In this document: one piece after another, positions 1 to 64,000 of the stretch
Position numbering within the stretch: the stretch's first letter is position 1
How the letters are laid out: the number at the start of each line of letters is the position of its first letter
Origin: Acidimicrobiales bacterium
GTDB lineage: Bacteria > Actinomycetota > Acidimicrobiia > Acidimicrobiales > JAUTXP01
Length of the DNA stretch: 64,000 nucleotides
NCBI GenBank assembly: GCA_035651095.1
Contig: DASRGI010000190.1
Location: 2,941 to 66,940 of the forward strand
Reading direction: 5' to 3'
Made by a program: the position numbers and the translations under genes
Notes under the pieces: model-generated
What the model saw: only the letters and a program-made list of their open reading frames with translations
Databases searched by the model: none
What the model was told of the DNA's origin: nothing

Positions 1-81
1 ACCCGCAACGCCGTGACCAGCGGTAACGTCAGTGCACCGCATCAGGCAGACACCCTGACGGCGCCTACGGATCAGAAGGTT

Positions 82-107
82 GGGGGTTCGAATCCCTCCG
101 AGCGCGC
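82..107 (+). other. tRNA-like 3' fragment (T-arm plus acceptor-like tail) with no matching 5' half
   Basis: GGGGG-TTCGAAT-CCCTC forms a canonical T stem-loop, followed by CGAGCGC-G. The complementary 5' acceptor strand (GCGCTCG or GU variants) is absent within 90 nt upstream, and no anticodon arm folds. Confidence 0.35.
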
Positions 108-137
108 AAGATCCGAGTCGCGGCAGGCACGGATCCA

Positions 138-329
138 GTGACCGGGCGGACGTTGCAGCGATCGGTGACGTTCCACGGCTCGGCGGAGGACGCCAACGAG
201 TACCGCTGGCAGCTCGCCGGCGAGTACGCGGAACGTCGGGGAGTGACCCGGGCGGCGCCGATGCTCACGACCGCGGAGCTGTTGGAGCGATGGTCGACGC
301 GGGCGGCTGCCGAGAACTTCCACGCTTGA
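138..329 (+). pseudogene. Fragment resembling the N-terminal region of a phage-type tyrosine integrase
   Basis: A 63-aa ORF. The segment SAEDANEYRWQLAGEYAERRGVTRAAPMLTTAELLERW resembles the arm-domain to core-binding junction of actinobacterial integrases. No catalytic domain follows. It lies directly beside the tRNA-like fragment. Confidence 0.3.
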
Positions 330-382
330 GCGTTGATAGACACCCCCGGCACGCACATCACGGTGGAGGTAGACACGTCGGG

Positions 383-991
383 ATGACCCACTCCGAGGCC
401 GGCCAAGTGCCGGTGCGAGATCGGCAGCTGCTCGCCCGCGGTGTGCTGCTCGAGCGCTTCACCTTGGCGTGGAATGTCGTGGGGATTGCGGTGTTGGCGG
501 TCGCGGCGCTCGCGGTCGGTTCGGTGGCTCTGGCCGGCTTCGGACTCGACAGCTTGATCGAGATCGGTGCCAGCACCGTTGTGCTCTGGGAGCTCGCTGG
601 GACCGGAGAGGAACGACAGCGGCGCGCCCTGCGGCTGATCGGCGGCGCCTTCGCTGGCCTGGCCGTGTACATGGCCATCCAATCGACGTTCGTGCTCGCC
701 AGCGGCTACCACGCGCGCCACAGTTCGCTCGGTATCGCCTGGACCGCGGTCACTGCCGCGGTGATGTTCGCCCTGGCCGCAGGCAAGGCACGCGCCGGCC
801 GCGCCCTTGCGAACCCGGTTCTGGTCACCGAGGGACGTGTCACCTTCATCGACGGTCTCCTCGCCGTCGCCGTGCTCATCGGTCTCGCCGCGAACGCCGC
901 AGAGGGATGGTGGTGGGCGGACCCAGTTGCCGCCTACGTCATCTTGTTCTACGGCGCCCGTGAGGCGCACGCCATCTTCAGCGAGCACTGA
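383..991 (+). CDS. Cation transporter: short cation-diffusion-facilitator-like membrane domain
   Basis: Internal ATG of ORF 80..991. About 5 hydrophobic helices, with the motif GSVALAGFGLDSLIEIGAS typical of the cation efflux family. No C-terminal cytoplasmic domain. Confidence 0.7.
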   Translation: MTHSEAGQVPVRDRQLLARGVLLERFTLAWNVVGIAVLAVAALAVGSVALAGFGLDSLIEIGASTVVLWELAGTGEERQRRALRLIGGAFAGLAVYMAIQSTFVLASGYHARHSSLGIAWTAVTAAVMFALAAGKARAGRALANPVLVTEGRVTFIDGLLAVAVLIGLAANAAEGWWWADPVAAYVILFYGAREAHAIFSEH

Positions 992-992
992 C

Positions 993-1397
993 ATGCGATT
1001 CGCGCTCGGAGTCGTTGTCACCCTGCTCGCCCTGTGGGCGGTGTTCATGCTCGCTCTCGTGGCACTCCGGCCCCGCGGGATGAACCTCCGTGAAGCGTGG
1101 CGAACGGTGCCAGACACCGTTCGACTTCTGCGCGACTTGCGGAACGACCGAACGCTGCCGCGCGGTGTCCGGCGATGGCTCACCGCTCTACTCGTCTATT
1201 TGGCCGTACCGTTCGATCTCGTGCCGGACTTCGTTCCGGTGCTCGGCTACGCCGACGACGTCATCATCGTCGCCCTCGTGCTCCGGCGTGTGATCCGTCT
1301 CGCCGGCCCAGCAACCCTCGACCGCCACTGGCAGGGCACGCCCAACGGACTTGCTGCGATCAAACGCCTCGCTGGCATCCCCGGCCTCGAGCACTGA
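993..1397 (+). CDS. YkvA/DUF1232-family membrane protein
   Basis: ATG 1 nt after the upstream stop. The motif YLAVPFDLVPDFVPVLGYADDVIIVALVL is characteristic of DUF1232. Confidence 0.75.
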   Translation: MRFALGVVVTLLALWAVFMLALVALRPRGMNLREAWRTVPDTVRLLRDLRNDRTLPRGVRRWLTALLVYLAVPFDLVPDFVPVLGYADDVIIVALVLRRVIRLAGPATLDRHWQGTPNGLAAIKRLAGIPGLEH

Positions 1398-1498
1398 CGC
1401 CGAATGCGATCAAGCACCGCGCGTAGCGGTTGGTTCTATCCGAGACCCGCGTACACGATGGCCTCGCGTGTGACCGCCGCCGACGCCCTGGCTCAGTG

Positions 1499-2209
1499 CT
1501 ATCGGCGGGATGCGACGACCAGGTGGTGGTCGGTGATTCGGTAGCGGAAGAACTCGCCTTCGTTCCATCGGTCGGTGCCGTAGAACCACCCGACCGAGCC
1601 GCCGCTGGAGATGGTGACGCCGTGAAACGTGCGGTGTTCGGTTACCTCTCCGCTGAATGGATGCAGGCCGAATTCGCCTTTGTTCGACGGGTCGCCCCAG
1701 CGGTCGAAGACCAACGATTGGATGCAGCGGGGGAGCAGCGCTGTGGGCAGCCAGATCCCTTCGCCGGCCGCTCGTTCAGCGGAGCTGCGGGACACATCGG
1801 GTCCGTCGGCGTGCACCAGCCGGACGAGCCCAGCGAGCTTCCAGTCCATGCCGCCGCTTCCGGCGGCGTACTGGTCGGACCCGGATATGAGACCGGCGAT
1901 GCGCGCGGTCCAGACCGTTCCGCGATGCGGGGCGAGGAGTTGGCTGGCCCGGAACGGCAACCAGCGTCCCAGCTTGATGTGGCCGCGAATTCGCAGATGC
2001 GCCGCTAGCGCGAGCGGAGTGCCGGGCGCGATGGCGAGTTGTAGGTGCCGTCGAACCGGCTCGGGGAGTCCGACGAGTTCGTCGTCGCTGAAGACTGCGT
2101 CGACGGGATCTTGCGTGAGCGCGGCGTCAAGCGCGGTGGCCATCATCGCGTTCGCTGTGCGCGCCCACGAAGACCTCCCGCTCGCGATCGAAGCAACGGA
2201 CATCCTCAC
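1499..2209 (-). CDS. Conserved hypothetical protein, possibly DUF6544-like
   Basis: A 236-aa ORF with non-repetitive, balanced composition (GLPEPVRRHLQLAI...WFYGTDRW). The family call is from memory only and the start is uncertain. Confidence 0.5.
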   Translation of the reverse strand: MRMSVASIASGRSSWARTANAMMATALDAALTQDPVDAVFSDDELVGLPEPVRRHLQLAIAPGTPLALAAHLRIRGHIKLGRWLPFRASQLLAPHRGTVWTARIAGLISGSDQYAAGSGGMDWKLAGLVRLVHADGPDVSRSSAERAAGEGIWLPTALLPRCIQSLVFDRWGDPSNKGEFGLHPFSGEVTEHRTFHGVTISSGGSVGWFYGTDRWNEGEFFRYRITDHHLVVASRR

Positions 2210-2726
2210 GACAAGTGAGGCGGCTCTGCGTCGTCTTCGTGCATCCGCTCACGAGGTCGCCAGAGGCCGGGGCCCACAAGATCAGGGGCTGGTCAGTGCC
2301 TCCGAGGTTCGGGCGTGGTCGAGGGTGCGGTGCCGGCCGGATTCCGTTTGCGAACGGCACGGTGACGGCGCTGACCTCGTCCACGCGTCCTCCCTCCCGC
2401 CGAAGGTACTGGCCGCTTCACTCGGGCGGTTGGCGCGGCCCGGTCATGACCTCGAGGAGCACCCCGAGGGCACGGTCAGCGGGCAAACGGGATCTCGGCA
2501 CGGAGGGTCGCTTCGCCACGTCGAACCGGCAACGTTCCGTCTCTTGCATTGGGCTGTGCTCGCCAAGCTGGAGACTCATTCCCGACATGCCCGAGGTGTT
2601 CGATGTCTGGGCGGCGTTTGGCACCGACAAGGTCCGTGGTGCTGACCTGGCGCCACACGCCTGATACGAGCGATACGAGTTCGACTCACACGTTGCGGCG
2701 AGGCGATGTCGACCGATGGTGACAGT

Positions 2727-4376
2727 TCATGTCGGTTCGGTATGCAGCGCATGCCCGTGCTCGCGGGCGTGGTTGACGGCGTCGTCGAGATCGTGGAAGA
2801 GGTGGCGCTCGTGTGCGAGGTGCTCCAGTGCGCCTACAGCTGTGAGCACGCGATGGTGGTCCGGCCTGACGCCTTTGATGAGGACGGTGATGTGGCGGCT
2901 CTCGAGCTCCGAGACGATCTCGCCGAGTGCCTGCGCCCCGGTGGCGTCGAGCACCTGTAGGTCGGGCATGCGGAGGATGACGACCTTGGCATCGGTGACG
3001 TTGGTGAGCTCGGTGAGGAATCGCTGGGCGGCGCCGAAGAAGAGTGCGCCGTCGAGCCGGTAGGTGATGATCTGCTCGGAGAGAAGGTGTCGCTCAGCGG
3101 TGTCGTCGATCTCGGTCGGAATGTACGCCGGCGTGGCAACGGCGGCGAGGGCAACCTGGCGGAGGGCGAGCACGGCGGCGACCGCGATGCCGATCTCGAT
3201 GGCGACGATGAGATCGAACGCGATGGTGGCGACGGCGGTGAGTGTGAACACGGCGGCGTCCGAACGCGTGGCTCGCACGACGGCGCGGACGTTGTGGCGT
3301 TCGACCATGCGCGTGGCGGTCACCATGAGCACAGCGGCGAGTGCGGCGACCGGGATCCTCTCAACCAGCGCGCCGCCGACGAGGGCAACCACGAGCAGGG
3401 CGAGGGCGTGGGTGAGGGCAGAGATCCGGGTACGCGCCCCCGCGCGCACGTTGACCGCGGTGCGAGCGATGGCGCCCGTCGCAGGCATGCCGCCGAAGAG
3501 CGGCGACACGATGTTGGCGAGACCCTGTCCAAAGAGCTCGCGATCGGACTGATGACGGCCGACGTCGCTCATCCCATCGGCGACCTTGGCCGACAGCAGG
3601 CTCTCGATCGCGGCGAGGGCAGCGACCGCGAGCGCGGCACCGAACAGGTCGCTGATCCCACTGAACGACAGCGACGGCAGCCGCGGTGCGGGCAGACCGG
3701 CAGGCAGCGACCCGATCCGGCGAACGTCGAGGCTGAACACCTCGGCCACGAGCGTCGCGCCGGCCACCGCGAACAATGAGGCCGGCAACGAGCGATGCAG
3801 ACGCGGAACACCGACCATGATGACCACGACGAGCACCACCACGCCGACGGCGCCGAAGCTACCGTCTGCCGACCTGGTCGCGGCGCGGACAGCGACGACG
3901 AGCGGGTTCTCACCGTCCGGCGTGGCCACGCCGAGCGCGGCTGGCACCTGCTGCAAGAAGATGATCGTGCCGATTCCAACGGTGAAGCCCTCGATCACGG
4001 GCCATGGCACGAACGCCATGTACCGCCCGACACGGAGCAGGGACGCCGCGGCCACCAACATCCCGGCCATCAACCCGACGGTGAAGACCGCGTCGACTCC
4101 GTAGCGGTGCACGATCGGCACCAGCACCACCGTCATCGCCCCGGTCGGTCCCGACACCTGCACGTTGGATCCGCCGAGGACGCCAGCGACGATGCCGGCG
4201 ACCACCGCGGTGGCGAGCCCGGCCCGTGCGCCCATGCCGCTCGTGATGCCAAAGCCGAGTGCCAACGGAAGGGCCACGACGGCAACGGTGAGGCCCGCGA
4301 GGACATCGGAACGCCATGTCCTCGACGCGCCCGCGTAGTCAGCTCGACGGGGGAGGAGGTCGCGGGCCGATCTCAT
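2727..4376 (-). CDS. SulP-family anion permease with C-terminal STAS domain
   Basis: 549 aa. N-terminal motif LAGLTVAVVALPLALGFGITSG, multiple TM helices, and a C-terminal STAS-like region (YRLDGALFFGAAQRF...VLDATGAQAL). Confidence 0.9.
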   Translation of the reverse strand: MRSARDLLPRRADYAGASRTWRSDVLAGLTVAVVALPLALGFGITSGMGARAGLATAVVAGIVAGVLGGSNVQVSGPTGAMTVVLVPIVHRYGVDAVFTVGLMAGMLVAAASLLRVGRYMAFVPWPVIEGFTVGIGTIIFLQQVPAALGVATPDGENPLVVAVRAATRSADGSFGAVGVVVLVVVIMVGVPRLHRSLPASLFAVAGATLVAEVFSLDVRRIGSLPAGLPAPRLPSLSFSGISDLFGAALAVAALAAIESLLSAKVADGMSDVGRHQSDRELFGQGLANIVSPLFGGMPATGAIARTAVNVRAGARTRISALTHALALLVVALVGGALVERIPVAALAAVLMVTATRMVERHNVRAVVRATRSDAAVFTLTAVATIAFDLIVAIEIGIAVAAVLALRQVALAAVATPAYIPTEIDDTAERHLLSEQIITYRLDGALFFGAAQRFLTELTNVTDAKVVILRMPDLQVLDATGAQALGEIVSELESRHITVLIKGVRPDHHRVLTAVGALEHLAHERHLFHDLDDAVNHAREHGHALHTEPT

Positions 4377-4627
4377 GCGCTGGCGCGCGGGCCGGCGAGA
4401 AGATCGTTCGTCTCGTTCAGCGCCTCGATCAGCTGCTCCGTGGCGACGCGGCCGACGTCGACCATGAGCTCCTCGCTCACATCGGTTGCCGCGTCGACGT
4501 GCCGCTTCTGTAACGAGCGCGGCACCCGGACTACCGACTCGGGTGCCGGCTCATCCGTCGACATGCTCGCCGCCACCGGTTCGGTGGCCAGGCCGACCCT
4601 GAGATTCTTGCCGAGCAGACCCCTCAC
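4373..4627 (-). CDS. Small hypothetical protein coupled between the ArsR and SulP genes
   Basis: An 84-aa ORF whose start and stop overlap both neighbours by 4 nt. Its C-terminus (EQLIEALNETNDLLAG) echoes the ArsR C-terminus. Confidence 0.4.
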   Translation of the reverse strand: MRGLLGKNLRVGLATEPVAASMSTDEPAPESVVRVPRSLQKRHVDAATDVSEELMVDVGRVATEQLIEALNETNDLLAGPRASA

Positions 4628-5001
4628 ACTGCGCCGCGCAGATCAGCGAGGAGGTCGGTCGTCTCCGACAGCGAGTTGATCAGCAACCGCTTCGCCACCG
4701 CCAGCAGCTCGACGACGATGTCGTCCTTCACGGCGTAGAACACCGTCGAGCCTTCCTTCCGCGCCGTCAGCAGCCGAGCCCGGCGCAACACCGCGAGCTG
4801 CTGGGACAGGTGCGACAGCTCGATGCCCACCAACGGCTGCATGTCACCGACCGACCGCGGCCCCTCCGAAAGGACCTCCAAGATCCGGATCCGGGCCGGA
4901 TGCGCCAGCGCCTTGAACAGCTCGGCCTTGATCTCCGAGATCGGCTGGCTGACCACGTCCGCGCCAGCAGCGGTTCCCCGGGCATGTGATCGCTTTGCCA
5001 T
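4624..5001 (-). CDS. ArsR/SmtB-family transcriptional regulator
   Basis: 125 aa, with LFKALAHPARIRILEVL...SHLSQQLAVLRRARLL, the winged-helix signature of ArsR. Confidence 0.9.
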   Translation of the reverse strand: MAKRSHARGTAAGADVVSQPISEIKAELFKALAHPARIRILEVLSEGPRSVGDMQPLVGIELSHLSQQLAVLRRARLLTARKEGSTVFYAVKDDIVVELLAVAKRLLINSLSETTDLLADLRGAV

Positions 5002-5017
5002 CCATCGCTACCATAGC

Positions 5018-5052
5018 GTGTCTGAGCACTTGATAGAAGTGTCAGATGACAT
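5018..5052. promoter_or_regulatory. Imperfect inverted repeat in the ArsR divergent promoter; possible ArsR operator
   Basis: The locally AT-richer tract TGTCTGAGCACTT-N-AAGTGTCAGATGACA lies immediately upstream of the ArsR start. Confidence 0.25.
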
Positions 5053-5103
5053 GGTTATGCTCTTGTGCAGCGGCGGCGCCGTGGCGCACGACGGGGGATC
5101 GCG

Positions 5104-5412
5104 ATGCCCACCACTGAAGCGACGACCGAAGCGGCAGACGACAGGGTCGCGACTGCGTCGGGCGCAAAGGTCAGACCCATTCCGCCCGACACCGCGACGA
5201 CGTTCCTCGCCCGCGTCGGCGAACCCGCGTTCGGCACGATCACCGTCGCGTTCGGTGCACACGAGGACGACGGCACCCTGATCGGTGTCGCGGTGCTCGG
5301 CGCCCGAACGCGCTACACCTCGTCTCGCGAATGCGCTGGTCAGCGCGTCGCCTCACCTTCTGACATGCAGTCAAGAAGGCTCGGGGAACTCGGGGGAAAC
5401 GAGCACGCCTGA
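5104..5412 (+). pseudogene. GNAT-like N-terminal fragment, truncated
   Basis: VRPIPPDTATTFLARV...VAFGAHEDDGTLIGVAVLG resembles the first strands of GNAT acetyltransferases. No acetyl-CoA-binding motif follows in any frame. Confidence 0.25.
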
Positions 5413-5512
5413 GCACGATCGAAGGCGGCCGACCTGCGGTTCTGGCCGAAGAACCTTCTGCCGCCAACTCAGAAGGTGCAGTAGCAGCGCTGGTCATCGA
5501 GGCGGTGCGGCG

Positions 5513-5692
5513 TCCGCAGTCGTGCCGTGTCAGTTGTTCCGAGAGGACACCTCGGAGGAGCAGTTCGTACACCATGTTCGGTGTCGTGTTCGCAAGTGCG
5601 GCGAAACCCGCTGATCCGCGAGAGCCCGGTGCCGACCGGGACAGCGGCGCTGGCTCGTCGTACGCCACCGCGACGTTGTGCGGGTTCGACAC
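5513..5692 (-). pseudogene. MurJ/MviN-like N-terminal remnant
   Basis: GFAALANTTPNMVYELLLRGVLSEQL resembles the conserved actinobacterial MurJ N-terminal motif (ANT-PN-VYELLLGGVL). The rest of the ORF is Arg-rich and non-membrane. Confidence 0.3.
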
Positions 5693-5719
5693 CGGTCGCT
5701 TCCGAGGGTGCGGCCGACA

Positions 5720-6901
5720 TCAGGAGCTCACACCGACACCGCTCACGCGACGGCTCGCGACGGCGCGTGTCGCGAGCGGACTGACGAGCGCGGTCAGGAG
5801 CACGAACCCGGCAGCAACTGCCCCGAGATGAACGCCGTCCTCATGCGTTACGCCGAGGCTGGCGATGACGATGGAGAACTCGCCCCGAGCAGCGAGCGTG
5901 GTCCCCGCCCGGAGCCTGCCGGCCGAGCCGATACCCGAAGCGCGCCCGGCGAACCATCCCGTTGCCACCTTCGTCGCTGTGCCTATGACCGCCAACGCGG
6001 CGGCCGGCACGAGCGCACCACGGAGGTCGCTGGGGTCGATCTGAAACGAGAAGAACACGAAGAACACGGCTGCGAACAGGTCGCGCAGCGGTCCGATGAG
6101 CGTTCCGGCGCGATGTTGCACGGGACCGGAAAGAGCGAGTCCGACGAGGAAGGCGCCGATCGCAGCTGAGACTTCGAGCCGTTGCGCCAAGCCGCCGACG
6201 ACGAGCGTGAGACCGAACACCGCCAGCAACAACGACTCGTCATTGCCCTTGTCGAGGAAGGCGCTGAGGCGGCCACTCATTCGCAACGCGAGACCGAGGA
6301 TCGTCACTACCGCGGCGAACGCGACGACGATCGTCGTGATCGTGTCGGCGACGTTCCTGCCGATGACGAGAGCTGACGCCACGGGGAGGAACACCGCCAT
6401 GGCGAGATCCTCCAGCACCAGGAGGTTCAGGATCGCTGGTGTCTCGCGATTGCCGAGGCGATCGAGATCAGCGAGGACCTTCGAGATGATCCCCGACGAG
6501 CTCACCCAGGTGACACCACCGAGTAGGACCGCGACCGACGGATGCCAGCCGAGAACGAGACCTGCGAGGAATCCGGGGACGAAGTTCAAGGTCGCATCGA
6601 CGGCACCGGAGCTCAGGCCGGTCCGGAGCCCGTGCCGGAGCTCGTCGGCGGAGTACTCGAGACCGAGCGTCAACAGGAGCAGAAGCACGCCGATCTCGGC
6701 GACGAGCGCGATGAAGTCGTGGCTGACGTCGAGCGGTATGAGCCCGCCTTTGCCGACCGCGAGCCCGGCGAGGAGATACAGCGGTATGGCGGTGAAGCCG
6801 AACCGGCCCGCGATCCGCGACAGCATGGCGAGCGCGAGGGCGACGGTGCCGACCTCGAGGAACGCGGCGGTCGCGTTCGCGCTCGCGGCGGCGACGATCA
6901 C
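5720..6901 (-). CDS. Cation:proton antiporter, CPA2/Kef-type membrane subunit
   Basis: 393 aa and about 11 TM helices, with a Na+/H+ exchanger-like sequence (LLLLLTLGLEYS, GEFSIVIA). The start overlaps the upstream TrkA-C gene by 4 nt. Confidence 0.85.
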   Translation of the reverse strand: MIVAAASANATAAFLEVGTVALALAMLSRIAGRFGFTAIPLYLLAGLAVGKGGLIPLDVSHDFIALVAEIGVLLLLLTLGLEYSADELRHGLRTGLSSGAVDATLNFVPGFLAGLVLGWHPSVAVLLGGVTWVSSSGIISKVLADLDRLGNRETPAILNLLVLEDLAMAVFLPVASALVIGRNVADTITTIVVAFAAVVTILGLALRMSGRLSAFLDKGNDESLLLAVFGLTLVVGGLAQRLEVSAAIGAFLVGLALSGPVQHRAGTLIGPLRDLFAAVFFVFFSFQIDPSDLRGALVPAAALAVIGTATKVATGWFAGRASGIGSAGRLRAGTTLAARGEFSIVIASLGVTHEDGVHLGAVAAGFVLLTALVSPLATRAVASRRVSGVGVSS

Positions 6902-7377
6902 GAGCCGAGCAGCGTGCGCAGAAGTTCGAGCCCTTGAGGTGTCCCGACGGCGACGATGACATCGTCCGCGCGGAATGACGTCGTCGGCTCGGGCGCAGGA
7001 ATGGTCGTCTCATCGCGGACGATGGCGACGATGGACGCGCCGGTCTTCGTGCGGAACTCGCCGTCGGCGATCGTCGCTCCGGCAAACCGTGAGGTGGTCG
7101 GGAGGGTCAGCCAGTCGATGGCCAGGCCTTGCAACTGCTGCGCCCCGCGGACGGTCTCGCTGACCTGATTGACGCCGAGCAGGTCGCCGAGGGCGGTGGT
7201 GTCCTCACCGCTGAGATGCAGGACGGTTCGGCAGCGGTCAGGGTCATCTCGGTCGTAGACGGCGAGCTCTCGGCGGCCACTGCGGTGGGTGAGAAGCGAC
7301 AACCGTTCGCCGCCCGCAGTCGTGAACTCGTGACGCACGCCCACGCCCGGGAGGAGAGTCTCCTTGATGTCTGGCAT
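6898..7377 (-). CDS. TrkA-C domain regulatory subunit of the antiporter (KhtT-like)
   Basis: 159 aa. The N-terminal LPGVGVRHEF and the C-terminal TrkA-C-like GASIVAIVRD...DDVIVAVG are typical of KhtT/YhaT partners. Confidence 0.8.
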   Translation of the reverse strand: MPDIKETLLPGVGVRHEFTTAGGERLSLLTHRSGRRELAVYDRDDPDRCRTVLHLSGEDTTALGDLLGVNQVSETVRGAQQLQGLAIDWLTLPTTSRFAGATIADGEFRTKTGASIVAIVRDETTIPAPEPTTSFRADDVIVAVGTPQGLELLRTLLGS

Positions 7378-7576
7378 CTCACCATCCTCGCGTCGGGACG
7401 CCGAACGCGACGACGCGGGCCGATCTGGCTCTCAACAGGTGTGTTCACATTCCGGTCATGGTCAGGACGCAGGGTGGAAACTGATTCGAGTTAGCGCGGG
7501 CGAGTGTCGCCTGTCGTCTGTAACGACAGTCGTTGGTCGGACATGTCGGGGTTGAACAGTCCGGCACCGTCGCCTC

Positions 7577-8260
7577 GTGGCGGTGAAACGCTGGGATGGA
7601 GTGCCAATGCCTGACGACACGATCGGCGTCTTGATCCGAGACGCAGACCCTGCGCTCTTGCTGTGCGACGCGGACCTCGACCGAGCCCTTGATGCGATCG
7701 GCGAGCGGATCATGGCGAAGCCAGCCTCGCCGCAGGGGAAAAGGCGCGTCTCGAGGCGCCGGGTTGCAGTCGGCGTCACCCTCGCCGCGGTTCTCGCAGC
7801 CGGTGCACCTGCGGCGGCGAACTGGGTGTCTGCACGCTCGGGATGGTTCGGCGACCCGCACCACACAGAAGAAGACGCCTCCGAGTGGATTCGGCTCGAC
7901 TCGCCGGAGCTCCGAGAGATCGTGAGCACTGACGTCCGTAACCTCGGCTTCGAGCTGCCCGGGGAGGTGAGCCCAGCCGACGTCGTTTCTGGCGTCCTGC
8001 GCCGCGTGACCGTCGACGGTGACACGGGGCCCCGACTCATGCAGGAGGGCGCACTGCGAAACGTCATCGGCTGGGAGGTCGCGTGCCGTTGGGGAACCGT
8101 TTGGCTCGATTCAGCCGACGCTCCCCAGGCGACGAGCGCGCGGGCGCGCATGGCGGAAATCGCTAGCCGGGTCGATGCGCTGCCCGCCGCGCGCGGCTCG
8201 GATGACGAAGCGCTGCGCCAGCAGCTGCGAGTGAACTGCGATGTCGAGGCGGGCAAGTGA
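7577..8260 (+). CDS. Single-pass membrane protein, possible anti-sigma-like partner of the downstream ECF sigma factor
   Basis: 227 aa with one TM helix (VAVGVTLAAVLAAGAPAAA). Its stop overlaps the sigma gene start (GTGA). Start uncertain: GTG 7577 or ATG 7607. Confidence 0.5.
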   Translation: MAVKRWDGVPMPDDTIGVLIRDADPALLLCDADLDRALDAIGERIMAKPASPQGKRRVSRRRVAVGVTLAAVLAAGAPAAANWVSARSGWFGDPHHTEEDASEWIRLDSPELREIVSTDVRNLGFELPGEVSPADVVSGVLRRVTVDGDTGPRLMQEGALRNVIGWEVACRWGTVWLDSADAPQATSARARMAEIASRVDALPAARGSDDEALRQQLRVNCDVEAGK

Positions 8261-8808
8261 CGACGCCCTCGAACGCGGAGCAACGCTTCGAGGAGATCTA
8301 CCGGTCCACTCGACGCGATGTGCTCGCCTTCCTGGTCCGTCGCGTTGCCCAGCCGGCCGATGCAGCCGACCTACTGGCTGAGGTGTACCTCATTGTCTGG
8401 CGCCGACTCGACGTCGTCCCTCCGGACGATGAGGCGCGCCTTTGGCTCTTCGGAGTGGCCCGGCGAGTGCTCGCCAATCACCACCGCGACGGACGTCGAC
8501 GTGAACGGTTCACCGAGGACCTCGCGGCCGCGCTGGTCGACGCGACGAGAGCGTCCGCTCCGGCTGATGCATCGGTCGTCCACAACGACCGCGTACGAGA
8601 CGTGAGGCGAGCAATCGAAGCGCTGAACCCCGTCGACAGGGAAGTGCTCACGCTCTTCGCGTGGGACCACCTGAGTGCTGCGGAGATCTCCGCCGTCACG
8701 GGCGCCACGCCCGGTGCAATGCGTGTTCGTCTCCACCGGGCGCGTGAGCGTGTGCGCGCCGCGCTCGCGAAGGGCGGCCGCCCCTACCCGGAGCTGTCGA
8801 CAACCTGA
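8257..8808 (+). CDS. ECF-type RNA polymerase sigma-70 factor
   Basis: 183 aa with region 2 (DLLAEVYLIVWRRL) and region 4 (REVLTLFAWDHLSAAEISAVTGATPGAMRVRLHRARERV). Confidence 0.9.
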   Translation: MTTPSNAEQRFEEIYRSTRRDVLAFLVRRVAQPADAADLLAEVYLIVWRRLDVVPPDDEARLWLFGVARRVLANHHRDGRRRERFTEDLAAALVDATRASAPADASVVHNDRVRDVRRAIEALNPVDREVLTLFAWDHLSAAEISAVTGATPGAMRVRLHRARERVRAALAKGGRPYPELSTT

Positions 8809-8892
8809 TGACAAGGCCGGTGGCCACGTGCGGGAGACCCGAGAACGAGGGCGCGAGCGCGTGGGGTCGGCGAATGCGGAGCCGCTGGGGTC

Positions 8893-9831
8893 TCATTGGG
8901 CAGGCACGGTGAGTTCGAGCGCCCAGTGCTGCCCGACGAGGTCTGCACCAAAGCTGTGGTGCGCTTCTTCTTCGACGAGCCTGAAGCCTGCACGTTCGTA
9001 GATACGACGAGCATCCACGAGCACGTCGTTGGTCCAAAGGACGAGGGATCGGTACCCCGCGTCGCGGGCGAACTCGATGCACTGGTTCACCAGCGTCGAT
9101 CCCACGCCAAGACCTCGGGTGTGGGGCTCGGCGAGCAGAAGGCGGAGTTGCGCAGTTTCGTCATCACGACGGACACAGAAGACGCATCCGGCCGGCGCCC
9201 CCGCGACTTCTGCGATCCAAGCCGCCTCACGCGCCGGGTCGTGATCCTCCAGGTAGTCGACGACGATGCGGGCCACGAGCGCCTCGAAGGTGTGATCCCA
9301 GCCGTACTCCGAGCTGTAGATCGCTCCGTGGCGCTCGACAACCCAGCCGTACTCGCCGGCGAGCGGTGAACGCAGGGTTACCTCTGAAGCCATGCCGTCC
9401 GATGCCAGAATGCCCTTGATCACATCCATGGCGCTGAGAAGTCGACGTTGCACGGGCTCGGCGTGGCGTCCCAGAAGATTCTGGATGTCCTTCGCCGACC
9501 GTCGATTCAACGTCGCGAATTCCTTGCCTCCGTTCTTCGTCAGGCTGATCACCTGTCGCCGTCCGTCTTCGTCTGAACGTCGGCGCGAGATCAGGCCCTG
9601 GGCTTCGAGGCGGGCGAGGATGCGACTGAAGTAGCCGGAGTCGAGGCCGAGGTCGTGCCGCAGCGCCGCGGTGTCGGCGTCCCCGCGGGTCGCGATCTCG
9701 AAGATCACGCGCGCCTCGCTGACGTTCCACCGGGTGTGGAGGTAGGCGTCGTTCAAGATGCCGATCACTCGCGTGTAGAAGCGGTTGAACGAACGCACTC
9801 TCGCCACCCGTTCGGCGGTGCCGGCATCCAT
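8893..9831 (-). CDS. MarR-type HTH fused to a GNAT N-acetyltransferase
   Basis: Internal ATG of ORF 8893..10377. The N-terminus has FNRFYTR...LARLEAQGLI (MarR); the C-terminus has RGLGVGSTLVNQCIEFAR...YERAGF (GNAT). Confidence 0.85.
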   Translation of the reverse strand: MDAGTAERVARVRSFNRFYTRVIGILNDAYLHTRWNVSEARVIFEIATRGDADTAALRHDLGLDSGYFSRILARLEAQGLISRRRSDEDGRRQVISLTKNGGKEFATLNRRSAKDIQNLLGRHAEPVQRRLLSAMDVIKGILASDGMASEVTLRSPLAGEYGWVVERHGAIYSSEYGWDHTFEALVARIVVDYLEDHDPAREAAWIAEVAGAPAGCVFCVRRDDETAQLRLLLAEPHTRGLGVGSTLVNQCIEFARDAGYRSLVLWTNDVLVDARRIYERAGFRLVEEEAHHSFGADLVGQHWALELTVPAQ

Positions 9832-9918
9832 CGCAGCTCCGATACGATCTCTGACTGAGTCAGAGAATACACGGACGGACGACTTGACGGTGGCGATTGG
9901 TCGCGTACCGTCGTCGGT

Positions 9919-10329
9919 GTGACGCCGGAGGAGATCGCCGACCTCGGCCACCTGCGCCGGGCCCGCGACCTGATGGACCGCGACTACGCGCAGCCCCTCG
10001 ACGTTCCGGCCATGGCGCGTGCCGCGCTCATGTCGCCCGCCCACTTCTCGCGCAAGTTCCGTGCGGCGTATGGCGAGACGCCCTACTCCTATCTCATGAC
10101 GCGACGCATCGAGCGTGCCAAGGCGCTTCTGCGTCAGGGGCTGTCGGTCACCGACACCTGCCTCGCCGTCGGTTGCACGTCGCTCGGCTCGTTCAGCTCG
10201 CGCTTCACCGAGATCGTCGGGGAAACGCCGTCGCGGTACCGCGCACGCGACCACCGCGACCTCCAGGTCGTCCCGTCGTGCGTCAGCATGGTCGCCACGC
10301 GACCGCGGCGCACCCCGGTCAAGGTCTGA
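9919..10329 (+). CDS. AraC-family transcriptional regulator (HTH domain only)
   Basis: 136 aa, with SPAHFSRKFRAAYGETPYSYLMTRRIERAKALL...SLGSFSSRF. Confidence 0.85.
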   Translation: MTPEEIADLGHLRRARDLMDRDYAQPLDVPAMARAALMSPAHFSRKFRAAYGETPYSYLMTRRIERAKALLRQGLSVTDTCLAVGCTSLGSFSSRFTEIVGETPSRYRARDHRDLQVVPSCVSMVATRPRRTPVKV

Positions 10330-10406
10330 GCCCTCATGCCCGGCCTGCGCCAGCACCGAGCAGGATCGGAGAAGCACACGACGGGTGGTCCTCGTATGGT
10401 CCTCGC

Positions 10407-10805
10407 ATGGCAGTCACCGTCTCGGCAATGTTCATCCCCGTCCACGACCCCGACGCCGCGCTGGGCTTCTACCGCGACGCACTCGGGCTCGATGTCCGCA
10501 ACGACGTGGCGTCCGACGGCTTCCGCTGGGTCACCGTCGGCGCCCCGGGGCACGACGTCGACATCGTCCTGTTCCAGCCGCACGGCGGCCGTTCCCAGGC
10601 CGAGGGCGACGCCCTCCTGTCGCTCGTGACGCAGGGGTCGCTGCAGGCGGCGATCTTCCGCTCCGACGACCTCGACGCCACCTTCGAAAGGGTCCGGGCG
10701 TCGGGCGCCGAGGTGCTCCAGGAACCGGCATCGCAGCCCTGGGGAGCGCGCGACTGCGCGTTCCGCGACCCCTCGGGCAACCTCGTCCGCATCGCGCAGG
10801 CCTGA
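10407..10805 (+). CDS. VOC/glyoxalase-family protein
   Basis: Internal ATG of ORF 9897..10805. Contains FYRDALGLDV...PWGARDCAFRDPSGNLVRI. Confidence 0.8.
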   Translation: MAVTVSAMFIPVHDPDAALGFYRDALGLDVRNDVASDGFRWVTVGAPGHDVDIVLFQPHGGRSQAEGDALLSLVTQGSLQAAIFRSDDLDATFERVRASGAEVLQEPASQPWGARDCAFRDPSGNLVRIAQA

Positions 10806-10950
10806 CCGTCGTCCGCTCGGAGCGCGCGTCTGCCGTGCCGCGTCCATGATGGGCCGATGACGACCTGGGGCGCCTTCGCCGCCGCCGAAGCGGAGCTGGC
10901 GGCATTCCTGGCGGAGCGGCTGCAGGCGGCGCCTCACAGATGGAGACACC

Positions 10951-13343
<2,393 letters not shown>

Positions 13344-13373
13344 CCGGCGTAGACCGCGCGCACACCGTGCCGG

Positions 13374-16162
<2,789 letters not shown>

Positions 16163-16168
16163 ACCATG

Positions 16169-16206
16169 ATTCTGGCTTCAGTCAAAATTTAGAGGAACAC
16201 CAGAAT
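16169..16206. promoter_or_regulatory. Inverted repeat ATTCTGG-N24-CCAGAAT in the AT-rich furA upstream region; possible operator
   Basis: It lies in one of the AT-richest segments noticed by eye in this window, directly upstream of furA. Confidence 0.3.
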
Positions 16207-16251
16207 ACGGTGGGGCGCGGAAAGGGCAGCGGCACGAGCAACGCGCCCGGT

Positions 16252-16728
16252 TCAGACCGCGTGGGGCACCTTGCCCGTCCGGGTGAACACGAACCGCATG
16301 AGCTTGTGGCCCACGTCGGCAGTGGGCTCGAACATGAGCGGGCAACCGCCGTCGATCACGGTGATCCCGTGGTCCCGGCCGTACACGGTGGCCGCGTCGC
16401 ACACGCTCCCGGCCCCGAACGAGCGGTGCATCCACGCCTGGGTGATGCCCAACTCGGCGCACTCCCGCATGGTCGCCTCGGTGGCGTCGGGCCGGGTGGC
16501 CATGACCACCGCGCCCACCCCGCCGGGGATGCTCCGCAGGTCGGGATAGCTCGGGTCGCCCTCCACCTCGGTGGCGTTGGGGTTGACGGCGAAGACCTCG
16601 TAGCCGCGGTCCCGCAGGCGTTTGTACACGGCGTTGCTGCCGTGACCCTGGGGCTTGCGGGAGACGCCGGTCACGGCGATGCGCTTGTTGGCCAGGAAGG
16701 CCGAGGCGGCCTCTTTGACGGTGACCAT
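16252..16728 (-). CDS. CoA-binding domain protein (YccU-like)
   Basis: Internal ATG with RBS GAGAGGAGAG. Contains RIAVTGVSRKPQGHGSNAVYKRLRDRGYEVFAVNP. Confidence 0.8.
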   Translation of the reverse strand: MVTVKEAASAFLANKRIAVTGVSRKPQGHGSNAVYKRLRDRGYEVFAVNPNATEVEGDPSYPDLRSIPGGVGAVVMATRPDATEATMRECAELGITQAWMHRSFGAGSVCDAATVYGRDHGITVIDGGCPLMFEPTADVGHKLMRFVFTRTGKVPHAV

Positions 16729-16878
16729 CTGTCTCTCCTCTCGGGAGGGCTGCACCTCCGATCGTCCCCGGTGCAGCGGGCCGGGACCAGGGCTGAACGG
16801 CCCTACGCGGCTGCCCCACTCGCAGCCGTCCCGATGGTCGCCCGCTTCCTCGACCACCCTGCGTCGTAGCATCCGACC

Positions 16879-18000
16879 ATGGTTGATTCGCTCGCAATCG
16901 ACGCATCTCCCGGTGACGTGGTGGTGCTGGTGGGTACCACCAAGGGCCTGTTCGTACTGGCCGCCGGTCCCGACCGCCAGGACTGGGACCTCCGGGGCCC
17001 GTGGTTCCGCGGCGAGGAGATCTACGCCGCCACCCTCGACTGCCGCAACGGCCGCACCCGCCTGCTGGTTGGCGCCACCAGCTCGCACTGGGGCCCATCC
17101 GTGTACCGCTCCGACGACCTGGGCGCGACATGGATCGAGCCCCAGCCCACCACCCTCGCCTTCCCGGAGCACACGGGCGCGGCCGTGGCCCGCGTGTGGC
17201 AGCTCCAGCTCGCGGGCGACGCCCAGCCCGACGTGGTGTACGCGGGCGTGGAGCCGGCCGCCCTCTTCCGCTCGGACGACGGCGGCGAGTCGTTCCGGCT
17301 GGACGAGACCCTCTGGGACCACCCGCACCGGCCGCAATGGCAGCCCGGCGGCGGGGGACTGTGCCTGCACACCATCGTTCCCGACCCGTCCGGCGGGCCC
17401 CGCATGGGCGTGGCCGTGTCCGCCGCCGGCTTCTACCGCACCCTCGACGGGCAGACCTGGGAAGCGGCCAACCGGGGCATCGTGGCGCCCTTCCTGCCCG
17501 ACCCCGACGTCGAGTTCGGCCAGTGCGTGCACAAGGTCGACCGCCATCCCACCGAGCCGGACACCCTCTTCCTCCAGCACCATTGGGGCGTGTACCGGTC
17601 GGACGACTTCGGCGGGAAGTGGGCGGAGATCGGGACGGACGCCCTGCCCTCCACCTTTGGCTTCCCGGTGGTGGCCGACCCCAACCACGCGGGCACGGCC
17701 TACGTGCTGCCCCTCACGTCCGATTTCTTCCGCTGCACGCCCGACGGCCGCCTCCGCGTCTACCGCACCAGCGACGGCGGCCAGTCGTGGGATGCCCTCG
17801 AGCACGGCCTGCCCCAGGAGAACGCCTGGCTCACCGTGCTGCGGGACGGCTTCGCCGCCGACGCCCTCGATCCGGCCGGCCTCTACGTCGGCACCCGCAC
17901 CGGCGATGTGTTCGCGTCGCCCGATGCCGGCGCCTCGTGGCAGGAGCTGGCCCGCCACCTGCCGCCCGTGGTGTGCGTGAAGACGGCGGTGCTGCGCTGA
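16879..18000 (+). CDS. BNR/Asp-box repeat beta-propeller protein (sialidase-like fold, function unknown)
   Basis: 373 aa with six Asp-box motifs (SDDLGATW, SDDGGESF, TLDGQTW, SDDFGGKW, SDGGQSW, SPDAGASW). Confidence 0.8.
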   Translation: MVDSLAIDASPGDVVVLVGTTKGLFVLAAGPDRQDWDLRGPWFRGEEIYAATLDCRNGRTRLLVGATSSHWGPSVYRSDDLGATWIEPQPTTLAFPEHTGAAVARVWQLQLAGDAQPDVVYAGVEPAALFRSDDGGESFRLDETLWDHPHRPQWQPGGGGLCLHTIVPDPSGGPRMGVAVSAAGFYRTLDGQTWEAANRGIVAPFLPDPDVEFGQCVHKVDRHPTEPDTLFLQHHWGVYRSDDFGGKWAEIGTDALPSTFGFPVVADPNHAGTAYVLPLTSDFFRCTPDGRLRVYRTSDGGQSWDALEHGLPQENAWLTVLRDGFAADALDPAGLYVGTRTGDVFASPDAGASWQELARHLPPVVCVKTAVLR

Positions 18001-18281
18001 AGGTCGTCGTCCGCCTGGCATCGGCCCTGCGCGTGCACGCGGGTGGGGCGCCCACGGTCGAGCTCGACCTCCCCGCGCCCGTCACCATCGGCGCCGTCAT
18101 CGATGCCGTGGCCGCTGCCCACCCGGCCGTGGGCCGGCGCGTGCGTGACGAGGCGGGCACGTTGCGCCGGCACGTCAACGTGTTCGTGGGGGCCGACAAC
18201 GCTCGCGATCTCGACGGCGTCGACACGGTGGTGAGCGAGGGCCAGGAGGTGGCCGTGCTGCCCGCTGTGTCCGGGGGCTGA
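17973..18281 (+). CDS. MoaD/ThiS-family ubiquitin-like sulfur-carrier protein ending in Gly-Gly
   Basis: C-terminal part of ORF 17001..18281. The sequence KVVVRLASAL...VNVFVGADN...GQEVAVLPAVSGG ends in GG followed by a stop. Start uncertain: GTG 17973 or CTG 17997. It overlaps the upstream gene. Confidence 0.7.
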   Translation: MREDGGAALKVVVRLASALRVHAGGAPTVELDLPAPVTIGAVIDAVAAAHPAVGRRVRDEAGTLRRHVNVFVGADNARDLDGVDTVVSEGQEVAVLPAVSGG

Positions 18282-18300
18282 TCGGCGTAGCGTCTGACCC

Positions 18301-18801
18301 GTGAAGTACGCGGACGGCCCCACCGTCGAGGTCGAGGTGCTGATCGACGCCCCCGCCGAGCGCGTGTGGGCCCTCGTGAGCGACATCGACCTGCCCGCCC
18401 GCTTCTCGTCCGAGTTCCTGGGCAGCCGTTGGATCGACGGGGCCATCGGCCCGGCACCGGGCGCTCGCTTCGTCGGCCGCAATCGCCACCCGGTCGGGGG
18501 CGAATGGGAGACGACGTGCGTGGTCGACGTGTACGAGCCGGGCCGCTCCTTCGGGTGGGCCGTGGGCGACCCCGACTACCCGTCGGCCAGCTGGTGCTTC
18601 GACATCGAGCCCGAGCAGGACGGCGTGCGCCTGCGCCAGTGGGCCCGGTTGGGGCCGGCGCCGTCGGGTCTCACGCCGGCCATCGAGGCCATGCCCGACA
18701 AGGAGGAGCGCATCGTCGCCCGCCGGTTGGACGAGCACCGGGCCAACATGCAGGCCACCGTCGAGGGGGTGAAGGCGCTGGCCGAAGACGAAGGCCGATG
18801 A
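18301..18801 (+). CDS. SRPBCC (START/polyketide-cyclase-like) family protein
   Basis: 166 aa, with VEVLIDAPAERVWALVSDI...FGWAV. Confidence 0.7.
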   Translation: MKYADGPTVEVEVLIDAPAERVWALVSDIDLPARFSSEFLGSRWIDGAIGPAPGARFVGRNRHPVGGEWETTCVVDVYEPGRSFGWAVGDPDYPSASWCFDIEPEQDGVRLRQWARLGPAPSGLTPAIEAMPDKEERIVARRLDEHRANMQATVEGVKALAEDEGR

Positions 18802-19844
18802 GCCTGCGGGTGGGGGTGAGCGCCCTGCCGTTCGACGCCGAGGGGGTGGACTTCGTGCGGCAGGCGGAGCGCCTGGGAGCGCACTCGGTGTGGGTGCCCG
18901 AGTTCTGGGGCTACGACGCGCTCACTCCCCTCGCTCACCTGGCCGCCCGCACCGACCGCATCCGCCTGGCCACCGGCATCGTGCAGCTGGGCACGCGCAC
19001 GCCGGCCATGCTCGCCATGTCGGCCATGTCCCTCCAGGCGCTGTCGGGCGGCCGCTTCATCCTCGGCGTGGGGACCAGCGGCCCGCAAGTGATGGAGGGC
19101 TGGCACGGCGTGGCCTTCGACCGACCCATCCAGCGCACCCGGGAGACGGTCGAGATCGTCCGGGCCATCGCCCGCGGCGACCGCCTCGAACACGAGGGCG
19201 CGGTCTACACGCTGCCCCTGCCCGGCGGCGAGGGCCGCAGCATCCGGTCCGTGGCCCCGCCGGTGGACGTGCCCATCTACATCGCGTCGCTCGGCCCCGC
19301 CAACCTCAGGCTCACGGGCGAGGTGGCCGACGGGTGGATCGGCAACTCGTTCCTGCCCGAGACGGCCGAGGTGTTCTTCGACCCCATCCGCCGAGGCGCC
19401 GAAGGGGCCGGGCGCCGCCTCGACGACCTCGACCTCACGGTGGCGGTCGGCGTCGAGTTCACCGACGACGTGGACGAGGCCGCCCGCCGCCACGCCCGCG
19501 GCTACGCCTTCACCTTCGGGGCCATGGGGTCGGCCACCCACAACTTCTACAACGACGCCTTCGCCCGCCAGGGCTTCGGCGACGACGTGGCCGCGGTGCA
19601 GCGGCTGTGGCGGTCCGGCGATCGCCCGGCGGCCGAGGCCCGGGTGCCGGTGGAGATCGGCTTCAAGACCAACCTGCTCGGTCCGCCGCCTGTGGTCACC
19701 GAGCGGTTGCGGCGCTACCGCGACGCCGGCGTCACCACGTTGCGGGCCGGCCTGGGTGAGGGCGACCTCGACACCCGGCTGTCCGCGTTGGGCCAACTCC
19801 TCGAGTTGGTGACGGCGGTGAACGCCGAGCCCACCTCCGCCTGA
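18798..19844 (+). CDS. LLM-class (luciferase-like), probably F420-dependent oxidoreductase
   Basis: Its ATG overlaps the upstream stop. Contains SVWVPEFWGYDALTPLAHLAARTDRIRLATGIVQL...GRFILGVGTSGPQV. Confidence 0.85.
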   Translation: MSLRVGVSALPFDAEGVDFVRQAERLGAHSVWVPEFWGYDALTPLAHLAARTDRIRLATGIVQLGTRTPAMLAMSAMSLQALSGGRFILGVGTSGPQVMEGWHGVAFDRPIQRTRETVEIVRAIARGDRLEHEGAVYTLPLPGGEGRSIRSVAPPVDVPIYIASLGPANLRLTGEVADGWIGNSFLPETAEVFFDPIRRGAEGAGRRLDDLDLTVAVGVEFTDDVDEAARRHARGYAFTFGAMGSATHNFYNDAFARQGFGDDVAAVQRLWRSGDRPAAEARVPVEIGFKTNLLGPPPVVTERLRRYRDAGVTTLRAGLGEGDLDTRLSALGQLLELVTAVNAEPTSA

Positions 19845-19892
19845 CCGGCCGATTGGGGCTTCCTTCTTGCGGCGTGTTTTTCTGTAGGGGAC

Positions 19893-19920
19893 TTGACAGT
19901 TGTAGGTTAGGTCAGCCTAA
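19893..19920 (+). promoter_or_regulatory. TTGACA -35 element plus IdeR/DtxR-like iron box GTAGGTTAGGTCAGCCTAA
   Basis: Positions 19902-19920 match the IdeR consensus TTAGGTTAGGCTAACCTAA at 15 of 19 positions. The box lies 58 nt upstream of the lipoprotein ATG and overlaps the spacer and -10 region. Confidence 0.7.
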
Positions 19921-19977
19921 CTTTCAGCCGTCCGAAGGCCGAACGGTCGGCACGAGGCTGGCGAAGGAGAGAGATCG

Positions 19978-20397
19978 ATGAAGCACATGGTCCGGGTGGT
20001 GCTGCTCGCGGTCGCGGTGGCGCTGGTGGCGGGAGCCTGCTCGAACTCGAAGAAGGACACGGCGAGCGCCAACGCGAGCTCGCCCGAGGACAAGCGCACG
20101 TCGGCGGCGGCCGTGGCCACGGGCTTGAAGAAGATCGAGGCGACCGCCACCGACATTGCCAAATCGATCACTACCGACAAGGCTCGGGCCAAGAAGCTCA
20201 CCGGGGACATCGAGCCCGTGTGGGAGGGCATCGAGGGCACCGTGAAGGCCAACGACCAGGACTCGTACATCACCTTCGAGGACAACTTCGCCGTGTTGGA
20301 GAAGGCGGCGGAGGACGGCGACGCGACCAAGGCCCAGCAGGGCGCTGACGCGGTTTCGAAGGCGGTCAGCAGCTACCTGGCCAAGTACCCCGGGTGA
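19978..20397 (+). CDS. Small helical lipoprotein, first gene of the FTR1 operon
   Basis: 139 aa with signal peptide and lipobox LVAGAC, RBS GGAGAGAG. The stop overlaps the next start. Confidence 0.75.
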   Translation: MKHMVRVVLLAVAVALVAGACSNSKKDTASANASSPEDKRTSAAAVATGLKKIEATATDIAKSITTDKARAKKLTGDIEPVWEGIEGTVKANDQDSYITFEDNFAVLEKAAEDGDATKAQQGADAVSKAVSSYLAKYPG

Positions 20398-21665
20398 CGA
20401 ACCTGGCCCGCCGCGCCGCGCTGTTGGGGATGACGGGGCTGCTCGCCGTCCTCGCGCTGTTCCTGGTCGCCACGCCGGCCCAGGCAGCCGCCCCTGCGGT
20501 GTCGCGGGCCGAGGCCATCCGGCAACTGGACATCGTCCGGGAGTCCATCGACCGCACCTTGACCCTGATCAAGGACGGTCAGGCCGACAAGGCGTTCGCC
20601 GAGGCCAAGGCCGGCTACCTCAGCCACTTCGAGTTCGTCGAGGTGCCGTTGCGGGTGGTCGACCCCCGGCTGACGTCCGACGCCGAGACCAAGTTCGCCG
20701 AGATCCGCGGTCTCATCAGCTCGGGTGCACCGGTGGGTGAGGTGCGGTCCAACATCGTGGAGCTGCGGTCGCTGATCGACAACGCCGAGCGCCGCCTCAC
20801 CGACCAGGGGGTGGGGGCGCCGGCGGTGGTGTTCGGCCAGTCCTTCCTGATCATCTTCCGGGAGGGGCTGGAGGCGGTGCTGCTGGTGTCGGTCCTCCTC
20901 GGCTACCTCGAGGCGGCCAAGGCCACGCAGTACCGGCGGCCCATCCTCCTCGGCATGGCCGGGGCGGCGGTGGCCACCGTCCTCACCTTCCTCGTGCTGC
21001 GCACGGTGCTGGCCGCCCTGCCCCTCGGCCGGGAGATGCTCGAAGCGGTCACCGCGCTGGTGGCCGTGGTCGTGCTGTTCTACGTCTCCTTCTGGCTGGT
21101 GGCGCGCCTGGAGCAGAAGCGGTGGTTGGAGTTCCTGCGGGCGCGGGTGTGGACGGCGGTGTCGGTGGGATCGACGGCCGCGCTCGCGCTCGTGGGCTTC
21201 ACCGCCGTGTACCGCGAGGGGTTCGAGACCGCGCTCTTCTACCAGGCCCTGCTGTCGTTCGGCCCCGGCCTGGGGCAGTGGGTGGCGGCCGGCCTGGGCG
21301 CGGGCATCGTGGTGCTGACCGCAGTGTCGTGGGTGATCTTCCGCCTGGGCCGGCGGGTGCCGGTGAAGGCCTTCCTGTCCAGCGCCGTGGTGCTGCTGAT
21401 GGCGACGTCCGTGGCGTTCTTCGGCAACGCCGTGCGCTCCCTGCAGGAGGCCGACGTCATCGGGCTCCATCGCTGGACGGGCTGGCCCCGTGCGCCCATC
21501 TTCCTGTCGCAGTCGCTCGGGTACTGGCCCACCCGGGAGACGCTCGTGGCCCAGGCCGCGCTGTCGGCCGTCTACGTCGTGGGCGCGCTGTACCTCTTCG
21601 TGCTACGGCCCCGGCTCCGGCAGGCCCCGGCCGCCGCTCCGGTGGCTGCCACCAACCCCCGCTGA
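20394..21665 (+). CDS. FTR1-family high-affinity iron permease with an N-terminal extracytoplasmic helical domain
   Basis: 423 aa with two REXXE motifs (REGLEAV and REGFETA), 7 TM helices, and a signal peptide followed by a roughly 140-aa soluble domain. Confidence 0.85.
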   Translation: MTNLARRAALLGMTGLLAVLALFLVATPAQAAAPAVSRAEAIRQLDIVRESIDRTLTLIKDGQADKAFAEAKAGYLSHFEFVEVPLRVVDPRLTSDAETKFAEIRGLISSGAPVGEVRSNIVELRSLIDNAERRLTDQGVGAPAVVFGQSFLIIFREGLEAVLLVSVLLGYLEAAKATQYRRPILLGMAGAAVATVLTFLVLRTVLAALPLGREMLEAVTALVAVVVLFYVSFWLVARLEQKRWLEFLRARVWTAVSVGSTAALALVGFTAVYREGFETALFYQALLSFGPGLGQWVAAGLGAGIVVLTAVSWVIFRLGRRVPVKAFLSSAVVLLMATSVAFFGNAVRSLQEADVIGLHRWTGWPRAPIFLSQSLGYWPTRETLVAQAALSAVYVVGALYLFVLRPRLRQAPAAAPVAATNPR

Positions 21666-21668
21666 GCC

Positions 21669-23723
21669 GTGTCCATCCGGGTCGGCGTCGACGTCGGGGG
21701 AACCTTCACCAAGGCCATCGCCTTCGACACGGGCGCGGGCACGATGGTGGCCCAGGCCGTCGTCCCCACCACGCACGACCACGCCCATGGCGTGGCCGCC
21801 GGTGTGGTCGAGGTGGTGGAGCGCATCGCCAATGAGGTCGGGCCCGGGCGCATCGAGCTGGTCACCCACTCCACGACCCAGGCGGTCAACGCCTTGCTGG
21901 AGGGCGACGTGGCCACCGTGGGCATGATCGGCATGGGCCGGGCACCCGACCTGCGCAAGGCCCGGCGACGCACGGTCGAGCCCCGCATCGAACTGAGCGA
22001 GGGAAGGCAGCTGCCCACCGTTCCCGAGTTCCTCGACGTCACCGCCGGGCTCGACGCGGCCGCGGCCGGCGCCGCCATCGCCCGGGTTCGCGCCGCCGGG
22101 GCCCAGGCCATCGCCGTGGCCGAGGCCTTCGCCCCTGACGACCTGACCAACGAGGCCACCATCCGGGCCGCGGCCGCCGCCGCCGGCCTGCCCGTCACCA
22201 CGTCGGCCGAGCTCACCGGCCTGTACGGCCTGGAGTTGCGGGCCGTCACCGCCGCCCTCAACGCCTCCATCCTTCCCATCGCCCTGCGCACGGCCGAAGT
22301 GGTGGGCGAGGGCGTGGCCGCCGCGGGTGTGGCCAGCCCGGTGATGGTCATGCGGGGCGACGGCGGCGCCACCGACCTGGCCGGCTTCCGCCAGGCCCCC
22401 GCCCGCACGCTGTACTCGGGCCCGGCCGCGTCGGTGGCCGGGGCCCTCCGGTCGGGCCGGGTCGGCGATGGCGTCATCGTCGAGGTGGGCGGCACGTCCA
22501 CCAACGTGGCCGCCATCCGGCGGGGGCGCCCGGCGCTGTCGTACGTGCAGGTGGCCAGCCACGCCACCGCCATCAGGGCCCTCGACGTGCGCGTGCTCGG
22601 CGTGGCCGGCGGGTCGATGCTGCGCGCTCGCCGAGGCCGGGTGTACGGCGTCGGTCCCCGCAGCGCCCACATCGCCGGCTACCCGTATGCCTGCTTCCTC
22701 ACCGAGGCCGACTTCGCCGGCGCCGTCACCGAACTCGTGGCACCCCGCCCGGGCGACCCGGTCGACTACCTCGCCCTCCGCCTCGCCGACGGCCGCCACG
22801 TGGCCCTCACCAACACCTGCGCGGCCAATGCGTTGGGCGTGGTCCACGAGGGCGACTACGCCCGGGGCGACACCGCCGCGGCTCTGGCCGCCTTCGCCGT
22901 GGCCGGGCGCGAACTGCGCCTGCCCGCCGAGGAGGTGGCCCGGCGCATGCTGCAGGCGTCGACCCAGGCGGTGGGCGACCTGGTGGCGGCCGTGGCGCGC
23001 GACCACCACCTGCAACGGCCCACGTTGGTGGCCGTCGGCGGTGGTGCGGGCGCCCTGGGCCGGGCCGTCGCCGCGGCCATGGACCTGGACCTGGTGGTGC
23101 CGCCCCACGCCGAGGTCATCAGCGCCATCGGCGATGCCCTCTCCCTCATCAGGGCCGAGCGGGAGCGGACCTTCCACGAGCCCACGCCGGCCGACACCCA
23201 GCGGCTCATCGCCGAGGTCGAGGCCGAAGCCCTGCGGGCCGGCGCGGGCGCCGCCGACCTCGACGTGCGGGTCGAGCACAACGCCGAGCGCAGCGCCGTG
23301 CGGGTCACCGTGACCGGCGCCGTCGGCCTCAGCTCCGGTGCCATGCCCGGGCGCCAGCCGGCCACGGCCGACGAAGCCGGCGCCGCCGCCCGCGAGCGGG
23401 GCTACCAGGACGTCGTGCCCGTGGGCCAGTTCTGGGTGGCGACCGGCGGCGACCGCGTCGTCCTCTTCGACCGCTACGCCGACCTCGTCATCGACGCCAA
23501 GGGCGAGGCCGTGCCCGGCCCCCACGCGGAGACGCCGGTGGCCGAGGTCGTGGCCCGCCACACCCGCAGGGTCGGTCCCGTCACCATCGCCCCCGACGCG
23601 TGGGTGATCAGCGGCGCCCGCTTCCTCCAGGTGCCCGACGCCACCGCCCGCGCCATCCTCGACACCGCCGCGGCCCTCACCGTCGACGGCGCCGCCCCCA
23701 CCGTGATCATCGGAAGAGAGTGA
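21669..23723 (+). CDS. Hydantoinase/oxoprolinase A-family (ASKHA-fold) protein
   Basis: 684 aa. N-terminal IRVGVDVGGTFTKAI, then later IVEVGGTSTNVA and LVAVGGGAGALG. It starts 3 nt after the FTR1 stop. Confidence 0.8.
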   Translation: MSIRVGVDVGGTFTKAIAFDTGAGTMVAQAVVPTTHDHAHGVAAGVVEVVERIANEVGPGRIELVTHSTTQAVNALLEGDVATVGMIGMGRAPDLRKARRRTVEPRIELSEGRQLPTVPEFLDVTAGLDAAAAGAAIARVRAAGAQAIAVAEAFAPDDLTNEATIRAAAAAAGLPVTTSAELTGLYGLELRAVTAALNASILPIALRTAEVVGEGVAAAGVASPVMVMRGDGGATDLAGFRQAPARTLYSGPAASVAGALRSGRVGDGVIVEVGGTSTNVAAIRRGRPALSYVQVASHATAIRALDVRVLGVAGGSMLRARRGRVYGVGPRSAHIAGYPYACFLTEADFAGAVTELVAPRPGDPVDYLALRLADGRHVALTNTCAANALGVVHEGDYARGDTAAALAAFAVAGRELRLPAEEVARRMLQASTQAVGDLVAAVARDHHLQRPTLVAVGGGAGALGRAVAAAMDLDLVVPPHAEVISAIGDALSLIRAERERTFHEPTPADTQRLIAEVEAEALRAGAGAADLDVRVEHNAERSAVRVTVTGAVGLSSGAMPGRQPATADEAGAAARERGYQDVVPVGQFWVATGGDRVVLFDRYADLVIDAKGEAVPGPHAETPVAEVVARHTRRVGPVTIAPDAWVISGARFLQVPDATARAILDTAAALTVDGAAPTVIIGRE

Positions 23724-23726
23724 CTC

Positions 23727-24161
23727 GTGGCCCTCTACGTACCCGCCGGTCGCCGCCGCCGCCGTGCCCTCGCCCTGGCCATGGCCGGCCTTGCCATCGG
23801 GCTCGTCTTCGGCGTGCTCATCGGCCGGTCGTCGGCTTCCTCGGTCGAGGACCGCGTCCGCAGCGTGCAGGCCGACGCCCGCCAGACAGCGGCCGGCCTG
23901 CGCGTCATCGCCCTGCACGACCAGGCCGGCGCCATCGCCAATGAGGCGCCTGGCAACGGCGGAGCCGACCTGGTCCTGCGGCGCACCCGTACCGAGCTGC
24001 AGCACGAGTTCGCCCGAGCGCCATGGCTGAAGCAGGCGGAGCGCGACGACCTGCTGCGTGCTCTCGACGCCCTGGCCGCCATCACCGACCGCACCGGCGC
24101 CGCGTTCGGCCAGGCGGCCGATGCCCTGGCCGGCAAGATCGAGACGACGTTCGGCGCATAG
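23727..24161 (+). CDS. Membrane-anchored helical protein, last gene of the FTR1 operon
   Basis: 144 aa with an N-terminal TM helix (ALALAMAGLAIGLVFGVLIG). Starts 3 nt after the hydantoinase-like stop. Confidence 0.55.
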   Translation: MALYVPAGRRRRRALALAMAGLAIGLVFGVLIGRSSASSVEDRVRSVQADARQTAAGLRVIALHDQAGAIANEAPGNGGADLVLRRTRTELQHEFARAPWLKQAERDDLLRALDALAAITDRTGAAFGQAADALAGKIETTFGA

Positions 24162-24191
24162 CCGCCCACCCGTTCTGGGAGCAGGGCCGGG

Positions 24192-24944
24192 TCAGGCATA
24201 GGTCCGGACCAGGGCCAGCACGGCGCCGGCGTCGGGGCCCTCGCCCCGCAAGGCCGTGCTGCTCCCCTCGACCCGGCGCCCGGCCACCAGGCACAGCTCC
24301 AGGGCGTCGCCCCGGATCACCGTCTGGGGATCGACATCCATCCCGAACGCCCACGTGTCGCCGGCCGGCCCGGTGAGCTCGAACCCCACCGGCCCGGCCA
24401 GCTCCCGTCCCTCCCGGGTGAAGGCGTAGGGCAGCGTGCGCCAGGCCAGGCGGGCGATCAGCCGCAGCCGGTCGGTGGGCGGGAGCGGCCGGCCCAGCCC
24501 CCCGGCGACATCGCCCGTGTGGATCCACGTCTCCGCCAGCCGGGTGGTGGCCAGCGTCTGGACCGACAGCTCGCCCGCCACCCACTGCACTCGGTCTCCC
24601 GGATCGTGGGCGGCCAGGGCGTCCCGCAGCCGGGCGACGCTCGACCGCCACCGATCGAAGATGGCGGCGGCCGGAACAGTGCGGTCCCGGGCCACCATGA
24701 GCTCGGCGCCCTCGTCCACCGACGCGGCCGGTCCCAGCCCGGCGGTGAGGTCGGCCAGGGCTTCGTCGAACCGGCCGGTGGCGCTGCCGATGGCCATCTC
24801 GTTGGTCTGCGCCAGGTGGAGCACGACGTCGGCCACCGTCCAGCCCGGGCACGCCGACGGCCGCCGCCACGCGGCCTCGTCCAAGCCGTCCACCAGCGCG
24901 GCCAGCTCGGCCTGCTGTGCGGCCAACGCCCCCAATGCGTCCAC
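24192..24944 (-). CDS. Mycothiol-dependent maleylpyruvate isomerase family (DinB-fold) protein
   Basis: WRRPSACPGWTVADVVLHLAQTNE is typical of this actinobacterial family. GTG 24944 is the chosen start within ORF 24192..25187. Confidence 0.75.
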   Translation of the reverse strand: MDALGALAAQQAELAALVDGLDEAAWRRPSACPGWTVADVVLHLAQTNEMAIGSATGRFDEALADLTAGLGPAASVDEGAELMVARDRTVPAAAIFDRWRSSVARLRDALAAHDPGDRVQWVAGELSVQTLATTRLAETWIHTGDVAGGLGRPLPPTDRLRLIARLAWRTLPYAFTREGRELAGPVGFELTGPAGDTWAFGMDVDPQTVIRGDALELCLVAGRRVEGSSTALRGEGPDAGAVLALVRTYA

Positions 24945-24971
24945 ATCGAGGACTGTACGCTCCGACCCGAC

Positions 24972-25268
24972 ATGGCCGTCATGGAGATCGACACCTTCCA
25001 GCTGGCCGAAGGCGTCGAGGAGGCCGACTTCCTGGACGCCGACCGCCGCATGCAGGCGGACTTCGCCCACCAGCAGCCGGGCATCCTCCGGCGCACGACA
25101 GCCCGCACCACCGACGGCGAGAAGTGGGTCGTCGTGGTGCTGTGGGCGTCGGAGGCCGATGCCGACGCGGCGGCCACCATGCTGCACAGCGACCCCGTGG
25201 CCGGTGCATTCATGGCCCTGGTGGACCCGGCGTCCCTGGAACGCACCCGGGTCACCACGCTCGGCTGA
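24972..25268 (+). CDS. Small ABM/Dabb-fold protein, putative
   Basis: A 98-aa internal ORF (MAVMEIDTFQL...VVVVLWASEADADAA), divergent from the DinB gene. Confidence 0.45.
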   Translation: MAVMEIDTFQLAEGVEEADFLDADRRMQADFAHQQPGILRRTTARTTDGEKWVVVVLWASEADADAAATMLHSDPVAGAFMALVDPASLERTRVTTLG

Positions 25269-25286
25269 CCCGCCCCCGGCGGCCGC

Positions 25287-25640
25287 CTACTGCTGCACGA
25301 GCATCAGGTAGTTGCCTTCGGGGTCACTGATGGCGGCCAGCGTGGGCCCGCCGGGCACGTCGAAGGGCTCGATCACCACGGCCCCGCCCATGGCACTCGC
25401 CTGCTCGAGCGACGCCCGCAGGTCTCGCACCTGGACGTACAGCGTGATGCCGGTGCGGTCGCCAGCCCGGATGTGCCCGCCCGGCCCGGGCTCCGGGCCC
25501 CCGATGCCGGGTGGGATCTGCATGATGGGACCGTCGCCGATGGTCCAGTTGAACAGCCCGCTGTAGAAGGCCCGCTGCCGTTCCGGGTCGAGCGCCTGGA
25601 GCTCCCAGTGCACGACCGGTCGTGCCCAGTCATCGCCCAT
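25287..25640 (-). CDS. VOC/glyoxalase-family protein
   Basis: 117 aa from the internal ATG. Contains VVHWELQALDPERQRAFYSGLFNW...AAISDPEGNYLMLVQ. Confidence 0.75.
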   Translation of the reverse strand: MGDDWARPVVHWELQALDPERQRAFYSGLFNWTIGDGPIMQIPPGIGGPEPGPGGHIRAGDRTGITLYVQVRDLRASLEQASAMGGAVVIEPFDVPGGPTLAAISDPEGNYLMLVQQ

Positions 25641-25715
25641 GCCCAGACGGTACCCACGCGAGCGCGGGCAGCGCTTCCCTCCAATTGACATGACCGGTGT
25701 GTCCCATGTACGCTA

Positions 25716-25731
25716 TCGATTGATCAATCGA
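25716..25731. promoter_or_regulatory. Perfect 16-bp palindrome TCGATTGATCAATCGA: operator site A, upstream of the paaA-like gene
   Basis: Read directly. It lies just downstream of a TTGACA (25685-25690) and TACGCT promoter-like pair. Related copies occur at 31145, 33305 and 44035. Confidence 0.65.
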
Positions 25732-25779
25732 CAAATTCTGTTGAACACCGATTCCCTGTTGAGCACCTTCGGAGGAGCG

Positions 25780-26691
25780 ATGACGGAGCAGGTCGAAGAC
25801 CGGGCCCAGGATCCCCGTCTGGCGGTCCGCTACGAGCGCTGGGACGAGATGAGCGACGAGTACCGCACCGCGGCGGCCAAGGTGGCGTCGTTCCAGGCGT
25901 TGGCCGAGCTCGTCGGCGTCCTCCCGTTCAACGAGTGGATGGACCGGGTGCCGGACTACGCCCGCAAGCAGATGCTCGTGGCCAAGATCCAGGACGAGGT
26001 GGGGCACGGGCATGTCACCGCCCGGGTGGCCGAGGACCTCGGCGTCACCCGTGAGGAGATCCTCGAGGACTTCGCTGCCGGCAAGACCAAGCTCCTCAAC
26101 ATCTTCCACTACGGCTTCGCGACCTGGGAGGAGATCGGCCCGGCCGCCCTGCTCATGAACTCGGCCGCCATCGTCCAGTTCCAGTCGCTCGACCAGGGCA
26201 CGTACCTGCCCTACACCCGGGCGCTCAAGAAGATCGAGAAGGAAGAGGGCTTCCACTACCACCACGCCCTCGACCTCACGCACCAGATCATGCAGGAGGG
26301 CGAGGCCGAACAGCGGGCCATCGTGCAGGACGCCTTCGACACCTGGTTCCCGCGCCTGCTGGCCTACTTCGGCCCGCCCGACAGCGATCGCTACCACGAC
26401 AACGTCGGGTACAAGTTCGGTCTGAAGGTCGACTCCAACGACGACCTGCGCCAGCGCTGGATCGCCAAGATCGTCCCCGTGTTCCGCGAGCTGGGCGTGC
26501 ACGTGTCCGACGACCTGGCCTCGTGTGACGAGGAGAGCGGCGAGTGGTCCTACGTCGCCGTCGACTGGGCGGCGTCCAAGAAGCTCATCGCCGAAGGCGG
26601 TCCCAAGTACCAGGAGTGGGTCGACACGGTCCGCGGCTCGCTGGAGCGCAACGAGCGCTACCGGAAGGCCGCTCTGGCGCTGGCGGCCTGA
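25780..26691 (+). CDS. paaA: PaaA-like diiron acyl-CoA epoxidase catalytic subunit
   Basis: RBS GGAGGAG. Two EXXH motifs (QDEVGHGH, EKEEGFHYHH). The length and sequence are typical of 1,2-phenylacetyl-CoA epoxidase subunit A. Confidence 0.8.
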   Translation: MTEQVEDRAQDPRLAVRYERWDEMSDEYRTAAAKVASFQALAELVGVLPFNEWMDRVPDYARKQMLVAKIQDEVGHGHVTARVAEDLGVTREEILEDFAAGKTKLLNIFHYGFATWEEIGPAALLMNSAAIVQFQSLDQGTYLPYTRALKKIEKEEGFHYHHALDLTHQIMQEGEAEQRAIVQDAFDTWFPRLLAYFGPPDSDRYHDNVGYKFGLKVDSNDDLRQRWIAKIVPVFRELGVHVSDDLASCDEESGEWSYVAVDWAASKKLIAEGGPKYQEWVDTVRGSLERNERYRKAALALAA

Positions 26692-26692
26692 C

Positions 26693-26998
26693 GTGCACGC
26701 GGCCGACGACGATCCCAACGCCTACGAGGTGTTCGTCCAGATAGGCGGCTCGGGCAAGCCCGTGCAATACGTGGGCAGCGTCCGGGGCGCCGACCCGGTG
26801 CTGGCTTGGCACGCGGCCAAGGAAGTGTTCACCCGGCGGGAGGACTGCACCCAGCTGTGGGTGGTACCCCGCGCCGCGGTGGTGCGCAGCGACGCCGAGG
26901 ACGAGCTCGTCCTGGCCAAGGGCAGTGCTCGGCGCTACCGACTCCCCAGCTATCCAAGCAGCCGCCGCCGGATGCGCAGCCGCTCGGAGGTGGCGTGA
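26693..26998 (+). CDS. paaB: PaaB-like epoxidase subunit
   Basis: About 101 aa, with YEVFVQ...GKPVQYVGSVRGADPVLAWHAAKEVFTRRE...LWVVPR. Confidence 0.8.
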   Translation: MHAADDDPNAYEVFVQIGGSGKPVQYVGSVRGADPVLAWHAAKEVFTRREDCTQLWVVPRAAVVRSDAEDELVLAKGSARRYRLPSYPSSRRRMRSRSEVA

Positions 26999-27741
26999 TC
27001 CATGCACCGCTGGTCGTCGCCTGGTGCGACGACCTCTTCCTCCAAGGCCACCAGCTCGCTCGCTGGATCACCGACTACGTCGATCTCGAGGAGTCGCTCG
27101 CCATGGGCTCCGTCGCCCAGGAACACCTGGCCCACGCGGCCGCGCTCCTCGGCGCCTGCGAGATGAACGAGTACGAACGCGACGCCCACGTGTACGAGCG
27201 GCCCGCGGACCAGTGGTTCCCGTCCGCCCTCAGCTTCCTGCCCCGGCAGGACTGGCCCGCCACCGTGGCCCACGCCCTCTTCCTCAACCAAGGGCTGCTG
27301 GTGTTGCGCAGCCACGTGCAGCTGCCCGACAAGCCGCGCGTCCAGCAGCTGGCCGAGATCATCCGGGCCGAGCAGGACCTGCACGCCCGCCACTGGGCAC
27401 GCTGGGTCCGGGTGTTCGCATCCGACCCCGAGCTGGCCGACGAGTTCGGCGACCGGGTGGCCAAAGCCGCGGGCATGGCGGTCGACCTCTTCGGTTTCCC
27501 GGCCGGCGTCGACGGTCCCGACGCTCTGGTGGGCGACACCGACCCGGCCGACATGCAGCGGGAGTGGGCCAAGGCGACCACCTGCGTCCTCGAGGAGGCC
27601 GGCATCACCGCACCGGACCTGCCGGACACCCCGCAGCCCCGCCAGCCGGGCGACACCCGCGAGCCGCTGACCCAGGTCCTCGCCGAACTGCGCTGGGCGC
27701 GGGGCCCGGGAGGTGCCAACCGCTACGAGGTCTACCGGTGA
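26995..27741 (+). CDS. paaC: PaaC-like epoxidase structural subunit
   Basis: Its GTG overlaps the paaB stop. A helical ferritin-like sequence (CDDLFLQGHQLARWITDYVDLEESLAMGSVAQEHLAHA). Confidence 0.7.
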   Translation: MIHAPLVVAWCDDLFLQGHQLARWITDYVDLEESLAMGSVAQEHLAHAAALLGACEMNEYERDAHVYERPADQWFPSALSFLPRQDWPATVAHALFLNQGLLVLRSHVQLPDKPRVQQLAEIIRAEQDLHARHWARWVRVFASDPELADEFGDRVAKAAGMAVDLFGFPAGVDGPDALVGDTDPADMQREWAKATTCVLEEAGITAPDLPDTPQPRQPGDTREPLTQVLAELRWARGPGGANRYEVYR

Positions 27742-28199
27742 CCTCGGCCATCGAGGACGCCCTGGCCAAGGTCGAGGATCCCGAGGTCCCGGTCACCCTG
27801 CTGGATCTGGGCGTGCTGCGGAGCGTCACCGTCGACGCCGACCGCGTGGTGGTCCTGCTCCGCCCCACCCGGCTCGGATGCCCGGGCCGCGACCGCATGG
27901 AGCGGGACGTGACCACCGCCGTGCACGCCGTCGACCCCCACCTGGCCGTCGAGGTGGCGTGGGAGCCGCTGCCCTGGCGGGAGCAGGACGTCACCCCCGC
28001 GGGGCGGGCCGCCCTCAAGGACATCGGGTACGCCGTGCTGCTGGGTGGGCCGGCCCGGTGCCCGTACTGCGGGTCGGAGGACGCGAAGTCGGAAGGCGAG
28101 TTCGGCGGCGCGCTGTGCAAGGCGCCCTACACCTGCCGGTCGTGTGGCTCGACGTTCGATGCCATGCGCTCGGCCCTGGCGGCGTTGGGAGAGGCGTGA
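27738..28199 (+). CDS. paaD: PaaD-like (DUF59/SufT-type) protein with a C-terminal Cys4 ribbon
   Basis: Contains VEDPEVPVTLLDLGVLR, plus CPYCGS...CRSCGS. Both start and stop overlap the neighbouring genes. Confidence 0.75.
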   Translation: MTSAIEDALAKVEDPEVPVTLLDLGVLRSVTVDADRVVVLLRPTRLGCPGRDRMERDVTTAVHAVDPHLAVEVAWEPLPWREQDVTPAGRAALKDIGYAVLLGGPARCPYCGSEDAKSEGEFGGALCKAPYTCRSCGSTFDAMRSALAALGEA

Positions 28200-28972
28200 G
28201 CGCAACCGAGGAGATCCTGTACGAGATCAACGGCGGCGTCGCTCGCGTCACCATCAACCGCGCCCACCGCATGAACGCCTTCACGCTGGAGGGCGCCGAG
28301 CGGTTGGTGACCTGCATCCAGCAGGCCGGGGCCGACCCGGAGGTCGGCGTCATCGTCCTCACCGGCGCGGGCGAGCGGGCCTTCTGTACGGGCGGGGACG
28401 TGGGCGACTTCGAGAGCTTCACCATCGACGTCGACCGGGCCATGAACACGACCCTGCTCCGCCTATCGCACGAACTGCGGACGTGCGGCAAGCCGGTGAT
28501 CGCACGGGTGAACGGCTACTGCATCGGCGCCGGCAACGAGCTCAACATGCTGTGCGACCTCACCATCGCGGCCGAGCACGCCCGCTTCGGGCAGACGGGC
28601 CCGAAGATGGGGAGCGTGCCCAACTGGTGGGTCACGCAACTGCTGCCCCGCTCGGTGGGCGAGAAGCGGGCGCGGGAGATCGTCTATCTCTGCCTCCAGT
28701 ACTCGGCCGAGGAAGCCAGGGACATGGGCTGGGTCAACCGCGTGGTACCCAAAGAGGAGCTGGACGCGGCCGTGGCCGAGTGGTGCGAGCGCCTGCTGAC
28801 CATGAGCCCGACCGCCCTGCGCCTGGCCAAGATGGCGATCAACCAGGGAAGCGACCAGGCGTTCGCGGCGGTGACGCAGGGCATGGAGCTGATCACCTTC
28901 TTCCACGACACCGACGAGTCGAGGGAAGGCATGCGGGCCTTCTTGGAGAAGCGGCCGCCCAAGTTTCGCTGA
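28196..28972 (+). CDS. Crotonase-superfamily enzyme of the MenB/BadI type
   Basis: NGYCIGAGNELNMLCDLTIAAEHARFGQTGPKMGSV...EKRAREIVYLCLQYSAEEARDMGWVNRVVP closely parallels the MenB/BadI signature recalled from memory. Confidence 0.75.
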   Translation: MSATEEILYEINGGVARVTINRAHRMNAFTLEGAERLVTCIQQAGADPEVGVIVLTGAGERAFCTGGDVGDFESFTIDVDRAMNTTLLRLSHELRTCGKPVIARVNGYCIGAGNELNMLCDLTIAAEHARFGQTGPKMGSVPNWWVTQLLPRSVGEKRAREIVYLCLQYSAEEARDMGWVNRVVPKEELDAAVAEWCERLLTMSPTALRLAKMAINQGSDQAFAAVTQGMELITFFHDTDESREGMRAFLEKRPPKFR

Positions 28973-29014
28973 GCCGCACGCGGCCGGCGGCAGTTCCGTT
29001 GGCGGCCGAGCGGG

Positions 29015-29740
29015 CTAGAGCATGGCGTAGCCACCGTTGACGCTGAGCGTCTGACCGGTGATCCACTCCGACCGCTCGTCCAGGAAGAAGCGCACGGCGT
29101 TGGCGGCGTCCTCGGGCCGGCCCAAGCGGCCCATGGGATAGAAGCGGGGCATGCGCTCCAACTGCCGCTCGTCGAACGTCTCCAGGGCACCGGGTGTGAC
29201 CGTGGTGGAAAGCGACACGCAGTTCACGGTGATGCCGTGCTTGCCGACCTCTTTGGCCAGCGACCGGCTGAACCCGGCCACTCCCGCCTTGGCCGCGGCG
29301 TAGACGGCCACGCCGGGCTCGCCGGTGCGGCCGGAGTCCGACACGATGCTCACGATGCGGCCCCAGCCCCGCTCGATCATCCCGGGCAGCACGAGATGGC
29401 TGAGGTGGACGGGGCCCATCAGGTTGATGGCGATCTCGTCCTCCCACTGGGAAGGCGCGGCGTCGAGGAAGGGGCCCCACGTCCAGCGGCCGGCGTTGTT
29501 CACCAGCGCGTCGATCCGGCCGATGCCGGCCACGGCGGCGGCCAGTTGGTCGCGGTCGCGCACGTCGGCCACGTGGGTGGACACCCGCTCGGGCGGCAGC
29601 GCCGCGGCCATGGACTCGAGACGATCACCGTCCCGATCGACCGCGGCCACCACGTAGCCGGCGTCGACCAGTTCGGTGGCGATCTGCTCGCCCACGCCCT
29701 GGCCCGCGCCGGTGACCAGCGCGACCCGCTCTTCGCTCAC
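29015..29740 (-). CDS. SDR-family oxidoreductase
   Basis: 241 aa, with VALVTGAGQGVGE, the YAAAK catalytic motif and NAGR. Confidence 0.85.
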   Translation of the reverse strand: MSEERVALVTGAGQGVGEQIATELVDAGYVVAAVDRDGDRLESMAAALPPERVSTHVADVRDRDQLAAAVAGIGRIDALVNNAGRWTWGPFLDAAPSQWEDEIAINLMGPVHLSHLVLPGMIERGWGRIVSIVSDSGRTGEPGVAVYAAAKAGVAGFSRSLAKEVGKHGITVNCVSLSTTVTPGALETFDERQLERMPRFYPMGRLGRPEDAANAVRFFLDERSEWITGQTLSVNGGYAML

Positions 29741-30357
29741 GGTGCTTCCGGCAGGCCGATGAGGTTGCAGAACACGTCGGCCACGCCCGCGGGGTCGAGC
29801 GTCCGACCGGGCCGGTACCAGTGGTACATCCAGCAGACCATGCCCACCACGCCCTCGGTGACGATGGTGGTGGGGGCGTCGCTGGGGAAGGTGCCGTCGT
29901 CCTGTAGCTGCTTCACCAACTTGCTGATGCGGGCCATGAAGGCCTTCTCGTCCTTGGTCACCGCGGCCCGCAGGTCTTCGGGGAACGAGGAGTCGAGCTC
30001 CTTCCAGTAGACGGCGAACGTCTCCTGGTTCTCGATGACGGCGGCCACGAAGGCGCCGATGATGGCCCGGAGCTGGGCGGCCGGGGGCGCGTCGGGATCG
30101 GCGGCATCGAGCGAAGCCAGGATGTCGTGGTCGACCTGGAGGGCGATCTGGCGCAGCAGATCGTCCTTCGACCCGACGTAGTGGTAGATCGCCGGCTGGC
30201 TCAGCCCCACCTCGGCGGCGATCTCCTTGGTGGTCCCGGCCGCGAACCCCCGGCGGTAGAACACCAGCGCCGCGCCTCGCAGGATGTCCCGGCGCTTCCG
30301 CTCGAATCCCGCCGACCGGTCGATGACAGGCGCCGGCTCACTCGCTGATTTGGCCAC
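29737..30357 (-). CDS. TetR/AcrR-family transcriptional regulator
   Basis: 206 aa, with FYRRGFAAGTTKEIAAEVGLSQPAIYHYVGSKDDLL. It sits between two SDR genes on the same strand. Confidence 0.9.
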   Translation of the reverse strand: MAKSASEPAPVIDRSAGFERKRRDILRGAALVFYRRGFAAGTTKEIAAEVGLSQPAIYHYVGSKDDLLRQIALQVDHDILASLDAADPDAPPAAQLRAIIGAFVAAVIENQETFAVYWKELDSSFPEDLRAAVTKDEKAFMARISKLVKQLQDDGTFPSDAPTTIVTEGVVGMVCWMYHWYRPGRTLDPAGVADVFCNLIGLPEAP

Positions 30358-30384
30358 GTCCCCTTCCCTCCCCCGGCTGGCGCC

Positions 30385-31152
30385 TCATGTGTGCCCGCAC
30401 GAGAGGCCACCGTCGACGTACAGTACTTGGCCGCTTACGTAGCCAGCCGATTCGCTCAGCAGAAACCCGCACACATTGGCAACGTCTGCCGCTGATCCGG
30501 CCCGGCGAGCAGGCACCCGGGACAGGAACTTCTCGTAGGCCGCGGGCGCCGCCTCCCGGAAACTGGCATTGGCCGGCGTCTCGATCACCCCCGGGCACAG
30601 CACGTTGGCCGTGATCCCGGAACGGCCACCCTCGATGGCCGCCGTCTTGGCCAACCCCACCAGGCCGGCCTTGGCCGCCGCGTAGTTGGCCTGCCCGAAG
30701 TTGCCGTCCTTGGCCACCGACGACATGGCCACGAACCGGCCGAAGCCGTGGTCGACCATCTGGGGCCACAGGGCTCGCAGCAGGCGAAAGGGCCCGGTGA
30801 GGTCGACGTCGAGCACGCGGCCCCAGCGGTCGTCGTCCAGCTTGGGCACGCGGTCGTCGAGGAAGATCCCGGCGTTGGCCACGCCGGCCACCACCGGGCC
30901 GAGGGCGGTGGCGTCGTCGATCAGGGCGGCCAGCGTGTCGCCGTCCGACGCGTCGCCCACCCGCGTCACCACGCCCGGGCCCTTCAGATCGGCCAGGCCG
31001 GCGCCGTCCAGGTCCAGGGCGGCGACGCGCCACCCGCCGTCGAGCAACACGCGAGCCACGGCCGCGCCGATGCCCTGGCCGGCGCCGGTGACGACAGCGA
31101 CGGCGCCCTCGGGGCGCGGTGGGTTGGACGCGGTGGTTCTTCGGTCGATCGG
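30385..31152 (-). CDS. SDR-family oxidoreductase whose Rossmann motif lies upstream of the first canonical start codon
   Basis: The ORF track starts at GTG 31059. However, the in-frame codons at 31060-31152 encode ...PEGAVAVVTGAGQGIGAA and contain no ATG, GTG, TTG or CTG. The catalytic YAAAK motif is present. The true 5' end is unresolved. Confidence 0.6.
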   Translation of the reverse strand, partial: PIDRRTTASNPPRPEGAVAVVTGAGQGIGAAVARVLLDGGWRVAALDLDGAGLADLKGPGVVTRVGDASDGDTLAALIDDATALGPVVAGVANAGIFLDDRVPKLDDDRWGRVLDVDLTGPFRLLRALWPQMVDHGFGRFVAMSSVAKDGNFGQANYAAAKAGLVGLAKTAAIEGGRSGITANVLCPGVIETPANASFREAAPAAYEKFLSRVPARRAGSAADVANVCGFLLSESAGYVSGQVLYVDGGLSCGHT

Positions 31153-31160
31153 TCAATAGA
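31145..31160. promoter_or_regulatory. Operator-like site B, TCGATCGGTCAATAGA (13 of 16 matches to site A)
   Basis: It lies in the 20-nt gap between the divergent SDR and crotonase genes. Confidence 0.4.
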
Positions 31161-31169
31161 ATCAGGTCC

Positions 31170-31985
31170 GTGCCAGAAGGTCAACGACCGCTCCTCGTCG
31201 ATCTCGACGACGGCGTGCTGGAGCTGACGCTCAACCGGCCCCACGTGCGCAACGCCCTCGACCACGACATGGAGGCCATGCTCGAGACGGCGTTGCAGCA
31301 CGCCCACGACGACCCGGCGGTCCGGGCCGTCACCCTCACCGGCGCGGGCGGTGCGTTCTGTGCGGGCGCCGACCTGTCGGCCATGAAGTCCCGACCCCAT
31401 CGGGCCGACCTGCCGCCCGAGGATCGGGTCCGGGCCCGGGCCGACGAGCGGGACCGCCTCACGTGGGCCTTCGCCAATGTGGTCCGCCTGGCCGAGCTGC
31501 CCCAGCCCACCATCGCTGCCCTGCAGGGGCCGGTCGCCGGCGCCGGCATCGGCCTGGCCGCGGCGTGCGACATCCGCATCGCGGCGGCGAGCACCCGCTT
31601 CGCCATGGCCTTCGCCCGCGTGGGCCTGCCCGGGGACTGGGGCGTCACCCTGCTGCTCTCCGACCTGGTGGGCCGGGCCCGGGCTCGCCAGTTGTTGTTG
31701 CGAGCGGCCGTGGTCGACGCCAAGGAGGCCCAGGGCCTCGGCCTGGTGGACGAGGTGGTGCCCGACGACCATCTGGACGACGCCCGGCGCACCCTGGCCG
31801 CCGAGTTGGCCGCGGGACCGTCGGCCGCCTACGCGGCCACCAAGCGGCTGACCGCCCTGCCCGGCCTGCGCGACCGCATCCGGCAGGAGATCGAGGCCAC
31901 GCTCGAATGCCAGGAGACGGCCGACCACGCCGAGGGCGTGCGGGCCTTCCTGGACAAGCGCCCGCCGACGTTCACTGGCCGCTGA
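31170..31985 (+). CDS. Enoyl-CoA hydratase/isomerase family protein
   Basis: GTG start within ORF 31119..31985. Contains LTGAGGAFCAGADL...GPVAGAGIGLAAACDIRIA...EGVRAFLDKRPPTF. Confidence 0.85.
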   Translation: MPEGQRPLLVDLDDGVLELTLNRPHVRNALDHDMEAMLETALQHAHDDPAVRAVTLTGAGGAFCAGADLSAMKSRPHRADLPPEDRVRARADERDRLTWAFANVVRLAELPQPTIAALQGPVAGAGIGLAAACDIRIAAASTRFAMAFARVGLPGDWGVTLLLSDLVGRARARQLLLRAAVVDAKEAQGLGLVDEVVPDDHLDDARRTLAAELAAGPSAAYAATKRLTALPGLRDRIRQEIEATLECQETADHAEGVRAFLDKRPPTFTGR

Positions 31986-32005
31986 CCCCACCCCCCCCTT
32001 CCGTT

Positions 32006-32048
32006 CTCGTGACCCACACTGGGTCTCTGGCGGCGCCAGCGTCACGAG
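32006..32048. terminator. Nested inverted repeat (CTCGTGAC...GTCACGAG with inner CTGGCG-G-CGCCAG) between convergent genes
   Basis: Read directly. No U-tract is present. Confidence 0.4.
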
Positions 32049-32061
32049 CATGCCGGGTGGG

Positions 32062-32466
32062 TCAGGTGGCGTCGGCCCGGCCCGCCTCCAGGACCCACTC
32101 GGGCAGGGGTTGGGGCTTCATGGTCGACATGTCGACCCACACCCGCACGATGCGGCCCCGCCCCACGACCGTGCCCTCCTGGTTGGTGAACTCGTGCTCG
32201 CACGTGAAGCTCGTGCGCCCGCCGGGGACGATGCGGATGTGCTGCAGGATGCTGTCCCCCGCGCCGGTGGGCGCCACGAAGTCGCACTCGGCGTGGACGG
32301 CCGGGCACGTGGTGCCCGAACCGGCGTGCTCGGCCACGGGATGGCCCAAAGCCTCCATGTAGTCCTGGTCGCCCTCGGACATGTACCGGAAGTAGCTGGC
32401 GAAGAAGATGAGCCCGGACAGGTCGTCGTCACCCAGGTAGACGGTCCGCCGCCGTTCGAAGGGCAT
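32062..32466 (-). CDS. Hotdog-fold acyl-CoA thioesterase (4HBT/YbgC-like)
   Basis: 134 aa, with VYLGDDDLSGLIFFASYFRYM... Confidence 0.7.
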   Translation of the reverse strand: MPFERRRTVYLGDDDLSGLIFFASYFRYMSEGDQDYMEALGHPVAEHAGSGTTCPAVHAECDFVAPTGAGDSILQHIRIVPGGRTSFTCEHEFTNQEGTVVGRGRIVRVWVDMSTMKPQPLPEWVLEAGRADAT

Positions 32467-32858
32467 CAGGAACCAGCCACCCAGGCGACCTCGCCTCGCG
32501 CCACCTCGGTGCCGTCGGCCCCGACGGCCCGCACGTCGGCCACCACCAGGTCGCCTTCGGTGCCGCGCACGGTCACCTCGGTGGTGAGCACGCTGCCCGG
32601 GAACACCGGGGCGGTGAGGTCGACCTTGAGGCGGCGCAGGTTGTCGACGCCGACGTGACGGCTCACCGCCGCGCCCACGTAGGACACGGCGAAGGTGCCG
32701 TGGGCGATGACGCTCGGGAGCCCGATGTCCTTGGCGAACTCGTCGTCCACGTGCACGGGGTTGGGATCGCGCATGGCCACGGCCATGTAGGCCAGGCGCA
32801 TGCGGCTGATCTCCGGCGTGGTGAGGGGCGGGGGGGTGGTGGGGGTGGGGTCGGTCAT
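32466..32858 (-). CDS. MaoC-like (R)-specific enoyl-CoA hydratase subunit (HadB/ChsH1-like)
   Basis: Internal ATG of ORF 32466..33173. Contains RDPNPVHVDDEFAKDIGLPSVIAHG. Confidence 0.8.
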   Translation of the reverse strand: MTDPTPTTPPPLTTPEISRMRLAYMAVAMRDPNPVHVDDEFAKDIGLPSVIAHGTFAVSYVGAAVSRHVGVDNLRRLKVDLTAPVFPGSVLTTEVTVRGTEGDLVVADVRAVGADGTEVARGEVAWVAGS

Positions 32859-32863
32859 GTCGG

Positions 32864-33277
32864 TCAGCCTCGTTGGATGGTGGTCGAACGCTCCCGGGCG
32901 GCGAGGGTGCCGTCGGGTAGGCGGTACTCGGTGGTGAGCTCCACGAAGGTGAGGTCGCCTCGGGAGCCCGACTTGGTGAAGTGGTTGGACACGAAGGGCG
33001 CCACGGTGAGGGTGTCGCCCACCCGGATGGGGGCGAAGAACTCGGCGTCCATGCCGCCGTACACGGCCTTGCGGAAGTCGATGTGGAACGAGTCGTGCAC
33101 AGCGTCGGCGCCGTACATGGTCACGTACATCAGGAAACCGGGTGGGACGGGGTTGCCCGGCTCGGGTGCCCACCCCTCCTCGGGGGCGACGCCCAGGGCC
33201 TCGACATAGAGGCCGACCCGCCAGGGGTCGAGGGTCACGGTCTTCTCGGGGAAGCGATGGCCGGCTTCGACGGGCAC
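32864..33277 (-). CDS. MaoC N-terminal-type hotdog subunit (HadA/ChsH2-N-like)
   Basis: GTG start with RBS GAGAGGAG. Contains FDPWRV-like TLDPWRVGLYVEALG...VYGGMDAEFFAPIRVGD. Confidence 0.7.
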   Translation of the reverse strand: MPVEAGHRFPEKTVTLDPWRVGLYVEALGVAPEEGWAPEPGNPVPPGFLMYVTMYGADAVHDSFHIDFRKAVYGGMDAEFFAPIRVGDTLTVAPFVSNHFTKSGSRGDLTFVELTTEYRLPDGTLAARERSTTIQRG

Positions 33278-33304
33278 GGCGCTCCTCTCGGTCCTCGGCG
33301 CTAG

Positions 33305-33320
33305 TCGATCAATGAATCGA
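33305..33320. promoter_or_regulatory. Operator-like site C1, TCGATCAATGAATCGA (13 of 16 matches to site A)
   Basis: It lies in the divergent region between the MaoC pair and the thiolase gene. Confidence 0.45.
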
Positions 33321-33372
33321 TCAGGAGAGGATAGGGACGCAGTCGCGCTCGATGCAACCGTCCGTCCCGTCG

Positions 33373-33416
33373 TTGACACCGGAGGTATCCGTAGGTTAAA
33401 TAGATCGATAAATCGA
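33373..33416 (+). promoter_or_regulatory. TTGACA / TAAATA promoter-like pair followed by the short palindrome TCGATAAATCGA (site C2)
   Basis: An AT-rich tract upstream of the thiolase ATG. It has the same TCGAT/ATCGA half-sites as site A but a 2-nt spacer. Confidence 0.4.
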
Positions 33417-33458
33417 CTCGGCCGCTCAGGCCGGGTGGTCGGAACGCGAGGGGGGTGC

Positions 33459-34622
33459 ATGCGAGACGTCGCGGTCGTCGGTACCGGCGTGACCAAGTTC
33501 GGCAAGTTCCTGGACGTCCCGCTCCGGGCGTTGGCCCACGAAGCGGTGGGCAAGGCTCTGGTCGATGCAGGGGTCGACGCCAAGGCCATCGAGGCTGCGT
33601 ACTGCGGGAACGCCATCGCCGGCCTGATCACCGGGCAGGAGATGGTGCGGGGCCAGGTCGCCCTGCGCACGATGGGCATCGGCGGCATCCCCGTGGTCAA
33701 CACCGAGAACGCCTGCGCCAGCGCGTCCACCGCCCTGCAACTCGGGTGGATGTCCGTGGCCGCCGGGCTCTACGACATCGTCCTCGTCCTGGGCGCCGAG
33801 AAGATGACGCACCCGGACAAGCGCCGTTCGATCATGGCCGTGGCCGCCGCCCTCGACGTGGAGGAGCCGGTGGACCCCGACGCCATCTCGCCCTTCATGG
33901 ACGTGTACGCCGAAAAGGTGCGGTCCTACCTCGATCACTCGGCCGCCACGGCCGAGGACTTCGGGCTGGTGGTGCGCAAGGCCCAGCACAACGGGTCGCT
34001 GAACCCCATCGCCCAGTATGGCGGCGACGTGTCGGTGGCGGACGTGCTGGCGTCGCCCATGGTGGCGCCGCCCCTGACCCGCATGATGTGCTCGCCCATC
34101 GGCGACGGCGCCGCCGCCCTCGTCCTCACCTCGGCCGACGCCCTGGCCCGGTTGGGTGACGTGCAGCCGGTGTGGATCAGGGCGTCCGTGCTTCAGTCGG
34201 GATCGGACCCCGGCGACGGACCCCAGGCGGGCGCCCGCGTGGCGGCCAAGGCGTACGAGATGGCGGGCATCGGTCCCGAGGACGTCGACGTGATCGAGCT
34301 GCACGACGCCACCGCCTCGGCCGAGATCATGCGCTACGAGACCCTGGGCCTGGCGCCCGAGGGCGACGGGGCCAAGCTCATCCGCGAGGGCATCACCGAG
34401 CTGGGCGGTCGCCTGCCCGTCAACCCCAGCGGCGGGCTGCTGGCCCGGGGCCACCCCATCGGGGCCACCGGCTGCGCCCAGGTCGTGGAGCTGTGCGACC
34501 AGCTGCGGGGCCGGGCCGGCGCTCGCCAGGTGCCGGGGGCGCGGGTGGCGGTGGCGCAGAACGGCGGTGGTTGGGTCCGAGGAGATTCGGCGGCTGACTG
34601 CATGCACGTCCTGACCACGTGA
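33459..34622 (+). CDS. SCP-x/Ltp-type thiolase-fold protein
   Basis: 387 aa from the internal ATG. Contains NTENACASASTAL, GGLLARGHPIGATGCAQ. Confidence 0.85.
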   Translation: MRDVAVVGTGVTKFGKFLDVPLRALAHEAVGKALVDAGVDAKAIEAAYCGNAIAGLITGQEMVRGQVALRTMGIGGIPVVNTENACASASTALQLGWMSVAAGLYDIVLVLGAEKMTHPDKRRSIMAVAAALDVEEPVDPDAISPFMDVYAEKVRSYLDHSAATAEDFGLVVRKAQHNGSLNPIAQYGGDVSVADVLASPMVAPPLTRMMCSPIGDGAAALVLTSADALARLGDVQPVWIRASVLQSGSDPGDGPQAGARVAAKAYEMAGIGPEDVDVIELHDATASAEIMRYETLGLAPEGDGAKLIREGITELGGRLPVNPSGGLLARGHPIGATGCAQVVELCDQLRGRAGARQVPGARVAVAQNGGGWVRGDSAADCMHVLTT

Positions 34623-34629
34623 CCGACTG

Positions 34630-36564
34630 ATGGCGACCCTGATGACCGAGATCCAGCCGGCGGCAGCAACACACCATTGGCAGCCTTCGGGGCCGGGCCG
34701 CATCGATGACGAGGTCCGGGAGCGCCTGGCCACGCTGCCCATCGGGAAGGCCATCCGGGCTCGGGCCACGCTCACGCCGGGCGACGCGGTGGTACGGGTG
34801 AAGGAAGGGGGGGTGTACCGCACCCGCACCTGGCGCCAGTACGCCGAGGACATCGAGGTGTTCGCCCGGGGCCTGCTCACGCTGGGCGTGGAGCCCGGTG
34901 ACACCGTCGCCATCATGGGCGACCCCGCCTACTGGTGGATGGTGGCCGACGCCGCCGTCATCTCCATCGGCGCCGTCTCCTTCGGCATCTACACGACGTG
35001 CTCGCCCGAGGAGATCCGCCACCAGGTGTCGACCGCCGGCGCCCGGGTGTTCATCGCCGAGAACCAGGAGTACGTCGACAAGCTGCTGAGCCTGGGCTCG
35101 GCCTGTCCCTCTGTCGAGCACATCGTGGTGGACGACGTGCGTGCGCTCTTCGGGTACGACGACGAGCGCATCATGCCCCTGGCCGACGTGGCCGATCGGG
35201 GCCGGTCGGCGGGGCCGGACCTGCAGGCCCGGTTCGCGGAACGGCTGGCTGCCACGGACGCCGACGACGTAGCGCTGCTGGTCTTCACGTCCGGCACCAC
35301 GGGGCCGTCCAAGGCGGCCACCATCAGCCATCGCAACTTCCTCGTGGGTGGCGCCTTGGAGTTCTGCGACACCTTCAAGGACATGACCGGCCCGGGCGAG
35401 CGCCGGGTGCTGGCCCACCTGTCGTTGGCCCACGCCTTCGAGCGCATCTTCGCCCTCTACACGCCCATCCTGTCGGCCGAGGTCGTGCACATCGGCGAGG
35501 ACCTGGAGTCGCTCGAGCAGACGCTGTTCGAGGTCCAGCCCTACTACTTCCACGCCGTCCCCCGCATCTGGCAGAAGATGGCCGCCCGGGCCGTCACCAA
35601 CATCGAGCGGTCGAGTTGGATCAAGCGCCGGTCGTACCAGGTGGCCATGGGCATCGCCCGCCGCCGGGTGGCCGGCCTGTGGGAGGGCAAGCGGTCGCTG
35701 CCGGTCGGCGTCGCCTACGCCCTGGCCCGGTTGGTGGTGTTCCGGCCCATGCTGCGCAAGTTCGGTCTGGCCCAGGCTCGCTACGGCCTCACCGCCGGGA
35801 CCCACGTGCCGCCCGAGGTGCAACGGGTGTGGCAGTGCTGGGGCCTCAACCTGGTCAACGGGCTGGGCATGACCGAGGTCGGTTACGTCGCCTTCCAACG
35901 GCAGCGGTTCCCCAAGCCCGGCTCGGTGGGCCAGAAGGTGCGCGACCTCGAGGTGAAGGTGGCCGAGGACGGCGAGCTGCTCTACCGGGGCGCCGGCGTG
36001 TTCAAGGGCTACCTGGGCCAGCCCGAGGGCACGGCCGAAGTCATCACCCCCGACGGGTGGTTCCACAGCGGGGACGTGGGCCGCATCGAGCCCAACGGCG
36101 AGGTCGTCCTCGTCGACCGCAAGAAGGACATCATGATCACCGCGGGCGGCAAGAACATCACGCCCAGCCTGATCGAGAACCTGATGAAGGCGAGCCCGTT
36201 CATGAGCGAGTTCGTCCTCATCGCCGACAACCGCAAGTTCCCGTCGGCCCTGGTCGAGCTGGACTACGAGACGGTGTCGGAGTGGGCCCAGAACAAGGGC
36301 CTGGTGTTCACCGGCTTCACCAGCCTCACGCAGCTGTCCGAGGTCCAGTCGCTGATCGCGGCCGAGATCGACAAGGGCAACGTCGAGCTGGCCCGGGTCG
36401 AGCAGGTGAAGAAGTTCAAGATCATCCCCAAGGAGCTGGACCCTGAGGAGGGGGACACCACCCCGACCCGCAAGGTTCGCCGCCGGCAGTTCGAGTCGAT
36501 GTTCCAAGACCTCATCGACGAGATGTACGCCGACGAAGCTGCCGAGTTCGAACGACTCGGCTGA
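34630..36564 (+). CDS. Long-chain-type AMP-dependent acyl-CoA synthetase (FadD-like)
   Basis: 644 aa, with LLVFTSGTTGPSKAA (AMP-binding motif), GWFHSGDVG and DRKKDIMITAGGKNI. Confidence 0.9.
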   Translation: MATLMTEIQPAAATHHWQPSGPGRIDDEVRERLATLPIGKAIRARATLTPGDAVVRVKEGGVYRTRTWRQYAEDIEVFARGLLTLGVEPGDTVAIMGDPAYWWMVADAAVISIGAVSFGIYTTCSPEEIRHQVSTAGARVFIAENQEYVDKLLSLGSACPSVEHIVVDDVRALFGYDDERIMPLADVADRGRSAGPDLQARFAERLAATDADDVALLVFTSGTTGPSKAATISHRNFLVGGALEFCDTFKDMTGPGERRVLAHLSLAHAFERIFALYTPILSAEVVHIGEDLESLEQTLFEVQPYYFHAVPRIWQKMAARAVTNIERSSWIKRRSYQVAMGIARRRVAGLWEGKRSLPVGVAYALARLVVFRPMLRKFGLAQARYGLTAGTHVPPEVQRVWQCWGLNLVNGLGMTEVGYVAFQRQRFPKPGSVGQKVRDLEVKVAEDGELLYRGAGVFKGYLGQPEGTAEVITPDGWFHSGDVGRIEPNGEVVLVDRKKDIMITAGGKNITPSLIENLMKASPFMSEFVLIADNRKFPSALVELDYETVSEWAQNKGLVFTGFTSLTQLSEVQSLIAAEIDKGNVELARVEQVKKFKIIPKELDPEEGDTTPTRKVRRRQFESMFQDLIDEMYADEAAEFERLG

Positions 36565-36600
36565 TCACACCAGACAGCAACAACACACACATGGAGGGGG

Positions 36601-37896
36601 TTGCACAACGTGCGAAGCTGGCGTAGCTGGAGCGCTCTGCTCGTCGTGCTCGCGCTGTTCGCCGGCGCGTGTGGCGGCAGCGGGGGCAGCAAAGGCGCGA
36701 GCAGTGACACCACTGCCGCGGCCGGGAAGAAGGCGACGGGCGAGCCGATCCGTGTCGGGTGGTTGACCGACGCGACGTCGGTGACCCGGGGGACGTACTT
36801 CCCCGAGTACGAGGGGGCGAAGCTCTTCTTCTCGAACCTGAACGACAACGGGGGCATCGATGGTCGCCCGGTCGAGCTGTTGGTCGAGGACATGAAGATC
36901 GACCCGCAGTTGGCGGTCACGGCCGCCACCAAGCTCATCAAGGAGCGCAACGTCATCATGCTGGCGGGGGGCACCATCGAAGGTCGCCTGCCACCGGTGT
37001 TCGAAGTGGTCCGGGCCAACGGCGTGCCGTTCCTCACGGGGCACAGTGCCCGGCCCGACATGTTCCCGCCCAAGCCCGACCCGCTGCTGTTCACCGCGGG
37101 CAACGTGTTCGAGGCCATGTCCGACGCCCGGGTGAAGTTGTGGCCGAAGGTGTTCGACAAGGACTTCCCGAACGGTGGCACGTCGGCCTGCTACATCCAC
37201 GAGGCGCCTGCCGCCTTCGCGGTGTGCAACCGCTGGCTGGATCAGCAGCAGAAGGCCACCCCGCAGTGGAAGCCCGGCACCATCGCCAAGGCCCCGCTGC
37301 AGACCACGGACTTCACCAACTACATCCGCCCGGTGGTGGACTCCAAGCCCACGGTGTTCTTCGACATCTCCATCGCCTCGCACGCCATCGGTGCCGCGGT
37401 CAGCGCTCGGAACCTGGGTTACCAGGGCCCCATCGCCTTCTCGATGACGGCTACGCCGGAGACCGACATCAACGAGGTCATCAAGCAGGTGGGCGGCCAG
37501 AACATCTACGCCCTGAGCAACGTGACGTCGATCGACGAGACCCAGGTCCCCGAGGTCAAGAAGGTGATCGACATGGCCAAGAAGTACGGCACGGAGATCG
37601 CCCCCAACTCGGGCACCCTCAACGGGTGGATGATGGCGATGATCATCGCCGACTCCCTGAAGCGCTGCGGCGCCGGCTGCGACCGGACCAAGCTGCGTGA
37701 CGCGGTGGAGAAGACGAACATCGACACCAAGGGCCTCACTGGCGGCAACATCGCCTACGGCCCCGACGATCACGTGGGCAAGCGGTACTGGACGGCCTAC
37801 AAGTACGACACCTCCAAGAAGACGCTGGTTCGTGTCGTCAAGGACTGGATCACGTTCGACCCCAAGACCGATCTGCTGGCGCCACTCGCCAAGTAG
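36601..37896 (+). CDS. ABC transporter substrate-binding lipoprotein (Liv/branched-chain-amino-acid type fold)
   Basis: 431 aa with lipobox LFAGAC and IRVGWLTDATS... Start is TTG 36601 or GTG 36610. Confidence 0.85.
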   Translation: MHNVRSWRSWSALLVVLALFAGACGGSGGSKGASSDTTAAAGKKATGEPIRVGWLTDATSVTRGTYFPEYEGAKLFFSNLNDNGGIDGRPVELLVEDMKIDPQLAVTAATKLIKERNVIMLAGGTIEGRLPPVFEVVRANGVPFLTGHSARPDMFPPKPDPLLFTAGNVFEAMSDARVKLWPKVFDKDFPNGGTSACYIHEAPAAFAVCNRWLDQQQKATPQWKPGTIAKAPLQTTDFTNYIRPVVDSKPTVFFDISIASHAIGAAVSARNLGYQGPIAFSMTATPETDINEVIKQVGGQNIYALSNVTSIDETQVPEVKKVIDMAKKYGTEIAPNSGTLNGWMMAMIIADSLKRCGAGCDRTKLRDAVEKTNIDTKGLTGGNIAYGPDDHVGKRYWTAYKYDTSKKTLVRVVKDWITFDPKTDLLAPLAK

Positions 37897-37913
37897 CGGT
37901 CTGACCTGTTCTC

Positions 37914-37948
37914 GGCCCGCGCCCCTGTTCCCCCCCGGGGCGCGGGCC
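37914..37948 (+). terminator. Perfect 12-bp GC stem (GGCCCGCGCCCC / GGGGCGCGGGCC) after the binding-protein gene
   Basis: Read directly. It lies 18 nt after the stop codon and 32 nt before the next gene. Confidence 0.55.
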
Positions 37949-37979
37949 GACGACCACCTGAGGAATCCCCCGGACAACC

Positions 37980-38867
37980 ATGGATCTCACCGTCTTCGTC
38001 GACATCGCCAAGCTCGCCGGCATCTACCTGGGGATGGCCCTCGGCTTCGTGATCGTCTACCGGGCCTCGCGGGTGCTGAACCTGGCCCAGCCCGGACTGA
38101 TCATGCTCGGCGCCTTCGCGACGTTGACCTATCTCCCGAAGTACGACAGCGGTCCGCGAGCCACGCCCGCGTTCTGGCTCACGGCCCTGGCTCTCGTGGC
38201 CGGCGGCGCCGTGGTCGGTCTCGTGGTGTACGTGGCGCTGGTGCGGCCCATGGCCGGCGAGAGCCGCGTGTCGATCGTGCTCATGACGCTCGCCGTGCTG
38301 TTCCTGCTCGAAGCCGCCGTCGAGGTGCACTGGCGGGGCGAGCGGGGCTTCATGTCCTTGCCCGGCAACCAGGTCAACTACACGATCTTCGGTACCCACG
38401 TGCGCCTCTTCGACCTCGTCCCCCTGGTCGTGGGCCTGGCCATGTGGTCGGGCGTGGCCGCCTTCTACAAGTGGTCGAAGGCGGGCATCCGCATCCGGGC
38501 CGTGGCCGAGAGTCCCGCCCTGGCCGCCCGGCGGGGCATCAACATCGATCGGATCGGCGCCCTGTCGTGGGCGCTGGCCGTCGCCGTCGCCGTCGTGTCC
38601 GCCTTCACCAGCGGGACGCAGGGGCCGGTGAGCGGGCTGCTCGTGGGCAGCGCGCTGAAGGGCTTCACCGTCGCCCTGGTCGGCGGGCTGGACAGCATCG
38701 GTGGGTTGTTGCCGGCGGCGCTGATCGTGGCCGCCAGCGAGGTCATCACGGTGCGCTGGGTGGACCAGCAATGGGGTGAGGCCATCCCCTTCGTGGTGCT
38801 GCTCGTCGTCCTGATGATCAAGCCATGGGGCCTGGCGGGCACGGTCGAGGAGCTCGAACGTGTCTAG
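37980..38867 (+). CDS. Branched-chain-type ABC permease (LivH-like)
   Basis: 295 aa, multi-TM, with a typical LivH-like sequence. Confidence 0.85.
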   Translation: MDLTVFVDIAKLAGIYLGMALGFVIVYRASRVLNLAQPGLIMLGAFATLTYLPKYDSGPRATPAFWLTALALVAGGAVVGLVVYVALVRPMAGESRVSIVLMTLAVLFLLEAAVEVHWRGERGFMSLPGNQVNYTIFGTHVRLFDLVPLVVGLAMWSGVAAFYKWSKAGIRIRAVAESPALAARRGINIDRIGALSWALAVAVAVVSAFTSGTQGPVSGLLVGSALKGFTVALVGGLDSIGGLLPAALIVAASEVITVRWVDQQWGEAIPFVVLLVVLMIKPWGLAGTVEELERV

Positions 38868-39963
38868 CGCCACGCGCCTGCTGGAGCGCTCGCCGTACCT
38901 CCACGAGGACTACTCGTCCGACCTGGCCCTGTTCCCCTACTCGGCCAAGCGCATCGCCGCCATCGTCATCCTGGTCGCCGCCGCCCTGGCCCTGCCCATG
39001 GTGGCCACCGACTTCATCGTCAACGTCGTCAACTTCACCTTGATCGCGGTGATCGGGGCCATCGGACTGCAACTGCTCACGGGCATGGCCGGGCAACTGT
39101 CGCTGGGCCACGCCGCCTTCCTGGGCACGGGCGCGCTGGTGTCGTCGGGCCTGTGGTTCCACTTCGAGCTCCCGTTCTGGCAGGCCGTCCCCCTGGCCGC
39201 GGTGGCCGGCGGCCTGGTGGGCCTGCTGGCCGGCATTCCCGCCCTGCGCCTACGGGGCCTGTACCTGGGCATCACCACCCTGGCCGTGCAGGCCATCGTG
39301 GCCGTGGCCGGCCTGAAGTACCAGCTGTACCTCCAGCGCCGGTACGGCACCGGTGCCGACCTCAACGTGCCCCGCCCCAACATCGGCTTCTTCACCGTCG
39401 AGACGGTGCGGCAGTGGTACTTCCTGCTGGCCGTGATCGCCTTGGTGGGCCTGGGCTTTGCCGCCAACCTGGCCCGGTCGCGGCTCGGCCGGGACTGGGT
39501 GGCGCTGCGCCGGCGGGAGGTCGTGGCCGAGAGCCTGGGCGTGAACGTGGCCCGCCAGAAGCTCGTGGCCTTCGTGCTGAGCGGCGTGTTCGGTGGGATC
39601 GCCGGCGCCCTGCTCGCCTACTACTTCCGCAACGTCAGCATCGAGGACTTCAACCTGCAACTGTCGGTCGAGTACCTGGCCATGATCATCGTGGGCGGTC
39701 TCGGATCAGTGCAGGGCACGGTGTACGGCGCCGCCTTCGTGACGGCGACGCCGTTCGTGGTGGGCGAGGCCGTCGACCGGTTGGGGCTCACGAAGTCGCT
39801 GGGCGCCAACCTGCGGGGCATCGAGCTGGGTGTGTTCGCCCTGGCCATGATGGCGTTCCTGCTCTTCGAGTCGGACGGCCTGGCCGGCGTGTGGAAGCGG
39901 CTGAAGGCGTACTTCGTGCGCTGGCCGTACCGGTACACGAGCCTGTCGCGGGGATCGCGCTGA
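38860..39963 (+). CDS. Branched-chain-type ABC permease (LivM-like)
   Basis: 367 aa, multi-TM, with GQLSLGHAAFLGTGA. Confidence 0.85.
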   Translation: MSSATRLLERSPYLHEDYSSDLALFPYSAKRIAAIVILVAAALALPMVATDFIVNVVNFTLIAVIGAIGLQLLTGMAGQLSLGHAAFLGTGALVSSGLWFHFELPFWQAVPLAAVAGGLVGLLAGIPALRLRGLYLGITTLAVQAIVAVAGLKYQLYLQRRYGTGADLNVPRPNIGFFTVETVRQWYFLLAVIALVGLGFAANLARSRLGRDWVALRRREVVAESLGVNVARQKLVAFVLSGVFGGIAGALLAYYFRNVSIEDFNLQLSVEYLAMIIVGGLGSVQGTVYGAAFVTATPFVVGEAVDRLGLTKSLGANLRGIELGVFALAMMAFLLFESDGLAGVWKRLKAYFVRWPYRYTSLSRGSR

Positions 39964-40739
39964 TGCTCGAACTGCGGCAGGTGGAGGTCGTCTACAACAA
40001 GCTGGCCACGGCCGTCTCCGGCGTGTCGTTGTCGGTGGAGCAGGGCGCCATCACCACGCTGCTGGGTACCAACGGGGCGGGCAAGACGACAACGCTCAAG
40101 ACCATCTCGGGGTTCCTGCGTTCCGAGAACGCCGACATCACCGAGGGCGAGATCCTCTTCGAGGGCAGGGACATCCGGGGCCTGGCGCCCCACGAGGTGA
40201 GCAAGCTGGGCATCGCCCTGGTGCCCGAGCGGGACAAGGTGTTCGACACGCTCACGGTCGACGAGAACCTGCGGGCTGCGTCAGTCACCAGCGCGGGGGT
40301 GACCGAGGCCTACGAGCTGTTCGAGCGCCTCAACCAGGTGCGCACCCGCCTGGCCGGGTACCTGTCCGGCGGCGAGAAGCAGCTGCTGGCCATGGCCATG
40401 GCCCTGAGCACGAAGCCCCGGCTGCTGCTGGTGGACGAGCTGTCGTTGGGCCTGGCGCCCATCATCGTCTCCCGCTTGCTGGCCGACCTCCAGCGGGTCC
40501 AGAAGGACCTGGGCCTGACCGTGCTGCTGGTCGAGCAGAACGCGGCCGCCGCCCTGCGGGTGGCGAACTACGGGTACGTGATCGAGGACGGGCGCATCGT
40601 GTTCGACGGCGACGCCGACCGCCTCCTGAACCACGGCGACATCATGGAGTTCTACCTGGGCGCCGAGGACGACGAGGGCGAGCGACGGTCGTACCGGGAC
40701 GTGCGCCAGTACCGGAGGAAGCGCCGGTGGTGGGGATGA
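39963..40739 (+). CDS. ABC transporter ATP-binding protein (LivF-like)
   Basis: Its ATG overlaps the upstream stop. Walker A GTNGAGKTT; signature LSGGEKQLL. Confidence 0.85.
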   Translation: MLELRQVEVVYNKLATAVSGVSLSVEQGAITTLLGTNGAGKTTTLKTISGFLRSENADITEGEILFEGRDIRGLAPHEVSKLGIALVPERDKVFDTLTVDENLRAASVTSAGVTEAYELFERLNQVRTRLAGYLSGGEKQLLAMAMALSTKPRLLLVDELSLGLAPIIVSRLLADLQRVQKDLGLTVLLVEQNAAAALRVANYGYVIEDGRIVFDGDADRLLNHGDIMEFYLGAEDDEGERRSYRDVRQYRRKRRWWG

Positions 40740-40755
40740 CGGTGGTGGGGATGAC
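40726..40755. repeat. Exact 15-bp tandem duplication GGTGGTGGGGATGAC x2 at the livF-like/livG-like junction
   Basis: Read directly. It duplicates the overlapping stop/start junction (GGGGATGA). Confidence 0.9.
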
Positions 40756-41554
40756 GGCGCCGGCGGGCGGGCCGATCTTGGAGGTGCGGGACGTCAGCAT
40801 CCGCTTCGGCGGGGTGGCGGCCGTGTCGGACACGAGCTTCACCGTGGGCGACGACGAGTTGGTCGCCCTGGTGGGCCCCAACGGTGCCGGCAAGACGGCG
40901 CTGCTCAACGCCATCTGCGGCATCTACCGGCCGTTGTCGGGAACGATCCTGCTCGACGGTCGCGAGATCCAGGGCAAGCACGTGCACCGCATCGCGGCGA
41001 TGGGCGTGGGACGGTCGTTCCAGCACGCCGAGGTGCTGGAGGAGCTCACGGTCGTCGAGAACCTCCTTGCTGCCCGCCACCTCGCGCTGGGCAGCAACGT
41101 GCTGGCCATGGGGCTGTACTTCGGGCCCTACAAGCGGCGGGAGATCGCGGCCCGGCAGGCGATCGAGGAGGTCATCGACTTCTTCGAGATCGAACGCTAC
41201 CGGCACCAGCACGTCGGGTCGCTGGCGTTCGGCGTGCAGAAGATGGTGGGCGTGGCCCGCGCCGTGTGCATGGAGCCGCGGGTGTTGCTGCTGGACGAGC
41301 CCTCGTCGGGGCTCACCCGGCAGGAGAAGGAGGACTTCGCCCGCTTCCTGCTCCGGCTCCGGTACGACCGCAAGCTGCCCGTGCTGTGGGTCGAGCACGA
41401 CATGCAGATGGTCACCGACCTGGCGGACCGCCTGATCGTCCTCGACTACGGCCGCAAGATCGCCGACGGCGTGCCCAACGAGGTCATGCGCCTCCCCGAG
41501 GTGGCCGCCGCCTACCTGGGCGTGGAGACCGAGGAGCTGGCCGACGGCGTTTGA
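40727..41554 (+). CDS. ABC transporter ATP-binding protein (LivG-like)
   Basis: Walker A GPNGAGKTA, and LEVRDVSIRFGGVAAV. Start ambiguous (GTG 40727, ATG 40736 or ATG 40751) because of the duplication. Confidence 0.85.
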   Translation: MVGMTVVGMTAPAGGPILEVRDVSIRFGGVAAVSDTSFTVGDDELVALVGPNGAGKTALLNAICGIYRPLSGTILLDGREIQGKHVHRIAAMGVGRSFQHAEVLEELTVVENLLAARHLALGSNVLAMGLYFGPYKRREIAARQAIEEVIDFFEIERYRHQHVGSLAFGVQKMVGVARAVCMEPRVLLLDEPSSGLTRQEKEDFARFLLRLRYDRKLPVLWVEHDMQMVTDLADRLIVLDYGRKIADGVPNEVMRLPEVAAAYLGVETEELADGV

Positions 41555-41588
41555 CCGCGCTTCGTACGGTATTTCGGACGAAGCGCGG
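41555..41588. terminator. Perfect 11-bp stem hairpin (CCGCGCTTCGT / ACGAAGCGCGG) between convergent operons
   Basis: Read directly. It starts 1 nt after the livG-like stop. Confidence 0.55.
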
Positions 41589-41603
41589 CCAAAACTCGTG
41601 CGG

Positions 41604-42032
41604 TTAGCGGCGGGCGAGGATGCCGGTGGTGTCGAACGACAGCATCGGCTCGCCGGCTTCGTCCCGCAGCATGAACGCCCAGTTGACGATGCCGTGCCCC
41701 TTGGAGCTGACCCGATGTTCGCCGATGGTGACGGTGGCGCGCACGGTGTCGCCCGGGCGCAGGGGCTTGTACCAGCGCACGCGCTCCATGGCGATGCCGC
41801 CCCGCCCGTCCTCGCCCTGCAACCCCATGTCGAGCCACAGCTGCCACGCCACCGCCAGCGTCATGAACCCCGATGCGATGAGCCCGCCGAACGGGCTGGC
41901 GGCCGCCGCCGCCGGGTCGGTGTGCATGGGCTGGTTGTCGTAGCGCCGGGCGAACTCGATCATCTCGTCCTGTGACACCGTGCGGGTGCCGGACACGAAC
42001 TCCTGCCCCTCCTTGAAGTCCTCGAACTTCAT
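41604..42032 (-). CDS. MaoC-like dehydratase (hotdog fold)
   Basis: 142 aa from the internal ATG of ORF 41604..42731. Contains YDNQPMHTDPAAAAASPFGGLIASG. Confidence 0.8.
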   Translation of the reverse strand: MKFEDFKEGQEFVSGTRTVSQDEMIEFARRYDNQPMHTDPAAAAASPFGGLIASGFMTLAVAWQLWLDMGLQGEDGRGGIAMERVRWYKPLRPGDTVRATVTIGEHRVSSKGHGIVNWAFMLRDEAGEPMLSFDTTGILARR

Positions 42033-43198
42033 GCCCGGCCTCCCGTGAACAACGACGATGACAGTGCGTTCAGCAAGCTCTCGGTGGTGCCGCCCGCGAT
42101 GGTCCAGCCTCGCAGCTGGCGGTACCACAGCTCGGCTGGGTGCTCCCGGTCCCGCACCATGCCCCGCCACCCCTGCAACTGCACGGCCTGCTCGGCCAGC
42201 TGCACGGCCGTGCGGGACGCCAGCAGCTTGGCCGCGGCGGCCTCGCGGGCGGGCGGGAACCGGTGCTCGTCCCGGTCGGCCAACCGGGCGGCCCGGTAGG
42301 TCAACAGCCGGGCCTGCTCCAGTGCCAGCGCCAGCTCGGTGACGCGCCAGCGCAGCCCTTGGAAGTCGGCCAGCGGCTGGCCGAACTGGTGCCGCGACTC
42401 CAGGTGGGCGACGACGTGGTCGAGCACGGCCTGCCCGGCACCCACGCACATGGCGGCGATGCCCAGACGCATGGTGTTGTAGCTCTGCATGGCGGGCTTG
42501 AAGCCCTCGACCACCACGCAGTCGGCCGGCACCACGCAGCGGTCGAAGCGCACCACCGCCTCGGGGATGGCGTTGCCGCCGATCTTGTGCCACGACCGCT
42601 CGACGGTCACCCCGGGTGTAGCCCCGTCGACCAGCACGTACCCCAGGCCCGACAGGCCCGGGCCCGGCCCGCCGGCGAACCGGCCCAGCACCAGGTGGGC
42701 ACCTGCCAGACCGCCCGCGGTCACGAAGCACTTGGTGCCCTCGACCACGACGGTGTCGCCGTCCCGTTCGAACGACGTGGCGACGTCAGCCAACGACGAG
42801 CCTGCGTCCTCCTCGGTGATGGCGATGGTGACGAGCGTCGTGCCCGCCAGCACGCCCGGCAGCAACCGCTTTCGCAACGACTTCGAACCGAGCCGGCTGA
42901 TGGCGTAGGGCGGGCCGTTCAGCGCGATCTGGGCCACCTCGGCGAGCGTGAGCGAGCGGTAAGCGAGCTGTTCCTGGACGACCACCGACGTCAGCCGGTC
43001 GGCGCCCTGGCCACCGTCCTCCTTGGGGAGGGTCAGGCCCAACATGCCGGACGCGGCCAAGGCCTCGACCGACTCGGCCGGGTACCGGGCCTCCTCGTCC
43101 CACCCGTACTCGTCCACGGGCAGCCCGTCCGCCACCGTGCGGGCCCAGTCCCGGGCGGCCACGTGGGCGGGCGTGAGGTCGAGGTCGGCGGCGTCCAT
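42029..43198 (-). CDS. Acyl-CoA dehydrogenase family protein
   Basis: 389 aa from the internal ATG of ORF 42029..43963. Contains ITEEDAGSSLADV, QFGQPLADFQGLRW and a C-terminal IAGGTTESL. Confidence 0.85.
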   Translation of the reverse strand: MDAADLDLTPAHVAARDWARTVADGLPVDEYGWDEEARYPAESVEALAASGMLGLTLPKEDGGQGADRLTSVVVQEQLAYRSLTLAEVAQIALNGPPYAISRLGSKSLRKRLLPGVLAGTTLVTIAITEEDAGSSLADVATSFERDGDTVVVEGTKCFVTAGGLAGAHLVLGRFAGGPGPGLSGLGYVLVDGATPGVTVERSWHKIGGNAIPEAVVRFDRCVVPADCVVVEGFKPAMQSYNTMRLGIAAMCVGAGQAVLDHVVAHLESRHQFGQPLADFQGLRWRVTELALALEQARLLTYRAARLADRDEHRFPPAREAAAAKLLASRTAVQLAEQAVQLQGWRGMVRDREHPAELWYRQLRGWTIAGGTTESLLNALSSSLFTGGRA

Positions 43199-44019
43199 CA
43201 CGCCAGCCCGAACAGGCGAGCGGCGTTGCCCCACATGACGGCCTCGATGGTGGCGGCCTCGTACGGGAGCTCGGCCATCTGGGCGATGAGCCGGGAGGGC
43301 GGCGGGGACGACGGCCAGTCGGTGCCCCACACCACCTTGTCCCGCACCCGGTCCAACTCGGGGAACCACTCGGGCAACCGCTTGGGAGGCAGCCCCGACA
43401 GCTCCATCCACACGTTCTGCCGCATGCGCACGAGGGAGTACACCTGGCTGGTCCAGAACCCCCGGCCGGCGTGGGCGCAGATCAGCAGGAGGTCGGGGAA
43501 GTCGGCCGCCACCTCGTCGACCAGCAGCGGGTCGCAGAACCGCATCTTGGCGCCGGGAAACACCGACGACCCGACGTGCACGAGCACCGGCACGCGCAGG
43601 CGCTCGGCCACCTCGTACAGCGGGTAGAGGGCCCGGTCGTTGGGCGGCAGTTGGTACGTGGCCGGGTGGACCTTCAGCCCGCGTGCCCCGGCGGCGATGG
43701 CGGCCTCGAACCGGGCCCGGGCTCCCGGCTCGGCCCGAGGGTCGTACTGCACGAAGGGCAACAGCATCCCGTCCGACGCGGCCGTGTAGGAGAGCGTCTG
43801 CTCCTCCACGGCCCGCCGCCCGGGCGGGATGGCGATGGCGTGGGTGACGCCCTGGCCCTTGAGGTAGGCGGCCACGCGTGCCCCGTCGACGTCGTGCGAC
43901 AGCAGCTCCATGGTCTTGGGGTCGCTCAGCTCGCTCGCCAGGTGCAAGCCCTCGGGGATCCATTCGCTCGTGGCGCCCACGTGGACGTGGAAGTCGAAGA
44001 CACGCTCGATATCGGCCAT
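43198..44019 (-). CDS. Amidohydrolase-2-type metal-dependent TIM-barrel hydrolase
   Basis: 273 aa, with VFDFHVHVG (HxH), LICAHAG and VVWGTDWP. Confidence 0.75.
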   Translation of the reverse strand: MADIERVFDFHVHVGATSEWIPEGLHLASELSDPKTMELLSHDVDGARVAAYLKGQGVTHAIAIPPGRRAVEEQTLSYTAASDGMLLPFVQYDPRAEPGARARFEAAIAAGARGLKVHPATYQLPPNDRALYPLYEVAERLRVPVLVHVGSSVFPGAKMRFCDPLLVDEVAADFPDLLLICAHAGRGFWTSQVYSLVRMRQNVWMELSGLPPKRLPEWFPELDRVRDKVVWGTDWPSSPPPSRLIAQMAELPYEAATIEAVMWGNAARLFGLA

Positions 44020-44034
44020 GGACCCGGGATATTA

Positions 44035-44050
44035 TCGACTGATCAATCGA
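44035..44050. promoter_or_regulatory. Operator-like site D, TCGACTGATCAATCGA (15 of 16 matches to site A)
   Basis: It lies in the 87-nt divergent region between the amidohydrolase and aldehyde dehydrogenase genes. Confidence 0.6.
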
Positions 44051-44106
44051 GAGTTGGCCTGGGGTTGGCGCAAGCCTGGGGCATGACGACGCGGAGGGGA
44101 AAGGCC

Positions 44107-45480
44107 ATGACGACGTTCACCGTGCGGGCCCCGCACGACCAATCCGTAGTGGGCCGGGTGGAGCTGGACGACGAACGGTCGGTCGACCGCAAGGTCGCCG
44201 CCGCCCAGAAGGCCATGGCCGACTGGTCCGGCCGCAACGCCATGGAGCGGGCCGAGGTCCTCCTGCGCATCGCCTCCGCCACTCGCGACGACATGAGCCG
44301 CCTGGCCCATGCCCTCTCCGTGGAGCAGGGCAAGACGATCAAGGAGGCCTTCCTCGAACTCGACCGTTACGTCGGCCCCTTCGTGCAGTACGCGGGCCTG
44401 GCCACGTCGGTCGGCGGGCGCCGGGTGTCGCTGGGCGGCGGCGTCGAAGGCGTGGTGGAGCGGGAACCGGTGGGCGTGGCCGTGGGCGTGGTGCCGTGGA
44501 ACTTCCCGGCCTCGCTCTTTGCCAGCAAGGCGGCCGCCGCCCTGGCCGCCGGGTGTGGCTTCCTCATCAAGCCGGCCGAGAGCACCAGCATCATCACCAT
44601 CGAGCTGGCCAAGCTGGCCCAGCAGTTCCTGCCCGAGGGCTTGGTGGACGTGGTGGTCGGCGGTGCCGACGTGGGCCGCTACCTCGTCACCCACCCGGGC
44701 GTGGCCCGCGTCGCCTTCACCGGTTCCACCGGCGTGGGCAAGGACATCGCCGCCCACGCGGGGGCCGCGCTGAAGCGCCTCAGCCTGGAGCTGGGCGGCT
44801 GCGACCCCTTCGTGGTGCTGGAGGACGCCAACCTGCGCTCGGCCACCCGCTCGCTCATGGGCACCCGCTTCTACAACGCCGGCCAGGTGTGCGTGGCGCC
44901 CAAGCGGCTGATCGTCCACCGGGCCGTGGCCGACGAGATGATCGACGCCGTGTCCGAGCGCATGGCCCGCATCGTCGTCGGCCCTGGGCGCGACCAGCAC
45001 AGCACCATGGGCCCCCTGCACACCGAGTCGGGCCGGACGAATCTCGAAGCGCAGGTGGCCGACGCCGTGGACAAGGGCGCCGAGTTGGTGGGCGGCGGTC
45101 GGCCCGACGAGCCGGGCACGGCCAGCGGCTGGTTCGTCAACCCGGCGCTGGTGATCGACCCGCCGGCCCATGCCCGGGTGCGCACCGAGGAGACGTTCGG
45201 CCCTGTGCTCACCGTGGTGCGGGTGGACGACGACGACGAAGCGGTGGCCGTGGCCAACGAGACGCCGTTCGGGCTGGGCGCATCGGTGTGGAGCGCGGAC
45301 CTGGGCCGGGCTCGGGCGCTCGCCCGGCGCATCCCTGCCGGGTACACGTGGCTCAACGCGCTGGGCCGGGTGTACGACGAGCTGCCCTTCGGCGGCGTGC
45401 GGGACTCGGGCTTCGGCCGGGAGCACGGCGTGGAAGCGCTCGACTCCTTCCTCGAAGACCGCACCTACGTGATCGGCTGA
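44107..45480 (+). CDS. NAD(P)-dependent aldehyde dehydrogenase
   Basis: RBS GGAGGGGA. Contains VVPWNFP, FTGSTGVGK, LELGGCDP and FYNAGQVCVAPKR. Confidence 0.9.
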   Translation: MTTFTVRAPHDQSVVGRVELDDERSVDRKVAAAQKAMADWSGRNAMERAEVLLRIASATRDDMSRLAHALSVEQGKTIKEAFLELDRYVGPFVQYAGLATSVGGRRVSLGGGVEGVVEREPVGVAVGVVPWNFPASLFASKAAAALAAGCGFLIKPAESTSIITIELAKLAQQFLPEGLVDVVVGGADVGRYLVTHPGVARVAFTGSTGVGKDIAAHAGAALKRLSLELGGCDPFVVLEDANLRSATRSLMGTRFYNAGQVCVAPKRLIVHRAVADEMIDAVSERMARIVVGPGRDQHSTMGPLHTESGRTNLEAQVADAVDKGAELVGGGRPDEPGTASGWFVNPALVIDPPAHARVRTEETFGPVLTVVRVDDDDEAVAVANETPFGLGASVWSADLGRARALARRIPAGYTWLNALGRVYDELPFGGVRDSGFGREHGVEALDSFLEDRTYVIG

Positions 45481-47093
45481 TGGACTTCAGCTTCGCCGAG
45501 GTGCTCGGCGCCCTCGCCGTTCCCTTCGCCGCCAAGGAAGCCGTCGTCGACGGCGAGCGCCGGTTCACGTGGGCCCAGTTCGACGCCCGCACGCGCGGGT
45601 TCGCCGCCTTCCTCGCCAGGCTGGGGCTGCACCCCCGCGCCGAGCGGGCCGACCTGGCCAACCACGAGTCGGGTCAGCACCACCTGGCCATCTACCTCCA
45701 CAACTCGGCCGAGTTCCTGGAGGCACTGGTCGGTGCCACCCGCGCCCGCCTGGCCCCGTTCAACGTCAACTACCGGTACCAGGCCGCCGAGCTGACCTAC
45801 CTCCTCGATGACGCGTCGCCCTCCGTGGTCGTCTACGAGGGCGCCTTCGCCCCCGTGCTGGCCGAGGTGCTGCCCCGGTTGCGGCGCCGCCCGGTGCTCG
45901 TGCAGGTCGACCGGGGCCACGGCGACCTGCTGCCCGATGCCATCCCCTATGAGGCGGCGGTGGCCGCGCACAGCGCCCTGCCCGAGGCCAACGGCGACGA
46001 CCTCTACATCCTCTACACGGGAGGCACGACGGGCATGCCCAAGGGCGTGCTCTGGCGGCAGGCCGACATCTTCGTCACCGCCCTCGGGGGCCGGAACTTC
46101 CGGGGCGGCGGGGCTGAGTGGTCAAGCGTCGAGGACCTGGTGGAGGCCGCCATCAAGCGCCCCGGCCCTCGCCTCCTGCCCGCCCCGCCGTTCATGCACG
46201 GCACGGGCCAGTGGACCGCCCTCCAGGCCCTCGTCGCCGGAGGCACGGCCATCATCCAACCGGGCGCCACCCGCTTCGACCCCCACACCGTGCTCGACAC
46301 CATCGAGCGGGAGCGGGTCGAAGTGCTGGTGATCGTGGGCGACGCCTTCGCCCGTCCCCTGGTGGAGGCCCTCGACGGGAGTGACCGGCACCGGGACCTG
46401 TCGTCGCTCGTCGCCATCGTCTCCAGCGGCGCCGCCGTCACCAGCACGACCAGGGAGGCCATCGCCCGCCTCCTCCCGCACGTGAAGCTGAAGGACGTGG
46501 TCGGGTCGTCCGAGAGCGGGCCCCAGGCCGACGCCCAGGAGGGCCGGGTGTTCGTGCCCCGGCCGGGCACGCTGGTGGTGTCGACCGATCGCGCTCGGGT
46601 CCTGTCGCCGACCGGCGAAGCCGGCGAGGAAGGGTGGCTGGCGTCGTCCGGCCGCGTACCCCTCGGGTACCTGGGCGACCCGGCCAAGACGGCCGACACC
46701 TTCCCCGTCATCGACGGCGTGCGCTTCTCCATCCCCGGCGACCGGGCGCGCTACGTGGACGACGGTGCCATCGAGGTGCTGGGCCGGGACTCCATGACCA
46801 TCAACACCGGGGGCGAGAAGGTGTTCGCCGAAGAGGTCGAGTCCGTGCTGTGCGACCACCCAGCGGTGGCCGACGCCCTGGTGGTGGGCAGGCCCAGCGA
46901 GCGTTGGGGTTCCGAGGTCGTGGCCGTGGTACAGCTCACCAGCGCCACGACCGACACCGAGTTGCTGGCCCACTGCACCGACCACCTGGCCCGCTACAAG
47001 GCGCCCAAGCAGATCGTGTTCGTCGACGCCGTGCGCCGCTCGCCGGCGGGCAAGCCCGACTACGCCTGGGCGTCCGAGGTGGCCAGGGCCTGA
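45480..47093 (+). CDS. AMP-dependent acyl-CoA synthetase (FadD3-like, medium size)
   Basis: Its ATG overlaps the upstream stop. Contains YILYTGGTTGMPKGV, RDSMTINTGGEKV and LARYKAPK. Confidence 0.85.
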   Translation: MDFSFAEVLGALAVPFAAKEAVVDGERRFTWAQFDARTRGFAAFLARLGLHPRAERADLANHESGQHHLAIYLHNSAEFLEALVGATRARLAPFNVNYRYQAAELTYLLDDASPSVVVYEGAFAPVLAEVLPRLRRRPVLVQVDRGHGDLLPDAIPYEAAVAAHSALPEANGDDLYILYTGGTTGMPKGVLWRQADIFVTALGGRNFRGGGAEWSSVEDLVEAAIKRPGPRLLPAPPFMHGTGQWTALQALVAGGTAIIQPGATRFDPHTVLDTIERERVEVLVIVGDAFARPLVEALDGSDRHRDLSSLVAIVSSGAAVTSTTREAIARLLPHVKLKDVVGSSESGPQADAQEGRVFVPRPGTLVVSTDRARVLSPTGEAGEEGWLASSGRVPLGYLGDPAKTADTFPVIDGVRFSIPGDRARYVDDGAIEVLGRDSMTINTGGEKVFAEEVESVLCDHPAVADALVVGRPSERWGSEVVAVVQLTSATTDTELLAHCTDHLARYKAPKQIVFVDAVRRSPAGKPDYAWASEVARA

Positions 47094-49363
47094 TCGGCCA
47101 TCCGGTTGGCCACGGCGGCCACGACCTCGTTCTTGGGCATGGCCGGGGCGAAGAGGAAGCCCTGTCCCAACGTGCAGCCGTGGGCCTGGAGCACGCGCAG
47201 CTGGTGGGGCCGCTCGATGCCCTCGGCCACCGTCGTGATGCCGAGGGCCCGGGCCAGGTCGATGATGGCCTTCACCAGTTGCAGGCCGGCCTCGTCGTCG
47301 ATCGCGTCCACGAAGCTGCGGTCGATCTTGATCTCGTCGAGCGGGAAGTCGCGCACGTAGGACAGCGCCGAGTACCCGGTGCCGAAGTCATCCAGGGCCA
47401 CGCGCACGCCCAGGGCCTTGAGGGCGGTCAACTGGGTGATGGCCTTGTCCCGCCCCCGCAGCGCGCTCTCGGTGATCTCGAGGGTGAGCAGGTGGGCCGG
47501 CAGCCCGCTGGTCTCGAGGGCAGCGCGCACCTCGCCCACCAGGTCGCCGTCGAACTGGCGGACCGATACGTTGACGCTCACTGCGTAGTCCCTGCGCAAC
47601 GTGAGTCGCCACGCGGCGGCTTGGCGGCAGGCGTCGGTCAGCACGAATCGGCCGATCTCGGCGATGAGCCCGCTCTCCTCGGCTACGGGGATGAAGCGGG
47701 CCGGGGGGATGGCGCCGGCCGTGGGGTGGTTCCACCGGGCCAGGGCCTCGAAACCCACGATCTCTCGGTTGTGGATGGAGACGATGGGTTGGTAGTGGAC
47801 GTCCAAGTCGCCTTGGCGCACGGCCTGGATGAGATCGTTGCGCAGGGCGACCCGCTGCTGCAGGCGCTCTTGCATGACAGGGACGAACAGCTCGATGCGG
47901 CCCTTGCCCGCTCCTTTGGCCTGGTACATCGCGATGTCGGCGGCCCGCAGCAGCTCGTGAACAGAGTGGGGCTCGTCGCCCGGGCCGACGACGGCCACGC
48001 CCACGCTCGTGGTGACCATGAGATGGAACCCGTGCAGGACGAAGGGCCGCTCGAAGGCCGCCAGGATGCGCTGGGCGGCGTCGAGGGCGCCCTCGGGGCC
48101 GCTCACGTCGTCCAGCAGCACGGCGAACTCGTCACCGCCGAGGCGGGCAGGCACGTCCCGCGGGCGCAAGGCCGTCCGCAGCCGGTGGGAGACGGCGCGG
48201 AGCAGGTCGTCGCCGACGTTGTGGCCGAGCGTGTCGTTCACGTTCTTGAAGTCGTCCAGGTCGATGAACACCAGCGCCGCCCTCGTGTCGGGGTTCAGGC
48301 AGGTTCGCTCCACGTACTGCACGAACTCGTCGCGGTTGACCAGACCGGTGAGGGCGTCGTGGCTGGCCCGGTGGATGAGCAACTGCTCGAGCAGCTTGTG
48401 TTCGGTCACGTCCCGGAGGGTGACGAGCACTGCCCCTTCGGGCCCCCCGGCATAGGACGGGTTGGCGATGGCCTCGATCGTGCGCCGGCGGCCGTGGGTG
48501 TCGGTGCTGCGCCACTCGGCGTGCTCCAGGTCGTTGGCCGTCCGGGCGTCATCGACCACGGACGCCGCTCCCCGCGCGCTGGACACTCCGAGGCTCCCCA
48601 GCCGACGACCGACGAGATCGTTCTCGTTCAGGCCCACCAGGGCCGCCGCCGACGGCGAGGCGAAGGTGACGCGGTTGTCGGGCCCGGTGACCATGATGCC
48701 GTCGGCCGCGTTCTGGACCAGGGCCCGGAACCGCAACTCGCTCTCGGCCATGACCGTGGCCCGCTCGTGCGAGGCCACGGCGTGCAGGCGGTGCCGGTTG
48801 GCCCGCAGGACGATGAAGGTGATCAGGCCCCCGGCACTCATCATGGCCAGGAGGGAGCCGACCCGCAGCCACCACACCGCCCGTTCGGCGGAGCGGGTCG
48901 CCTGGTTGCTGGTCTCCTTGAGGACGTCATGGAGCTGGTCGAAGGCGGGGTCCACCCGCTCCTCGTCGACCTTGATGGCAGCGCCGAGGTCACCCTGGCG
49001 CAGGAGCTTGAACTCCTCGGTCACCCCGTCCCGGTATTCACGGAAGGGCGCGGCGGCGTTTTCGTACCAGCGCGACCGGGTCGAGACCTGGGCGAGGAGG
49101 TCGTCGGCGCGGGCCAGATCGGACGTCATCTTCATCTCGATCTCAGGGGTGACGGTCCCCACGGCCCGAGCCCGCCACTCGTCGGCGTCTATGGCCTCGG
49201 CCACGGCCTGCAGCCTGGCGGCGCGCAGGGCGGCCTTGTGGTGCTCCTCAGCCGTGCTGGTCAGGCCCAGCACCGACCAACCGGCGACAGCCACAACGGC
49301 CACGACCAGCACTGGAGCTACCCACAAGCCGTGTCGCCCGCTTCTCCGCCAGTCTCCACGCAT
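47060..49363 (-). CDS. Membrane sensor with PAS, GGDEF and EAL domains (c-di-GMP turnover)
   Basis: Two TM helices flank a helical extracytoplasmic domain. PAS region (RFRALVQNAADGIMV), GGDEF motif RLGGDEFAV, and EAL motifs (EALARW, DDFGTGYS). The start was chosen at ATG 49363; the ORF track extends to 49447. Confidence 0.9.
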   Translation of the reverse strand: MRGDWRRSGRHGLWVAPVLVVAVVAVAGWSVLGLTSTAEEHHKAALRAARLQAVAEAIDADEWRARAVGTVTPEIEMKMTSDLARADDLLAQVSTRSRWYENAAAPFREYRDGVTEEFKLLRQGDLGAAIKVDEERVDPAFDQLHDVLKETSNQATRSAERAVWWLRVGSLLAMMSAGGLITFIVLRANRHRLHAVASHERATVMAESELRFRALVQNAADGIMVTGPDNRVTFASPSAAALVGLNENDLVGRRLGSLGVSSARGAASVVDDARTANDLEHAEWRSTDTHGRRRTIEAIANPSYAGGPEGAVLVTLRDVTEHKLLEQLLIHRASHDALTGLVNRDEFVQYVERTCLNPDTRAALVFIDLDDFKNVNDTLGHNVGDDLLRAVSHRLRTALRPRDVPARLGGDEFAVLLDDVSGPEGALDAAQRILAAFERPFVLHGFHLMVTTSVGVAVVGPGDEPHSVHELLRAADIAMYQAKGAGKGRIELFVPVMQERLQQRVALRNDLIQAVRQGDLDVHYQPIVSIHNREIVGFEALARWNHPTAGAIPPARFIPVAEESGLIAEIGRFVLTDACRQAAAWRLTLRRDYAVSVNVSVRQFDGDLVGEVRAALETSGLPAHLLTLEITESALRGRDKAITQLTALKALGVRVALDDFGTGYSALSYVRDFPLDEIKIDRSFVDAIDDEAGLQLVKAIIDLARALGITTVAEGIERPHQLRVLQAHGCTLGQGFLFAPAMPKNEVVAAVANRMADQALATSDAQA

Positions 49364-49482
49364 ACCGGTCCCAGTCGCTGGTCTCCCAGGAATTTCATCG
49401 TCGTGCCTGACAGTCGACTTGACGACCAAAATTCGCACTTTGGACACTTTGGTGTGCAGCGGTCGGTAGCGCCCCGGTCGTC

Positions 49483-49821
49483 GTGTGCGGGGGAATGCCG
49501 TCGTACACTTTTCCGAGTATGCGCAGGACAGGAGGCGTCCGCGGCGCGACAGGTCTTTTCCCCGGAGATCACGTCCGCCGGACGTACGCCGAAGACGACG
49601 AGCACTGCCAGGCGCTGGACGCCTCCTTCGCCGACGGGATCACTGCCGGCGAGAAGCTGCTGTCCTTGGGGCCCGCCGGCGCCGTGGCCGGGGAGGTCGA
49701 TGTCACCCAGAGCGAGCTGGTGGAGACGCTTCGACGCGCATTGTTGGAGGCGTCACCGACGTTCCGGAACGTGTGGTCGCTCCTCGGGCATGGCGACCGG
49801 GCATTGGTGGCGTCGAGCTGA
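49483..49821 (+). CDS. Small ORF carrying a MEDS-domain-like N-terminal segment; possibly a truncated paralog
   Basis: PGDHVRRTYAEDDEHCQALDASFADGITAGEKLL resembles the MEDS N-terminus, and resembles the start of the next gene. Its stop overlaps the next ATG. Confidence 0.35.
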   Translation: MCGGMPSYTFPSMRRTGGVRGATGLFPGDHVRRTYAEDDEHCQALDASFADGITAGEKLLSLGPAGAVAGEVDVTQSELVETLRRALLEASPTFRNVWSLLGHGDRALVASS

Positions 49822-50750
49822 TGCATACGACGACGGGATTTCGTCACGAGGCGTTGCTCTACGCCGGGATGGACGGGTTCCTGGACGCCACGCTGCCCTT
49901 CATCGAGGAAGCCGTGGCCGCGGGCGAGCCCACCCTCGTCGTGGTGAACGAGGAGAAGATCGAACTGCTGCGCTCCCACCTCGGCCGCGACAGCGGCGCC
50001 GTGTGCTTCCTCGACATGGCCTGGGTGGGCCGCAACCCGGCGTGCATCATCCCCGCCTGGGGCGACTTCCTGGCCGAGCACGCGACCAGTGGCCGTCACA
50101 TGCGGGGCATCGGCGAGCCCGTGTGGGCGGGTCGCGACGAGGCCGAGCTGGCCGAGTGCCAGCGACACGAGTCGTTGTTGAACGTGGCTTTCGGGGAGGG
50201 CCCAGCCTGGTGGTTGCTGTGCCCGTACGATGTCGACACCCTCCCTGCCGATGTCGTCCGCGCCGCCGAGCGCTCCCATCCGTTCGTGGTCGAGGGCGAG
50301 CAGCGACGGGCCAGCGCCGCCCACGCGGCGACGAAGGCCGACGATCCCTTTGCCGGGACCCTGCCCGAGCCGGTCGTCCCGGTGGCGGAGCGGCCGTTCG
50401 CCAGGGGCCCGCTCAACGCGTTGCGCCGCTTCGTGGTCGACCAGGCCGTGGCCGCCGGCCTCGACCGGGTCCGCACCGACGACCTGGTGCTGGCCGTCAC
50501 CGAGGCGGCGTCCAACAGCCTGCGCCACGGCGGTGGGCAGGGCACCCTGCGGGTGTGGTGGGACGACCGCGCCCTGGTCTGCGAGATCCGCGACCACGGT
50601 CGCATCACCCACCCGCTCGCCGGCCGGGAGCGGCCATCCGATGAGCGGGTCGGGGGGCGGGGCCTGTGGCTTGTCAACCATTTGTGCGATTTGGTCCAGG
50701 TTCGTTCCTCGGCATTGGGGACGATCTTGCGCTTGCACATGCGGCTTTGA
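49821..50750 (+). CDS. MEDS domain fused to an anti-sigma-factor-type Ser kinase (HATPase, RsbW-like)
   Basis: The N-terminus is FRHEALLYAGMDGFLDATLPFIEEAVAAGEPTLVV. The C-terminus is AVTEAASNSLRHGGG...GGRGLWLVNHLCD. Confidence 0.75.
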   Translation: MHTTTGFRHEALLYAGMDGFLDATLPFIEEAVAAGEPTLVVVNEEKIELLRSHLGRDSGAVCFLDMAWVGRNPACIIPAWGDFLAEHATSGRHMRGIGEPVWAGRDEAELAECQRHESLLNVAFGEGPAWWLLCPYDVDTLPADVVRAAERSHPFVVEGEQRRASAAHAATKADDPFAGTLPEPVVPVAERPFARGPLNALRRFVVDQAVAAGLDRVRTDDLVLAVTEAASNSLRHGGGQGTLRVWWDDRALVCEIRDHGRITHPLAGRERPSDERVGGRGLWLVNHLCDLVQVRSSALGTILRLHMRL

Positions 50751-50785
50751 TCGGTACCCTCACTTTCCAACGGGGAGGTACCGGG

Positions 50786-51064
50786 GTGGACGGAGCGAGG
50801 GACCAGCTGGCGACCGCGATTCGGGCCGCCGCGGGTGAGGCGGAGGCGTGGGAGCGGGCTGAGCTGCATCTCCTGGAGCAGGGCCTCCGGGAGCGCTTGG
50901 CCATCCTGCAGGTCGAACCCACGCCGGAGGTGGCCGCCGCGCTGATGGCGGTGGCGTGCTACTTCGGCGAACACACCCCCGAGTGGGGCGGCGACACCCG
51001 CACCACGCTGTGCGAGATCGCCCGGTTGGGCCTACGCCTCCTGGAGGGCGACGACCCCACCTGA
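50786..51064 (+). CDS. Small hypothetical helical protein
   Basis: GTG start with RBS GGGGAGG inside ORF 50666..51064. No recognisable motif. Confidence 0.35.
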   Translation: MDGARDQLATAIRAAAGEAEAWERAELHLLEQGLRERLAILQVEPTPEVAAALMAVACYFGEHTPEWGGDTRTTLCEIARLGLRLLEGDDPT

Positions 51065-51099
51065 GCCGTTTGGCCAACGCGCCGGTGGTTGGGGCGGGG

Positions 51100-51672
51100 C
51101 TACTGCTGGCGGACGGCCTCGGCTGCCAGCTCGATCTTGACCTGCTTGCCCACCAGCCAGCCGCCCGCCTCCAGGGCCTGGTTCCACGTGAGGCCCCAGT
51201 CCTCGCGGTTGACCTCGGTCTCGGCCGAGAACGCGATGCGGACGTTGTCCCATGGGTCGGTGGTCCCGCCCTCGAACACCACCTCGAGGGTGACGGCCCG
51301 GGTCGTCCCCCTGATGGTGAGCTCGCCTTCGAGGAGCCAGTCGTCCTTGTCCCGGGTGAGCTGGCGGGACCGGAAGTCGATGGTCGGGTGGTGCTCGACG
51401 TCGAGGAAGTCGGCGCTGCGCAGATGGGCGTCGCGATCGGCGTTGCCGGTGTCGATGGACGAGGCGTCGATGGTCACCCGGGTGGACGACTCGAACGGAT
51501 CCTCACCGATCTCGATGACGCCCTGGAACTCGGTGAACCGCCCGCGCACCTTGGCCAGGCCCAGGTGGCGGACGACGAACTCGACGGCGGAGTGGGCCGG
51601 ATCGATCACGTAGGTCCCGGCTTCGGGAACGGTCAGACCGCCGATGGTACGGACGGCGACTGCGGTGGCCAT
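51100..51672 (-). CDS. YceI-family protein
   Basis: 190 aa from the internal ATG. Contains YVIDPAHSAVEFVVRHLGLAKVRGRF...NADRDAHLRSADFLDVE. Confidence 0.85.
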   Translation of the reverse strand: MATAVAVRTIGGLTVPEAGTYVIDPAHSAVEFVVRHLGLAKVRGRFTEFQGVIEIGEDPFESSTRVTIDASSIDTGNADRDAHLRSADFLDVEHHPTIDFRSRQLTRDKDDWLLEGELTIRGTTRAVTLEVVFEGGTTDPWDNVRIAFSAETEVNREDWGLTWNQALEAGGWLVGKQVKIELAAEAVRQQ

Positions 51673-51760
51673 GAGCTGCCTCCTCTGCTCGCTTCCCCCG
51701 GCTCCATCCCTACCCGGGGCGGTTCGGAGGCCACACGCGCGGCTGGTACCGTCGCTCGGG

Positions 51761-52513
51761 ATGGTGCTCCTGGTGTTCGGGGAAGGCGTTGCCATCGCCC
51801 TCCTCGCCGTGCTGGTGGCGGGGCTGCTTCGCAGCCACGCCCAGATCCTTGCCCAACTGCATACGTTGACCGCGGCGCCCTCGCCGGGGTCCACCCCTGT
51901 GGCGAGCCCGGCCGCCATCTCGCCGCGCGCGGTGGTGGACGGCGGCACCGTGGTGGACCTGGTCGGCGTCACCCCGGCCGACGAGACGCTGAACATCGCC
52001 GTGCGCACGCCTCGCGTCGACACCCTGCTCGCCTTCCTGAGCACCGGCTGCACCACCTGCTCGGCGTTGTGGACCGGCCTCCAAGAGGGCGAGGGGCCGG
52101 AGCTGCCGGACCGCACCCGGCTGGTGGTCGTCACCCTCGGCCCGGGTGACGAGAGCCCGGCCCGCTTGCGCCGGCTGCAGCCCGACGGCGTGCCCGTCGT
52201 GATGTCGAGCGAGGCCTGGCAGGACTACAAGGTCCCGGGCTCGCCCTACTTCATCTGGGTGGACGGGACGAACGGCCGGGTGCGGGGCGAGGGTTCGGCC
52301 CGCAGCTGGCCCGAGGTGGTCTCGCTCATCGGCGACGCCACCGCTGATGCCGCCGGCGACACGGACGGTCGCACGCGAGAAGCGCGGGTCGACGCCGAGC
52401 TGGCCGCCGCCGGCATCTTCCCCGGCGACCCTCGACTGCACCCCCAGCCGTCCCTGCAGCACCAAACAACCCCTCAGCACCAAACAACCCCTCAGCACCA
52501 ACCAACAGAGTGA
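51761..52513 (+). CDS. Membrane-anchored thioredoxin-fold protein with a CxxC motif (TlpA/MauD-like)
   Basis: N-terminal TM helix, FLSTGCTTCSALW (CTTC motif), and a C-terminal low-complexity tail QHQTTPQHQTTPQHQ. Confidence 0.65.
   Translation: MVLLVFGEGVAIALLAVLVAGLLRSHAQILAQLHTLTAAPSPGSTPVASPAAISPRAVVDGGTVVDLVGVTPADETLNIAVRTPRVDTLLAFLSTGCTTCSALWTGLQEGEGPELPDRTRLVVVTLGPGDESPARLRRLQPDGVPVVMSSEAWQDYKVPGSPYFIWVDGTNGRVRGEGSARSWPEVVSLIGDATADAAGDTDGRTREARVDAELAAAGIFPGDPRLHPQPSLQHQTTPQHQTTPQHQPTE
52457..52503. repeat. 18-bp tandem repeat CAGCACCAAACAACCCCT, about 2.6 copies
   Basis: Read directly. It is in frame within the 3' tail of the thioredoxin-fold gene. Confidence 0.9.
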
Positions 52514-52584
52514 CGGTCGCCCTTGGCATCGTCGCCGCCCTCGTCGCGGCGATCCGTTCGGCCTGGTCGCCCTGAGGAGAGTCG

Positions 52585-53169
52585 ATGCTGGCCAGCATCC
52601 ACCCGCTCGGTGAGCGGGCACGAGACAACCGGTGGAGTGTCACGGTGGCGGCCTTCGTCGCCGGGTCGGTCGCGGGCGGGGTGGTGCTGGGCGCCGCCCT
52701 GGGCGCGCTGGGCCAGGTGGCCGGCGTGGGCGGCCGCACCGCGTTGGTCGCCGCCGCGGCCGTCACCGCCGTGGCCGCGGCCGCCGACCTGGCCCGCCGG
52801 GACCGGCTTTGGCCGACCGTCCGGCGCCAGGTCGACGACGAGTGGATGACCGAGTACCGGGGCTGGATCTACGGCGTGGGCTTCGGGTTCCAGCTCGGCC
52901 TCGGCCTGGTGACCATCGTGACCTCGGCGGCCGTGCACGCCGTGGTGGTGCTGGCCTTCCTCACCGGTTCGACGGTCCCCGGTGCCGTGGTGGGCGCGGT
53001 GTTCGGGTTGGCCCGGGCGTTGCCGGTGCTGGCCCTTCGTGGCATCGACGGACCCGACCGCCTCTGGCAGTTCCACCGCCGGTTCCAGGCCCTCGCCGTG
53101 CCCGTGCGCCGCTGGGGCGCGGGCGTGCTGTTGGCCGCCGCGGCCGTGGGCATGGCGGTGGGGAGATGA
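52585..53169 (+). CDS. Integral membrane protein (about 4-5 TM), function unknown
   Basis: 194 aa and highly hydrophobic, with no Cys. The stop overlaps the next start. Confidence 0.6.
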   Translation: MLASIHPLGERARDNRWSVTVAAFVAGSVAGGVVLGAALGALGQVAGVGGRTALVAAAAVTAVAAAADLARRDRLWPTVRRQVDDEWMTEYRGWIYGVGFGFQLGLGLVTIVTSAAVHAVVVLAFLTGSTVPGAVVGAVFGLARALPVLALRGIDGPDRLWQFHRRFQALAVPVRRWGAGVLLAAAAVGMAVGR

Positions 53170-53618
53170 CGACGATCGCCCGGTGGGGCCTGGCCGCCAA
53201 GCTGCCGTTGGGGTGGGAGGCCCGCATCTTCAAGCGAGCGCCGGAAGCGGCCGCCGAGTCCACCAACCCCGTCCTGCACGCGGCCAGCTTCGCCCTGCCC
53301 GCCGACCGGGGCGACTTCGGCAGCGGGGCCGTCGACCTCATGGGCCCGGACGACGTGTTCGTGACGGTGATCGAGTACGACCGCTCTGCCGCCGGCACCG
53401 CCCTCTTCGCCCGCCAGGGCTTGCCCCGGTCGGTCGACCGCAGCCAGTTCAGCCCCACCACCTTGCAGCGCATGATCCCGGGCCAGGCAGGCGCGCAGCT
53501 CTTCTTCTCCGACCGGGGCCGGGCCTTCTGCCTCTACGTGGTGCTCGGCTCGTGGGCTCGGGCCGACGCCCTGATCCCCAAGGCCAACGCCCTCATCGCC
53601 GGCCTCATGATCGAGTGA
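53166..53618 (+). CDS. Hypothetical soluble protein
   Basis: 150 aa from the internal ATG of ORF 52632..53618, coupled to both neighbours. No motif recognised. Confidence 0.5.
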   Translation: MTTIARWGLAAKLPLGWEARIFKRAPEAAAESTNPVLHAASFALPADRGDFGSGAVDLMGPDDVFVTVIEYDRSAAGTALFARQGLPRSVDRSQFSPTTLQRMIPGQAGAQLFFSDRGRAFCLYVVLGSWARADALIPKANALIAGLMIE

Positions 53619-53629
53619 TCGAGCATCCA

Positions 53630-54151
53630 ATGAACATTCCCTTCTGGTACGGGCCGTTCGCGGCGGCGGCGGCTCTCCTCGTGGCCGCCGGCGGGGCCAA
53701 GATCTGGCGCCCGGGCACCACCACCAAGGCGTTGCGCCAGGCCGGGCTGCCCGCTCGGGACACGGCCGTCCGGGTGGGCGCGGCAGTCGAGGTCGTCGTG
53801 GGCGTCGCCGCCCTGGCGGGCAACACCGCCGGCGCTGCCGCGGTGGCGATGTCGTACCTGTTGTTCGCCGCCTTCGTGGGCCTGGGCCTGCGCAAGGGGT
53901 CGCCCATCAGCACGTGCGGCTGTTTCGGCGAGCCCGACGCCGCCCCCACGGCCATCCACCTCGTGTTCAACCTGGCCGCCGCCCTGGTGGCGGCGTGGGC
54001 CGCGGTCGGGTCGGCGGTGGTGCCGCTCCGACGCGTGCTGGCCCACCAACCGCTGGCCGGGCTGCCCTTCCTCGTGATCACCGGCGTCACCGGCTACCTG
54101 GCCTACCTGGCCATGTCCGTGCTGCCCCGCCTGCGGGGGGTGCGGGCGTGA
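53630..54151 (+). CDS. MauE/DoxX-family membrane protein
   Basis: 173 aa, 4 TM helices, and the motif STCGCFGEPD characteristic of MauE-like proteins. Confidence 0.7.
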   Translation: MNIPFWYGPFAAAAALLVAAGGAKIWRPGTTTKALRQAGLPARDTAVRVGAAVEVVVGVAALAGNTAGAAAVAMSYLLFAAFVGLGLRKGSPISTCGCFGEPDAAPTAIHLVFNLAAALVAAWAAVGSAVVPLRRVLAHQPLAGLPFLVITGVTGYLAYLAMSVLPRLRGVRA

Positions 54152-55410
54152 GCCAACGGCTGGTCGAGTACGTCGCTACTCGCATCGCCTCGCATCCCAG
54201 CAACCGCCGGGACTTCCTGGTGCGCACGGCGGTGGCCGGCTCGGCCCTGGCCACGCGGCCCTGGCGCTACCTGTCCCGCCCGGGCACCGCTTACGAGGTG
54301 GTCACTGCCGCGGCCACCAGCCCCAGCCGGGCCTGCCCGCCCGGCGCCCTGTGCAAGGCCGACGCGTACGCCGAGTTCTGCTGCACCATCAACCGGGGGG
54401 TGAACGCCTGCCCGGCCGGCACCATCGCCGGCGGGTGGTGGAAGGCGGACGGGTCCATCTACTGCAACGGCCCCCGCTACTACATCGACTGCGTGGGCAC
54501 GTGCAGCCGGTGCACGGACGGTTGCAACACGCACTTCTGCCCGGACTGCGACACCGTCGCCGCGTGTGATTGCGCCCTGGGCAACTGCAACAACCGGCGG
54601 GTCGGGTGCCGCACCTTCCGCTACGGCCAGTGCAACCTCGACGTGGCCTGCGTGGGCCGGCTGTCCTGCCGGGTGGTGTCGTGCACGCCGGCGTGGCAGA
54701 TGGACCCGTCGTGCACGACGTCCAGCGCCACCGACAACCGCACGGCCAACCACACCGCGCCCTGCCTCTCGGATTCCGGCAACCCGCCCGTGGTGAGCAT
54801 CGGCGCCGCTCCCGACGGCCAGGGCTACTGGCTGGCGGCGGCCGACGGGGGCGTCTTCGCCTACGGCTCGGCCACCTTCGAGGGCTCGGCCGGCGGGCAG
54901 CAGTTGAACGAGGCCATCGTGGCCATGGCCGTCGACCGGGTGCACTCGGCCTACTGGCTGGTGGCCGGGGACGGCGGGATCTTCGCCTACGGGGCGCCCT
55001 ACCAGGGGTCCCAGGGCGGCCAGCGTCTCAACCAGCCCATCGTGGGCATGGCCTCGACGCCCGACGGCCAGGGTTACTGGCTGGTGGCGGCCGACGGCGG
55101 CATCTTCGCCTTCGGCACGGCCCGCTTCTTCGGCTCCACCGGCAGCATGCGGCTGAACCAGCAGATCGTGGGTATGGCATCGACGCCCGACGGCCGGGGC
55201 TACTGGCTGGTGGCCCTGGACGGCGGCATCTTCGCCTTCGGTACGGCCGGGTTCTTCGGGTCCATGGGCGGCCAGCCGCTGAACCAGCAGATCGTGGGCA
55301 TGGCGGCCACGCCCGACGGCCAGGGCTACTGGCTGGTGGCGTCGGACGGCGGCATCTTCGCCTTCGGGACTGCGGGCTTCTTCGGAAGCCGGCCCGATTC
55401 GCAGGGTTGA
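54148..55410 (+). CDS. Tat-signal protein: a 22-Cys domain resembling the methylamine dehydrogenase light chain, fused to five roughly 40-aa repeats
   Basis: The GTG overlaps the mauE-like stop. Twin-arginine motif SNRRDFLVRTAVAGSALA. The Cys-rich core is CPAGTIAGGWWKADGSIYCNGPRYYIDCVGTC. It is followed by 5 repeats of (GYWLVAxDGGIFAFGxAxFxGSxGGxxLNQxIVGMAxTPDG). Confidence 0.7.
   Translation: MSQRLVEYVATRIASHPSNRRDFLVRTAVAGSALATRPWRYLSRPGTAYEVVTAAATSPSRACPPGALCKADAYAEFCCTINRGVNACPAGTIAGGWWKADGSIYCNGPRYYIDCVGTCSRCTDGCNTHFCPDCDTVAACDCALGNCNNRRVGCRTFRYGQCNLDVACVGRLSCRVVSCTPAWQMDPSCTTSSATDNRTANHTAPCLSDSGNPPVVSIGAAPDGQGYWLAAADGGVFAYGSATFEGSAGGQQLNEAIVAMAVDRVHSAYWLVAGDGGIFAYGAPYQGSQGGQRLNQPIVGMASTPDGQGYWLVAADGGIFAFGTARFFGSTGSMRLNQQIVGMASTPDGRGYWLVALDGGIFAFGTAGFFGSMGGQPLNQQIVGMAATPDGQGYWLVASDGGIFAFGTAGFFGSRPDSQG
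54791..55392 (+). repeat. Five in-frame tandem repeats of about 120 bp; the last three are roughly 85% identical at DNA level
   Basis: Recurring strings CCCGACGGCCAGGGCTACTGGCTGGTGGC and GACGGCGGCATCTTCGCCTTCGG at a 120-bp period. Confidence 0.85.
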
Positions 55411-55483
55411 CAGCGCCCCCCGAACGGGCCATTTGCCCGAGGCTGTCCCTCCACATGGCACACCGTGGGTTCATACTTCGGCC

Positions 55484-57118
55484 ATGAAGCAACGTGCCCT
55501 GGTCCGGCCCAGGTCGTTCGTGTGCCTGGTCGTGGCGGTCCTGGCCCTGGTGGCGGCCGCGTGCAGCAGCGGTAGCAAGGGCGTCAGCAGCAGCGGCGGC
55601 TCGGGTGGCGCGGCGGGGCCGCCCAAGGCCGGGGGCCGGGTGATCATGGCCACCGAGGCGGAGATCGACGGGTTCGATCCCACCAAGAACCGCTTCGATG
55701 TCACCGGTCTCACCTACGCCGAGACGGTGTACGACCCGCTGGCCGCCTACGGCAAGGACGGCAAGGTGCACCCGTACCTGGCCCAGTCCATCGACCACAA
55801 CGCCGAGTACACGGTGTGGACCATCAAGCTGCGCCCGGGCGTGCTGTTCCACGACGGGTCGCCCCTCACATCCGACGCGGTGAAGGCCAACCTCGACGGC
55901 CACCGGAAGTCACCGCTCACCAGCCCCGCCATCGCGTCCATCGCCTCGGTCGACAAGGTCGATGACCTCACGGTGAACGTCACCATGAAGGAGCCGTGGG
56001 TCGCCTTCCCCACCTACCTCACCGGGCAGATCGGGTACGTGGCCTCGCCCAAGACGCTGGCGGACCCCAACGGGTCGCGCAACCCCATTGGCACGGGCCC
56101 GTTCAAGTTCAAGGAGTGGGTGCCGGGCAACCACTTCGTGGCCGTCAAGAACCCGAACTACTGGCAGAAGGGCCTGCCCTACCTCGACGAGGTGGAGTAC
56201 CGGCCCATCGTGGAGGTGCAGTCCCGAGCGTCGAGCCTGAAGGCGGGCACGGTCGACCTCATCCACACCACCGACCCCGACACCATCGTCGACCTGCGCA
56301 AGGCCAAGGGCGTCTCGGTCATCGACGACCTGAAGAGCCCGGGCGAGCACGAAGAGGGCTTCTTCATGCTCAACACCCTCAAGCCCCCGCTCGACGACGT
56401 GCGGGTGCGCCGGGCCCTGGCCGCTGCCACCGACCGGCGCAAGATCGTGAACACCGTGTACGCCGGGCTGCCCCCCGACTCCACCGGCCCGTTCGACGCC
56501 AACTCGCCGTACCACGCCGACACCGGCTACCCGGACTACGACCTGGCCAAGGCCAAGTCGCTGGTGGCCGAGTACGAGAAGGACAAAGGCAAGATCTCCT
56601 TCGAGTTGGGCACCACCAACTCGGCCAAGAACCTGCAGGTGGTCCAGCTCGTGCAGGACATGTGGAAGCAGGCGGGCATCACCACCACCATCAAGCAGGT
56701 GGAGCAGAGCTCGTTCATCCTCAACGCGCTGGTGGGCAACTACGGCGCCTACCTGTGGCGCCAGTTCGGCGAGCCCGACCCCGATGCCGACGTGATCTGG
56801 TGGAGCTCGCAGACCGCCCGGCCCTTGGGCGAGCTGTCGTTAAACTTCGCTCGCAACAAGGACCCCCAGATCGACGCTGCCCTCCGGCAGGGCCGCCAGT
56901 CGGCCGACCCGGCCCAGCGCAAGGCCGCCTACCAGGCCATCGCCAGGCGCTTCGCCGAGGACGTGCCCTACGTGTGGGTGAACACCGACGTGTGGGCGGT
57001 GGCCTCCAAGCCCGCCGTGCAGGGGGTCACCACGTGGACCCTGCCCGATGGCTCGGCGGGTATCGACTCGCTCCTGTCGGGCCGGTTCATGCTGTCGCAC
57101 GTGTGGCTGAACAAGTGA
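55484..57118 (+). CDS. ABC transporter substrate-binding lipoprotein, family 5 (peptide/nickel type)
   Basis: Lipobox LVAAAC and a Gly/Ser linker. The sequence is typical of DppA/OppA-like proteins (NPNYWQKGLPYLDEVEY). Confidence 0.85.
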   Translation: MKQRALVRPRSFVCLVVAVLALVAAACSSGSKGVSSSGGSGGAAGPPKAGGRVIMATEAEIDGFDPTKNRFDVTGLTYAETVYDPLAAYGKDGKVHPYLAQSIDHNAEYTVWTIKLRPGVLFHDGSPLTSDAVKANLDGHRKSPLTSPAIASIASVDKVDDLTVNVTMKEPWVAFPTYLTGQIGYVASPKTLADPNGSRNPIGTGPFKFKEWVPGNHFVAVKNPNYWQKGLPYLDEVEYRPIVEVQSRASSLKAGTVDLIHTTDPDTIVDLRKAKGVSVIDDLKSPGEHEEGFFMLNTLKPPLDDVRVRRALAAATDRRKIVNTVYAGLPPDSTGPFDANSPYHADTGYPDYDLAKAKSLVAEYEKDKGKISFELGTTNSAKNLQVVQLVQDMWKQAGITTTIKQVEQSSFILNALVGNYGAYLWRQFGEPDPDADVIWWSSQTARPLGELSLNFARNKDPQIDAALRQGRQSADPAQRKAAYQAIARRFAEDVPYVWVNTDVWAVASKPAVQGVTTWTLPDGSAGIDSLLSGRFMLSHVWLNK

Positions 57119-57209
57119 CGGTGCACGCCCCCCGGCGTTCTCTGGCAATCCAGCGCCATCGACGGCGCTCAGTTGCACCAGGACCAGCGGCAGGGGGAGC
57201 GCGCCCGGC

Positions 57210-58169
57210 GTGAGCGGTCGGTTCATCGGCAGGAAGGTGCTCCAGCTCGTTCCCGTGCTGTTCGCGGTGTCGGCCCTGTCCTTCCTGCTGCTGAACCTGT
57301 TGCCGGGCGACCCCACCGTCGCCATCCTCGGGCCCAGCGCCACCACCGAGGCCCGGGTCCGGCTGCGCCACGAGCTCCACCTCGACCGGCCCCTCGTCAC
57401 CCGGTACGTCCATTGGGTGGGCCAGACCGCCACCGGCGACCTGGGCAAGTCGTACGTGAGCGGCCAGCCCACCACCGAGGCGCTGCGCCAGCGGCTGCCC
57501 GTGACGCTCGAGCTACTGGCGCTCAGCCAGTTGCTCGCCCTGGTGCTGGCCGTGCCCCTCGCCCTGCTGGCTGCCCGGCGGCCCGGTGCCCTGCTCGACC
57601 GGGTGTCCACCAGCGCCGCCTTCGGGTTCCTGGCCGTGCCCAACTTCATGCTGGGCGTGCTGCTCGTGTACCTCTTCGCCGTGCGCTTCCGGTTCTTCCC
57701 GGCCACGGGGTACACGGCCCTCACGGAGAACCCGGCGTCCAACCTGCGTTCCCTCGTCCTGCCCAGCTTCACGTTGGGTGTGGCCGAGCTGGCCGTCTAC
57801 CTGCGCCTGTTGCGCAGCGACCTCATCGCCACGCTGGCGCAGGACTACATCGCCATGGCCAAGGCCAAGGGCCTGCCGGCCTGGCAGGTGCTCCTGCGCC
57901 ACGCCTTGCGCCCTTCCACCTTCTCGCTGGTGACGGTGGCCGGGCTCAACCTGGGCCGGCTCGTGGGCGGTGCCTTCGTGGTCGAGTACCTGTTCTCGCT
58001 GCCGGGCATCGGCGCCCTCACCGTGGAGTCCATCTTCAAGCGGGACTACGTGGTGGTCCAGGGCACGGTGCTGCTCGTTGCCGTGGGCTACGTGCTCGCC
58101 AACTTCCTCGTCGACCTCCTCTACGGGATCCTCGATCCCCGCGTCCGCCATGTCCGAGCTGCTCACTGA
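57210..58169 (+). CDS. ABC permease (DppB-like)
   Basis: 319 aa, with LPGDPTVAILGP and the EAA-loop region. Confidence 0.85.
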   Translation: MSGRFIGRKVLQLVPVLFAVSALSFLLLNLLPGDPTVAILGPSATTEARVRLRHELHLDRPLVTRYVHWVGQTATGDLGKSYVSGQPTTEALRQRLPVTLELLALSQLLALVLAVPLALLAARRPGALLDRVSTSAAFGFLAVPNFMLGVLLVYLFAVRFRFFPATGYTALTENPASNLRSLVLPSFTLGVAELAVYLRLLRSDLIATLAQDYIAMAKAKGLPAWQVLLRHALRPSTFSLVTVAGLNLGRLVGGAFVVEYLFSLPGIGALTVESIFKRDYVVVQGTVLLVAVGYVLANFLVDLLYGILDPRVRHVRAAH

Positions 58170-59031
58170 AGCGGCCGCCGTCTCGGCCGGCGGGTCGGCC
58201 GAGGACGTGGCCGCCCGGCGGAAGCTGCCCGTGCTCTTCTGGGTGTCCCTCGGCTGGCTGGTGCTCGTCGCCGTGCTGGCGGTGGTGGCCGGGGTCCTGC
58301 CCCTGCCCCGGCCCACGGAGACGGGGGCGGGTCCGGCCCGCATGGGACCGAGCGCCCAGCACTGGCTGGGGACCGACAGCCTGGGCCGGGACATGCTCTC
58401 CCGCACGATCTACGGGGCGCGGGTGTCGCTGCTGGTCGGCTTCACGTCCATCGCCGCCGGCCTGCTGGTGGGCGGCACCATCGGGGTGCTGGCCGGGTAC
58501 TACCGGGGTCGCTTCGAGACCGTCGCCATGGGGGCCATGGACGTGCTCCTCGCCTTTCCTTCGCTGGTGTTCGCCCTCGCTCTGGTGAGCTTCCTCGGGC
58601 CCCGGCTGAGCACGGTGATCCTGGCCATCGGCGTGCTGTCGGTGGCGCCCATCGCCCGTGTCGTGCGGGCCAGCACGCTCACGTTCGCCCAGCGGGAGTT
58701 CGTCCTCGCCGCTCGCACGGTCGGCGCCAAGAACCGGCGCATCATCGTGAGCGAGATCCTGCCCAACGTCGTACCCGCCGCCCTCTCCTTCGCCTTGGTC
58801 GCGGTGGCCGTGGCCATCGTGGCCGAGGGAGCGCTGTCGTTCCTCGGCTTGTCGGTGGCGGCCCCCACGGCCACGTGGGGCTCGATGATCAACGAGGGAC
58901 GCACGCTGCTGCAGGAGGCGCCCCACATCAGCTTCGTGCCGTCGGCCGCCATGTTCCTCACCGTGCTGGCCCTGAACTTCGCGGGCGACGCCCTGCAGGC
59001 CCGCTTCGACGTGCGGGAGGGCCGGCTGTGA
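58150..59031 (+). CDS. ABC permease (DppC-like)
   Basis: Internal ATG of ORF 57970..59031. Contains HWLGTDSLGRDMLSR. Confidence 0.85.
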   Translation: MSELLTEAAAVSAGGSAEDVAARRKLPVLFWVSLGWLVLVAVLAVVAGVLPLPRPTETGAGPARMGPSAQHWLGTDSLGRDMLSRTIYGARVSLLVGFTSIAAGLLVGGTIGVLAGYYRGRFETVAMGAMDVLLAFPSLVFALALVSFLGPRLSTVILAIGVLSVAPIARVVRASTLTFAQREFVLAARTVGAKNRRIIVSEILPNVVPAALSFALVAVAVAIVAEGALSFLGLSVAAPTATWGSMINEGRTLLQEAPHISFVPSAAMFLTVLALNFAGDALQARFDVREGRL

Positions 59032-60020
59032 CCCCCCTCCTTGAGGTGGTCGACCTCGTCACCCACTTCGTGACCGAGCGGGGCCTGGCCCGCGCCGTCG
59101 ACGGCGTGTCGCTGACGGTGGAGCGGGGGCGCACGCTGGGCATCGTGGGCGAGTCGGGCTCGGGCAAGACGGTGCTGGCCCGGTCGATCATGGGCCTGCT
59201 GCCCCGGGCCGGCGTGCGCCGGGGCGGGAAGGTGCTGTTCGAGGGGCAGGACCTGCTGGGCCTGTCCGACCGCGACCTGCGCGACATCTGGGGCGCCGAG
59301 ATCGCCATGGTGTTCCAGGACCCGATGACCTCGCTCAACCCGGTGGTGCGGATCGGGCGCCAGATCACCGAGTCCTTGCGCCACCACCTCCAGTTGGGCA
59401 AGGCCGCAGCCCGGGCCCGGGCCATCGACCTGCTGGCGTCGGTGGGCATTCCCGAGCCCGCCCGCCGGTTTGACCAGTACCCGCACGAACTGTCGGGCGG
59501 CATGCGCCAGCGGGTCACCATCGCCATCGCTCTCGCGTGCGGGCCCAAGCTGCTCCTGGCCGACGAGCCCACCACCGCGCTGGACGTCACCGTCCAATCG
59601 CAGATCCTCGACCTGCTCCAGGCCCAGCAACGGGAGCGGTCGATGGCCATGATCCTGGTCACCCATGACCTCGGCGTGGTGGCCGGCCGCACCGACGAGA
59701 TCGCGGTGATGTACGCAGGCAAGGTCGTGGAGCGGGCGCCCACGCACACGCTGTTCACCGAGATGCGCATGCCGTACACGGAATCGCTGCTGGCGTCCAT
59801 CCCCCGGATCGAGCAGCCCAGCCACACCCGGCTGCGGGCCATCACCGGGCGCCCGCCCGACCTCGTGCACCCGCCCACCGGATGCCGCTTCGCCGCCCGG
59901 TGCCCGTATGCCCAACCCCGGTGCGTGGAGGAGGAGCCGCCGCTGATGCCCGCGCCCACGCCCGGCCACCACTACGCCTGCTGGTACCCGGTCGGGGACC
60001 CGGCCGTGCGGGCCGGCTGA
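59028..60020 (+). CDS. ABC ATP-binding protein (DppD-like)
   Basis: Walker [10 protein letters not shown], signature LSGGMRQR, and a C-terminal oligopeptide-type extension with [10 protein letters not shown]. Confidence 0.9.
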
Positions 60021-61111
60021 TGGCGGGGAGCGGCACGGCCCACCTCCGGGCCGAGGGCGACGCCCTGCTGCGAGTCGAGCATCTGGTCGTGGAGTTCCCG
60101 GTGGGTCCCGCCCGCCGGGGCCGGGTCGTGCACGCCGTGTCCGACGTGAGCTTCGACGTGCTGCCGGGGGAGACGCTGGGACTGGTGGGCGAGTCGGGCT
60201 GCGGGAAATCGACCACCGGGCGGGCCATCATGCAGTTGCCCCGGCCCACAGCGGGGTCGGTGCGCTTCGACGGCGAGGAGCTCACGCACCTCAGCGGTGA
60301 GGTCCTGCGCCGAGTGCGGCCCCGGATGCAGATGATCTTCCAGGACCCCATCTCGTCGCTGAACCCCCGGCGCCCGGTGGGCGACATCGTGGCCGAGCCC
60401 TTGCGGGTGTGGGGTTCCGACGGCGGCGACGCCGGCCGGGAGGCCGCCGTGCGCCAGGTGCTCGACGACGTGGGCCTCGACTACGACAGCGCCGCCGGGC
60501 GCCGGCCCCACGAGTTCTCGGGCGGGCAGTGCCAACGCATCAGCATCGCCCGGGCCCTGGTCCTCAACCCCAAGCTGCTGATCTGCGACGAGCCCGTGTC
60601 CGCCCTCGACGTGTCCGTGCAGGCCCAGATCCTCAACCTGCTGGAGGACATGAAGGCCCGCTACGGGCTCACCGTGCTGTTCATCGCCCACGATCTGGCC
60701 GTGGTCAAGAACGTGAGCGACCGCATCGCCGTGATGTACCTGGGCAAGCTCTGCGAGGTCGCGCCCAGCGACGAGCTGTACCGGGCGCCCGCCCACCCGT
60801 ACACGGCCGTGCTGTTGGCCTCCATCCCCGCGCCCGACCCCGACGTCCGGCCCGGCATGGCCGGCGGCGCCGCCCGTGCCGCCCTGTCGGGCGAGCTGCC
60901 CTCACCGGTCGACCCCCCGTCCGGCTGCCGCTTCCGCACCCGCTGCCCCCGGGCCGAGGAGCGCTGCGCGGCCGAAGAGCCGGTGCTGCGAGAGGTGGGC
61001 GACGACCACTGGGTCGCCTGTCACTTCCCCCTGGGCCACACCGCCCGGTTGGCGGCGTCCGGAATGCGGTGGGACCCGGGTGGTGTTGGTCCCCGTCGTG
61101 CCGACGATTGA
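60020..61111 (+). CDS. ABC ATP-binding protein (DppF-like)
   Basis: Walker [10 protein letters not shown], signature FSGGQCQR, and [10 protein letters not shown]. Confidence 0.9.
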
Positions 61112-61451
61112 GCTGACCAAGGACAACCTCGAAGGGACGCTGCAGAACAACGCCATCGTCTTCATCGACTTCTGGGCCGCCTGGTGCGGGCCGTGCCGCA
61201 CGTTCGCCCCCATCTTCGAGGCGGCGGCCGAGCGCAACCCCGACATCGTGTTCGGCAAGGTGGATACCGAAGCGCAGCAGGAGCTGGCGGCGGCCTTCAA
61301 CGTCATGTCCATCCCCACCCTCACGATCTTCAAGGAGGGCATCGGCGTGTTCTCCCAGCCCGGCGCCCTTCCCACGCAGGTGCTCGACGACCTGGTCGGC
61401 AAGGTGCGGGAGCTCGACATGGACGAGGTGCGCGCCGCCCTCCAGGATTGA
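61098..61451 (+). CDS. Thioredoxin
   Basis: WCGPC active site ([14 protein letters not shown]). GTG 61098 was chosen among several in-frame GTG/TTG codons. It overlaps the dppF-like 3' end. Confidence 0.85.
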
Positions 61452-61496
61452 GGCCTGGCAGTTGACAGCACGGCGCAAAAGGCGTGGACTCGGCGT

Positions 61497-61943
61497 GTGG
61501 ACGACGATGGCCGGGCCGATTCGCTGCGCAACGTCAGAACCCGTCGGGAGGAGCTGCGCACGGCGATGATCGGGCTCGAGCAGGCGGTGACGGCACCGGG
61601 CGGAACCGATCCCGCGGCGTGGTCGCGGCGGGCCGGGGCGGCGGCCGACTCCCTGCAGGTCGCCTTCGACAAGCACGTCGAGGCCACCGAGCGGCCGGAC
61701 GGCTTCCTCGACTCGGTGGTGGCCGACGCCCCCCGGTTGGCCCACGCCTGCGACCAGTTGCGGGACGAGCACATCGAGCTGGCCAAGCAACTGGCGGCAC
61801 TGGGCGACGCCGCCCAGACGGCCAGTCGTGAGGCGGTGCTGGCCGACGCCATCGAGGTCCTGTCCGCGCTCACCCGGCACCGCCACCGCGGCGCCGATCT
61901 GGTGTATGAGGCCTACTCGGTCGACATCGCCGCCAGCGACTGA
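61497..61943 (+). CDS. Hypothetical helical protein
   Basis: 148-aa ORF with balanced composition and no motif recognised. Confidence 0.45.
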   Translation: MDDDGRADSLRNVRTRREELRTAMIGLEQAVTAPGGTDPAAWSRRAGAAADSLQVAFDKHVEATERPDGFLDSVVADAPRLAHACDQLRDEHIELAKQLAALGDAAQTASREAVLADAIEVLSALTRHRHRGADLVYEAYSVDIAASD

Positions 61944-62001
61944 GCCGGCCGAGCAGGCGGGCAACCCGGGCAACCAGGAGCCGGCCGGCCCGGCGGACGG
62001 C

Positions 62002-62619
62002 ATGGTGCCCCGCCTGGGCGCCATCGTGCCCCGGCTGGTGGTCGCCGGCGTCCTCCCCGTCGTTGGCTATGCCCTCCTTCGCCCCCACCTCCCGTCGGAC
62101 GCGGCCGGCCTGGCCCTGATCACCGTCTTCCCCGTGGGCGAGATCGCCTTCGAGCGGGCCCGCCACGGGCGCTTCGATCCCATCGGCGTGATCGCCCTCG
62201 TCGGCATCGTCGCCGGCCTCGCGGGCGCGGTGCTCCTCCGGGGCGACGCCACGCTGCTGAAGGTCCGGGAGTCGCTCGTCACCGGGCTGTTCGGTGCCAT
62301 CTGCCTGGCCTCGCTCGGGGCCCGGCGCCCCGTCATGTTCCTGCTGGCCCGGTCCTTTTCCACCGGCGGCGACCCGAAGAAGGCGGCCGAGTTCGACGCC
62401 ATCTGGGACCTCGATGGCGTCCCTGCCCGCTTCCGTTTCATCACCGCCCTGTGGGGTGTCGCCCTCGTCGGCGAGGCCGTGGTCCGCACGGCGCTGGCCC
62501 TGGCCGCCCCCACCACCACCTTCCTGGTGGTGTCGCCCGTCCTCAACTGGGGCGTCATCGGCGGGTTGCTCTGGTACACCCGGGGCTTCGCCCGGCGCCA
62601 GAGCAGCCGATACGCCTGA
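62002..62619 (+). CDS. Integral membrane protein (about 5-6 TM), function unknown
   Basis: Internal ATG of ORF 61828..62619. Hydrophobic helices throughout. Confidence 0.55.
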   Translation: MVPRLGAIVPRLVVAGVLPVVGYALLRPHLPSDAAGLALITVFPVGEIAFERARHGRFDPIGVIALVGIVAGLAGAVLLRGDATLLKVRESLVTGLFGAICLASLGARRPVMFLLARSFSTGGDPKKAAEFDAIWDLDGVPARFRFITALWGVALVGEAVVRTALALAAPTTTFLVVSPVLNWGVIGGLLWYTRGFARRQSSRYA

Positions 62620-62667
62620 CTTCTCCAATCCGCGCGCGGTTGCTGCCCGTCTGTCACCCTCGTCGGG

Positions 62668-64000
62668 ATGAATCAGCAGGAGGAGGTGTACCGGCTCACG
62701 GTCGAGACGTCGAGCGACGCCTTCGTGGGCGTCACCTCGGACGGCCTCATCACCGACTGGAACGGGGCCGCCGAGGGCATGTTCGGCTGGCGCCGGTCCG
62801 AGGTCATGGGCCGGGACATGGCCAGCTTGATCATCCCCAAGCGCTACCGCACCGCCCACAACCGGGGCGTGCGTCGGGTCACCGCCACCGGGCAGAGTTC
62901 GGTGCTGGCCCACGGCCGCCGGGAGCTGGTGGCCCTGCGCCGCAGCGGCGAGGAGTTCCCCATCGAGCTGTCGGTGTCGGCCGTGCCCGCCGGGGACGAG
63001 GTGTGCTTCAAGGCCTTCATCCGCGACATCAGCGAGCGTCGCCAGGCCGAGGCCCAGATGGCCAGGCAGGCCCTGACCGACGTCCTGACCGGCCTGCCCA
63101 ACCGCACCCTGTTCATGGACCGCCTCAGCCGGGCCATGAGCCGCCTCGGCCGGGCCGACCAGCTCGTGGCCGTGCTGTTCATCGACCTCGACCGTTTCAA
63201 GCTGGTGAACGACAGCCTGGGCCACCGGGCCGGCGACCAGCTCCTGCTGGCCGTGGCCGCCCGCATCCGGGGTGCCGTGCGGCCCAGCGACACCGTGGCC
63301 CGGTTCGGGGGCGACGAGTTCGTGGTCCTGTGCGAGGAGCTGGACTCCGAGGCCGACGTGGTCCACATCGCCGAGCGCCTGTCCGAGGGCCTGGCCGCCC
63401 CCCTGGTGCTCGACGGCCGTCAGGTCTACCCGTCGGCCAGCGTGGGCATCGCTCTCACCTCCGACGGCGCCACCGGCAGCGAGGCCATGGTCAGGGACGC
63501 CGACGCCGCCATGTACCTGGCCAAGGACCGGGGCCGGTCCCGCTACGAGATCTTCGACGCCGAGATGCGCCAGCGGTCCCTGGCCCGGCTCGACCTCGAG
63601 GCCGACCTGCGCCGGGCCATCGAGCGGGACGAACTGGACGTCTGGTACCAGCCCGTGGTCTCCCTGGACGACGAGCGGGTGTCGGGTCTGGAGGCGCTGG
63701 TCCGCTGGGACCACCCCGCCCGGGGGCTCCTGCTGCCCGGCGAGTTCGTGGGCGTGGCCGAGGAGACGGGGCTCATCGCCGGCCTGGGCCGCCGGGTGCT
63801 GCAACGGGCGGCAGCCGACGTGGGCCGGTGGCGGGCGGCCGGGTGCCTGCCCGGCAGCGAGAACGGCGCCGACCCGTTCGTCCTGTCCGTCAACCTCTCG
63901 GGCCGGGAGCTGTGCCAGCCCGACCTGCTGGCCATGGTGCAAGACGCCCTGGCCGGCGCGGCCGAGGGCGGGCCCACGTTCTGCGTGGAGATCACCGAGT
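62668..64000 (+). CDS. PAS-GGDEF-EAL protein, 3'-truncated by the window end
   Basis: My own translation from ATG 62668 gives MNQQEEVYRLTVETSSDAFVGV... (PAS), then RFGGDEFVV (GGDEF) and EALVRW (EAL). The frame is open to the window edge. Confidence 0.85.
   Translation, partial: MNQQEEVYRLTVETSSDAFVGVTSDGLITDWNGAAEGMFGWRRSEVMGRDMASLIIPKRYRTAHNRGVRRVTATGQSSVLAHGRRELVALRRSGEEFPIELSVSAVPAGDEVCFKAFIRDISERRQAEAQMARQALTDVLTGLPNRTLFMDRLSRAMSRLGRADQLVAVLFIDLDRFKLVNDSLGHRAGDQLLLAVAARIRGAVRPSDTVARFGGDEFVVLCEELDSEADVVHIAERLSEGLAAPLVLDGRQVYPSASVGIALTSDGATGSEAMVRDADAAMYLAKDRGRSRYEIFDAEMRQRSLARLDLEADLRRAIERDELDVWYQPVVSLDDERVSGLEALVRWDHPARGLLLPGEFVGVAEETGLIAGLGRRVLQRAAADVGRWRAAGCLPGSENGADPFVLSVNLSGRELCQPDLLAMVQDALAGAAEGGPTFCVEITE

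Follow-up and report, generated by a model that had tools for sequence, protein, structure and literature searches.

The cassette and its gene products

The window, i.e., the 64-kb stretch of Acidimicrobiales DNA analysed here, carries at positions 19978-24161 four genes on the + strand. They code for a lipoprotein, an FTR1 permease, an ASKHA (hydantoinase-A-like) protein and a 144-aa membrane-anchored protein. A check of the open reading frames returned all four at the positions and in the order given in the initial annotation. Genes 1 and 2 overlap by 4 nt and the remaining two gaps are 3 nt each; the four genes are translationally coupled. GC3 is 0.89-0.95 across all four frames. The features are:

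19893..19923, +, putative promoter, TTGACA (19893-19898), 19-nt spacer, TAACTT (19918-19923), read from the sequence
19902..19920, no strand assigned, IdeR/DtxR-type iron box GTAGGTTAGGTCAGCCTAA, a consensus match overlapping the putative spacer and -10 element
19978..20397, +, 139-aa lipoprotein, predicted four-helix-bundle accessory module (ORF, lipobox Cys, AF2)
20394..21665, +, FTR1 protein, 423 aa (ORF)
20394..20486, +, signal peptide of the FTR1 protein, residues 1-31 (...ATPAQA/AAP), from sequence and hydropathy, cleavage site predicted
20487..20837, +, predicted extracytoplasmic four-helix-bundle N-domain of the permease, residues 32-148 (AF2)
20838..21665, +, FTR1 permease core, seven TM segments, cytoplasmic C-terminus (Pfam, hydropathy)
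21669..23723, +, 684-aa cytoplasmic ASKHA protein, Hydant_A_N, Hydantoinase_A and C-terminal region 498-684 (Pfam, PDB profile search)
23727..24161, +, 144-aa protein with N-terminal membrane anchor (R9-R13, then hydrophobic 14-33) (ORF)

The permease is matched by Pfam FTR1 at residues 150-353 (E 3e-21) and by TIGR00145 of NCBIfam (E 7e-31); within NCBIfam the models for the ferrous iron transporters EfeU/Ftr1 fit it best. The two REXXE motifs reported earlier are present as REGLE in TM1 (residues 156-160, 20859-20873) and REGFE in TM4 (residues 274-278, 21213-21227). A third RE..E match, REMLE (213-217), is located between TM2 and TM3. By hydropathy the protein starts with a signal peptide and then has seven hydrophobic segments. 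The profile and the AF2 model together back the earlier claim that the permease has its own signal peptide and a helical N-domain. Because seven TM segments come after the signal peptide the C-terminus is placed inside. In-frame C-terminal fusions to the ASKHA protein, described below, mean that it must be cytoplasmic.

AF2 confidently models both the lipoprotein and the permease N-domain as four-helix bundles (pLDDT 90.9 with four helices, and pLDDT 89.7, pTM 0.81, respectively). The lipoprotein has no Pfam domain above threshold. Its family has a near-invariant Cys in an L-x-A-C lipobox and conserves W82, E86, T88, Y97, E101, and D102. In the N-domain G74-Y-L, H78-F-E80, E83, P-L-R87, and E98 are conserved, and this motif is kept in FTR1 partners of ASKHA proteins at 34-47% identity. 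Foldseek returned for the lipoprotein generic bundles only (PsbQ, cytochrome c', b562; best E 0.1) and found nothing significant in the PDB for the N-domain (best E 0.25), with imelysin at rank 30 (E 1.2). Thus neither bundle matches any known metal-binding family in Foldseek (E ≥0.1). Both carry a conserved ExxE and a Glu/Asp cluster, which in the N-domain also contains a His, and it is these conserved residues which suggest a metal-binding role.

The lipoprotein, the N-domain and the 144-aa protein had been proposed to be three related helical modules. This is supported for the first two. Compared directly they yield an E-value of 0.026, which is not significant alone; yet a 385-aa multi-module protein matches both bundle profiles (E 1.8e-5 and 1.7e-3), and BLASTP directly links upstream accessory proteins of distant loci to the N-domain (E 2e-8). 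Through such intermediate sequences lipoprotein and N-domain are supported as paralogous modules. The 144-aa protein does not belong here: profile comparisons with both bundles found no relation. It has no Pfam domain above threshold and a conserved APW at residues 98-100. By the positive-inside rule its helical domain is presumably extracytoplasmic.

The ASKHA protein

Like HyuA-type enzymes the third gene product has the domains Hydant_A_N (Pfam, residues 4-169, E 7e-22) and Hydantoinase_A (residues 191-497, E 1.5e-45); NCBIfam agrees with the Pfam domain assignments of the cassette. A PDB profile search retrieved N-methylhydantoinase 7hk5 (E 2e-26, residues 4-334); alignments to 7hk5, 6yra, 5l9w, 5m45, and 5svb extend over residues 4-334 and about 400-490. 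Of the ATP-site motifs, phosphate-1 is retained as DVGGTFTK (21690-21713), phosphate-2 as EVGGTSTN (22482-22505), and the adenosine motif as GGGAG (23037-23051). Across the relatives DVGGTFT, EVGGTS, and GGGAG are kept, and Asp8 and Glu272, the Mg/phosphate-binding residues, are invariant together with the Gly-rich loops.

The differences from HyuA-type enzymes are considerable. The protein scores far under every NCBIfam equivalog cutoff (CapA: 53 vs 1000 bits). Hydant_A_C was not found in the Pfam search; the C-terminal 190 aa are unmatched, i.e., residues 500-684 had no match in the PDB profile search. No HyuB partner or fusion was found in the window or among conserved neighbors, and the constant partner is a metal permease. 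Most characteristic is a clade signature, GGTFTK and GGTSTN, at positions where canonical enzymes (GGTFTD, GGTSxD) and paralogs not linked to FTR1 carry Asp. N279 is present in 80/80 loci, K15 in 77. Instead of energizing, the Asp-to-Lys and Asp-to-Asn exchanges beside both phosphate loops could signify that hydrolysis is lost and the protein only senses nucleotide, or that it performs a small-molecule reaction of a new kind.

Conservation of the FTR1-ASKHA linkage

A relative of the ASKHA protein is encoded in 556 species genomes, and 78 loci are informative for linkage to FTR1. In all 78 FTR1 is immediately upstream of the ASKHA gene, at a spacing of -16 to +44 nt. These loci span Acidimicrobiia, Pseudonocardiales, Frankiales, Mycobacteriales, and Solirubrobacteraceae, and nearly all carriers are MAGs of uncultured organisms. 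Because the same gene order repeats in every informative locus, the arrangement is far beyond chance. Upstream of FTR1 the lipoprotein occurs in 61/80 loci. Directly downstream of the ASKHA gene the 144-aa protein is found in 77/80 by clustering, and it is present in all distant FTR1-linked loci.

In-frame fusions of FTR1 and ASKHA exist in Sporichthya-type proteins and in two Acidimicrobiia loci (L054/L055), with unrelated linkers. Fusion into one polypeptide arose independently, at least twice. The linkage persists at 35-39% ASKHA identity in unrelated genomic backgrounds. Five representatives with the K/N signature were examined, with identities as low as 35% and from contigs with a GC content of 41-72%. 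Every one is FTR1-linked, one of them in the rearranged order ASKHA-TM140-FTR1. In contrast, none of six paralogs with H/D or D/D signatures and informative context is FTR1-linked (P0409, P0457, P0374, P0376, P0387, and P0408); P0408 is fused to a protein kinase instead. FTR1 linkage tracks the K/N clade signature.

Beyond the four genes of the cassette no gene family is common to more than 24 of the 80 loci. Ten ORFs of the window, nine with high GC3 (443-859 aa) and one of 376 aa, contain no Hydantoinase_B, Peptidase_M75/EfeO, DyP, cupredoxin, P19, or ferredoxin domain, and the conserved neighbors in the 80 related loci include no HyuB, EfeO, EfeB, P19, or ferredoxin partner. The absence of such partners, claimed initially for the locus, therefore holds in the window and across the related loci; outside these 64 kb, a HyuB-like partner may be encoded elsewhere in the genomes.

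An iron box over the putative promoter

The promoter is designated putative because a strict sigma-70 scan did not call it; the spacer is long (19 nt) and the -10 element merely TAnnnT-like. The iron box within it has 15/19 matches to the IdeR consensus TTAGGTTAGGCTAACCTAA (PMC4598388). At a threshold of ≤5 mismatches it is the sole site in the window, in two overlapping registers (19902 and 19907). In 0.99 Mb from related loci the same threshold yields 35 matches. Of these, 31, from 24 loci, are positioned 30-140 bp upstream of the lipoprotein gene; about 0.3 are expected in this zone, which amounts to 1% of the sequence. One further match is upstream of the L075 cassette and three are elsewhere. 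At this threshold only about 40% of the loci have an iron box. Apparently, the cassette is a conserved, iron-repressed four-gene unit.

At the distant locus L089 a gene for a CsoR-type metal repressor (Trns_repr_metal) adjoins the cassette, and another metal is therefore conceivable.

Comparison with known iron transporters

With EfeUOB and EfeUOB-M (E. coli, B. subtilis, P. syringae) the cassette shares a seven-TM permease of the FTR1/EfeU family with two REXXE motifs, operon-encoded all-helical extracytoplasmic accessory proteins with acidic or His clusters, and, apparently, regulation by iron. In EfeM/EfeO each M75 domain is a pair of four-helix bundles and contains an HxxE site as well as an acidic one (PMC9174327). 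The cassette bundles are single, about 115 aa long, and one is fused to the permease. Peptidase_M75, cupredoxin, and DyP peroxidase (EfeB) domains were not detected in the cassette, and its cytoplasmic ASKHA partner has no Efe counterpart.

FetM is an FTR1-family permease with an extra N-terminal extracytoplasmic domain; in this the cassette resembles FetMP(-FetABCDEF) and P19-cFtr1. Unlike these and FtrABCD it lacks P19/FetP, cupredoxin (FtrB), and polyferredoxin (FtrD). Its ATP-binding partner has the ASKHA fold, not that of an ABC protein, comes without permease subunits of its own, and adjoins FTR1 in every locus, sometimes fused.

In FeoB a cytoplasmic GTPase domain is covalently joined to a ferrous iron permease, and small accessory proteins go with it. 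The concept is similar, i.e., an iron permease and a soluble cytoplasmic NTP-binding domain in one polypeptide or operon, and by analogy the cassette most plausibly works like FeoB. A relationship in sequence or fold does not exist: the FeoB G-domain is N-terminal on an unrelated permease, whereas the ASKHA domain is at the C-terminus of an FTR1 permease. In the literature searched no paper was found that describes a partnership of FTR1 with a hydantoinase-A-like protein, in agreement with the earlier remark that no FTR1 system of this composition has been described.

Proposed mechanism and alternatives

That the ASKHA protein is coupled to FTR1 iron import, as initially suggested, is strongly supported by synteny, fusions, the iron box, and the distant linkage. 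We lean, on balance, toward a new FTR1-type iron importer in which the ASKHA partner acts on the permease by ATP-dependent gating, energizing, or iron release; this ATP-dependent mechanism as a whole we infer. The system would be an iron-repressed uptake of the FTR1 type (OFeT/ILT family), with iron as the probable substrate. Outside, lipoprotein and N-domain bundles would capture iron and pass it to the REXXE motifs of the permease, in the place of EfeO/EfeM, P19/FetP, or Fet3p in known systems. The 144-aa protein would be a constant further subunit. Inside, the ASKHA protein would sit on the cytoplasmic C-terminus of the permease, to which it is covalently joined in some lineages. There, binding and hydrolysis of ATP may gate the permease, drive transport, or strip tightly bound iron at the cytoplasmic face. 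The protein would not process a lactam because the two Asp after the phosphate loops are replaced and a HyuB-type partner was not found in the window or among conserved neighbors. The coupling suggests an undescribed, ATP-linked way to run FTR1-class iron importers.

Alternatively, the ASKHA protein may be a true enzyme for small molecules, either a kinase that uses ATP or an activator of lactams or ketones. It would act on a cytoplasmic ligand that receives the imported iron, or on an imported iron chelate; the pair would be metabolic, not mechanical. The closest characterized relatives indeed all phosphorylate substrates (N-methylhydantoinase, the alpha subunits of 5-oxoprolinase/caprolactamase, acetophenone and acetone carboxylase subunits), and the ATP motifs are intact. 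Further, paralogs with the canonical Asp adjoin another permease family and genes of sugar metabolism (ROK-like regulator, NanE), where a kinase acting on an imported substrate is plausible. Nevertheless, this view appears unlikely. FTR1 permeases move metal ions through REXXE motifs, not chelates. To our knowledge every characterized HyuA-type enzyme requires a HyuB-like partner, which is not conserved at FTR1-linked loci, and precisely the FTR1-linked clade lost the two Asp which enzymes and paralogs retained. Fusion to the permease tail, at least twice, is commoner for interacting subunits, although metabolic fusions do exist. Of the roles offered initially, release or modification of an imported chelate is thus without support, since FTR1 permeases carry ions and no hydrolase partner was found at the loci; metal trafficking, energizing, or gating is the better fit.

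We similarly doubt that the ASKHA domain only regulates the permease, as a sensor of nucleotide or iron with slow catalysis or none. Such a sensor would stop import at high cytoplasmic iron or high energy status, and transport itself would be powered as it is in other FTR1 systems. The D to K and D to N replacements after both phosphate loops throughout the clade would agree with a sensor, as would fusion, synteny, and the precedent of FeoB, whose NTPase domain is debated as gating or energizing. However, the invariance of Asp8, Glu272, and the Gly-rich loops indicates retained catalysis, and a three-domain protein of 684 aa is large for a sensor. FTR1 systems known so far are 'oxidase-dependent'; an oxidase partner that would drive transport in the usual way was not identified in the window or among conserved neighbors, a point that also weighs against the preferred importer reading.

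Finally, the cassette might handle a metal other than iron, e.g., Pb, Mn, or Cu, or export iron. Among the members of the ILT superfamily, to which the permease belongs, are PbrT proteins for lead uptake that have additional N-terminal domains; a CsoR-type gene is next to the L089 cassette, and the bundle ligands are hard-metal carboxylates, which are not diagnostic. This we regard as very improbable: an IdeR-type iron box overlies the putative promoter of the cassette and recurs at the equivalent position in about 25 related loci, the top family matches are ferrous iron transporters, and both REXXE iron motifs are conserved.

Gene composition and the FTR1 permease

The cassette comprises four plus-strand genes between 19978 and 24161, and the ORFs are exactly those of the initial annotation:

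19978-20397, +, 139-aa protein (lipoprotein), ORF
20394-21665, +, 423-aa protein (FTR1 permease), ORF, Pfam FTR1
21669-23723, +, 684-aa protein (ASKHA), ORF, Pfam Hydant_A_N and Hydantoinase_A
23727-24161, +, 144-aa protein, ORF

Genes 1 and 2 share 4 nt, and a 3-nt gap separates each of the following pairs. GC3 is 0.89-0.95 in all four frames, as expected for real genes in a genome of 70-77% GC. In the databases the cassette proteins are named 'N-methylhydantoinase A/oxoprolinase', 'high-affinity iron transporter' and 'hypothetical protein'. Acidimicrobiales MAG proteins are 100% identical to the permease and to the lipoprotein. For the two small proteins Pfam and NCBIfam returned no family, only sub-threshold noise.

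The FTR1 domain spans residues 150-353 of the permease (PF03239, score 76.3 bits, cutoff 25.3). Among the subfamily and equivalog models of NCBIfam, TIGR00145 (E 7e-31) and EfeU (E 1e-27) match but do not reach their strict cutoffs. Because the protein passes the Pfam cutoff and stays below those of NCBIfam, it is classified by its scores as a member of the FTR1 family, not as an EfeU equivalog. Hydropathy indicates a signal peptide followed by seven hydrophobic segments, i.e., the seven TMs of the FTR1 family. The two REXXE motifs, claimed from the outset together with the signal peptide, are REGLE at residues 156-160 (TM1) and REGFE at 274-278 (TM4); both are nearly invariant in 33 homologs. 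Among the cytoplasmic loops, the ARLEQKRWLEFLRARVW loop is conserved.

Synteny and fusions

A genome-collection scan identified relatives of the ASKHA protein in 556 species-representative genomes, and the gene context was read in the best 80 loci (55-81% identity). These loci belong to Acidimicrobiia, Ilumatobacteraceae, Pseudonocardiales, Frankiales/Sporichthyaceae, Mycobacteriales, Solirubrobacteraceae and one MAG labelled Acidobacteria; almost all carriers are MAGs. FTR1 is located directly upstream of the ASKHA gene in 78 of the 80 loci, the two exceptions being contigs which end inside the ASKHA gene. Apart from one outlier, the ASKHA start is estimated to lie -16 to +44 nt from the FTR1 stop. 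Downstream of ASKHA comes the 144-aa protein family in 77/80 loci, and the lipoprotein family precedes FTR1 in 61/80. Beyond these four, no gene family is common to more than 24 of the 80 loci. The common extra neighbours (MFS, DoxX-like, DsbA-like) are limited to Pseudonocardiales, and these clade-specific downstream genes were rejected as parts of the system.

In several genomes FTR1 and ASKHA form a single chain of about 1,170-1,195 aa (e.g., P0069, an ASKHA relative of 1,195 aa). Such fusions are present in Sporichthya-type sequences from three independent sources and in two loci of Acidimicrobiia (L054 and L055). Since the Pro/Ala-rich linkers of the latter are unrelated to the Sporichthya linkers, the fusion has arisen at least twice. 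Assembly or frameshift artefacts are ruled out by several independent assemblies (JGI, Logan, NCBI) and by the linkers of 55-65 aa, which differ between lineages. The fusion places the ASKHA domain after TM7 and thus fits an N-out/C-in topology of the permease. The co-occurrence of FTR1 and hydantoinase-A-like genes across genomes, proposed initially as a check, is borne out by synteny in 78 of 78 informative loci, and together with the fusions this rules out chance operon adjacency.

The ASKHA protein and its paralogs

The 684-aa protein consists of Hydant_A_N (residues 4-169, E 7e-22) and Hydantoinase_A (residues 191-497, E 1.5e-45) according to Pfam. By sequence profile the nearest solved relative is the N-methylhydantoinase 7hk5 (E 2e-26), next to 5-oxoprolinase/caprolactamase alpha (6yra), acetophenone carboxylase gamma (5l9w) and acetone carboxylase beta (5m45, 5svb). 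The alignable part comprises residues 4-334 and, with weak similarity, about 400-490. A profile search against solved structures gave no match for residues 500-684, although the family conserves this region, a C-terminal G-R-E included. Because the protein scores far below every NCBIfam equivalog cutoff, it is best regarded as a divergent HyuA-like ATP-binding protein and not as a demonstrated hydantoinase or oxoprolinase.

How far does the linkage to FTR1 extend? At a threshold of E 1e-30, an exhaustive phmmer search yielded 331 cluster representatives, and the context was looked up for some of them. Linked to FTR1 are L081 (47% identity; order ASKHA, TM-140, FTR1, TM-140 being the family of the 144-aa protein), L082/L083 (39%, GC 0.41), L090/L091 (38%) and L089 (35%). 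The FTR1 proteins of all these loci share the N-domain motif AY[LI]DHFE[FLI][VI]E. Context look-up revealed no FTR1 at the paralogs P0374, P0376, P0387, P0409 and P0457, which are equally or more similar than the distant FTR1-linked members.

The residues after the two phosphate loops separate these groups. The motifs DVGGTFT, EVGGTS and GGGAG are kept in all classes. The Asp which follows each loop in solved HyuA enzymes (GGTFTD and GGTSAD in the solved N-methylhydantoinase) is replaced by Lys15 and Asn279 in the window protein. The FTR1-linked signature is GGTFTK plus GGTSTN (K/N), with N279 in 80/80 loci and K15 in 77/80; that of the paralogs is GGTFT[DH] plus GGTSTD (H/D or D/D). The top 150 representatives include 31 K/N, 32 H/D and 16 D/D sequences. 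Thus, the split between FTR1-linked and non-linked proteins coincides with that between K/N and Asp-type signatures.

At four loci with D/D or H/D paralogs (L084:3633-7724, L094:2564-6756, L096:2703-6723 and L088:891-5664) we observed a multi-TM protein of about 430 aa without a Pfam family. Compared pairwise, the membrane proteins share 36-40% identity. The paralog follows directly behind except in L088, where the membrane protein looks split into ORFs of 250 and 137 aa and another gene precedes the ASKHA paralog. At these loci a small soluble protein follows the ASKHA gene, in several cases with an HExxH-like motif. The arrangement suggests a second undescribed module of permease, HyuA-like ATPase or kinase and small protein. 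Because several paralogs are located directly behind the unannotated membrane protein, the wider HyuA-like subfamily (K/N, H/D and D/D) may comprise permease-associated ATPases or kinases. Another paralog, P0408 (984 aa), carries an N-terminal Ser/Thr kinase (Pkinase 19-267) ahead of Hydant_A_N and Hydantoinase_A.

Helical modules

AlphaFold2 predicts with confidence an up-down four-helix bundle for the permease N-domain (residues 32-148, pLDDT 89.7) and likewise for the mature lipoprotein (pLDDT 90.9). Foldseek against the PDB retrieved only generic bundles (BRIL/b562, cytochrome c', PsbQ, designed proteins), with best E-values of 0.25 for the N-domain and 0.1 for the lipoprotein. Conserved residues are G74-Y-L, H78-F-E80, E83, P-L-R87 and E98 in the N-domain, and W82, E86, T88, Y97, E101 and D102 in the lipoprotein. 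On account of these residues both bundles are assigned a common element, aromatic-E-x-x-E with an acidic pair about 15 residues later. Haem proteins were considered and rejected: there is no CxxCH and, in the lipoprotein, no conserved Met or His. Membership in imelysin/M75 was rejected as well, the Foldseek imelysin match being non-significant (rank 30, E 1.2).

The initial annotation had suggested that the three helical modules are related and should be compared pairwise. Direct profile comparison is not significant for any pair; lipoprotein against N-domain is marginal (hhalign, E 0.026) and the other pairs are worse. The connection emerges via intermediates. The protein upstream of FTR1 in L082 (385 aa) is a tandem array, of which the C-terminal repeat matches the N-domain (E 1.8e-5) and the N-terminal repeat the lipoprotein core (E 1.7e-3). 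In BLASTP, FTR1 N-domains are matched by the proteins upstream in L090 (E 2e-8) and L089 (E 2e-7). Because these intermediates connect the profiles, homology search identifies the accessory protein at the lipoprotein position as a paralog of the permease N-domain. This part of the suggestion stands; the 144-aa protein has to be taken out of it, since profile comparisons, including those via intermediates, revealed no relation to the other modules. The 144-aa protein combines a strongly positive N-terminus with a single hydrophobic segment, is predicted to be N-in/C-out, and its family conserves little beyond an APW motif.

In the low-GC carriers (41-50% GC; contigs, e.g., GCA_964501085.1 and GCA_026998705.1) longer proteins with one to three ExxE modules replace the lipoprotein (L082:2661-3818, L090:2145-2738, L089:2-742). 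In L082 and L090 these proteins end in a membrane anchor at the C-terminus, and in L089 the ORF is truncated where the contig stops.

Iron box and predicted regulation

In the stretch that separates the lipoprotein gene from the gene before it, the sequence GTAGGTTAGGTCAGCCTAA at 19902-19920 matches the IdeR iron-box consensus TTAGGTTAGGCTAACCTAA in 15 of 19 positions (consensus quoted from PMC4598388). It is the sole site with at most 5 mismatches in the 64-kb window, and it overlaps a promoter-like TTGACA-N19-TAACTT. A strict scan called no sigma-70 promoter or terminator, thus the promoter assignment rests on manual reading and the iron box. In 0.99 Mb of related loci there are 35 matches at the same threshold (≤5 mismatches): 31 of them, from 24 loci, precede the lipoprotein gene by 30-140 bp and one is upstream of the L075 cassette, i.e., 32/35 precede a cassette, and 3 lie elsewhere. 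Because the box is unique in the window and its matches cluster upstream of the cassette in related loci, iron-responsive repression of the cassette as part of an IdeR/DtxR regulon is a well-supported prediction.

In L089 the FTR1-ASKHA cassette is closely followed by a gene for a CsoR-type metal-sensing repressor (Trns_repr_metal, 4903-5205), which may replace IdeR as the regulator at this locus.

Comparison with known systems

In EfeUOB the permease is accompanied by EfeO (cupredoxin plus M75, or the M75-only EfeM) and the Tat-exported DyP peroxidase EfeB; neither domain was detected at the cassette. FetMP, P19-cFtr1 and FtrABCD employ P19, FetP or FtrA of the Iron_transport fold, FtrABCD in addition a cupredoxin and a polyferredoxin, none of which turned up in the cassette or in the flanks conserved around it. 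Both structures predicted for the accessory modules are all-helical. Multicopper oxidase, cupredoxin, DyP and M75 domains are absent from the cassette, from ten long, well-supported window ORFs and from the conserved neighbours of the 80 loci; the same ten ORFs contain no Hydantoinase_B, P19 or ferredoxin domain. Consequently, a partner ferroxidase or peroxidase of the kind known for the FTR1 family (Fet3p, EfeB/EfeO, FtrB) was found neither at the cassette nor at the loci examined, and the earlier statement that EfeO/EfeB, P19 and ferredoxin are absent applies to the cassette, these window ORFs and the conserved flanks.

With HyuA enzymes the cassette ASKHA protein shares Hydant_A_N, Hydantoinase_A and the ASKHA nucleotide motifs. 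These enzymes have an obligate HyuB-type subunit or fusion, whereas no Hydantoinase_B is encoded within 7 kb in the 80 loci or by the long ORFs of the window, in agreement with the missing partner first noted at this locus. All long ASKHA-family members checked by Pfam or sequence are N-terminally fused to FTR1 or a protein kinase, none to HyuB. The nearest functional analogy is the NTPase domain of FeoB. The nearest genetic precedent for an ATPase tied to an FTR1 system is FetMP-FetABCDEF, in which the ATPase is ABC-type (PMC10783030).

Full-text literature searches yielded no description of a pairing of FTR1 with a hydantoinase-like protein, in line with the original claim that no FTR1 system of this composition had been described; the only co-mentions concern other matters (a fungal genome, and a fosmid on which a ZIP permease lies beside acetophenone carboxylase).

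Proposed function and significance

The cassette is best read as an iron uptake system of the FTR1 type in which the set of partners is new. It is a discrete unit preceded by an iron box, and the permease is constantly accompanied by one or two outer ExxE four-helix modules, one helical protein with a TM anchor and a cytoplasmic ASKHA ATP-binding protein, which sometimes is fused to it. The bundles would bind iron and feed it into the REXXE path, as EfeO/EfeM (background in PMC9174327), P19/FetP or Fet3p do in other systems; they may also act as ferroxidases, as carboxylate sites in four-helix bundles can oxidise Fe2+.

The missing HyuB in the gene neighbourhood, the changed residues beside both phosphate loops and the repeated fusion to the permease tail suggest that the ASKHA protein works on the permease itself, in gating, energising or iron release, and not on a lactam. 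A specific version, which we put forward tentatively, is that FTR1-ASKHA represents a new class of primary active, ATP-driven metal transporter in which an actin/Hsp70-fold ATPase, docked on the cytoplasmic permease tail or fused to it, pulls iron through or off the REXXE path. If true, this would be an ATP-driven permease independent of an external ferroxidase, the component which, as far as we know, defines all known 'oxidase-dependent' FTR1 systems. Two other readings are less probable: the protein may be a kinase or activator of small molecules whose target is an iron acceptor, or a purely regulatory nucleotide sensor. A non-iron substrate for a cassette with two REXXE motifs and an iron box is unlikely. 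Action of the ASKHA protein on the permease is the reading we prefer.

To our knowledge, the energising of FTR1/EfeU-type permeases is unresolved, as is the cytoplasmic release of the tightly bound iron, thought to be ferric, and all characterised FTR1 systems have been interpreted via an external oxidase partner. Here a permease clade from at least 556 species-level genomes and additional lower-GC lineages, without a recognisable oxidase at the loci examined and locked to or fused with a cytoplasmic ATP-binding protein, provides a direct experimental handle on both questions. The natural single-chain fusions are ready targets for cryo-EM and proteoliposome transport assays. Two accessory protein families are newly defined as well, namely the ExxE four-helix module and the 144-aa protein with its TM anchor. 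Many 'N-methylhydantoinase A' annotations in Actinomycetota, enzyme names which for this set are almost certainly wrong, also gain a first functional context.

Other genes in the window

Outside the cassette the following were observed:

13377-15764, -, catalase-peroxidase-type gene (796-aa ORF, Pfam peroxidase E 1e-72)
15677-16177, -, 166-aa ORF directly upstream of it on the same strand
16870-18281, +, BNR/Asp-box repeat protein (376-aa ORF), then a short ORF
24192-25187, -, divergently oriented gene between the cassette and the next plus-strand run
25639-28199, +, ORF run, PaaA/B/C/D-like (phenylacetyl-CoA oxygenase subunits), then an enoyl-CoA hydratase-like ORF
47063-49639, -, PAS-GGDEF-EAL cyclic-di-GMP turnover protein
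62620-63999, +, second PAS-GGDEF-EAL protein, running off the window end

In actinobacteria furA often occupies the position upstream of a catalase-peroxidase-type gene. The short ORF behind the BNR/Asp-box protein has a Gly-Gly C-terminus and by eye resembles MoaD/ThiS-like sulfur carriers. The PaaA/B/C/D-like run, likewise assigned by eye, appears unrelated to the iron cassette.

Follow-up and report, generated by a model that had tools for sequence, protein, structure and literature searches.

The region at about 25.7-47.1 kb of the window (the whole stretch of DNA analysed, 64,000 nucleotides) is a single 21-kb regulon, that probably serves the breakdown of a ring-containing acid as its CoA ester. 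Its genes form one unit, as the operator common to four promoter gaps shows, and the preliminary description, which had also seen a single cluster here, is borne out in this respect. The fuller reading, a repressor-controlled, oxygen-dependent "hybrid" CoA-thioester catabolic regulon for a carboxylate in an uncultured actinomycete, is the one we favour, with confidence only a little above even.

Gene content and operon layout

GC3-based gene calling, with families assigned by Pfam and NCBIfam, recovered all the genes previously listed at 25.7-47.1 kb, namely the PaaABCD-like genes, crotonases, SDRs, MaoC proteins, thiolase, ligases and importer (Table 1). They form eight transcription units that start from four divergent promoter gaps. 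The start-to-stop overlap described earlier for paaABCD holds for the B/C and C/D junctions, which, like the D/crotonase junction, are 4-nt GTGA overlaps, but not for paaA/paaB, separated by a 1-nt spacer. Further overlapping pairs are SDR/TetR, ACAD/MaoC, amidohydrolase/ACAD and ALDH/ligase. The start of the paaA-like gene placed by homology is the ATG at 25780, while the position 25716 formerly given as the cluster start is the first base of operator O1. The VOC/glyoxalase-fold gene and paaA have this operator-bearing gap in common; its membership in the regulon is uncertain.

Table 1. Genes and operators of the cluster, with positions in the window.
Feature	Position	Strand	Families and remarks
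VOC/glyoxalase-fold protein, 134 aa	25287-25691	-	Pfam Glyoxalase_6; divergent from paaA-like
Operator O1	25716-25731	.	TCGATTGATCAATCGA, perfect palindrome; 49 nt upstream of paaA-like start
PaaA-like catalytic diiron subunit, 303 aa	25780-26691	+	PF05138, E 2.5e-48; Asn-type clade
PaaB-like bridging subunit	26693-26998	+	PF06243; TIGR02157 48.8 bits, cut-off 85.45
PaaC-like structural subunit	26995-27741	+	PF05138; TIGR02158 67.7 bits, cut-off 133
PaaD-like protein	27738-28199	+	PF01883 (DUF59), PF23451 (C-terminal zinc ribbon); TIGR02159 90, cut-off 108
MenB/BadI-type crotonase	28196-28972	+	ECH_1; translationally coupled to paaD-like
SDR	29015-29740	-	Best named matches FabG-like, BadH-like; operon with TetR gene
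TetR-family regulator	29737-30357	-	TetR_N, TetR_C_24
Second SDR	30385-31146	-	Rossmann motif AVVTGAGQGIGAA
Operator O2	31145-31160	.	TCGATCGGTCAATAGA; between divergent second SDR and second crotonase
Second crotonase	31170-31985	+	Start revised to GTG at 31170 from sequence
Hotdog acyl-CoA thioesterase	32062-32466	-	4HBT_2; 45% ortholog in L007
MaoC hydratase, catalytic partner	32466-32858	-	DPNPVH motif; 62% ortholog in L007
MaoC-N/FAS1_DH-type partner	32864-33277	-	Catalytic motif absent; 61% ortholog in L007
Operator O3	33305-33320	.	TCGATCAATGAATCGA
Operator O4	33401-33416	.	TAGATCGATAAATCGA
SCPx/BbsB-type thiolase	33459-34622	+	Nucleophilic Cys kept (NACASAS)
Acyl-CoA ligase, 644 aa	34630-36564	+	AMP-binding, AMP-binding_C_3; operon with importer
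LivK-type substrate-binding protein	36601-37896	+	Peripla_BP_6
LivH/LivM-type permeases (two)	37980-38867, 38860-39963	+	BPD_transp_2
ABC ATPases (two)	39963-40739, 40727-41554	+	ABC_tran, BCA_ABC_TP_C
Single MaoC hydratase	41604-42032	-	DNQPMH motif; resembles PaaZ C-terminal hydratase domain
Acyl-CoA dehydrogenase (ACAD)	42029-43201	-	51% ortholog in L010
Amidohydrolase_2 protein	43198-44019	-	Pfam; no NCBIfam match
Operator O5	44035-44050	.	TCGACTGATCAATCGA; centre of 45-bp amidohydrolase/ALDH gap
NAD(P)-dependent ALDH, general class	44065-45480	+	1-nt overlap with next ligase gene
Second acyl-CoA ligase	45480-47093	+	NCBIfam PRK07798, 619, cut-off 543 (passed)

Operators and regulator

Allowing up to three mismatches to the 16-bp palindrome over the whole 64 kb, five copies were counted against 0.08 expected, all in the divergent promoter gaps of the cluster, and no sixth site was found outside these gaps. 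The palindrome is AT-rich and rare. The same motif occurs ~35-50 nt upstream of paaA in the related loci L002, L007, L010, L091 and L093, and ~190-205 nt upstream in L011; kept in these six loci, it occurs in none of 74 loci with bona fide PaaA. The TetR-family regulator, with orthologs of 51% in L007 and L010, is presumed to bind the palindromes, and the substrate or its CoA ester would release it.

Orthologs of 13 cluster genes recur around the PaaABCD-like genes of L007 and L010. These partners include the crotonase (78%, immediately 3' of paaD in L007), the first SDR (58-61%, beside the TetR gene in both loci), the TetR regulator, the thioesterase, the MaoC pair, the ligase with the ABC genes (in L010, a 63% ortholog of the 644-aa ligase adjoins the same ABC genes), the ACAD, and the ALDH (66-72% in L007, L009 and L010). 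On a 52%-GC contig (L015), a similar gene set surrounds a PaaA of 51% identity.

A separate clade of PaaA-like proteins

All four Paa-like proteins miss their NCBIfam equivalog cut-offs. The PaaA-like protein reaches 234 bits against TIGR02156 (cut-off 280; control PaaA proteins 394-446), is ~36-37% identical to enterobacterial PaaA by tblastn, and finds its best PDB matches in solved structures of the latter. It carries the two ExxH motifs noticed before (EVGH at residue 73, EGFH at residue 156), and inspection of the PaaC-like sequence revealed no such motif. A PaaA phylogeny, proposed in the preliminary description as a check, places the protein in a clade apart from bona fide phenylacetyl-CoA epoxidases (neighbour-joining bootstrap 98/100), with identities of at least 53% inside the clade and at most 44% outside. 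Literature searches returned no description of this clade.

Residues of the clade were mapped via the iron-ligand list of PMC4498308. Five of the six iron ligands are kept, Asp126 being replaced by Asn in every member, hence the name Asn-type clade; Glu49 is replaced by Phe or Tyr (Phe in the cluster's protein), and no variation is seen at the five ligands, Lys68 or Phe108. In E. coli PaaA, Phe108 positions the phenylacetyl group, and Glu49 and Asp126 are part of a "lysine bridge" suggested to accept PaaE electrons (PMC4498308). Judged by scores, phylogeny and ligands, the PaaABCD-like set is a relative of phenylacetyl-CoA epoxidase and not bona fide Paa. With the change of Asp126 to Asn, one carboxylate ligand is lost, and the metal centre or the reaction could differ as a result.

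Electron supply

No reductase or ferredoxin gene was detected in the 64 kb by Pfam analysis of flanking genes or by six-frame scans for plant-type and adrenodoxin-type 2Fe-2S, FNR (RxYS/GxGxxP), Rieske and 4Fe-4S motifs, whose matches fell only in non-coding frames or in one Cys-rich secreted-type protein. The earlier report that the window holds no PaaE-type reductase is thus upheld, and a redox partner is likewise absent from all six loci of the window's subclade (the window and five others). Glu49 and Asp126, both lost here, are acidic residues of the proposed PaaE-facing lysine bridge, and their loss speaks for a ferredoxin as donor.

The missing paaE proves little by itself, since none lies within 10 kb in four bona fide paaABCD loci either, a common situation in the loci sampled, and paaE in trans, elsewhere in the genome, is therefore possible. 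In the sister subclade, all four loci encode an FdxA-type 7Fe ferredoxin downstream of paaD (FdxA_Actino equivalog, 139-152 bits, cut-off 125; in L007 a crotonase gene lies in between), together with a thioredoxin-reductase-like (TrxR-like) flavoprotein of ~340 aa without CxxC. Because of these neighbours a ferredoxin is the likely electron donor of the PaaABCD-like enzyme; the window's own subclade encodes neither protein, so the donor is extrapolated from the sister subclade. Electrons would be delivered by a soluble FdxA and thioredoxin-reductase-like system encoded elsewhere, rather than by PaaE. The earlier idea of an electron supply unlike that of the textbook paa system thus gains from the sister loci, but not from the absence of paaE, which is not unusual.

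Accessory enzymes and proposed pathway

As previously stated, the cluster lacks a PaaK-type ligase (no AMP-binding_C_2 domain), a 3HCDH-type PaaH and a type-I PaaJ thiolase, according to Pfam. A PaaZ fusion is also missing, but the sole NCBIfam match of the single MaoC protein is to TIGR02278, positions 524-661, the C-terminal hydratase domain of PaaZ. The ALDH belongs to the general class rather than to the PaaZ/BoxD type. The Amidohydrolase_2 family comprises lactonases, decarboxylases and hydratases, and the member found here has one weak match only among solved structures.

The best NCBIfam matches of the MenB/BadI-type crotonase are BadI (272 of 468 bits) and MenB (260 of 380), and MenB provides its best solved-structure matches; the BadI-type label given before holds as best match, but under the cut-off. 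By analogy, this protein is a candidate hydrolytic (retro-Dieckmann) ring-cleaving enzyme. The second crotonase is about equidistant from PaaG, alternative oxepin-CoA hydrolase and EchA19, and under every cut-off. In the second SDR, the reading frame already encodes the Rossmann motif ahead of the first GTG (31059); with neither ATG, GTG nor TTG after the stop at 31150-31152, no canonical start precedes the motif. No equivalog cut-off is reached by the crotonase, SDRs, ACAD or ALDH, and the steps assigned to them are therefore analogies.

We infer every chemical step of the following route. The Liv-type ABC system would bring in the acid and the 644-aa ligase of the same operon would form the CoA ester, the thiolase-ligase-ABC operon being naturally read, as suggested before, as import followed by activation; a related aldehyde may enter through the ALDH-ligase pair. 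Oxygenation of the ring of the CoA ester would then fall to the PaaABC(D)-like diiron enzyme, and hydrolytic opening of the oxygenated ring to the MenB/BadI-type crotonase with the adjacent SDR. A side chain, or the product of ring opening, could be shortened by ACAD, MaoC hydratases, SDR and SCPx-type thiolase, which make up an R-specific set for beta-oxidation; the hotdog thioesterase would release CoA from dead-end esters.

Alternative explanations

Could this be an ordinary phenylacetate regulon, merely split, which epoxidizes phenylacetyl-CoA with paaE, paaK, paaZ and paaJ located elsewhere? The paa Pfam families, the A-B-C-D gene order, the conserved Phe108, the bona fide paaABCD loci devoid of adjacent paaE, and the PaaK-type or PaaK-sized ligases neighbouring L006 and L012 of the same clade speak for it. 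We nevertheless regard it as improbable, given four subunits under cut-offs that controls pass easily, the separate clade and the replaced iron ligand; moreover, the cluster supplies ligases, a thiolase, dehydrogenases, hydratases and a regulator, all non-orthologous and under the same operator, which leaves canonical paa genes little to do. A pathway for alicyclic acids of the cyclohexanecarboxylate or naphthenic-acid type is a minority possibility: ligase, ACAD, crotonase, BadH-like SDR and BadI-like hydrolase would open a saturated ring by beta-oxidation, and the PaaABCD-like enzyme would hydroxylate or desaturate a saturated or second ring with no arene epoxidation. The coupled crotonase has BadI, and the SDR next to it BadH, as best named match, the ACAD matches cyclohexanecarboxyl-CoA dehydrogenase models, though under cut-off, the Asn-for-Asp swap could accompany a different oxygen chemistry, and a distant subclade sits amid genes of the kind usual in aliphatic oxidation (P450, FMO, ADH and ALDH). 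However, the Bad/Ali matches are far under their cut-offs (272 of 468, 180 of 431 and 139 of 575), the crotonase is nearly as close to MenB models and closest to MenB structures, and the known Bad/Ali route does not require an oxygenase.

It is also doubtful that the PaaA-like protein fails to work as a diiron oxygenase and has, with its different metal site, a non-redox or unrelated role. The substitutions at Asp126 and Glu49 and the six subclade loci devoid of a redox partner are consistent with such a role, but the other five ligands are invariant, as are Lys68 and Phe108, subunits B, C and D have been kept together with their translational coupling, and the sister subclade, with the same Asn, retains a dedicated ferredoxin and reductase beside its genes, which argues for redox chemistry. 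That unrelated lipid and aromatic operons lie side by side by chance, sharing no pathway, is very improbable. Members of the clade do differ widely in their accessory genes, and neither L007 nor L010 has a close ortholog of the last ligase or of the amidohydrolase, but this reading is contradicted by a rare palindrome confined, in 64 kb, to four separate promoter gaps spread over the whole region, and by the 13 genes whose orthologs recur in these two loci.

Comparison with known systems

The likeness to ChsH/Ltp steroid systems drawn in the preliminary description is weak, as the thiolase here keeps its catalytic Cys and has neither a DUF35 domain nor a DUF35 partner. Compared with phenylacetyl-CoA epoxidase, the cluster's PaaA-like protein has no reductase of its own nearby, and an altered metal site.

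Gene content and organisation of the cluster

As the G+C content of the window is about 70%, genes were called by codon-position bias, and their products were annotated with Pfam and NCBIfam. The gene list that the preliminary description had placed at 25.7-47.1 kb was recovered in this way, confirming its account of the cluster. The PaaA-like, PaaB-like, PaaC-like and PaaD-like genes are contiguous with a crotonase gene, with a spacer of 1 nt between paaA and paaB and GTGA overlaps at the B/C, C/D and D/crotonase junctions; two ExxH motifs are present in the PaaA-like protein, and none in the PaaC-like protein. An identical copy of the PaaA-like protein is found on two short metagenome contigs. 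According to Pfam, the flanking genes encode transporters, regulators, KatG/FurA, a peptide ABC system, thioredoxin and similar proteins. Mycothiol-type enzymes are also encoded in a flank, and these, like the taxonomy of the best matches, indicate Actinomycetota.

Features of the cluster and of the rest of the window
Feature	Position	Strand	Remarks
PaaA-like	25780-26691		
PaaB-like, PaaC-like			in that order after PaaA-like
PaaD-like	27738-28199		zinc-ribbon C-terminus
MenB/BadI-type crotonase			after PaaD-like
SDR, TetR gene		opposite	after MenB/BadI-type crotonase
Second SDR	30385-31152	-	after TetR gene; upstream in-frame stop at 31150-31152
Second crotonase			between second SDR and thioesterase/MaoC-pair block
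Hotdog thioesterase, MaoC pair		opposite	after second crotonase
SCPx-type thiolase, 644-aa ligase, five Liv-type ABC genes			after MaoC pair
Single MaoC, ACAD, amidohydrolase_2		opposite	after ABC genes
ALDH, second ligase	ending 47.1 kb		last genes of cluster
Palindrome O1	25716		49 nt upstream of paaA-like start
Palindromes O2, O3, O4, O5	31145, 33305, 33401, 44035		variants with up to 3 mismatches
GC-rich hairpins	32005-32046, 37912-37950, 41555-41603		between convergent genes
UvrA-like ABC ATPase paralog	10951-13343	+	ORFs 10951-12411 and 12240-13343
PAS-GGDEF-EAL gene	47060-49312		convergent with second ligase; 3' ends overlap by 34 bp (47060-47093)
Cys-rich repeat protein, 420 aa	54148-55410	+	
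Second PAS-GGDEF-EAL gene	62668		truncated, leaves window end

Several other features of the window were recorded. The strong hairpins between convergent genes are likely terminators or attenuators; one (CCGCGCTTCGT...ACGAAGCGCGG) separates the last ABC ATPase gene from the MaoC gene, and another is directly 3' of the substrate-binding-protein gene. A frameshift near 12.2-12.4 kb divides the UvrA-like gene in two: the first ORF encodes the Walker A, signature and Walker B motifs before it turns into nonsense sequence, and the protein resumes in another frame in the second ORF. The split reflects either a pseudogene or an error in the assembly. The 420-aa protein, without any Pfam match, is rich in Cys in its N-terminal half and contains a repeat of about 39 aa (GYWLVAxDGGIFAFGTAxFFGS...) five times in tandem, and its gene shares an operon with genes for MauE-like and DsbD-like membrane proteins.

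A repeated palindrome and a single regulon

The AT-rich 16-bp palindrome TCGATTGATCAATCGA precedes the paaA-like gene, and with its variants it occurs five times in the cluster (0.08 expected) and nowhere else in the window. All five sites (O1 to O5) lie in gaps between divergently transcribed units, and together with the operon overlaps they account for all eight transcription units. The motif is also present upstream of paaA in six homologous loci fetched for comparison (L002, L007, L010, L011, L091 and L093), and was not found at 74 ordinary PaaA loci. The TetR protein of the cluster, composed of TetR_N and TetR_C_24 domains (Pfam) and with 51% identical orthologs in L007 and L010, is the obvious putative binder of these palindromes. 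The earlier claim that the cluster is a unit is thus borne out by the palindrome repeated in promoter gaps and by the operon overlaps: it is one regulon, with the features of a TetR-controlled catabolic regulon (TetR gene and repeated palindrome, the operators being putative).

O2 overlaps the start region of the second SDR gene. The Rossmann motif of this SDR (AVAVVTGAGQGIGAA) is encoded in frame ahead of the first GTG, and no ATG, GTG or TTG lies between AVAVVTGAGQGIGAA and the upstream stop at 31150-31152; the gene could begin at a non-canonical codon, such as the ATC found there, or have a mutated start, or the sequence could contain an error.

The PaaABCD-like proteins as a separate lineage

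The four subunits have the families and order of paa products (PF05138, PF06243, PF05138, and PF01883 with PF23451), and all score below the equivalog cut-offs, i.e. the NCBIfam bit-score thresholds for belonging to a named protein family. The PaaA-like protein reaches 234.1 bits against a cut-off of 280 (TIGR02156), and the PaaB-like, PaaC-like and PaaD-like proteins reach 48.8 against 85.45, 67.7 against 133.35 and 90.1 against 108.15 bits, respectively. With the same TIGR02156 model, PaaA proteins from four control loci (L017, L030, L034 and L064) obtained 394-446 bits, and L012, a member of the same clade as the window's protein, 215 bits. In a search of a library clustered at 50% identity, the score dropped from 480 bits to 261 bits at the best match beyond this clade, which is 44% identical. 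A neighbour-joining tree of 59 sequences places the window's protein in a separate clade (bootstrap 98/100), within a wider group that has the active-site change described below in common (84/100).

The iron ligands of PaaA are Glu42, Glu72, His75, Asp126, Glu155 and His158 in E. coli numbering (PMC4498308). Five of these six are retained in the window's protein, the exception being Asp126, which is Asn in 16 of 16 clade members (hence Asn-type clade) and in 4 near relatives, and Asp in 47 of the 51 other PaaA homologs. Clade members also carry Phe or Tyr at Glu49 (a residue present in 38 of 51 other homologs) and Ser at Gly127, and retain Glu42, Lys68, Glu72, His75, Phe108, Glu155 and His158. 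The 'lysine bridge', the proposed entry of electrons from PaaE (PMC4498308), contains three acidic residues, among them Glu49 and Asp126.

By sequence, the window's PaaABCD-like set is a lineage separate from bona fide phenylacetyl-CoA epoxidase. The earlier view that this is not an ordinary paa regulon finds support in the sub-cut-off scores, the separate clade and the lack of canonical paa genes. Close relatives were found at only two loci in a scan of a genome collection; a metagenome scan returned six clade or near-clade loci and 74 ordinary PaaA loci, and a plasmid collection a single clade member, of a distant subclade, on a plasmid of Streptomyces sp. Mut1 (in a KAS III, P450 and FMO context). 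No description of the Asn-type clade was found in the literature searched, and the NCBI product name of its members is only 'Phenylacetic acid catabolic protein'.

Electron supply to the oxygenase

Six-frame motif scans and Pfam annotation of flanking genes revealed no reductase or ferredoxin in the 64 kb, redox-motif matches being confined to non-coding frames or to one Cys-rich protein, and no class IA PaaE (FAD/NAD and 2Fe-2S domains) was found in the 64 kb or beside 11 clade loci. The lack of paaE was considered as a hallmark of the clade and rejected, bona fide PaaA outgroup loci being likewise without it: at four such loci, no PaaE-like gene lies within 10 kb. The C-terminal zinc ribbon of the PaaD-like protein does match the haloarchaeal 'PaaE' model of NCBIfam; this model is a zinc ribbon of just 56 residues, and therefore 'PaaE' in that model set is not a reductase. 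Because of these bona fide loci and of this model, the missing adjacent paaE is weak evidence alone.

Reading the neighbourhoods of eleven clade loci pointed to another donor. In the sister subclade (L007 from Prauserella flavalba, L010, L092 and L093; bootstrap 80), a gene downstream of paaD passes the FdxA_Actino equivalog cut-off in all four loci (in L007, with a crotonase gene between the two), and all four encode a thioredoxin-reductase-like flavoprotein of about 340 aa devoid of CxxC, whose gene is divergent from paaA in L092 and L093. This layout is that of a predicted ferredoxin:NAD(P) reductase and a 7Fe ferredoxin feeding the oxygenase. Neither gene lies next to the oxygenase genes in the window's own subclade (window, L002, L005, L006, L012 and L091), so that the window lacks the adjacent three-component arrangement (TrxR-like, FdxA and PaaABCD-like) and a ferredoxin donor for it is an extrapolation; the window can share this mechanism only through donors encoded elsewhere. 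By analogy with the sister loci, the window's oxygenase is likely to have a non-PaaE electron supply. Of the earlier interpretation, the single unit, the distinction from ordinary paa and a probably different electron supply therefore stand, the last by virtue of the sister loci, and the argument from the missing paaE is weak on its own.

Downstream enzymes and the predicted pathway

The crotonase coupled to paaD scores 271.8 bits against a BadI cut-off of 467.6 (TIGR03210), and 259.6 and 238.7 bits against MenB cut-offs of 343-380; its best solved relatives are MenB. Its sequence thus assigns it, as a predicted enzyme, to the MenB/BadI branch outside both named families, and because of this branch and of the MenB relatives, hydrolytic cleavage of a ring beta-keto thioester would suit it. 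The closest solved relative of the thiolase is BbsB, and its catalytic Cys is retained (NACASAS). One member of the MaoC pair carries a DPNPVH motif that is absent from the other, and the sole NCBIfam match of the single MaoC is the PaaZ hydratase domain. As the ALDH, of the general class, overlaps the second ligase by 1 nt, a route of entry from aldehyde to acid to CoA ester may be suggested. The solved relatives of the substrate-binding protein were not informative. From these assignments, we infer that the cluster comprises non-orthologous counterparts of every Paa/Box step, together with an R-specific beta-oxidation set.

Related loci

The sister loci L007 and L010 have, around their oxygenase genes, orthologs of the coupled crotonase (78%), the ALDH (66-72%), and the ligase and ABC importer (56-66%), as well as of the SDR/TetR pair, thioesterase, MaoC pair, ACAD and single MaoC. 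A 52%-GC contig with a 51% identical PaaA has ligases, ACAD, ALDH, a MaoC pair, a DUF35-fused thiolase and a TetR_C_24 protein around it.

In the closest relative, L002 (PaaA 89% identical), an SDR gene and two HGD-D genes of the 2-hydroxyacyl-CoA dehydratase/benzoyl-CoA reductase type come after paaABCD (10203-13625). HGD-D-type enzymes are normally oxygen-sensitive, and here their genes adjoin those of a diiron enzyme that depends on oxygen. Although its label is that of a Betaproteobacteria MAG, the contig may be mis-binned, because the closest relatives found are high-G+C, actinomycete-type sequences. Two paralogous Asn-type paaABC(D) sets (L006 and L005) lie about 21 kb apart at 103-145 kb of the same contig (JBFLYK010000001.1, Actinomycetota MAG), one adjoining a PaaK-type ligase, the other, without paaD, adjoining a soluble diiron phenol/alkene monooxygenase operon with its own reductase. 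On the Streptomyces sp. Mut1 plasmid (NZ_CP120998.1, 40.6-58 kb; L008 and L094), PaaB and PaaC form a fusion in the distant subclade (57-59% identity), and the locus has two KAS III genes on one side and an SDR-crotonase-ligase-MFS-P450-FMO-ADH-ALDH-GMC set on the other; this fusion and the KAS III/P450/FMO context suggest a different function, possibly lipid-related or biosynthetic.

Significance and comparison with known systems

To our knowledge, PaaABCE and BoxAB are the only diiron systems known for oxygen attack on aromatic CoA esters. It is conceivable, though we hold it rather doubtful, that Asn-type PaaABCD is a new class of multicomponent acyl-CoA oxygenase (a TrxR-type ferredoxin:NAD(P) reductase, 7Fe FdxA and a PaaABC core whose metal site is altered) that starts an undescribed aerobic CoA-dependent pathway of Actinomycetota. 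The substrate of that pathway would be a CoA ester of aroyl, arylalkanoyl or bicyclic naphthenic type, and a retro-Dieckmann hydrolase of the MenB/BadI type, in place of PaaG/PaaZ or BoxC chemistry, would open its ring after oxygenation. If so, Asn-type PaaABCD would be a third such diiron lineage, with a changed metal ligand, another electron donor and other ring-opening enzymes, widening the known 'hybrid' aromatic/alicyclic degradation chemistry of soil actinomycetes, and the product name 'phenylacetic acid catabolic protein', now given by default, would be corrected. Through inducer screening, the TetR gene and the conserved putative operator provide a direct handle on the substrate.

The PaaABC(D)E phenylacetyl-CoA 1,2-epoxidase (E. 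coli, Klebsiella, Pseudomonas system; PDB 3PW1 and 4IIT) shares with the window's set four Pfam families in the same order (PaaA_PaaC, PaaB, PaaA_PaaC, DUF59 with zinc ribbon), full-length alignment without large gaps, and a C subunit without iron ligands, and the TetR regulator and hotdog thioesterase parallel PaaR and PaaI of paa clusters. However, the PaaA-like protein is only about 36-37% identical to enterobacterial PaaA (tblastn), the four subunits are sub-cut-off, and Asp126, Glu49 and Gly127 are replaced by Asn, Phe and Ser. Unlike canonical paa, the cluster has no PaaE, PaaK, PaaH, PaaJ or fused PaaZ: its ligases carry AMP-binding_C_3 and AMP-binding_C, not the PaaK-type AMP-binding_C_2, 3HCDH (PaaH) is absent, the thiolase is SCPx/BbsB-type, and the ALDH and MaoC proteins are encoded separately. 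In place of the PaaG-type chemistry that one would expect, the cluster has a MenB/BadI-type crotonase, and sister loci use an FdxA-type ferredoxin and a TrxR-like flavoprotein.

In BoxABCD (Azoarcus, Burkholderia), diiron oxygenation of an aromatic CoA ester is followed by hydrolytic ring opening by a crotonase-fold enzyme, and then by an ALDH; the cluster follows the same logic of diiron oxygenase, crotonase-fold ring opener and ALDH. BoxB, however, is a monomer of another family than PaaA (at E <= 1e-5, TIGR02156 was the only NCBIfam model matched by the PaaA-like protein), and unlike BoxD, the ALDH of the cluster is of the general class. The ferredoxin and flavoprotein of the sister loci resemble the BoxA reductase, which contains 4Fe-4S clusters and FAD and binds only transiently (PMC4498308).

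As in the AliA/AliB/BadK/BadH/BadI module of Rhodopseudomonas palustris, a ligase, an ACAD, a crotonase, an SDR and a BadI/MenB-type crotonase are all present, and the best named matches of the cluster proteins include BadI and BadH; in contrast, every score is far under its equivalog cut-off, and the MenB score nearly equals that of BadI. The Ali/Bad ring-cleavage pathway for cyclohexanecarboxyl-CoA needs no oxygenase. The thiolase has its best solved relative in BbsB of the benzoylsuccinyl-CoA thiolase BbsAB. The MaoC pair combines a catalytic with a non-catalytic partner, like ChsH1/ChsH2 and HadAB, and in relatives the thiolase is fused to a ChsH2-type zinc-ribbon/OB (DUF35) domain. An aldolase of the ChsH/Ltp2 type, formed by the thiolase and MaoC pair and supplying an aldehyde to the ALDH, was nevertheless rejected: ChsH1-ChsH2/Ltp2 is defined by DUF35 and a Cys-less thiolase fold, whereas the window has neither DUF35 nor other steroid genes, and its thiolase keeps the nucleophilic Cys and is therefore not an Ltp2-type aldolase. 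Taken together, the cluster falls outside PaaABCDE, BadI, MenB, BoxB and ChsH/Ltp2 as these are defined, but it would work like the Paa/Box 'hybrid' pathways.

Follow-up and report, generated by a model that had tools for sequence, protein, structure and literature searches.

A predicted palindromic operator for a TetR-family regulator in an actinobacterial aromatic/acyl-CoA catabolic cluster

PaaR is the TetR-type repressor of the phenylacetate (paa) genes in Thermus thermophilus, Burkholderia cenocepacia, Corynebacterium glutamicum, and Streptomyces pristinaespiralis, and responds to the CoA thioester phenylacetyl-CoA rather than to the free acid. Its published operators are ACCGACCGGTCGGTT in Burkholderia, CNAACGNNCGTTNG or AACnAACGTTnGTT in Thermus, and AACGA-N4-TCGGT in S. 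pristinaespiralis. PfmR (TTHB023, PDB 3vpr), a further repressor of T. thermophilus, has 16-bp pseudo-palindromic operators that encompass transcription start sites and occur, sometimes two per promoter, in bidirectional promoter regions. Other described repressors of this kind serve isovaleryl-CoA biosynthesis (AibR of Myxococcus xanthus), steroid ring C/D degradation (KstR2 of M. tuberculosis), and fatty acids (Bacillus FadR); AibR has been solved with isovaleryl-CoA and operator DNA, and FadR with stearoyl-CoA.

The 64-kb stretch of Acidimicrobiales DNA analyzed here (the window) contains a TetR-family gene that resembles paaR in lying among genes for a PaaABC(D)-type acyl-CoA oxygenase, with palindromic candidate operators at several promoters of the cluster. 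However, the palindrome, TCGATTGATCAATCGA, is unrelated to the published PaaR operators listed above, a difference that an earlier note on this DNA had pointed out, and the same pairing of TetR gene and motif also occurs at a Rieske/LigB dioxygenase operon. The protein was not identified as PaaR, the published consensus being unmatched and an association with a canonical paa cluster (PaaABCDE, PaaK, PaaZ/PaaG/PaaJ) being absent among the genes scanned.

The cluster spans ~22 kb (25.3-47.1 kb) of genes for aromatic/acyl-CoA breakdown, comprising PaaABCD-like proteins, crotonases, SDRs, MaoC hydratases, a thiolase, two CoA ligases, an ABC importer, an acyl-CoA dehydrogenase, an amidohydrolase, and an aldehyde dehydrogenase (ALDH); the TetR gene is its sole regulator gene. 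Seven transcription units are recognized. The first (25780-28972, + strand) encodes PaaA-like (25780-26691), PaaB-like (26693-26998), PaaC-like (~27000-27741), and PaaD-like (27741-28199) proteins and a BadI/MenB-like crotonase (~28200-28972). On the opposite strand follows the second (29015-31152, -), with the TetR gene (29737-30357) in the middle between SDR2 (30385-31152) and SDR1 (29015-29740), and then the crotonase gene ECH2 alone (31170-31985, +). The fourth unit (32062-33277, -) consists of a MaoC N-subunit gene (32864-33277), a MaoC gene (32466-~32867), and a 4HBT thioesterase gene (32062-32466), and the fifth (33459-41554, +) of genes for an SCP-x-type thiolase, a FadD-like CoA ligase, and a branched-chain-type ABC importer (binding protein, two permeases, two ATPases). 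An amidohydrolase_2 (43198-44019), the acyl-CoA dehydrogenase (42029-~43171), and MaoC2 (41604-42020) make up the sixth (41604-44019, -), and the ALDH (44107-45480) and a second AMP-dependent CoA ligase (~45480-47093) the seventh (44107-47093, +). The PaaA-, B-, C-, and D-like proteins all score under the NCBIfam equivalog cut-offs (234 vs 280, 49 vs 85, 67 vs 133, and 90 vs 108 bits, respectively). Models for PaaE, PaaK, and PaaZ had no match among the cluster genes scanned, the ligases being FadD-like, and the substrate of the cluster is therefore probably something other than phenylacetate.

The TetR protein (29737-30357, -), the proposed binder of the palindrome, combines an N-terminal helix-turn-helix (HTH) domain (PF00440 TetR_N, E 1.3e-13, residues 25-70), near-invariant across 39 homologues, with a C-terminal ligand-binding/dimerization domain (PF17932 TetR_C_24, E 5e-22). 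Its AlphaFold model (pLDDT 94.4) has ten helices. The HTH domain, the all-helical C-terminal domain, and a palindrome of ~15-17 bp at its own and the other putatively regulated promoters are the features of a TetR-family regulator. No NCBIfam equivalog scored over its cut-off, the best being the SACE_7040 family at 47 bits vs 250; FasR gave a weak match in NCBIfam and in the fold comparison. Among solved structures, those nearest to the TetR protein in sequence and fold include the acyl-CoA-responsive repressors PfmR, AibR, KstR2, and Bacillus FadR, and the closest folds in Foldseek were PfmR, AibR, and KstR2 (TM 0.7-0.8). PfmR is the best structural match (E 7e-9, TM 0.76-0.83) and the second-best PDB sequence match, at an identity of only ~26%. 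The layout of its operators (16 bp, at the start site, paired, bidirectional) resembles that of the sites described below, but the PfmR operator itself, 5'-TACCGACCGNTNGGTN-3', differs in being GC-rich and lacking a 4-bp T..A periodicity. AibR (5k7f/5k7h/5k7z), KstR2 (4w97/4w1u), and FadR (3whb/3whc) have the TetR_C_24-like fold in common with the protein, at 16-23% identity, and their regulons differ from the present cluster. Some homologues carry the JGI label "cholesterol catabolism regulator", which this low identity and the different regulons leave unsupported as a statement of orthology. Identity with KstR2 (Rv3557c) was rejected on ~22% identity to 4w97 (profile E 4e-18) and on neighbors that are PaaABCD-like or Rieske dioxygenase genes, not steroid ring C/D genes. 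The KstR2 operator, AnCAAGnnCTTGnT, is likewise unrelated to TCGATTGATCAATCGA.

The consensus TCGATTGATCAATCGA is made of four T-N-N-A tetramers. Together with four variants of one to three mismatches it is matched five times in the window against 0.08 expected by chance, a count reached by none of 100 shuffles. The coordinates in the earlier note proved right, the copy at 25716-25731 being perfect, that at 44035-44050 having one mismatch, and the other three having three each. Scanning the window with a symmetrized score matrix built from the five sites, a type of scan which that note had proposed for the whole genome, gave 23.5-31.6 bits for the sites and at most 12.9 bits for everything else; the runner-up is an off-register copy of site A, and thus the window holds no copy outside the cluster, as had been thought from reading by eye. 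The five sites cover all four divergent promoter regions of the cluster, divergent as previously described, and lie at or adjoining -10 boxes, including that of the SDR-TetR-SDR operon. GC content is 65-77%.

Predicted operator A (25716-25731, 31.6 bits), the perfect palindrome, starts 1 nt past a -10-like TACGCT, and its 3' end is 48 nt upstream of the paaA-like ATG (25780). The TTGACA/TACGCT pair noticed before it is present (25685-25690 and 25709-25714, 18-nt spacer), but it failed the E. coli-type consensus scan, and TACGCT fits only the looser actinobacterial -10, TANNNT. The promoter hexamers are generally weak by E. coli rules, with that scan passed at site D only. Counterparts of A are found 30-60 nt upstream of paaA in loci L001, L002, L003, L022, L036, and L177. 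Predicted operator B (TCGATCGGTCAATAGA, 31145-31160, 23.5 bits), carried by the promoter of the second unit, is placed at the 17-nt gap that separates the SDR2-TetR-SDR1 operon (-) from ECH2 (+), where it overlaps back-to-back -10 boxes, TAGAAT (31157-31162, +) and TTCTAT (-); its equivalent in L177 has the same TTGACC-17-TTCTAT layout. The GTG of ECH2 is 7 nt past TAGAAT, so its mRNA is probably leaderless.

The region between the MaoC N-subunit and thiolase genes has two predicted operators. C1 (TCGATCAATGAATCGA, 33305-33320, 25.4 bits) is 28 nt upstream of the MaoC N-subunit GTG (33277, -). C2 had been read as a short-spacer variant; the motif is there, but read in register it is a regular 16-mer, TAGATCGATAAATCGA, at 33401-33416 (13/16 positions, 26.0 bits), just downstream of TTGACA (33373-33378) plus 17-18 nt, with the thiolase ATG (33459) 43 nt further on. 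L001 and L177 likewise have two sites in this region; L002, L004, L022, and L036 have one. Predicted operator D (TCGACTGATCAATCGA, 44035-44050, 27.6 bits) sits between the amidohydrolase (-, ATG 44019) and ALDH (+, ATG 44107) genes and abuts a -10-like TATTAT ending at 44035, within a promoter-like TCGATA-18-TATTAT; L004 and L036 have equivalents.

The neighborhoods of TetR relatives with 39% identity or more, drawn from 36 genomes, contained 38 site clusters of at least 20 bits in 691 kb, at 27 of 36 loci, against 0.2 expected from shuffles preserving local composition, an enrichment of about 190-fold. Loci of TetRs of at most 37% identity had just two site clusters in 278 kb, and among the relatives the HTH signature GTTKEIA..GL[ST]QPxIYHYVGSK tracks the presence of the motif. 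A site precedes the relative's own TetR gene in 15 of 36 cases, and of 47 site clusters, 18 fall in the 450 bp immediately 5' of the TetR gene vs 1.1 expected (P about 1e-17). The matrix was derived from the window's sites, so that sites in other genomes are not fully independent of it; this is mitigated by an 8-mer enrichment without the matrix, which recovered GATCAATC, ATCAATCG, and TCAATCGA at 33-48-fold. Site A is also the consensus obtained from 33 distinct sites in other genomes. These counts come from a sample rich in related species (eight Nocardia, eight Actinomadura).

Syntenic clusters from seven or more lineages (Solirubrobacterales, Blastococcus, Frankiales, Nocardioides, Ilumatobacteraceae, Prauserella, and an 80%-related contig from a metagenome) keep the sites where the window has them: upstream of paaA, in the spacer between the MaoC N-subunit and thiolase genes, and in that between the amidohydrolase and ALDH genes. 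When six paaA upstream regions are aligned, no block other than the motif is conserved. Nocardia, Actinomadura, Pseudonocardia, and a Mycobacterium MAG show this pairing of motif and TetR at a non-homologous Rieske/LigB dioxygenase and CoA-ligase operon. Sites reach only 15-19 bits in L002 and L003, and Pseudonocardia L006, L016, and L017 have no strong match, carrying TTGATAG-NN-CTATCAA instead. When metagenome contigs were scanned for the exact 16-mer, 80 loci came up; most were low in GC, and a TetR relative was present in none. A lone copy of the 16-mer is therefore not diagnostic by itself.

We take the 16-bp palindrome to be the binding site of this TetR type, with which it co-travels across many actinobacteria, and the five sites are very probably operators for a homodimer of the protein encoded at 29737-30357. 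The regulon under one in-cluster TetR proposed in the earlier note was supported by every in silico test: the sole regulator gene, the enrichment, the sites upstream of TetR genes, the synteny, and the dioxygenase operon. We infer binding, repression rather than activation, a dimeric stoichiometry, and an acyl-CoA effector. In each divergent region the predicted operators would begin at or just past the -10 hexamer of one promoter or of both, so a bound repressor would block RNA polymerase, and the block would reach as many as seven transcription units, some 24 genes in all, among them the SDR-TetR-SDR operon itself (autoregulation). Imported substrate would be converted to an acyl-CoA thioester by one of the two CoA ligases; most likely, the thioester would then bind the C-terminal domain and release TetR from the DNA, giving induction. 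AibR and FadR have been solved with acyl-CoA, and by analogy the effector is probably an acyl-CoA. The predicted system is a conventional regulatory switch, and a solid one.

An unlikely variant is that the operator is not a fixed 16-bp palindrome but a modular array of TCGA/TCAA/TTGA units varying in 4-bp steps. The sites have four such units in the window and six to nine in Nocardia species (24-36 bp), where the arrays extend between the -10 box and the ribosome-binding site, with a unit number that varies by species. Each T-N-N-A unit keeps the palindromic skeleton, so arrays offer several overlapping binding registers. If the operator were such an array, binding of several TetR dimers might be cooperative, or else slippage of the repeats, as in phase-variable Haemophilus genes with (CAAT)n-type repeats, might tune or switch repression.

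It is quite improbable that the sites are bound by another regulator encoded elsewhere (e.g., IclR-type or global carbon-catabolite) while TetR recognizes something else. The view of this genome is confined to 64 kb, and an IclR gene adjoins the motif in Nocardia and some Actinomadura loci, including some of the Rieske/LigB type. However, IclR is missing from the window and most motif-bearing loci, including all syntenic PaaABCD-type loci and L007-L010, L018, L021, L028, L031, L033, and L034, whereas TetR is the one regulator common to all motif-bearing loci, with sites piling up immediately 5' of its gene and motif presence following its HTH signature.

Having TetR bind the sites as an activator or dual regulator is very improbable. 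A minority of TetR-family proteins, such as FasR, do activate transcription; yet the predicted operators overlap or abut the -10 hexamer and likely start sites, the classical placement for steric repression, sites B and D cover both divergent promoters, and the nearest characterized relatives (PfmR, AibR, and KstR2) are described as repressors.

The actinobacterial SOS box is TCGAAC-N4-GTTCGA, and although the motif has its outer TCGA...TCGA frame and is composed of GATC and TCGA words, the sites are almost certainly not LexA/SOS boxes, another TCGA-N8-TCGA element, or an accidental by-product of AT-rich intergenic DNA or restriction-methylation words: none of the five is within two mismatches of the SOS pattern, its GAAC/GTTC core (positions 3-6 and 11-14) is missing, the pattern is barely enriched in the window (six matches vs 2.6 expected, with 4 of 100 shuffles reaching six), the cluster genes are catabolic, and neither the kept position relative to orthologous genes nor the excess over composition-preserving shuffles fits a by-product.

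Taking repression by TetR as the preferred reading, a predicted operator can now be assigned to an uncharacterized TetR subfamily widespread in Actinomycetota, which ranges over Acidimicrobiia, Thermoleophilia, and Actinomycetes (including Nocardia, Actinomadura, Pseudonocardia, Nocardioides, and Blastococcus). We found no published account of the TCGATTGATCAATCGA motif in the literature. The pairing of predicted operator and TetR subfamily is new; this type of TetR/operator switch is already known, and the general understanding of TetR regulation is unchanged. With its inducer known, the pair could become a biosensor or orthogonal switch in high-GC hosts. The predicted regulon delimits two poorly understood gene sets for CoA-dependent degradation of aromatic/alicyclic acids, a PaaABCD-like oxygenase route without PaaE, PaaK, and PaaZ and a Rieske/LigB dioxygenase route with a CoA ligase, and the inducing acyl-CoA, once found, would reveal the substrate of these clusters.

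The window contains exactly five matches to TCGATTGATCAATCGA when up to three mismatches are allowed across its 64 kb, against a chance expectation of 0.08, and none of 100 dinucleotide-preserving shuffles gave five matches. Site A (25716) is a perfect match and site D (44035) has one mismatch, while sites B (31145), C1 (33305), and C2 (33401–33416) have three each. C2 had been described as a short-spacer variant, which is unneeded because in register it is an ordinary 13/16 match. Scored with a symmetrized matrix built from the same five sites, they reach 23.5–31.6 bits; the top remaining 16-mer in the 64 kb, which is site A read out of register, reaches 12.9 bits. The five palindromic sites that the earlier note placed in the catabolic cluster are thus confirmed, and its remark that no copy lies outside the cluster holds within the window. 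As the window is 65–77% GC, the AT-rich TCGATTGATCAATCGA stands out. A LexA box reading of the sites was rejected.

Genes were mapped by GC3 frame analysis, Pfam, and NCBIfam, with boundaries set by frame plots and orthologue comparison over strict GC3 filter or longest-ORF calls. The same evidence overturned the call of MaoC1 as a single 235-aa ORF, a set of spurious minus-strand ORFs at 45465–46985, and the first SDR2 reading frame. The cluster spans ~25.3 to 47.1 kb in alternating, divergent units: a glyoxalase-like gene (−); PaaA-, PaaB-, PaaC-, and PaaD-like genes with a BadI/MenB-like crotonase (25780–28972, +); SDR2-TetR-SDR1 (31152–29015, −); the crotonase ECH2 (31170–31985, +); a MaoC N-subunit, MaoC, and 4HBT thioesterase (33277–32062, −); an SCP-x-type thiolase, FadD-like ligase, and five-gene branched-chain-type ABC importer (33459–41554, +); amidohydrolase_2, acyl-CoA dehydrogenase, and MaoC2 (44019–41604, −); and an aldehyde dehydrogenase (ALDH) with a second AMP-ligase (44107–47093, +). 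All five sites fall exactly in the four divergent gaps of the cluster, and the sole DNA-binding protein encoded in it is TetR (29737–30357). The flanking genes are unrelated (furA-katG, luciferase-like monooxygenase, FTR1, hydantoinase, GGDEF-EAL, and MEDS). The furA-katG pair, a Fur-family regulator directly upstream of a catalase-peroxidase (13374–16162, −), is an arrangement typical of actinobacteria and bears no relation to the operator finding.

We also noted that SDR2 (31059–31155, −) has no ATG, GTG, or TTG between the in-frame upstream stop (31153–31155) and the Rossmann motif (GAVAVVTGAGQGIG). The start position is GTG in the 80%-related metagenome contig L177 and TCC in the window, and the only start-like codon left is ATC (31147–31149), inside operator B. 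Use of a non-canonical start, gene decay, or misassembly could each explain the missing start; the L177 copy is frameshifted further downstream.

Site A starts 1 nt past a TTGACA (25685-90)-18-TACGCT (25709-14) pair. Site B overlies TAGAAT (31157-62), and the ECH2 GTG lies only 7 nt further on, which suggests that the ECH2 mRNA is leaderless; on the opposite strand, TTGACC-17-TTCTAT precedes the SDR2-TetR operon, and this site B arrangement is retained in L177. Site C2 follows TTGACA (33373-78), 17–18 nt, and a −10-sized segment, site C1 precedes the GTG of the MaoC N-subunit by 28 nt, and site D abuts TATTAT and lies 15 nt from the amidohydrolase ATG. An E. coli-type −35/−10 scan of the four regions passed only TCGATA-18-TATTAT at site D, with no passing pair by that consensus in the A, B, and C regions, so the promoter assignments depend on conservation and on less stringent actinobacterial rules. 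Relative to these putative promoter hexamers, the predicted operators would lie at −10/+1, where repressors classically act by steric hindrance.

TetR has a counterpart of 100% identity in an Acidimicrobiales MAG and about 100 homologues at 45–80% identity, nearly all from Actinomycetota. We aligned 39 homologues and gathered 54 genomic loci, 36 with a TetR at least 39% identical (691 kb) and 18 with more distant TetRs (278 kb). The first set has 38 site clusters of at least 20 bits, found in 27 of its 36 loci, as against 0.2 in shuffles within 200-bp blocks, and the second set has two. Site clusters of at least 18 bits are concentrated in the 450 bp that precede the TetR gene (18 of 47 vs. 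1.1 expected; binomial P about 1e-17). Enrichment of 8-mers without the window's matrix gives GATCAATC, ATCAATCG, TCAATCGA, and ATTGATCG at 33–48-fold. The 33 distinct sites collected from other genomes again give TCGATTGATCAATCGA as their consensus, a result that is partly circular because the window's matrix was used to find them. A second enriched word, CTACAAACA, was rejected as a regulatory element, being in fact coding sequence of the ligase C-terminus. An exact scan of metagenome contigs for TCGATTGATCRATCGA returned at least 80 loci, mostly 30–57% GC, with a TetR relative in none of the loci among the matches listed; this test of the link to the regulator is uninformative because a single AT-rich 16-mer arises by chance in low-GC DNA. 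In L009 (contig CAZZVR010000088.1), assigned to a Burkholderia sp. MAG and possibly mis-binned, a 22.7-bit site lies 120 bp upstream of a TetR of actinobacterial type (49% identity).

The whole cluster is conserved in Solirubrobacterales (L001), Blastococcus aggregatus (L002), Frankiales (L003), Nocardioides carbamazepini (L004), Ilumatobacteraceae (L022), and Prauserella flavalba (L036), and partly in Pseudonocardia nigra (L032); conservation is also seen in L177, whose TetR is 80% identical. Across syntenic loci the motif occurs 30–60 nt upstream of paaA, in the divergent MaoCN–thiolase gap (where L001 and L177, like the window, have two sites), and again in the amidohydrolase–ALDH gap. The same perfect palindrome precedes paaA in L177, and when six paaA upstream regions are aligned the motif is the sole conserved block. 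In a separate contig, L175 (TetR 73% identical), the stretch 10569–14517 carries PaaA/B/C-like genes and, after them, genes for a FAD-binding subunit of CO-dehydrogenase type, a 2Fe-2S subunit, and a COXG-like protein, products that may substitute for PaaE as reductase. A single 18-bit site lies 31 bp upstream of this TetR.

A second kind of operon accompanies the TetR relatives (42–52% identity) of Nocardia, Actinomadura, Pseudonocardia, Aeromicrobium, and a Mycobacterium MAG. This operon encodes an alpha/beta hydrolase, LigB extradiol dioxygenase, Rieske ferredoxin, Rieske dioxygenase alpha and beta subunits, SDR, ferredoxin reductase, NMO-type enzyme, and AMP-dependent ligase. The motif lies between the operon and a divergent TetR in some loci, and in Nocardia it heads an 11-gene operon of which TetR is the last gene. 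The motif tracks the regulator rather than the pathway. It co-occurs with the HTH signature GTTKEIA..GL[ST]QPxIYHYVGSK, and relatives with the signature TTIQDLA..LAAGGIYHYVGSK have no motif. An IclR gene adjacent in eleven Rieske/LigB-type loci is another candidate binder, rejected for its absence from most motif-bearing loci (the window, all PaaABCD-type loci, and ten others), which leaves TetR as the only regulator common to them.

The predicted operator is made of T-N-N-A tetramers, which puts its conserved T/A bases at positions 1, 4, 5, 8, 9, 12, 13, and 16. Arrays of 6–9 tetranucleotide units (TCGA/TCAA/TTGA; 24–36 bp) are present in Actinomadura rupiterrae (L012 852–875) and seven Nocardia loci (L014 1098–1133, L020 1074–1109, L023 1106–1133, L025 1259–1282, L027 1151–1182, L029 1110–1133, and L030 1121–1144). 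They span the interval between a TATCGT −10-like box and the ribosome-binding site of the 11-gene dioxygenase operon, vary in length between species in 4-bp steps, and might reflect multi-dimer binding or repeat slippage. Upstream of TetR in three Pseudonocardia loci (L006 ~9830, L017 ~9780, and L016 ~7130), TTGATAG-NN-CTATCAA replaces the main motif, with the outer tetramers retained and the inner ones altered; this may represent diverged operator specificity within the subfamily.

The nearest solved structures by sequence are 3dcf, PfmR (3vpr), 3ccy, AibR, 2ibd (an uncharacterized Rhodococcus RHA1 protein), Mce3R, and KstR2. A confident model of TetR (pLDDT 94.4) superposes best on PfmR, followed by AibR, KstR2, DarR, and Bacillus FadR; AibR structures include isovaleryl-CoA and operator DNA, and that of Bacillus FadR stearoyl-CoA. 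As CoA ligases are encoded in regulated clusters of both kinds, we infer that the inducer is an acyl-CoA intermediate. Identity to KstR2 is about 22%, so the label "cholesterol catabolism regulator" that JGI gives to some homologues is unsupported.

Like PaaR or PfmR, the predicted repressor is a TetR protein with several putative palindromic operators over likely start sites of a CoA-dependent catabolic cluster and a probable thioester effector. In contrast to both, its operator sequences are unrelated, in agreement with the earlier note's remark that the motif differs from PaaR operators. Moreover, the PaaA-D-like oxygenase subunits all fall below the NCBIfam PaaA-D equivalog cut-offs, and PaaE, PaaK, and PaaZ had no match among the cluster genes scanned, so by these comparisons TetR is not a PaaR. 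The crotonase beside the PaaABCD-like genes is closest to BadI/MenB ring-hydrolysing enzymes. Rather than a pathway for phenylacetate, 25780–28972 seems to encode an undescribed oxygenase route for aryl- or alicyclic-CoA. In the paper library searched, the palindrome, its 12-mer variants, and TTGATCAA with TetR operator matched only primers and unrelated text, and not the motif.

Strong comparative evidence at the sequence level supports the proposal that the sites are operators of the in-cluster TetR, giving a new operator motif and a predicted regulon for an uncharacterized TetR subfamily. A specialist is unlikely to be surprised by this TetR/operator pair; the motif and predicted regulon can aid the discovery of pathways and provide a repressor/operator pair that is open to testing.
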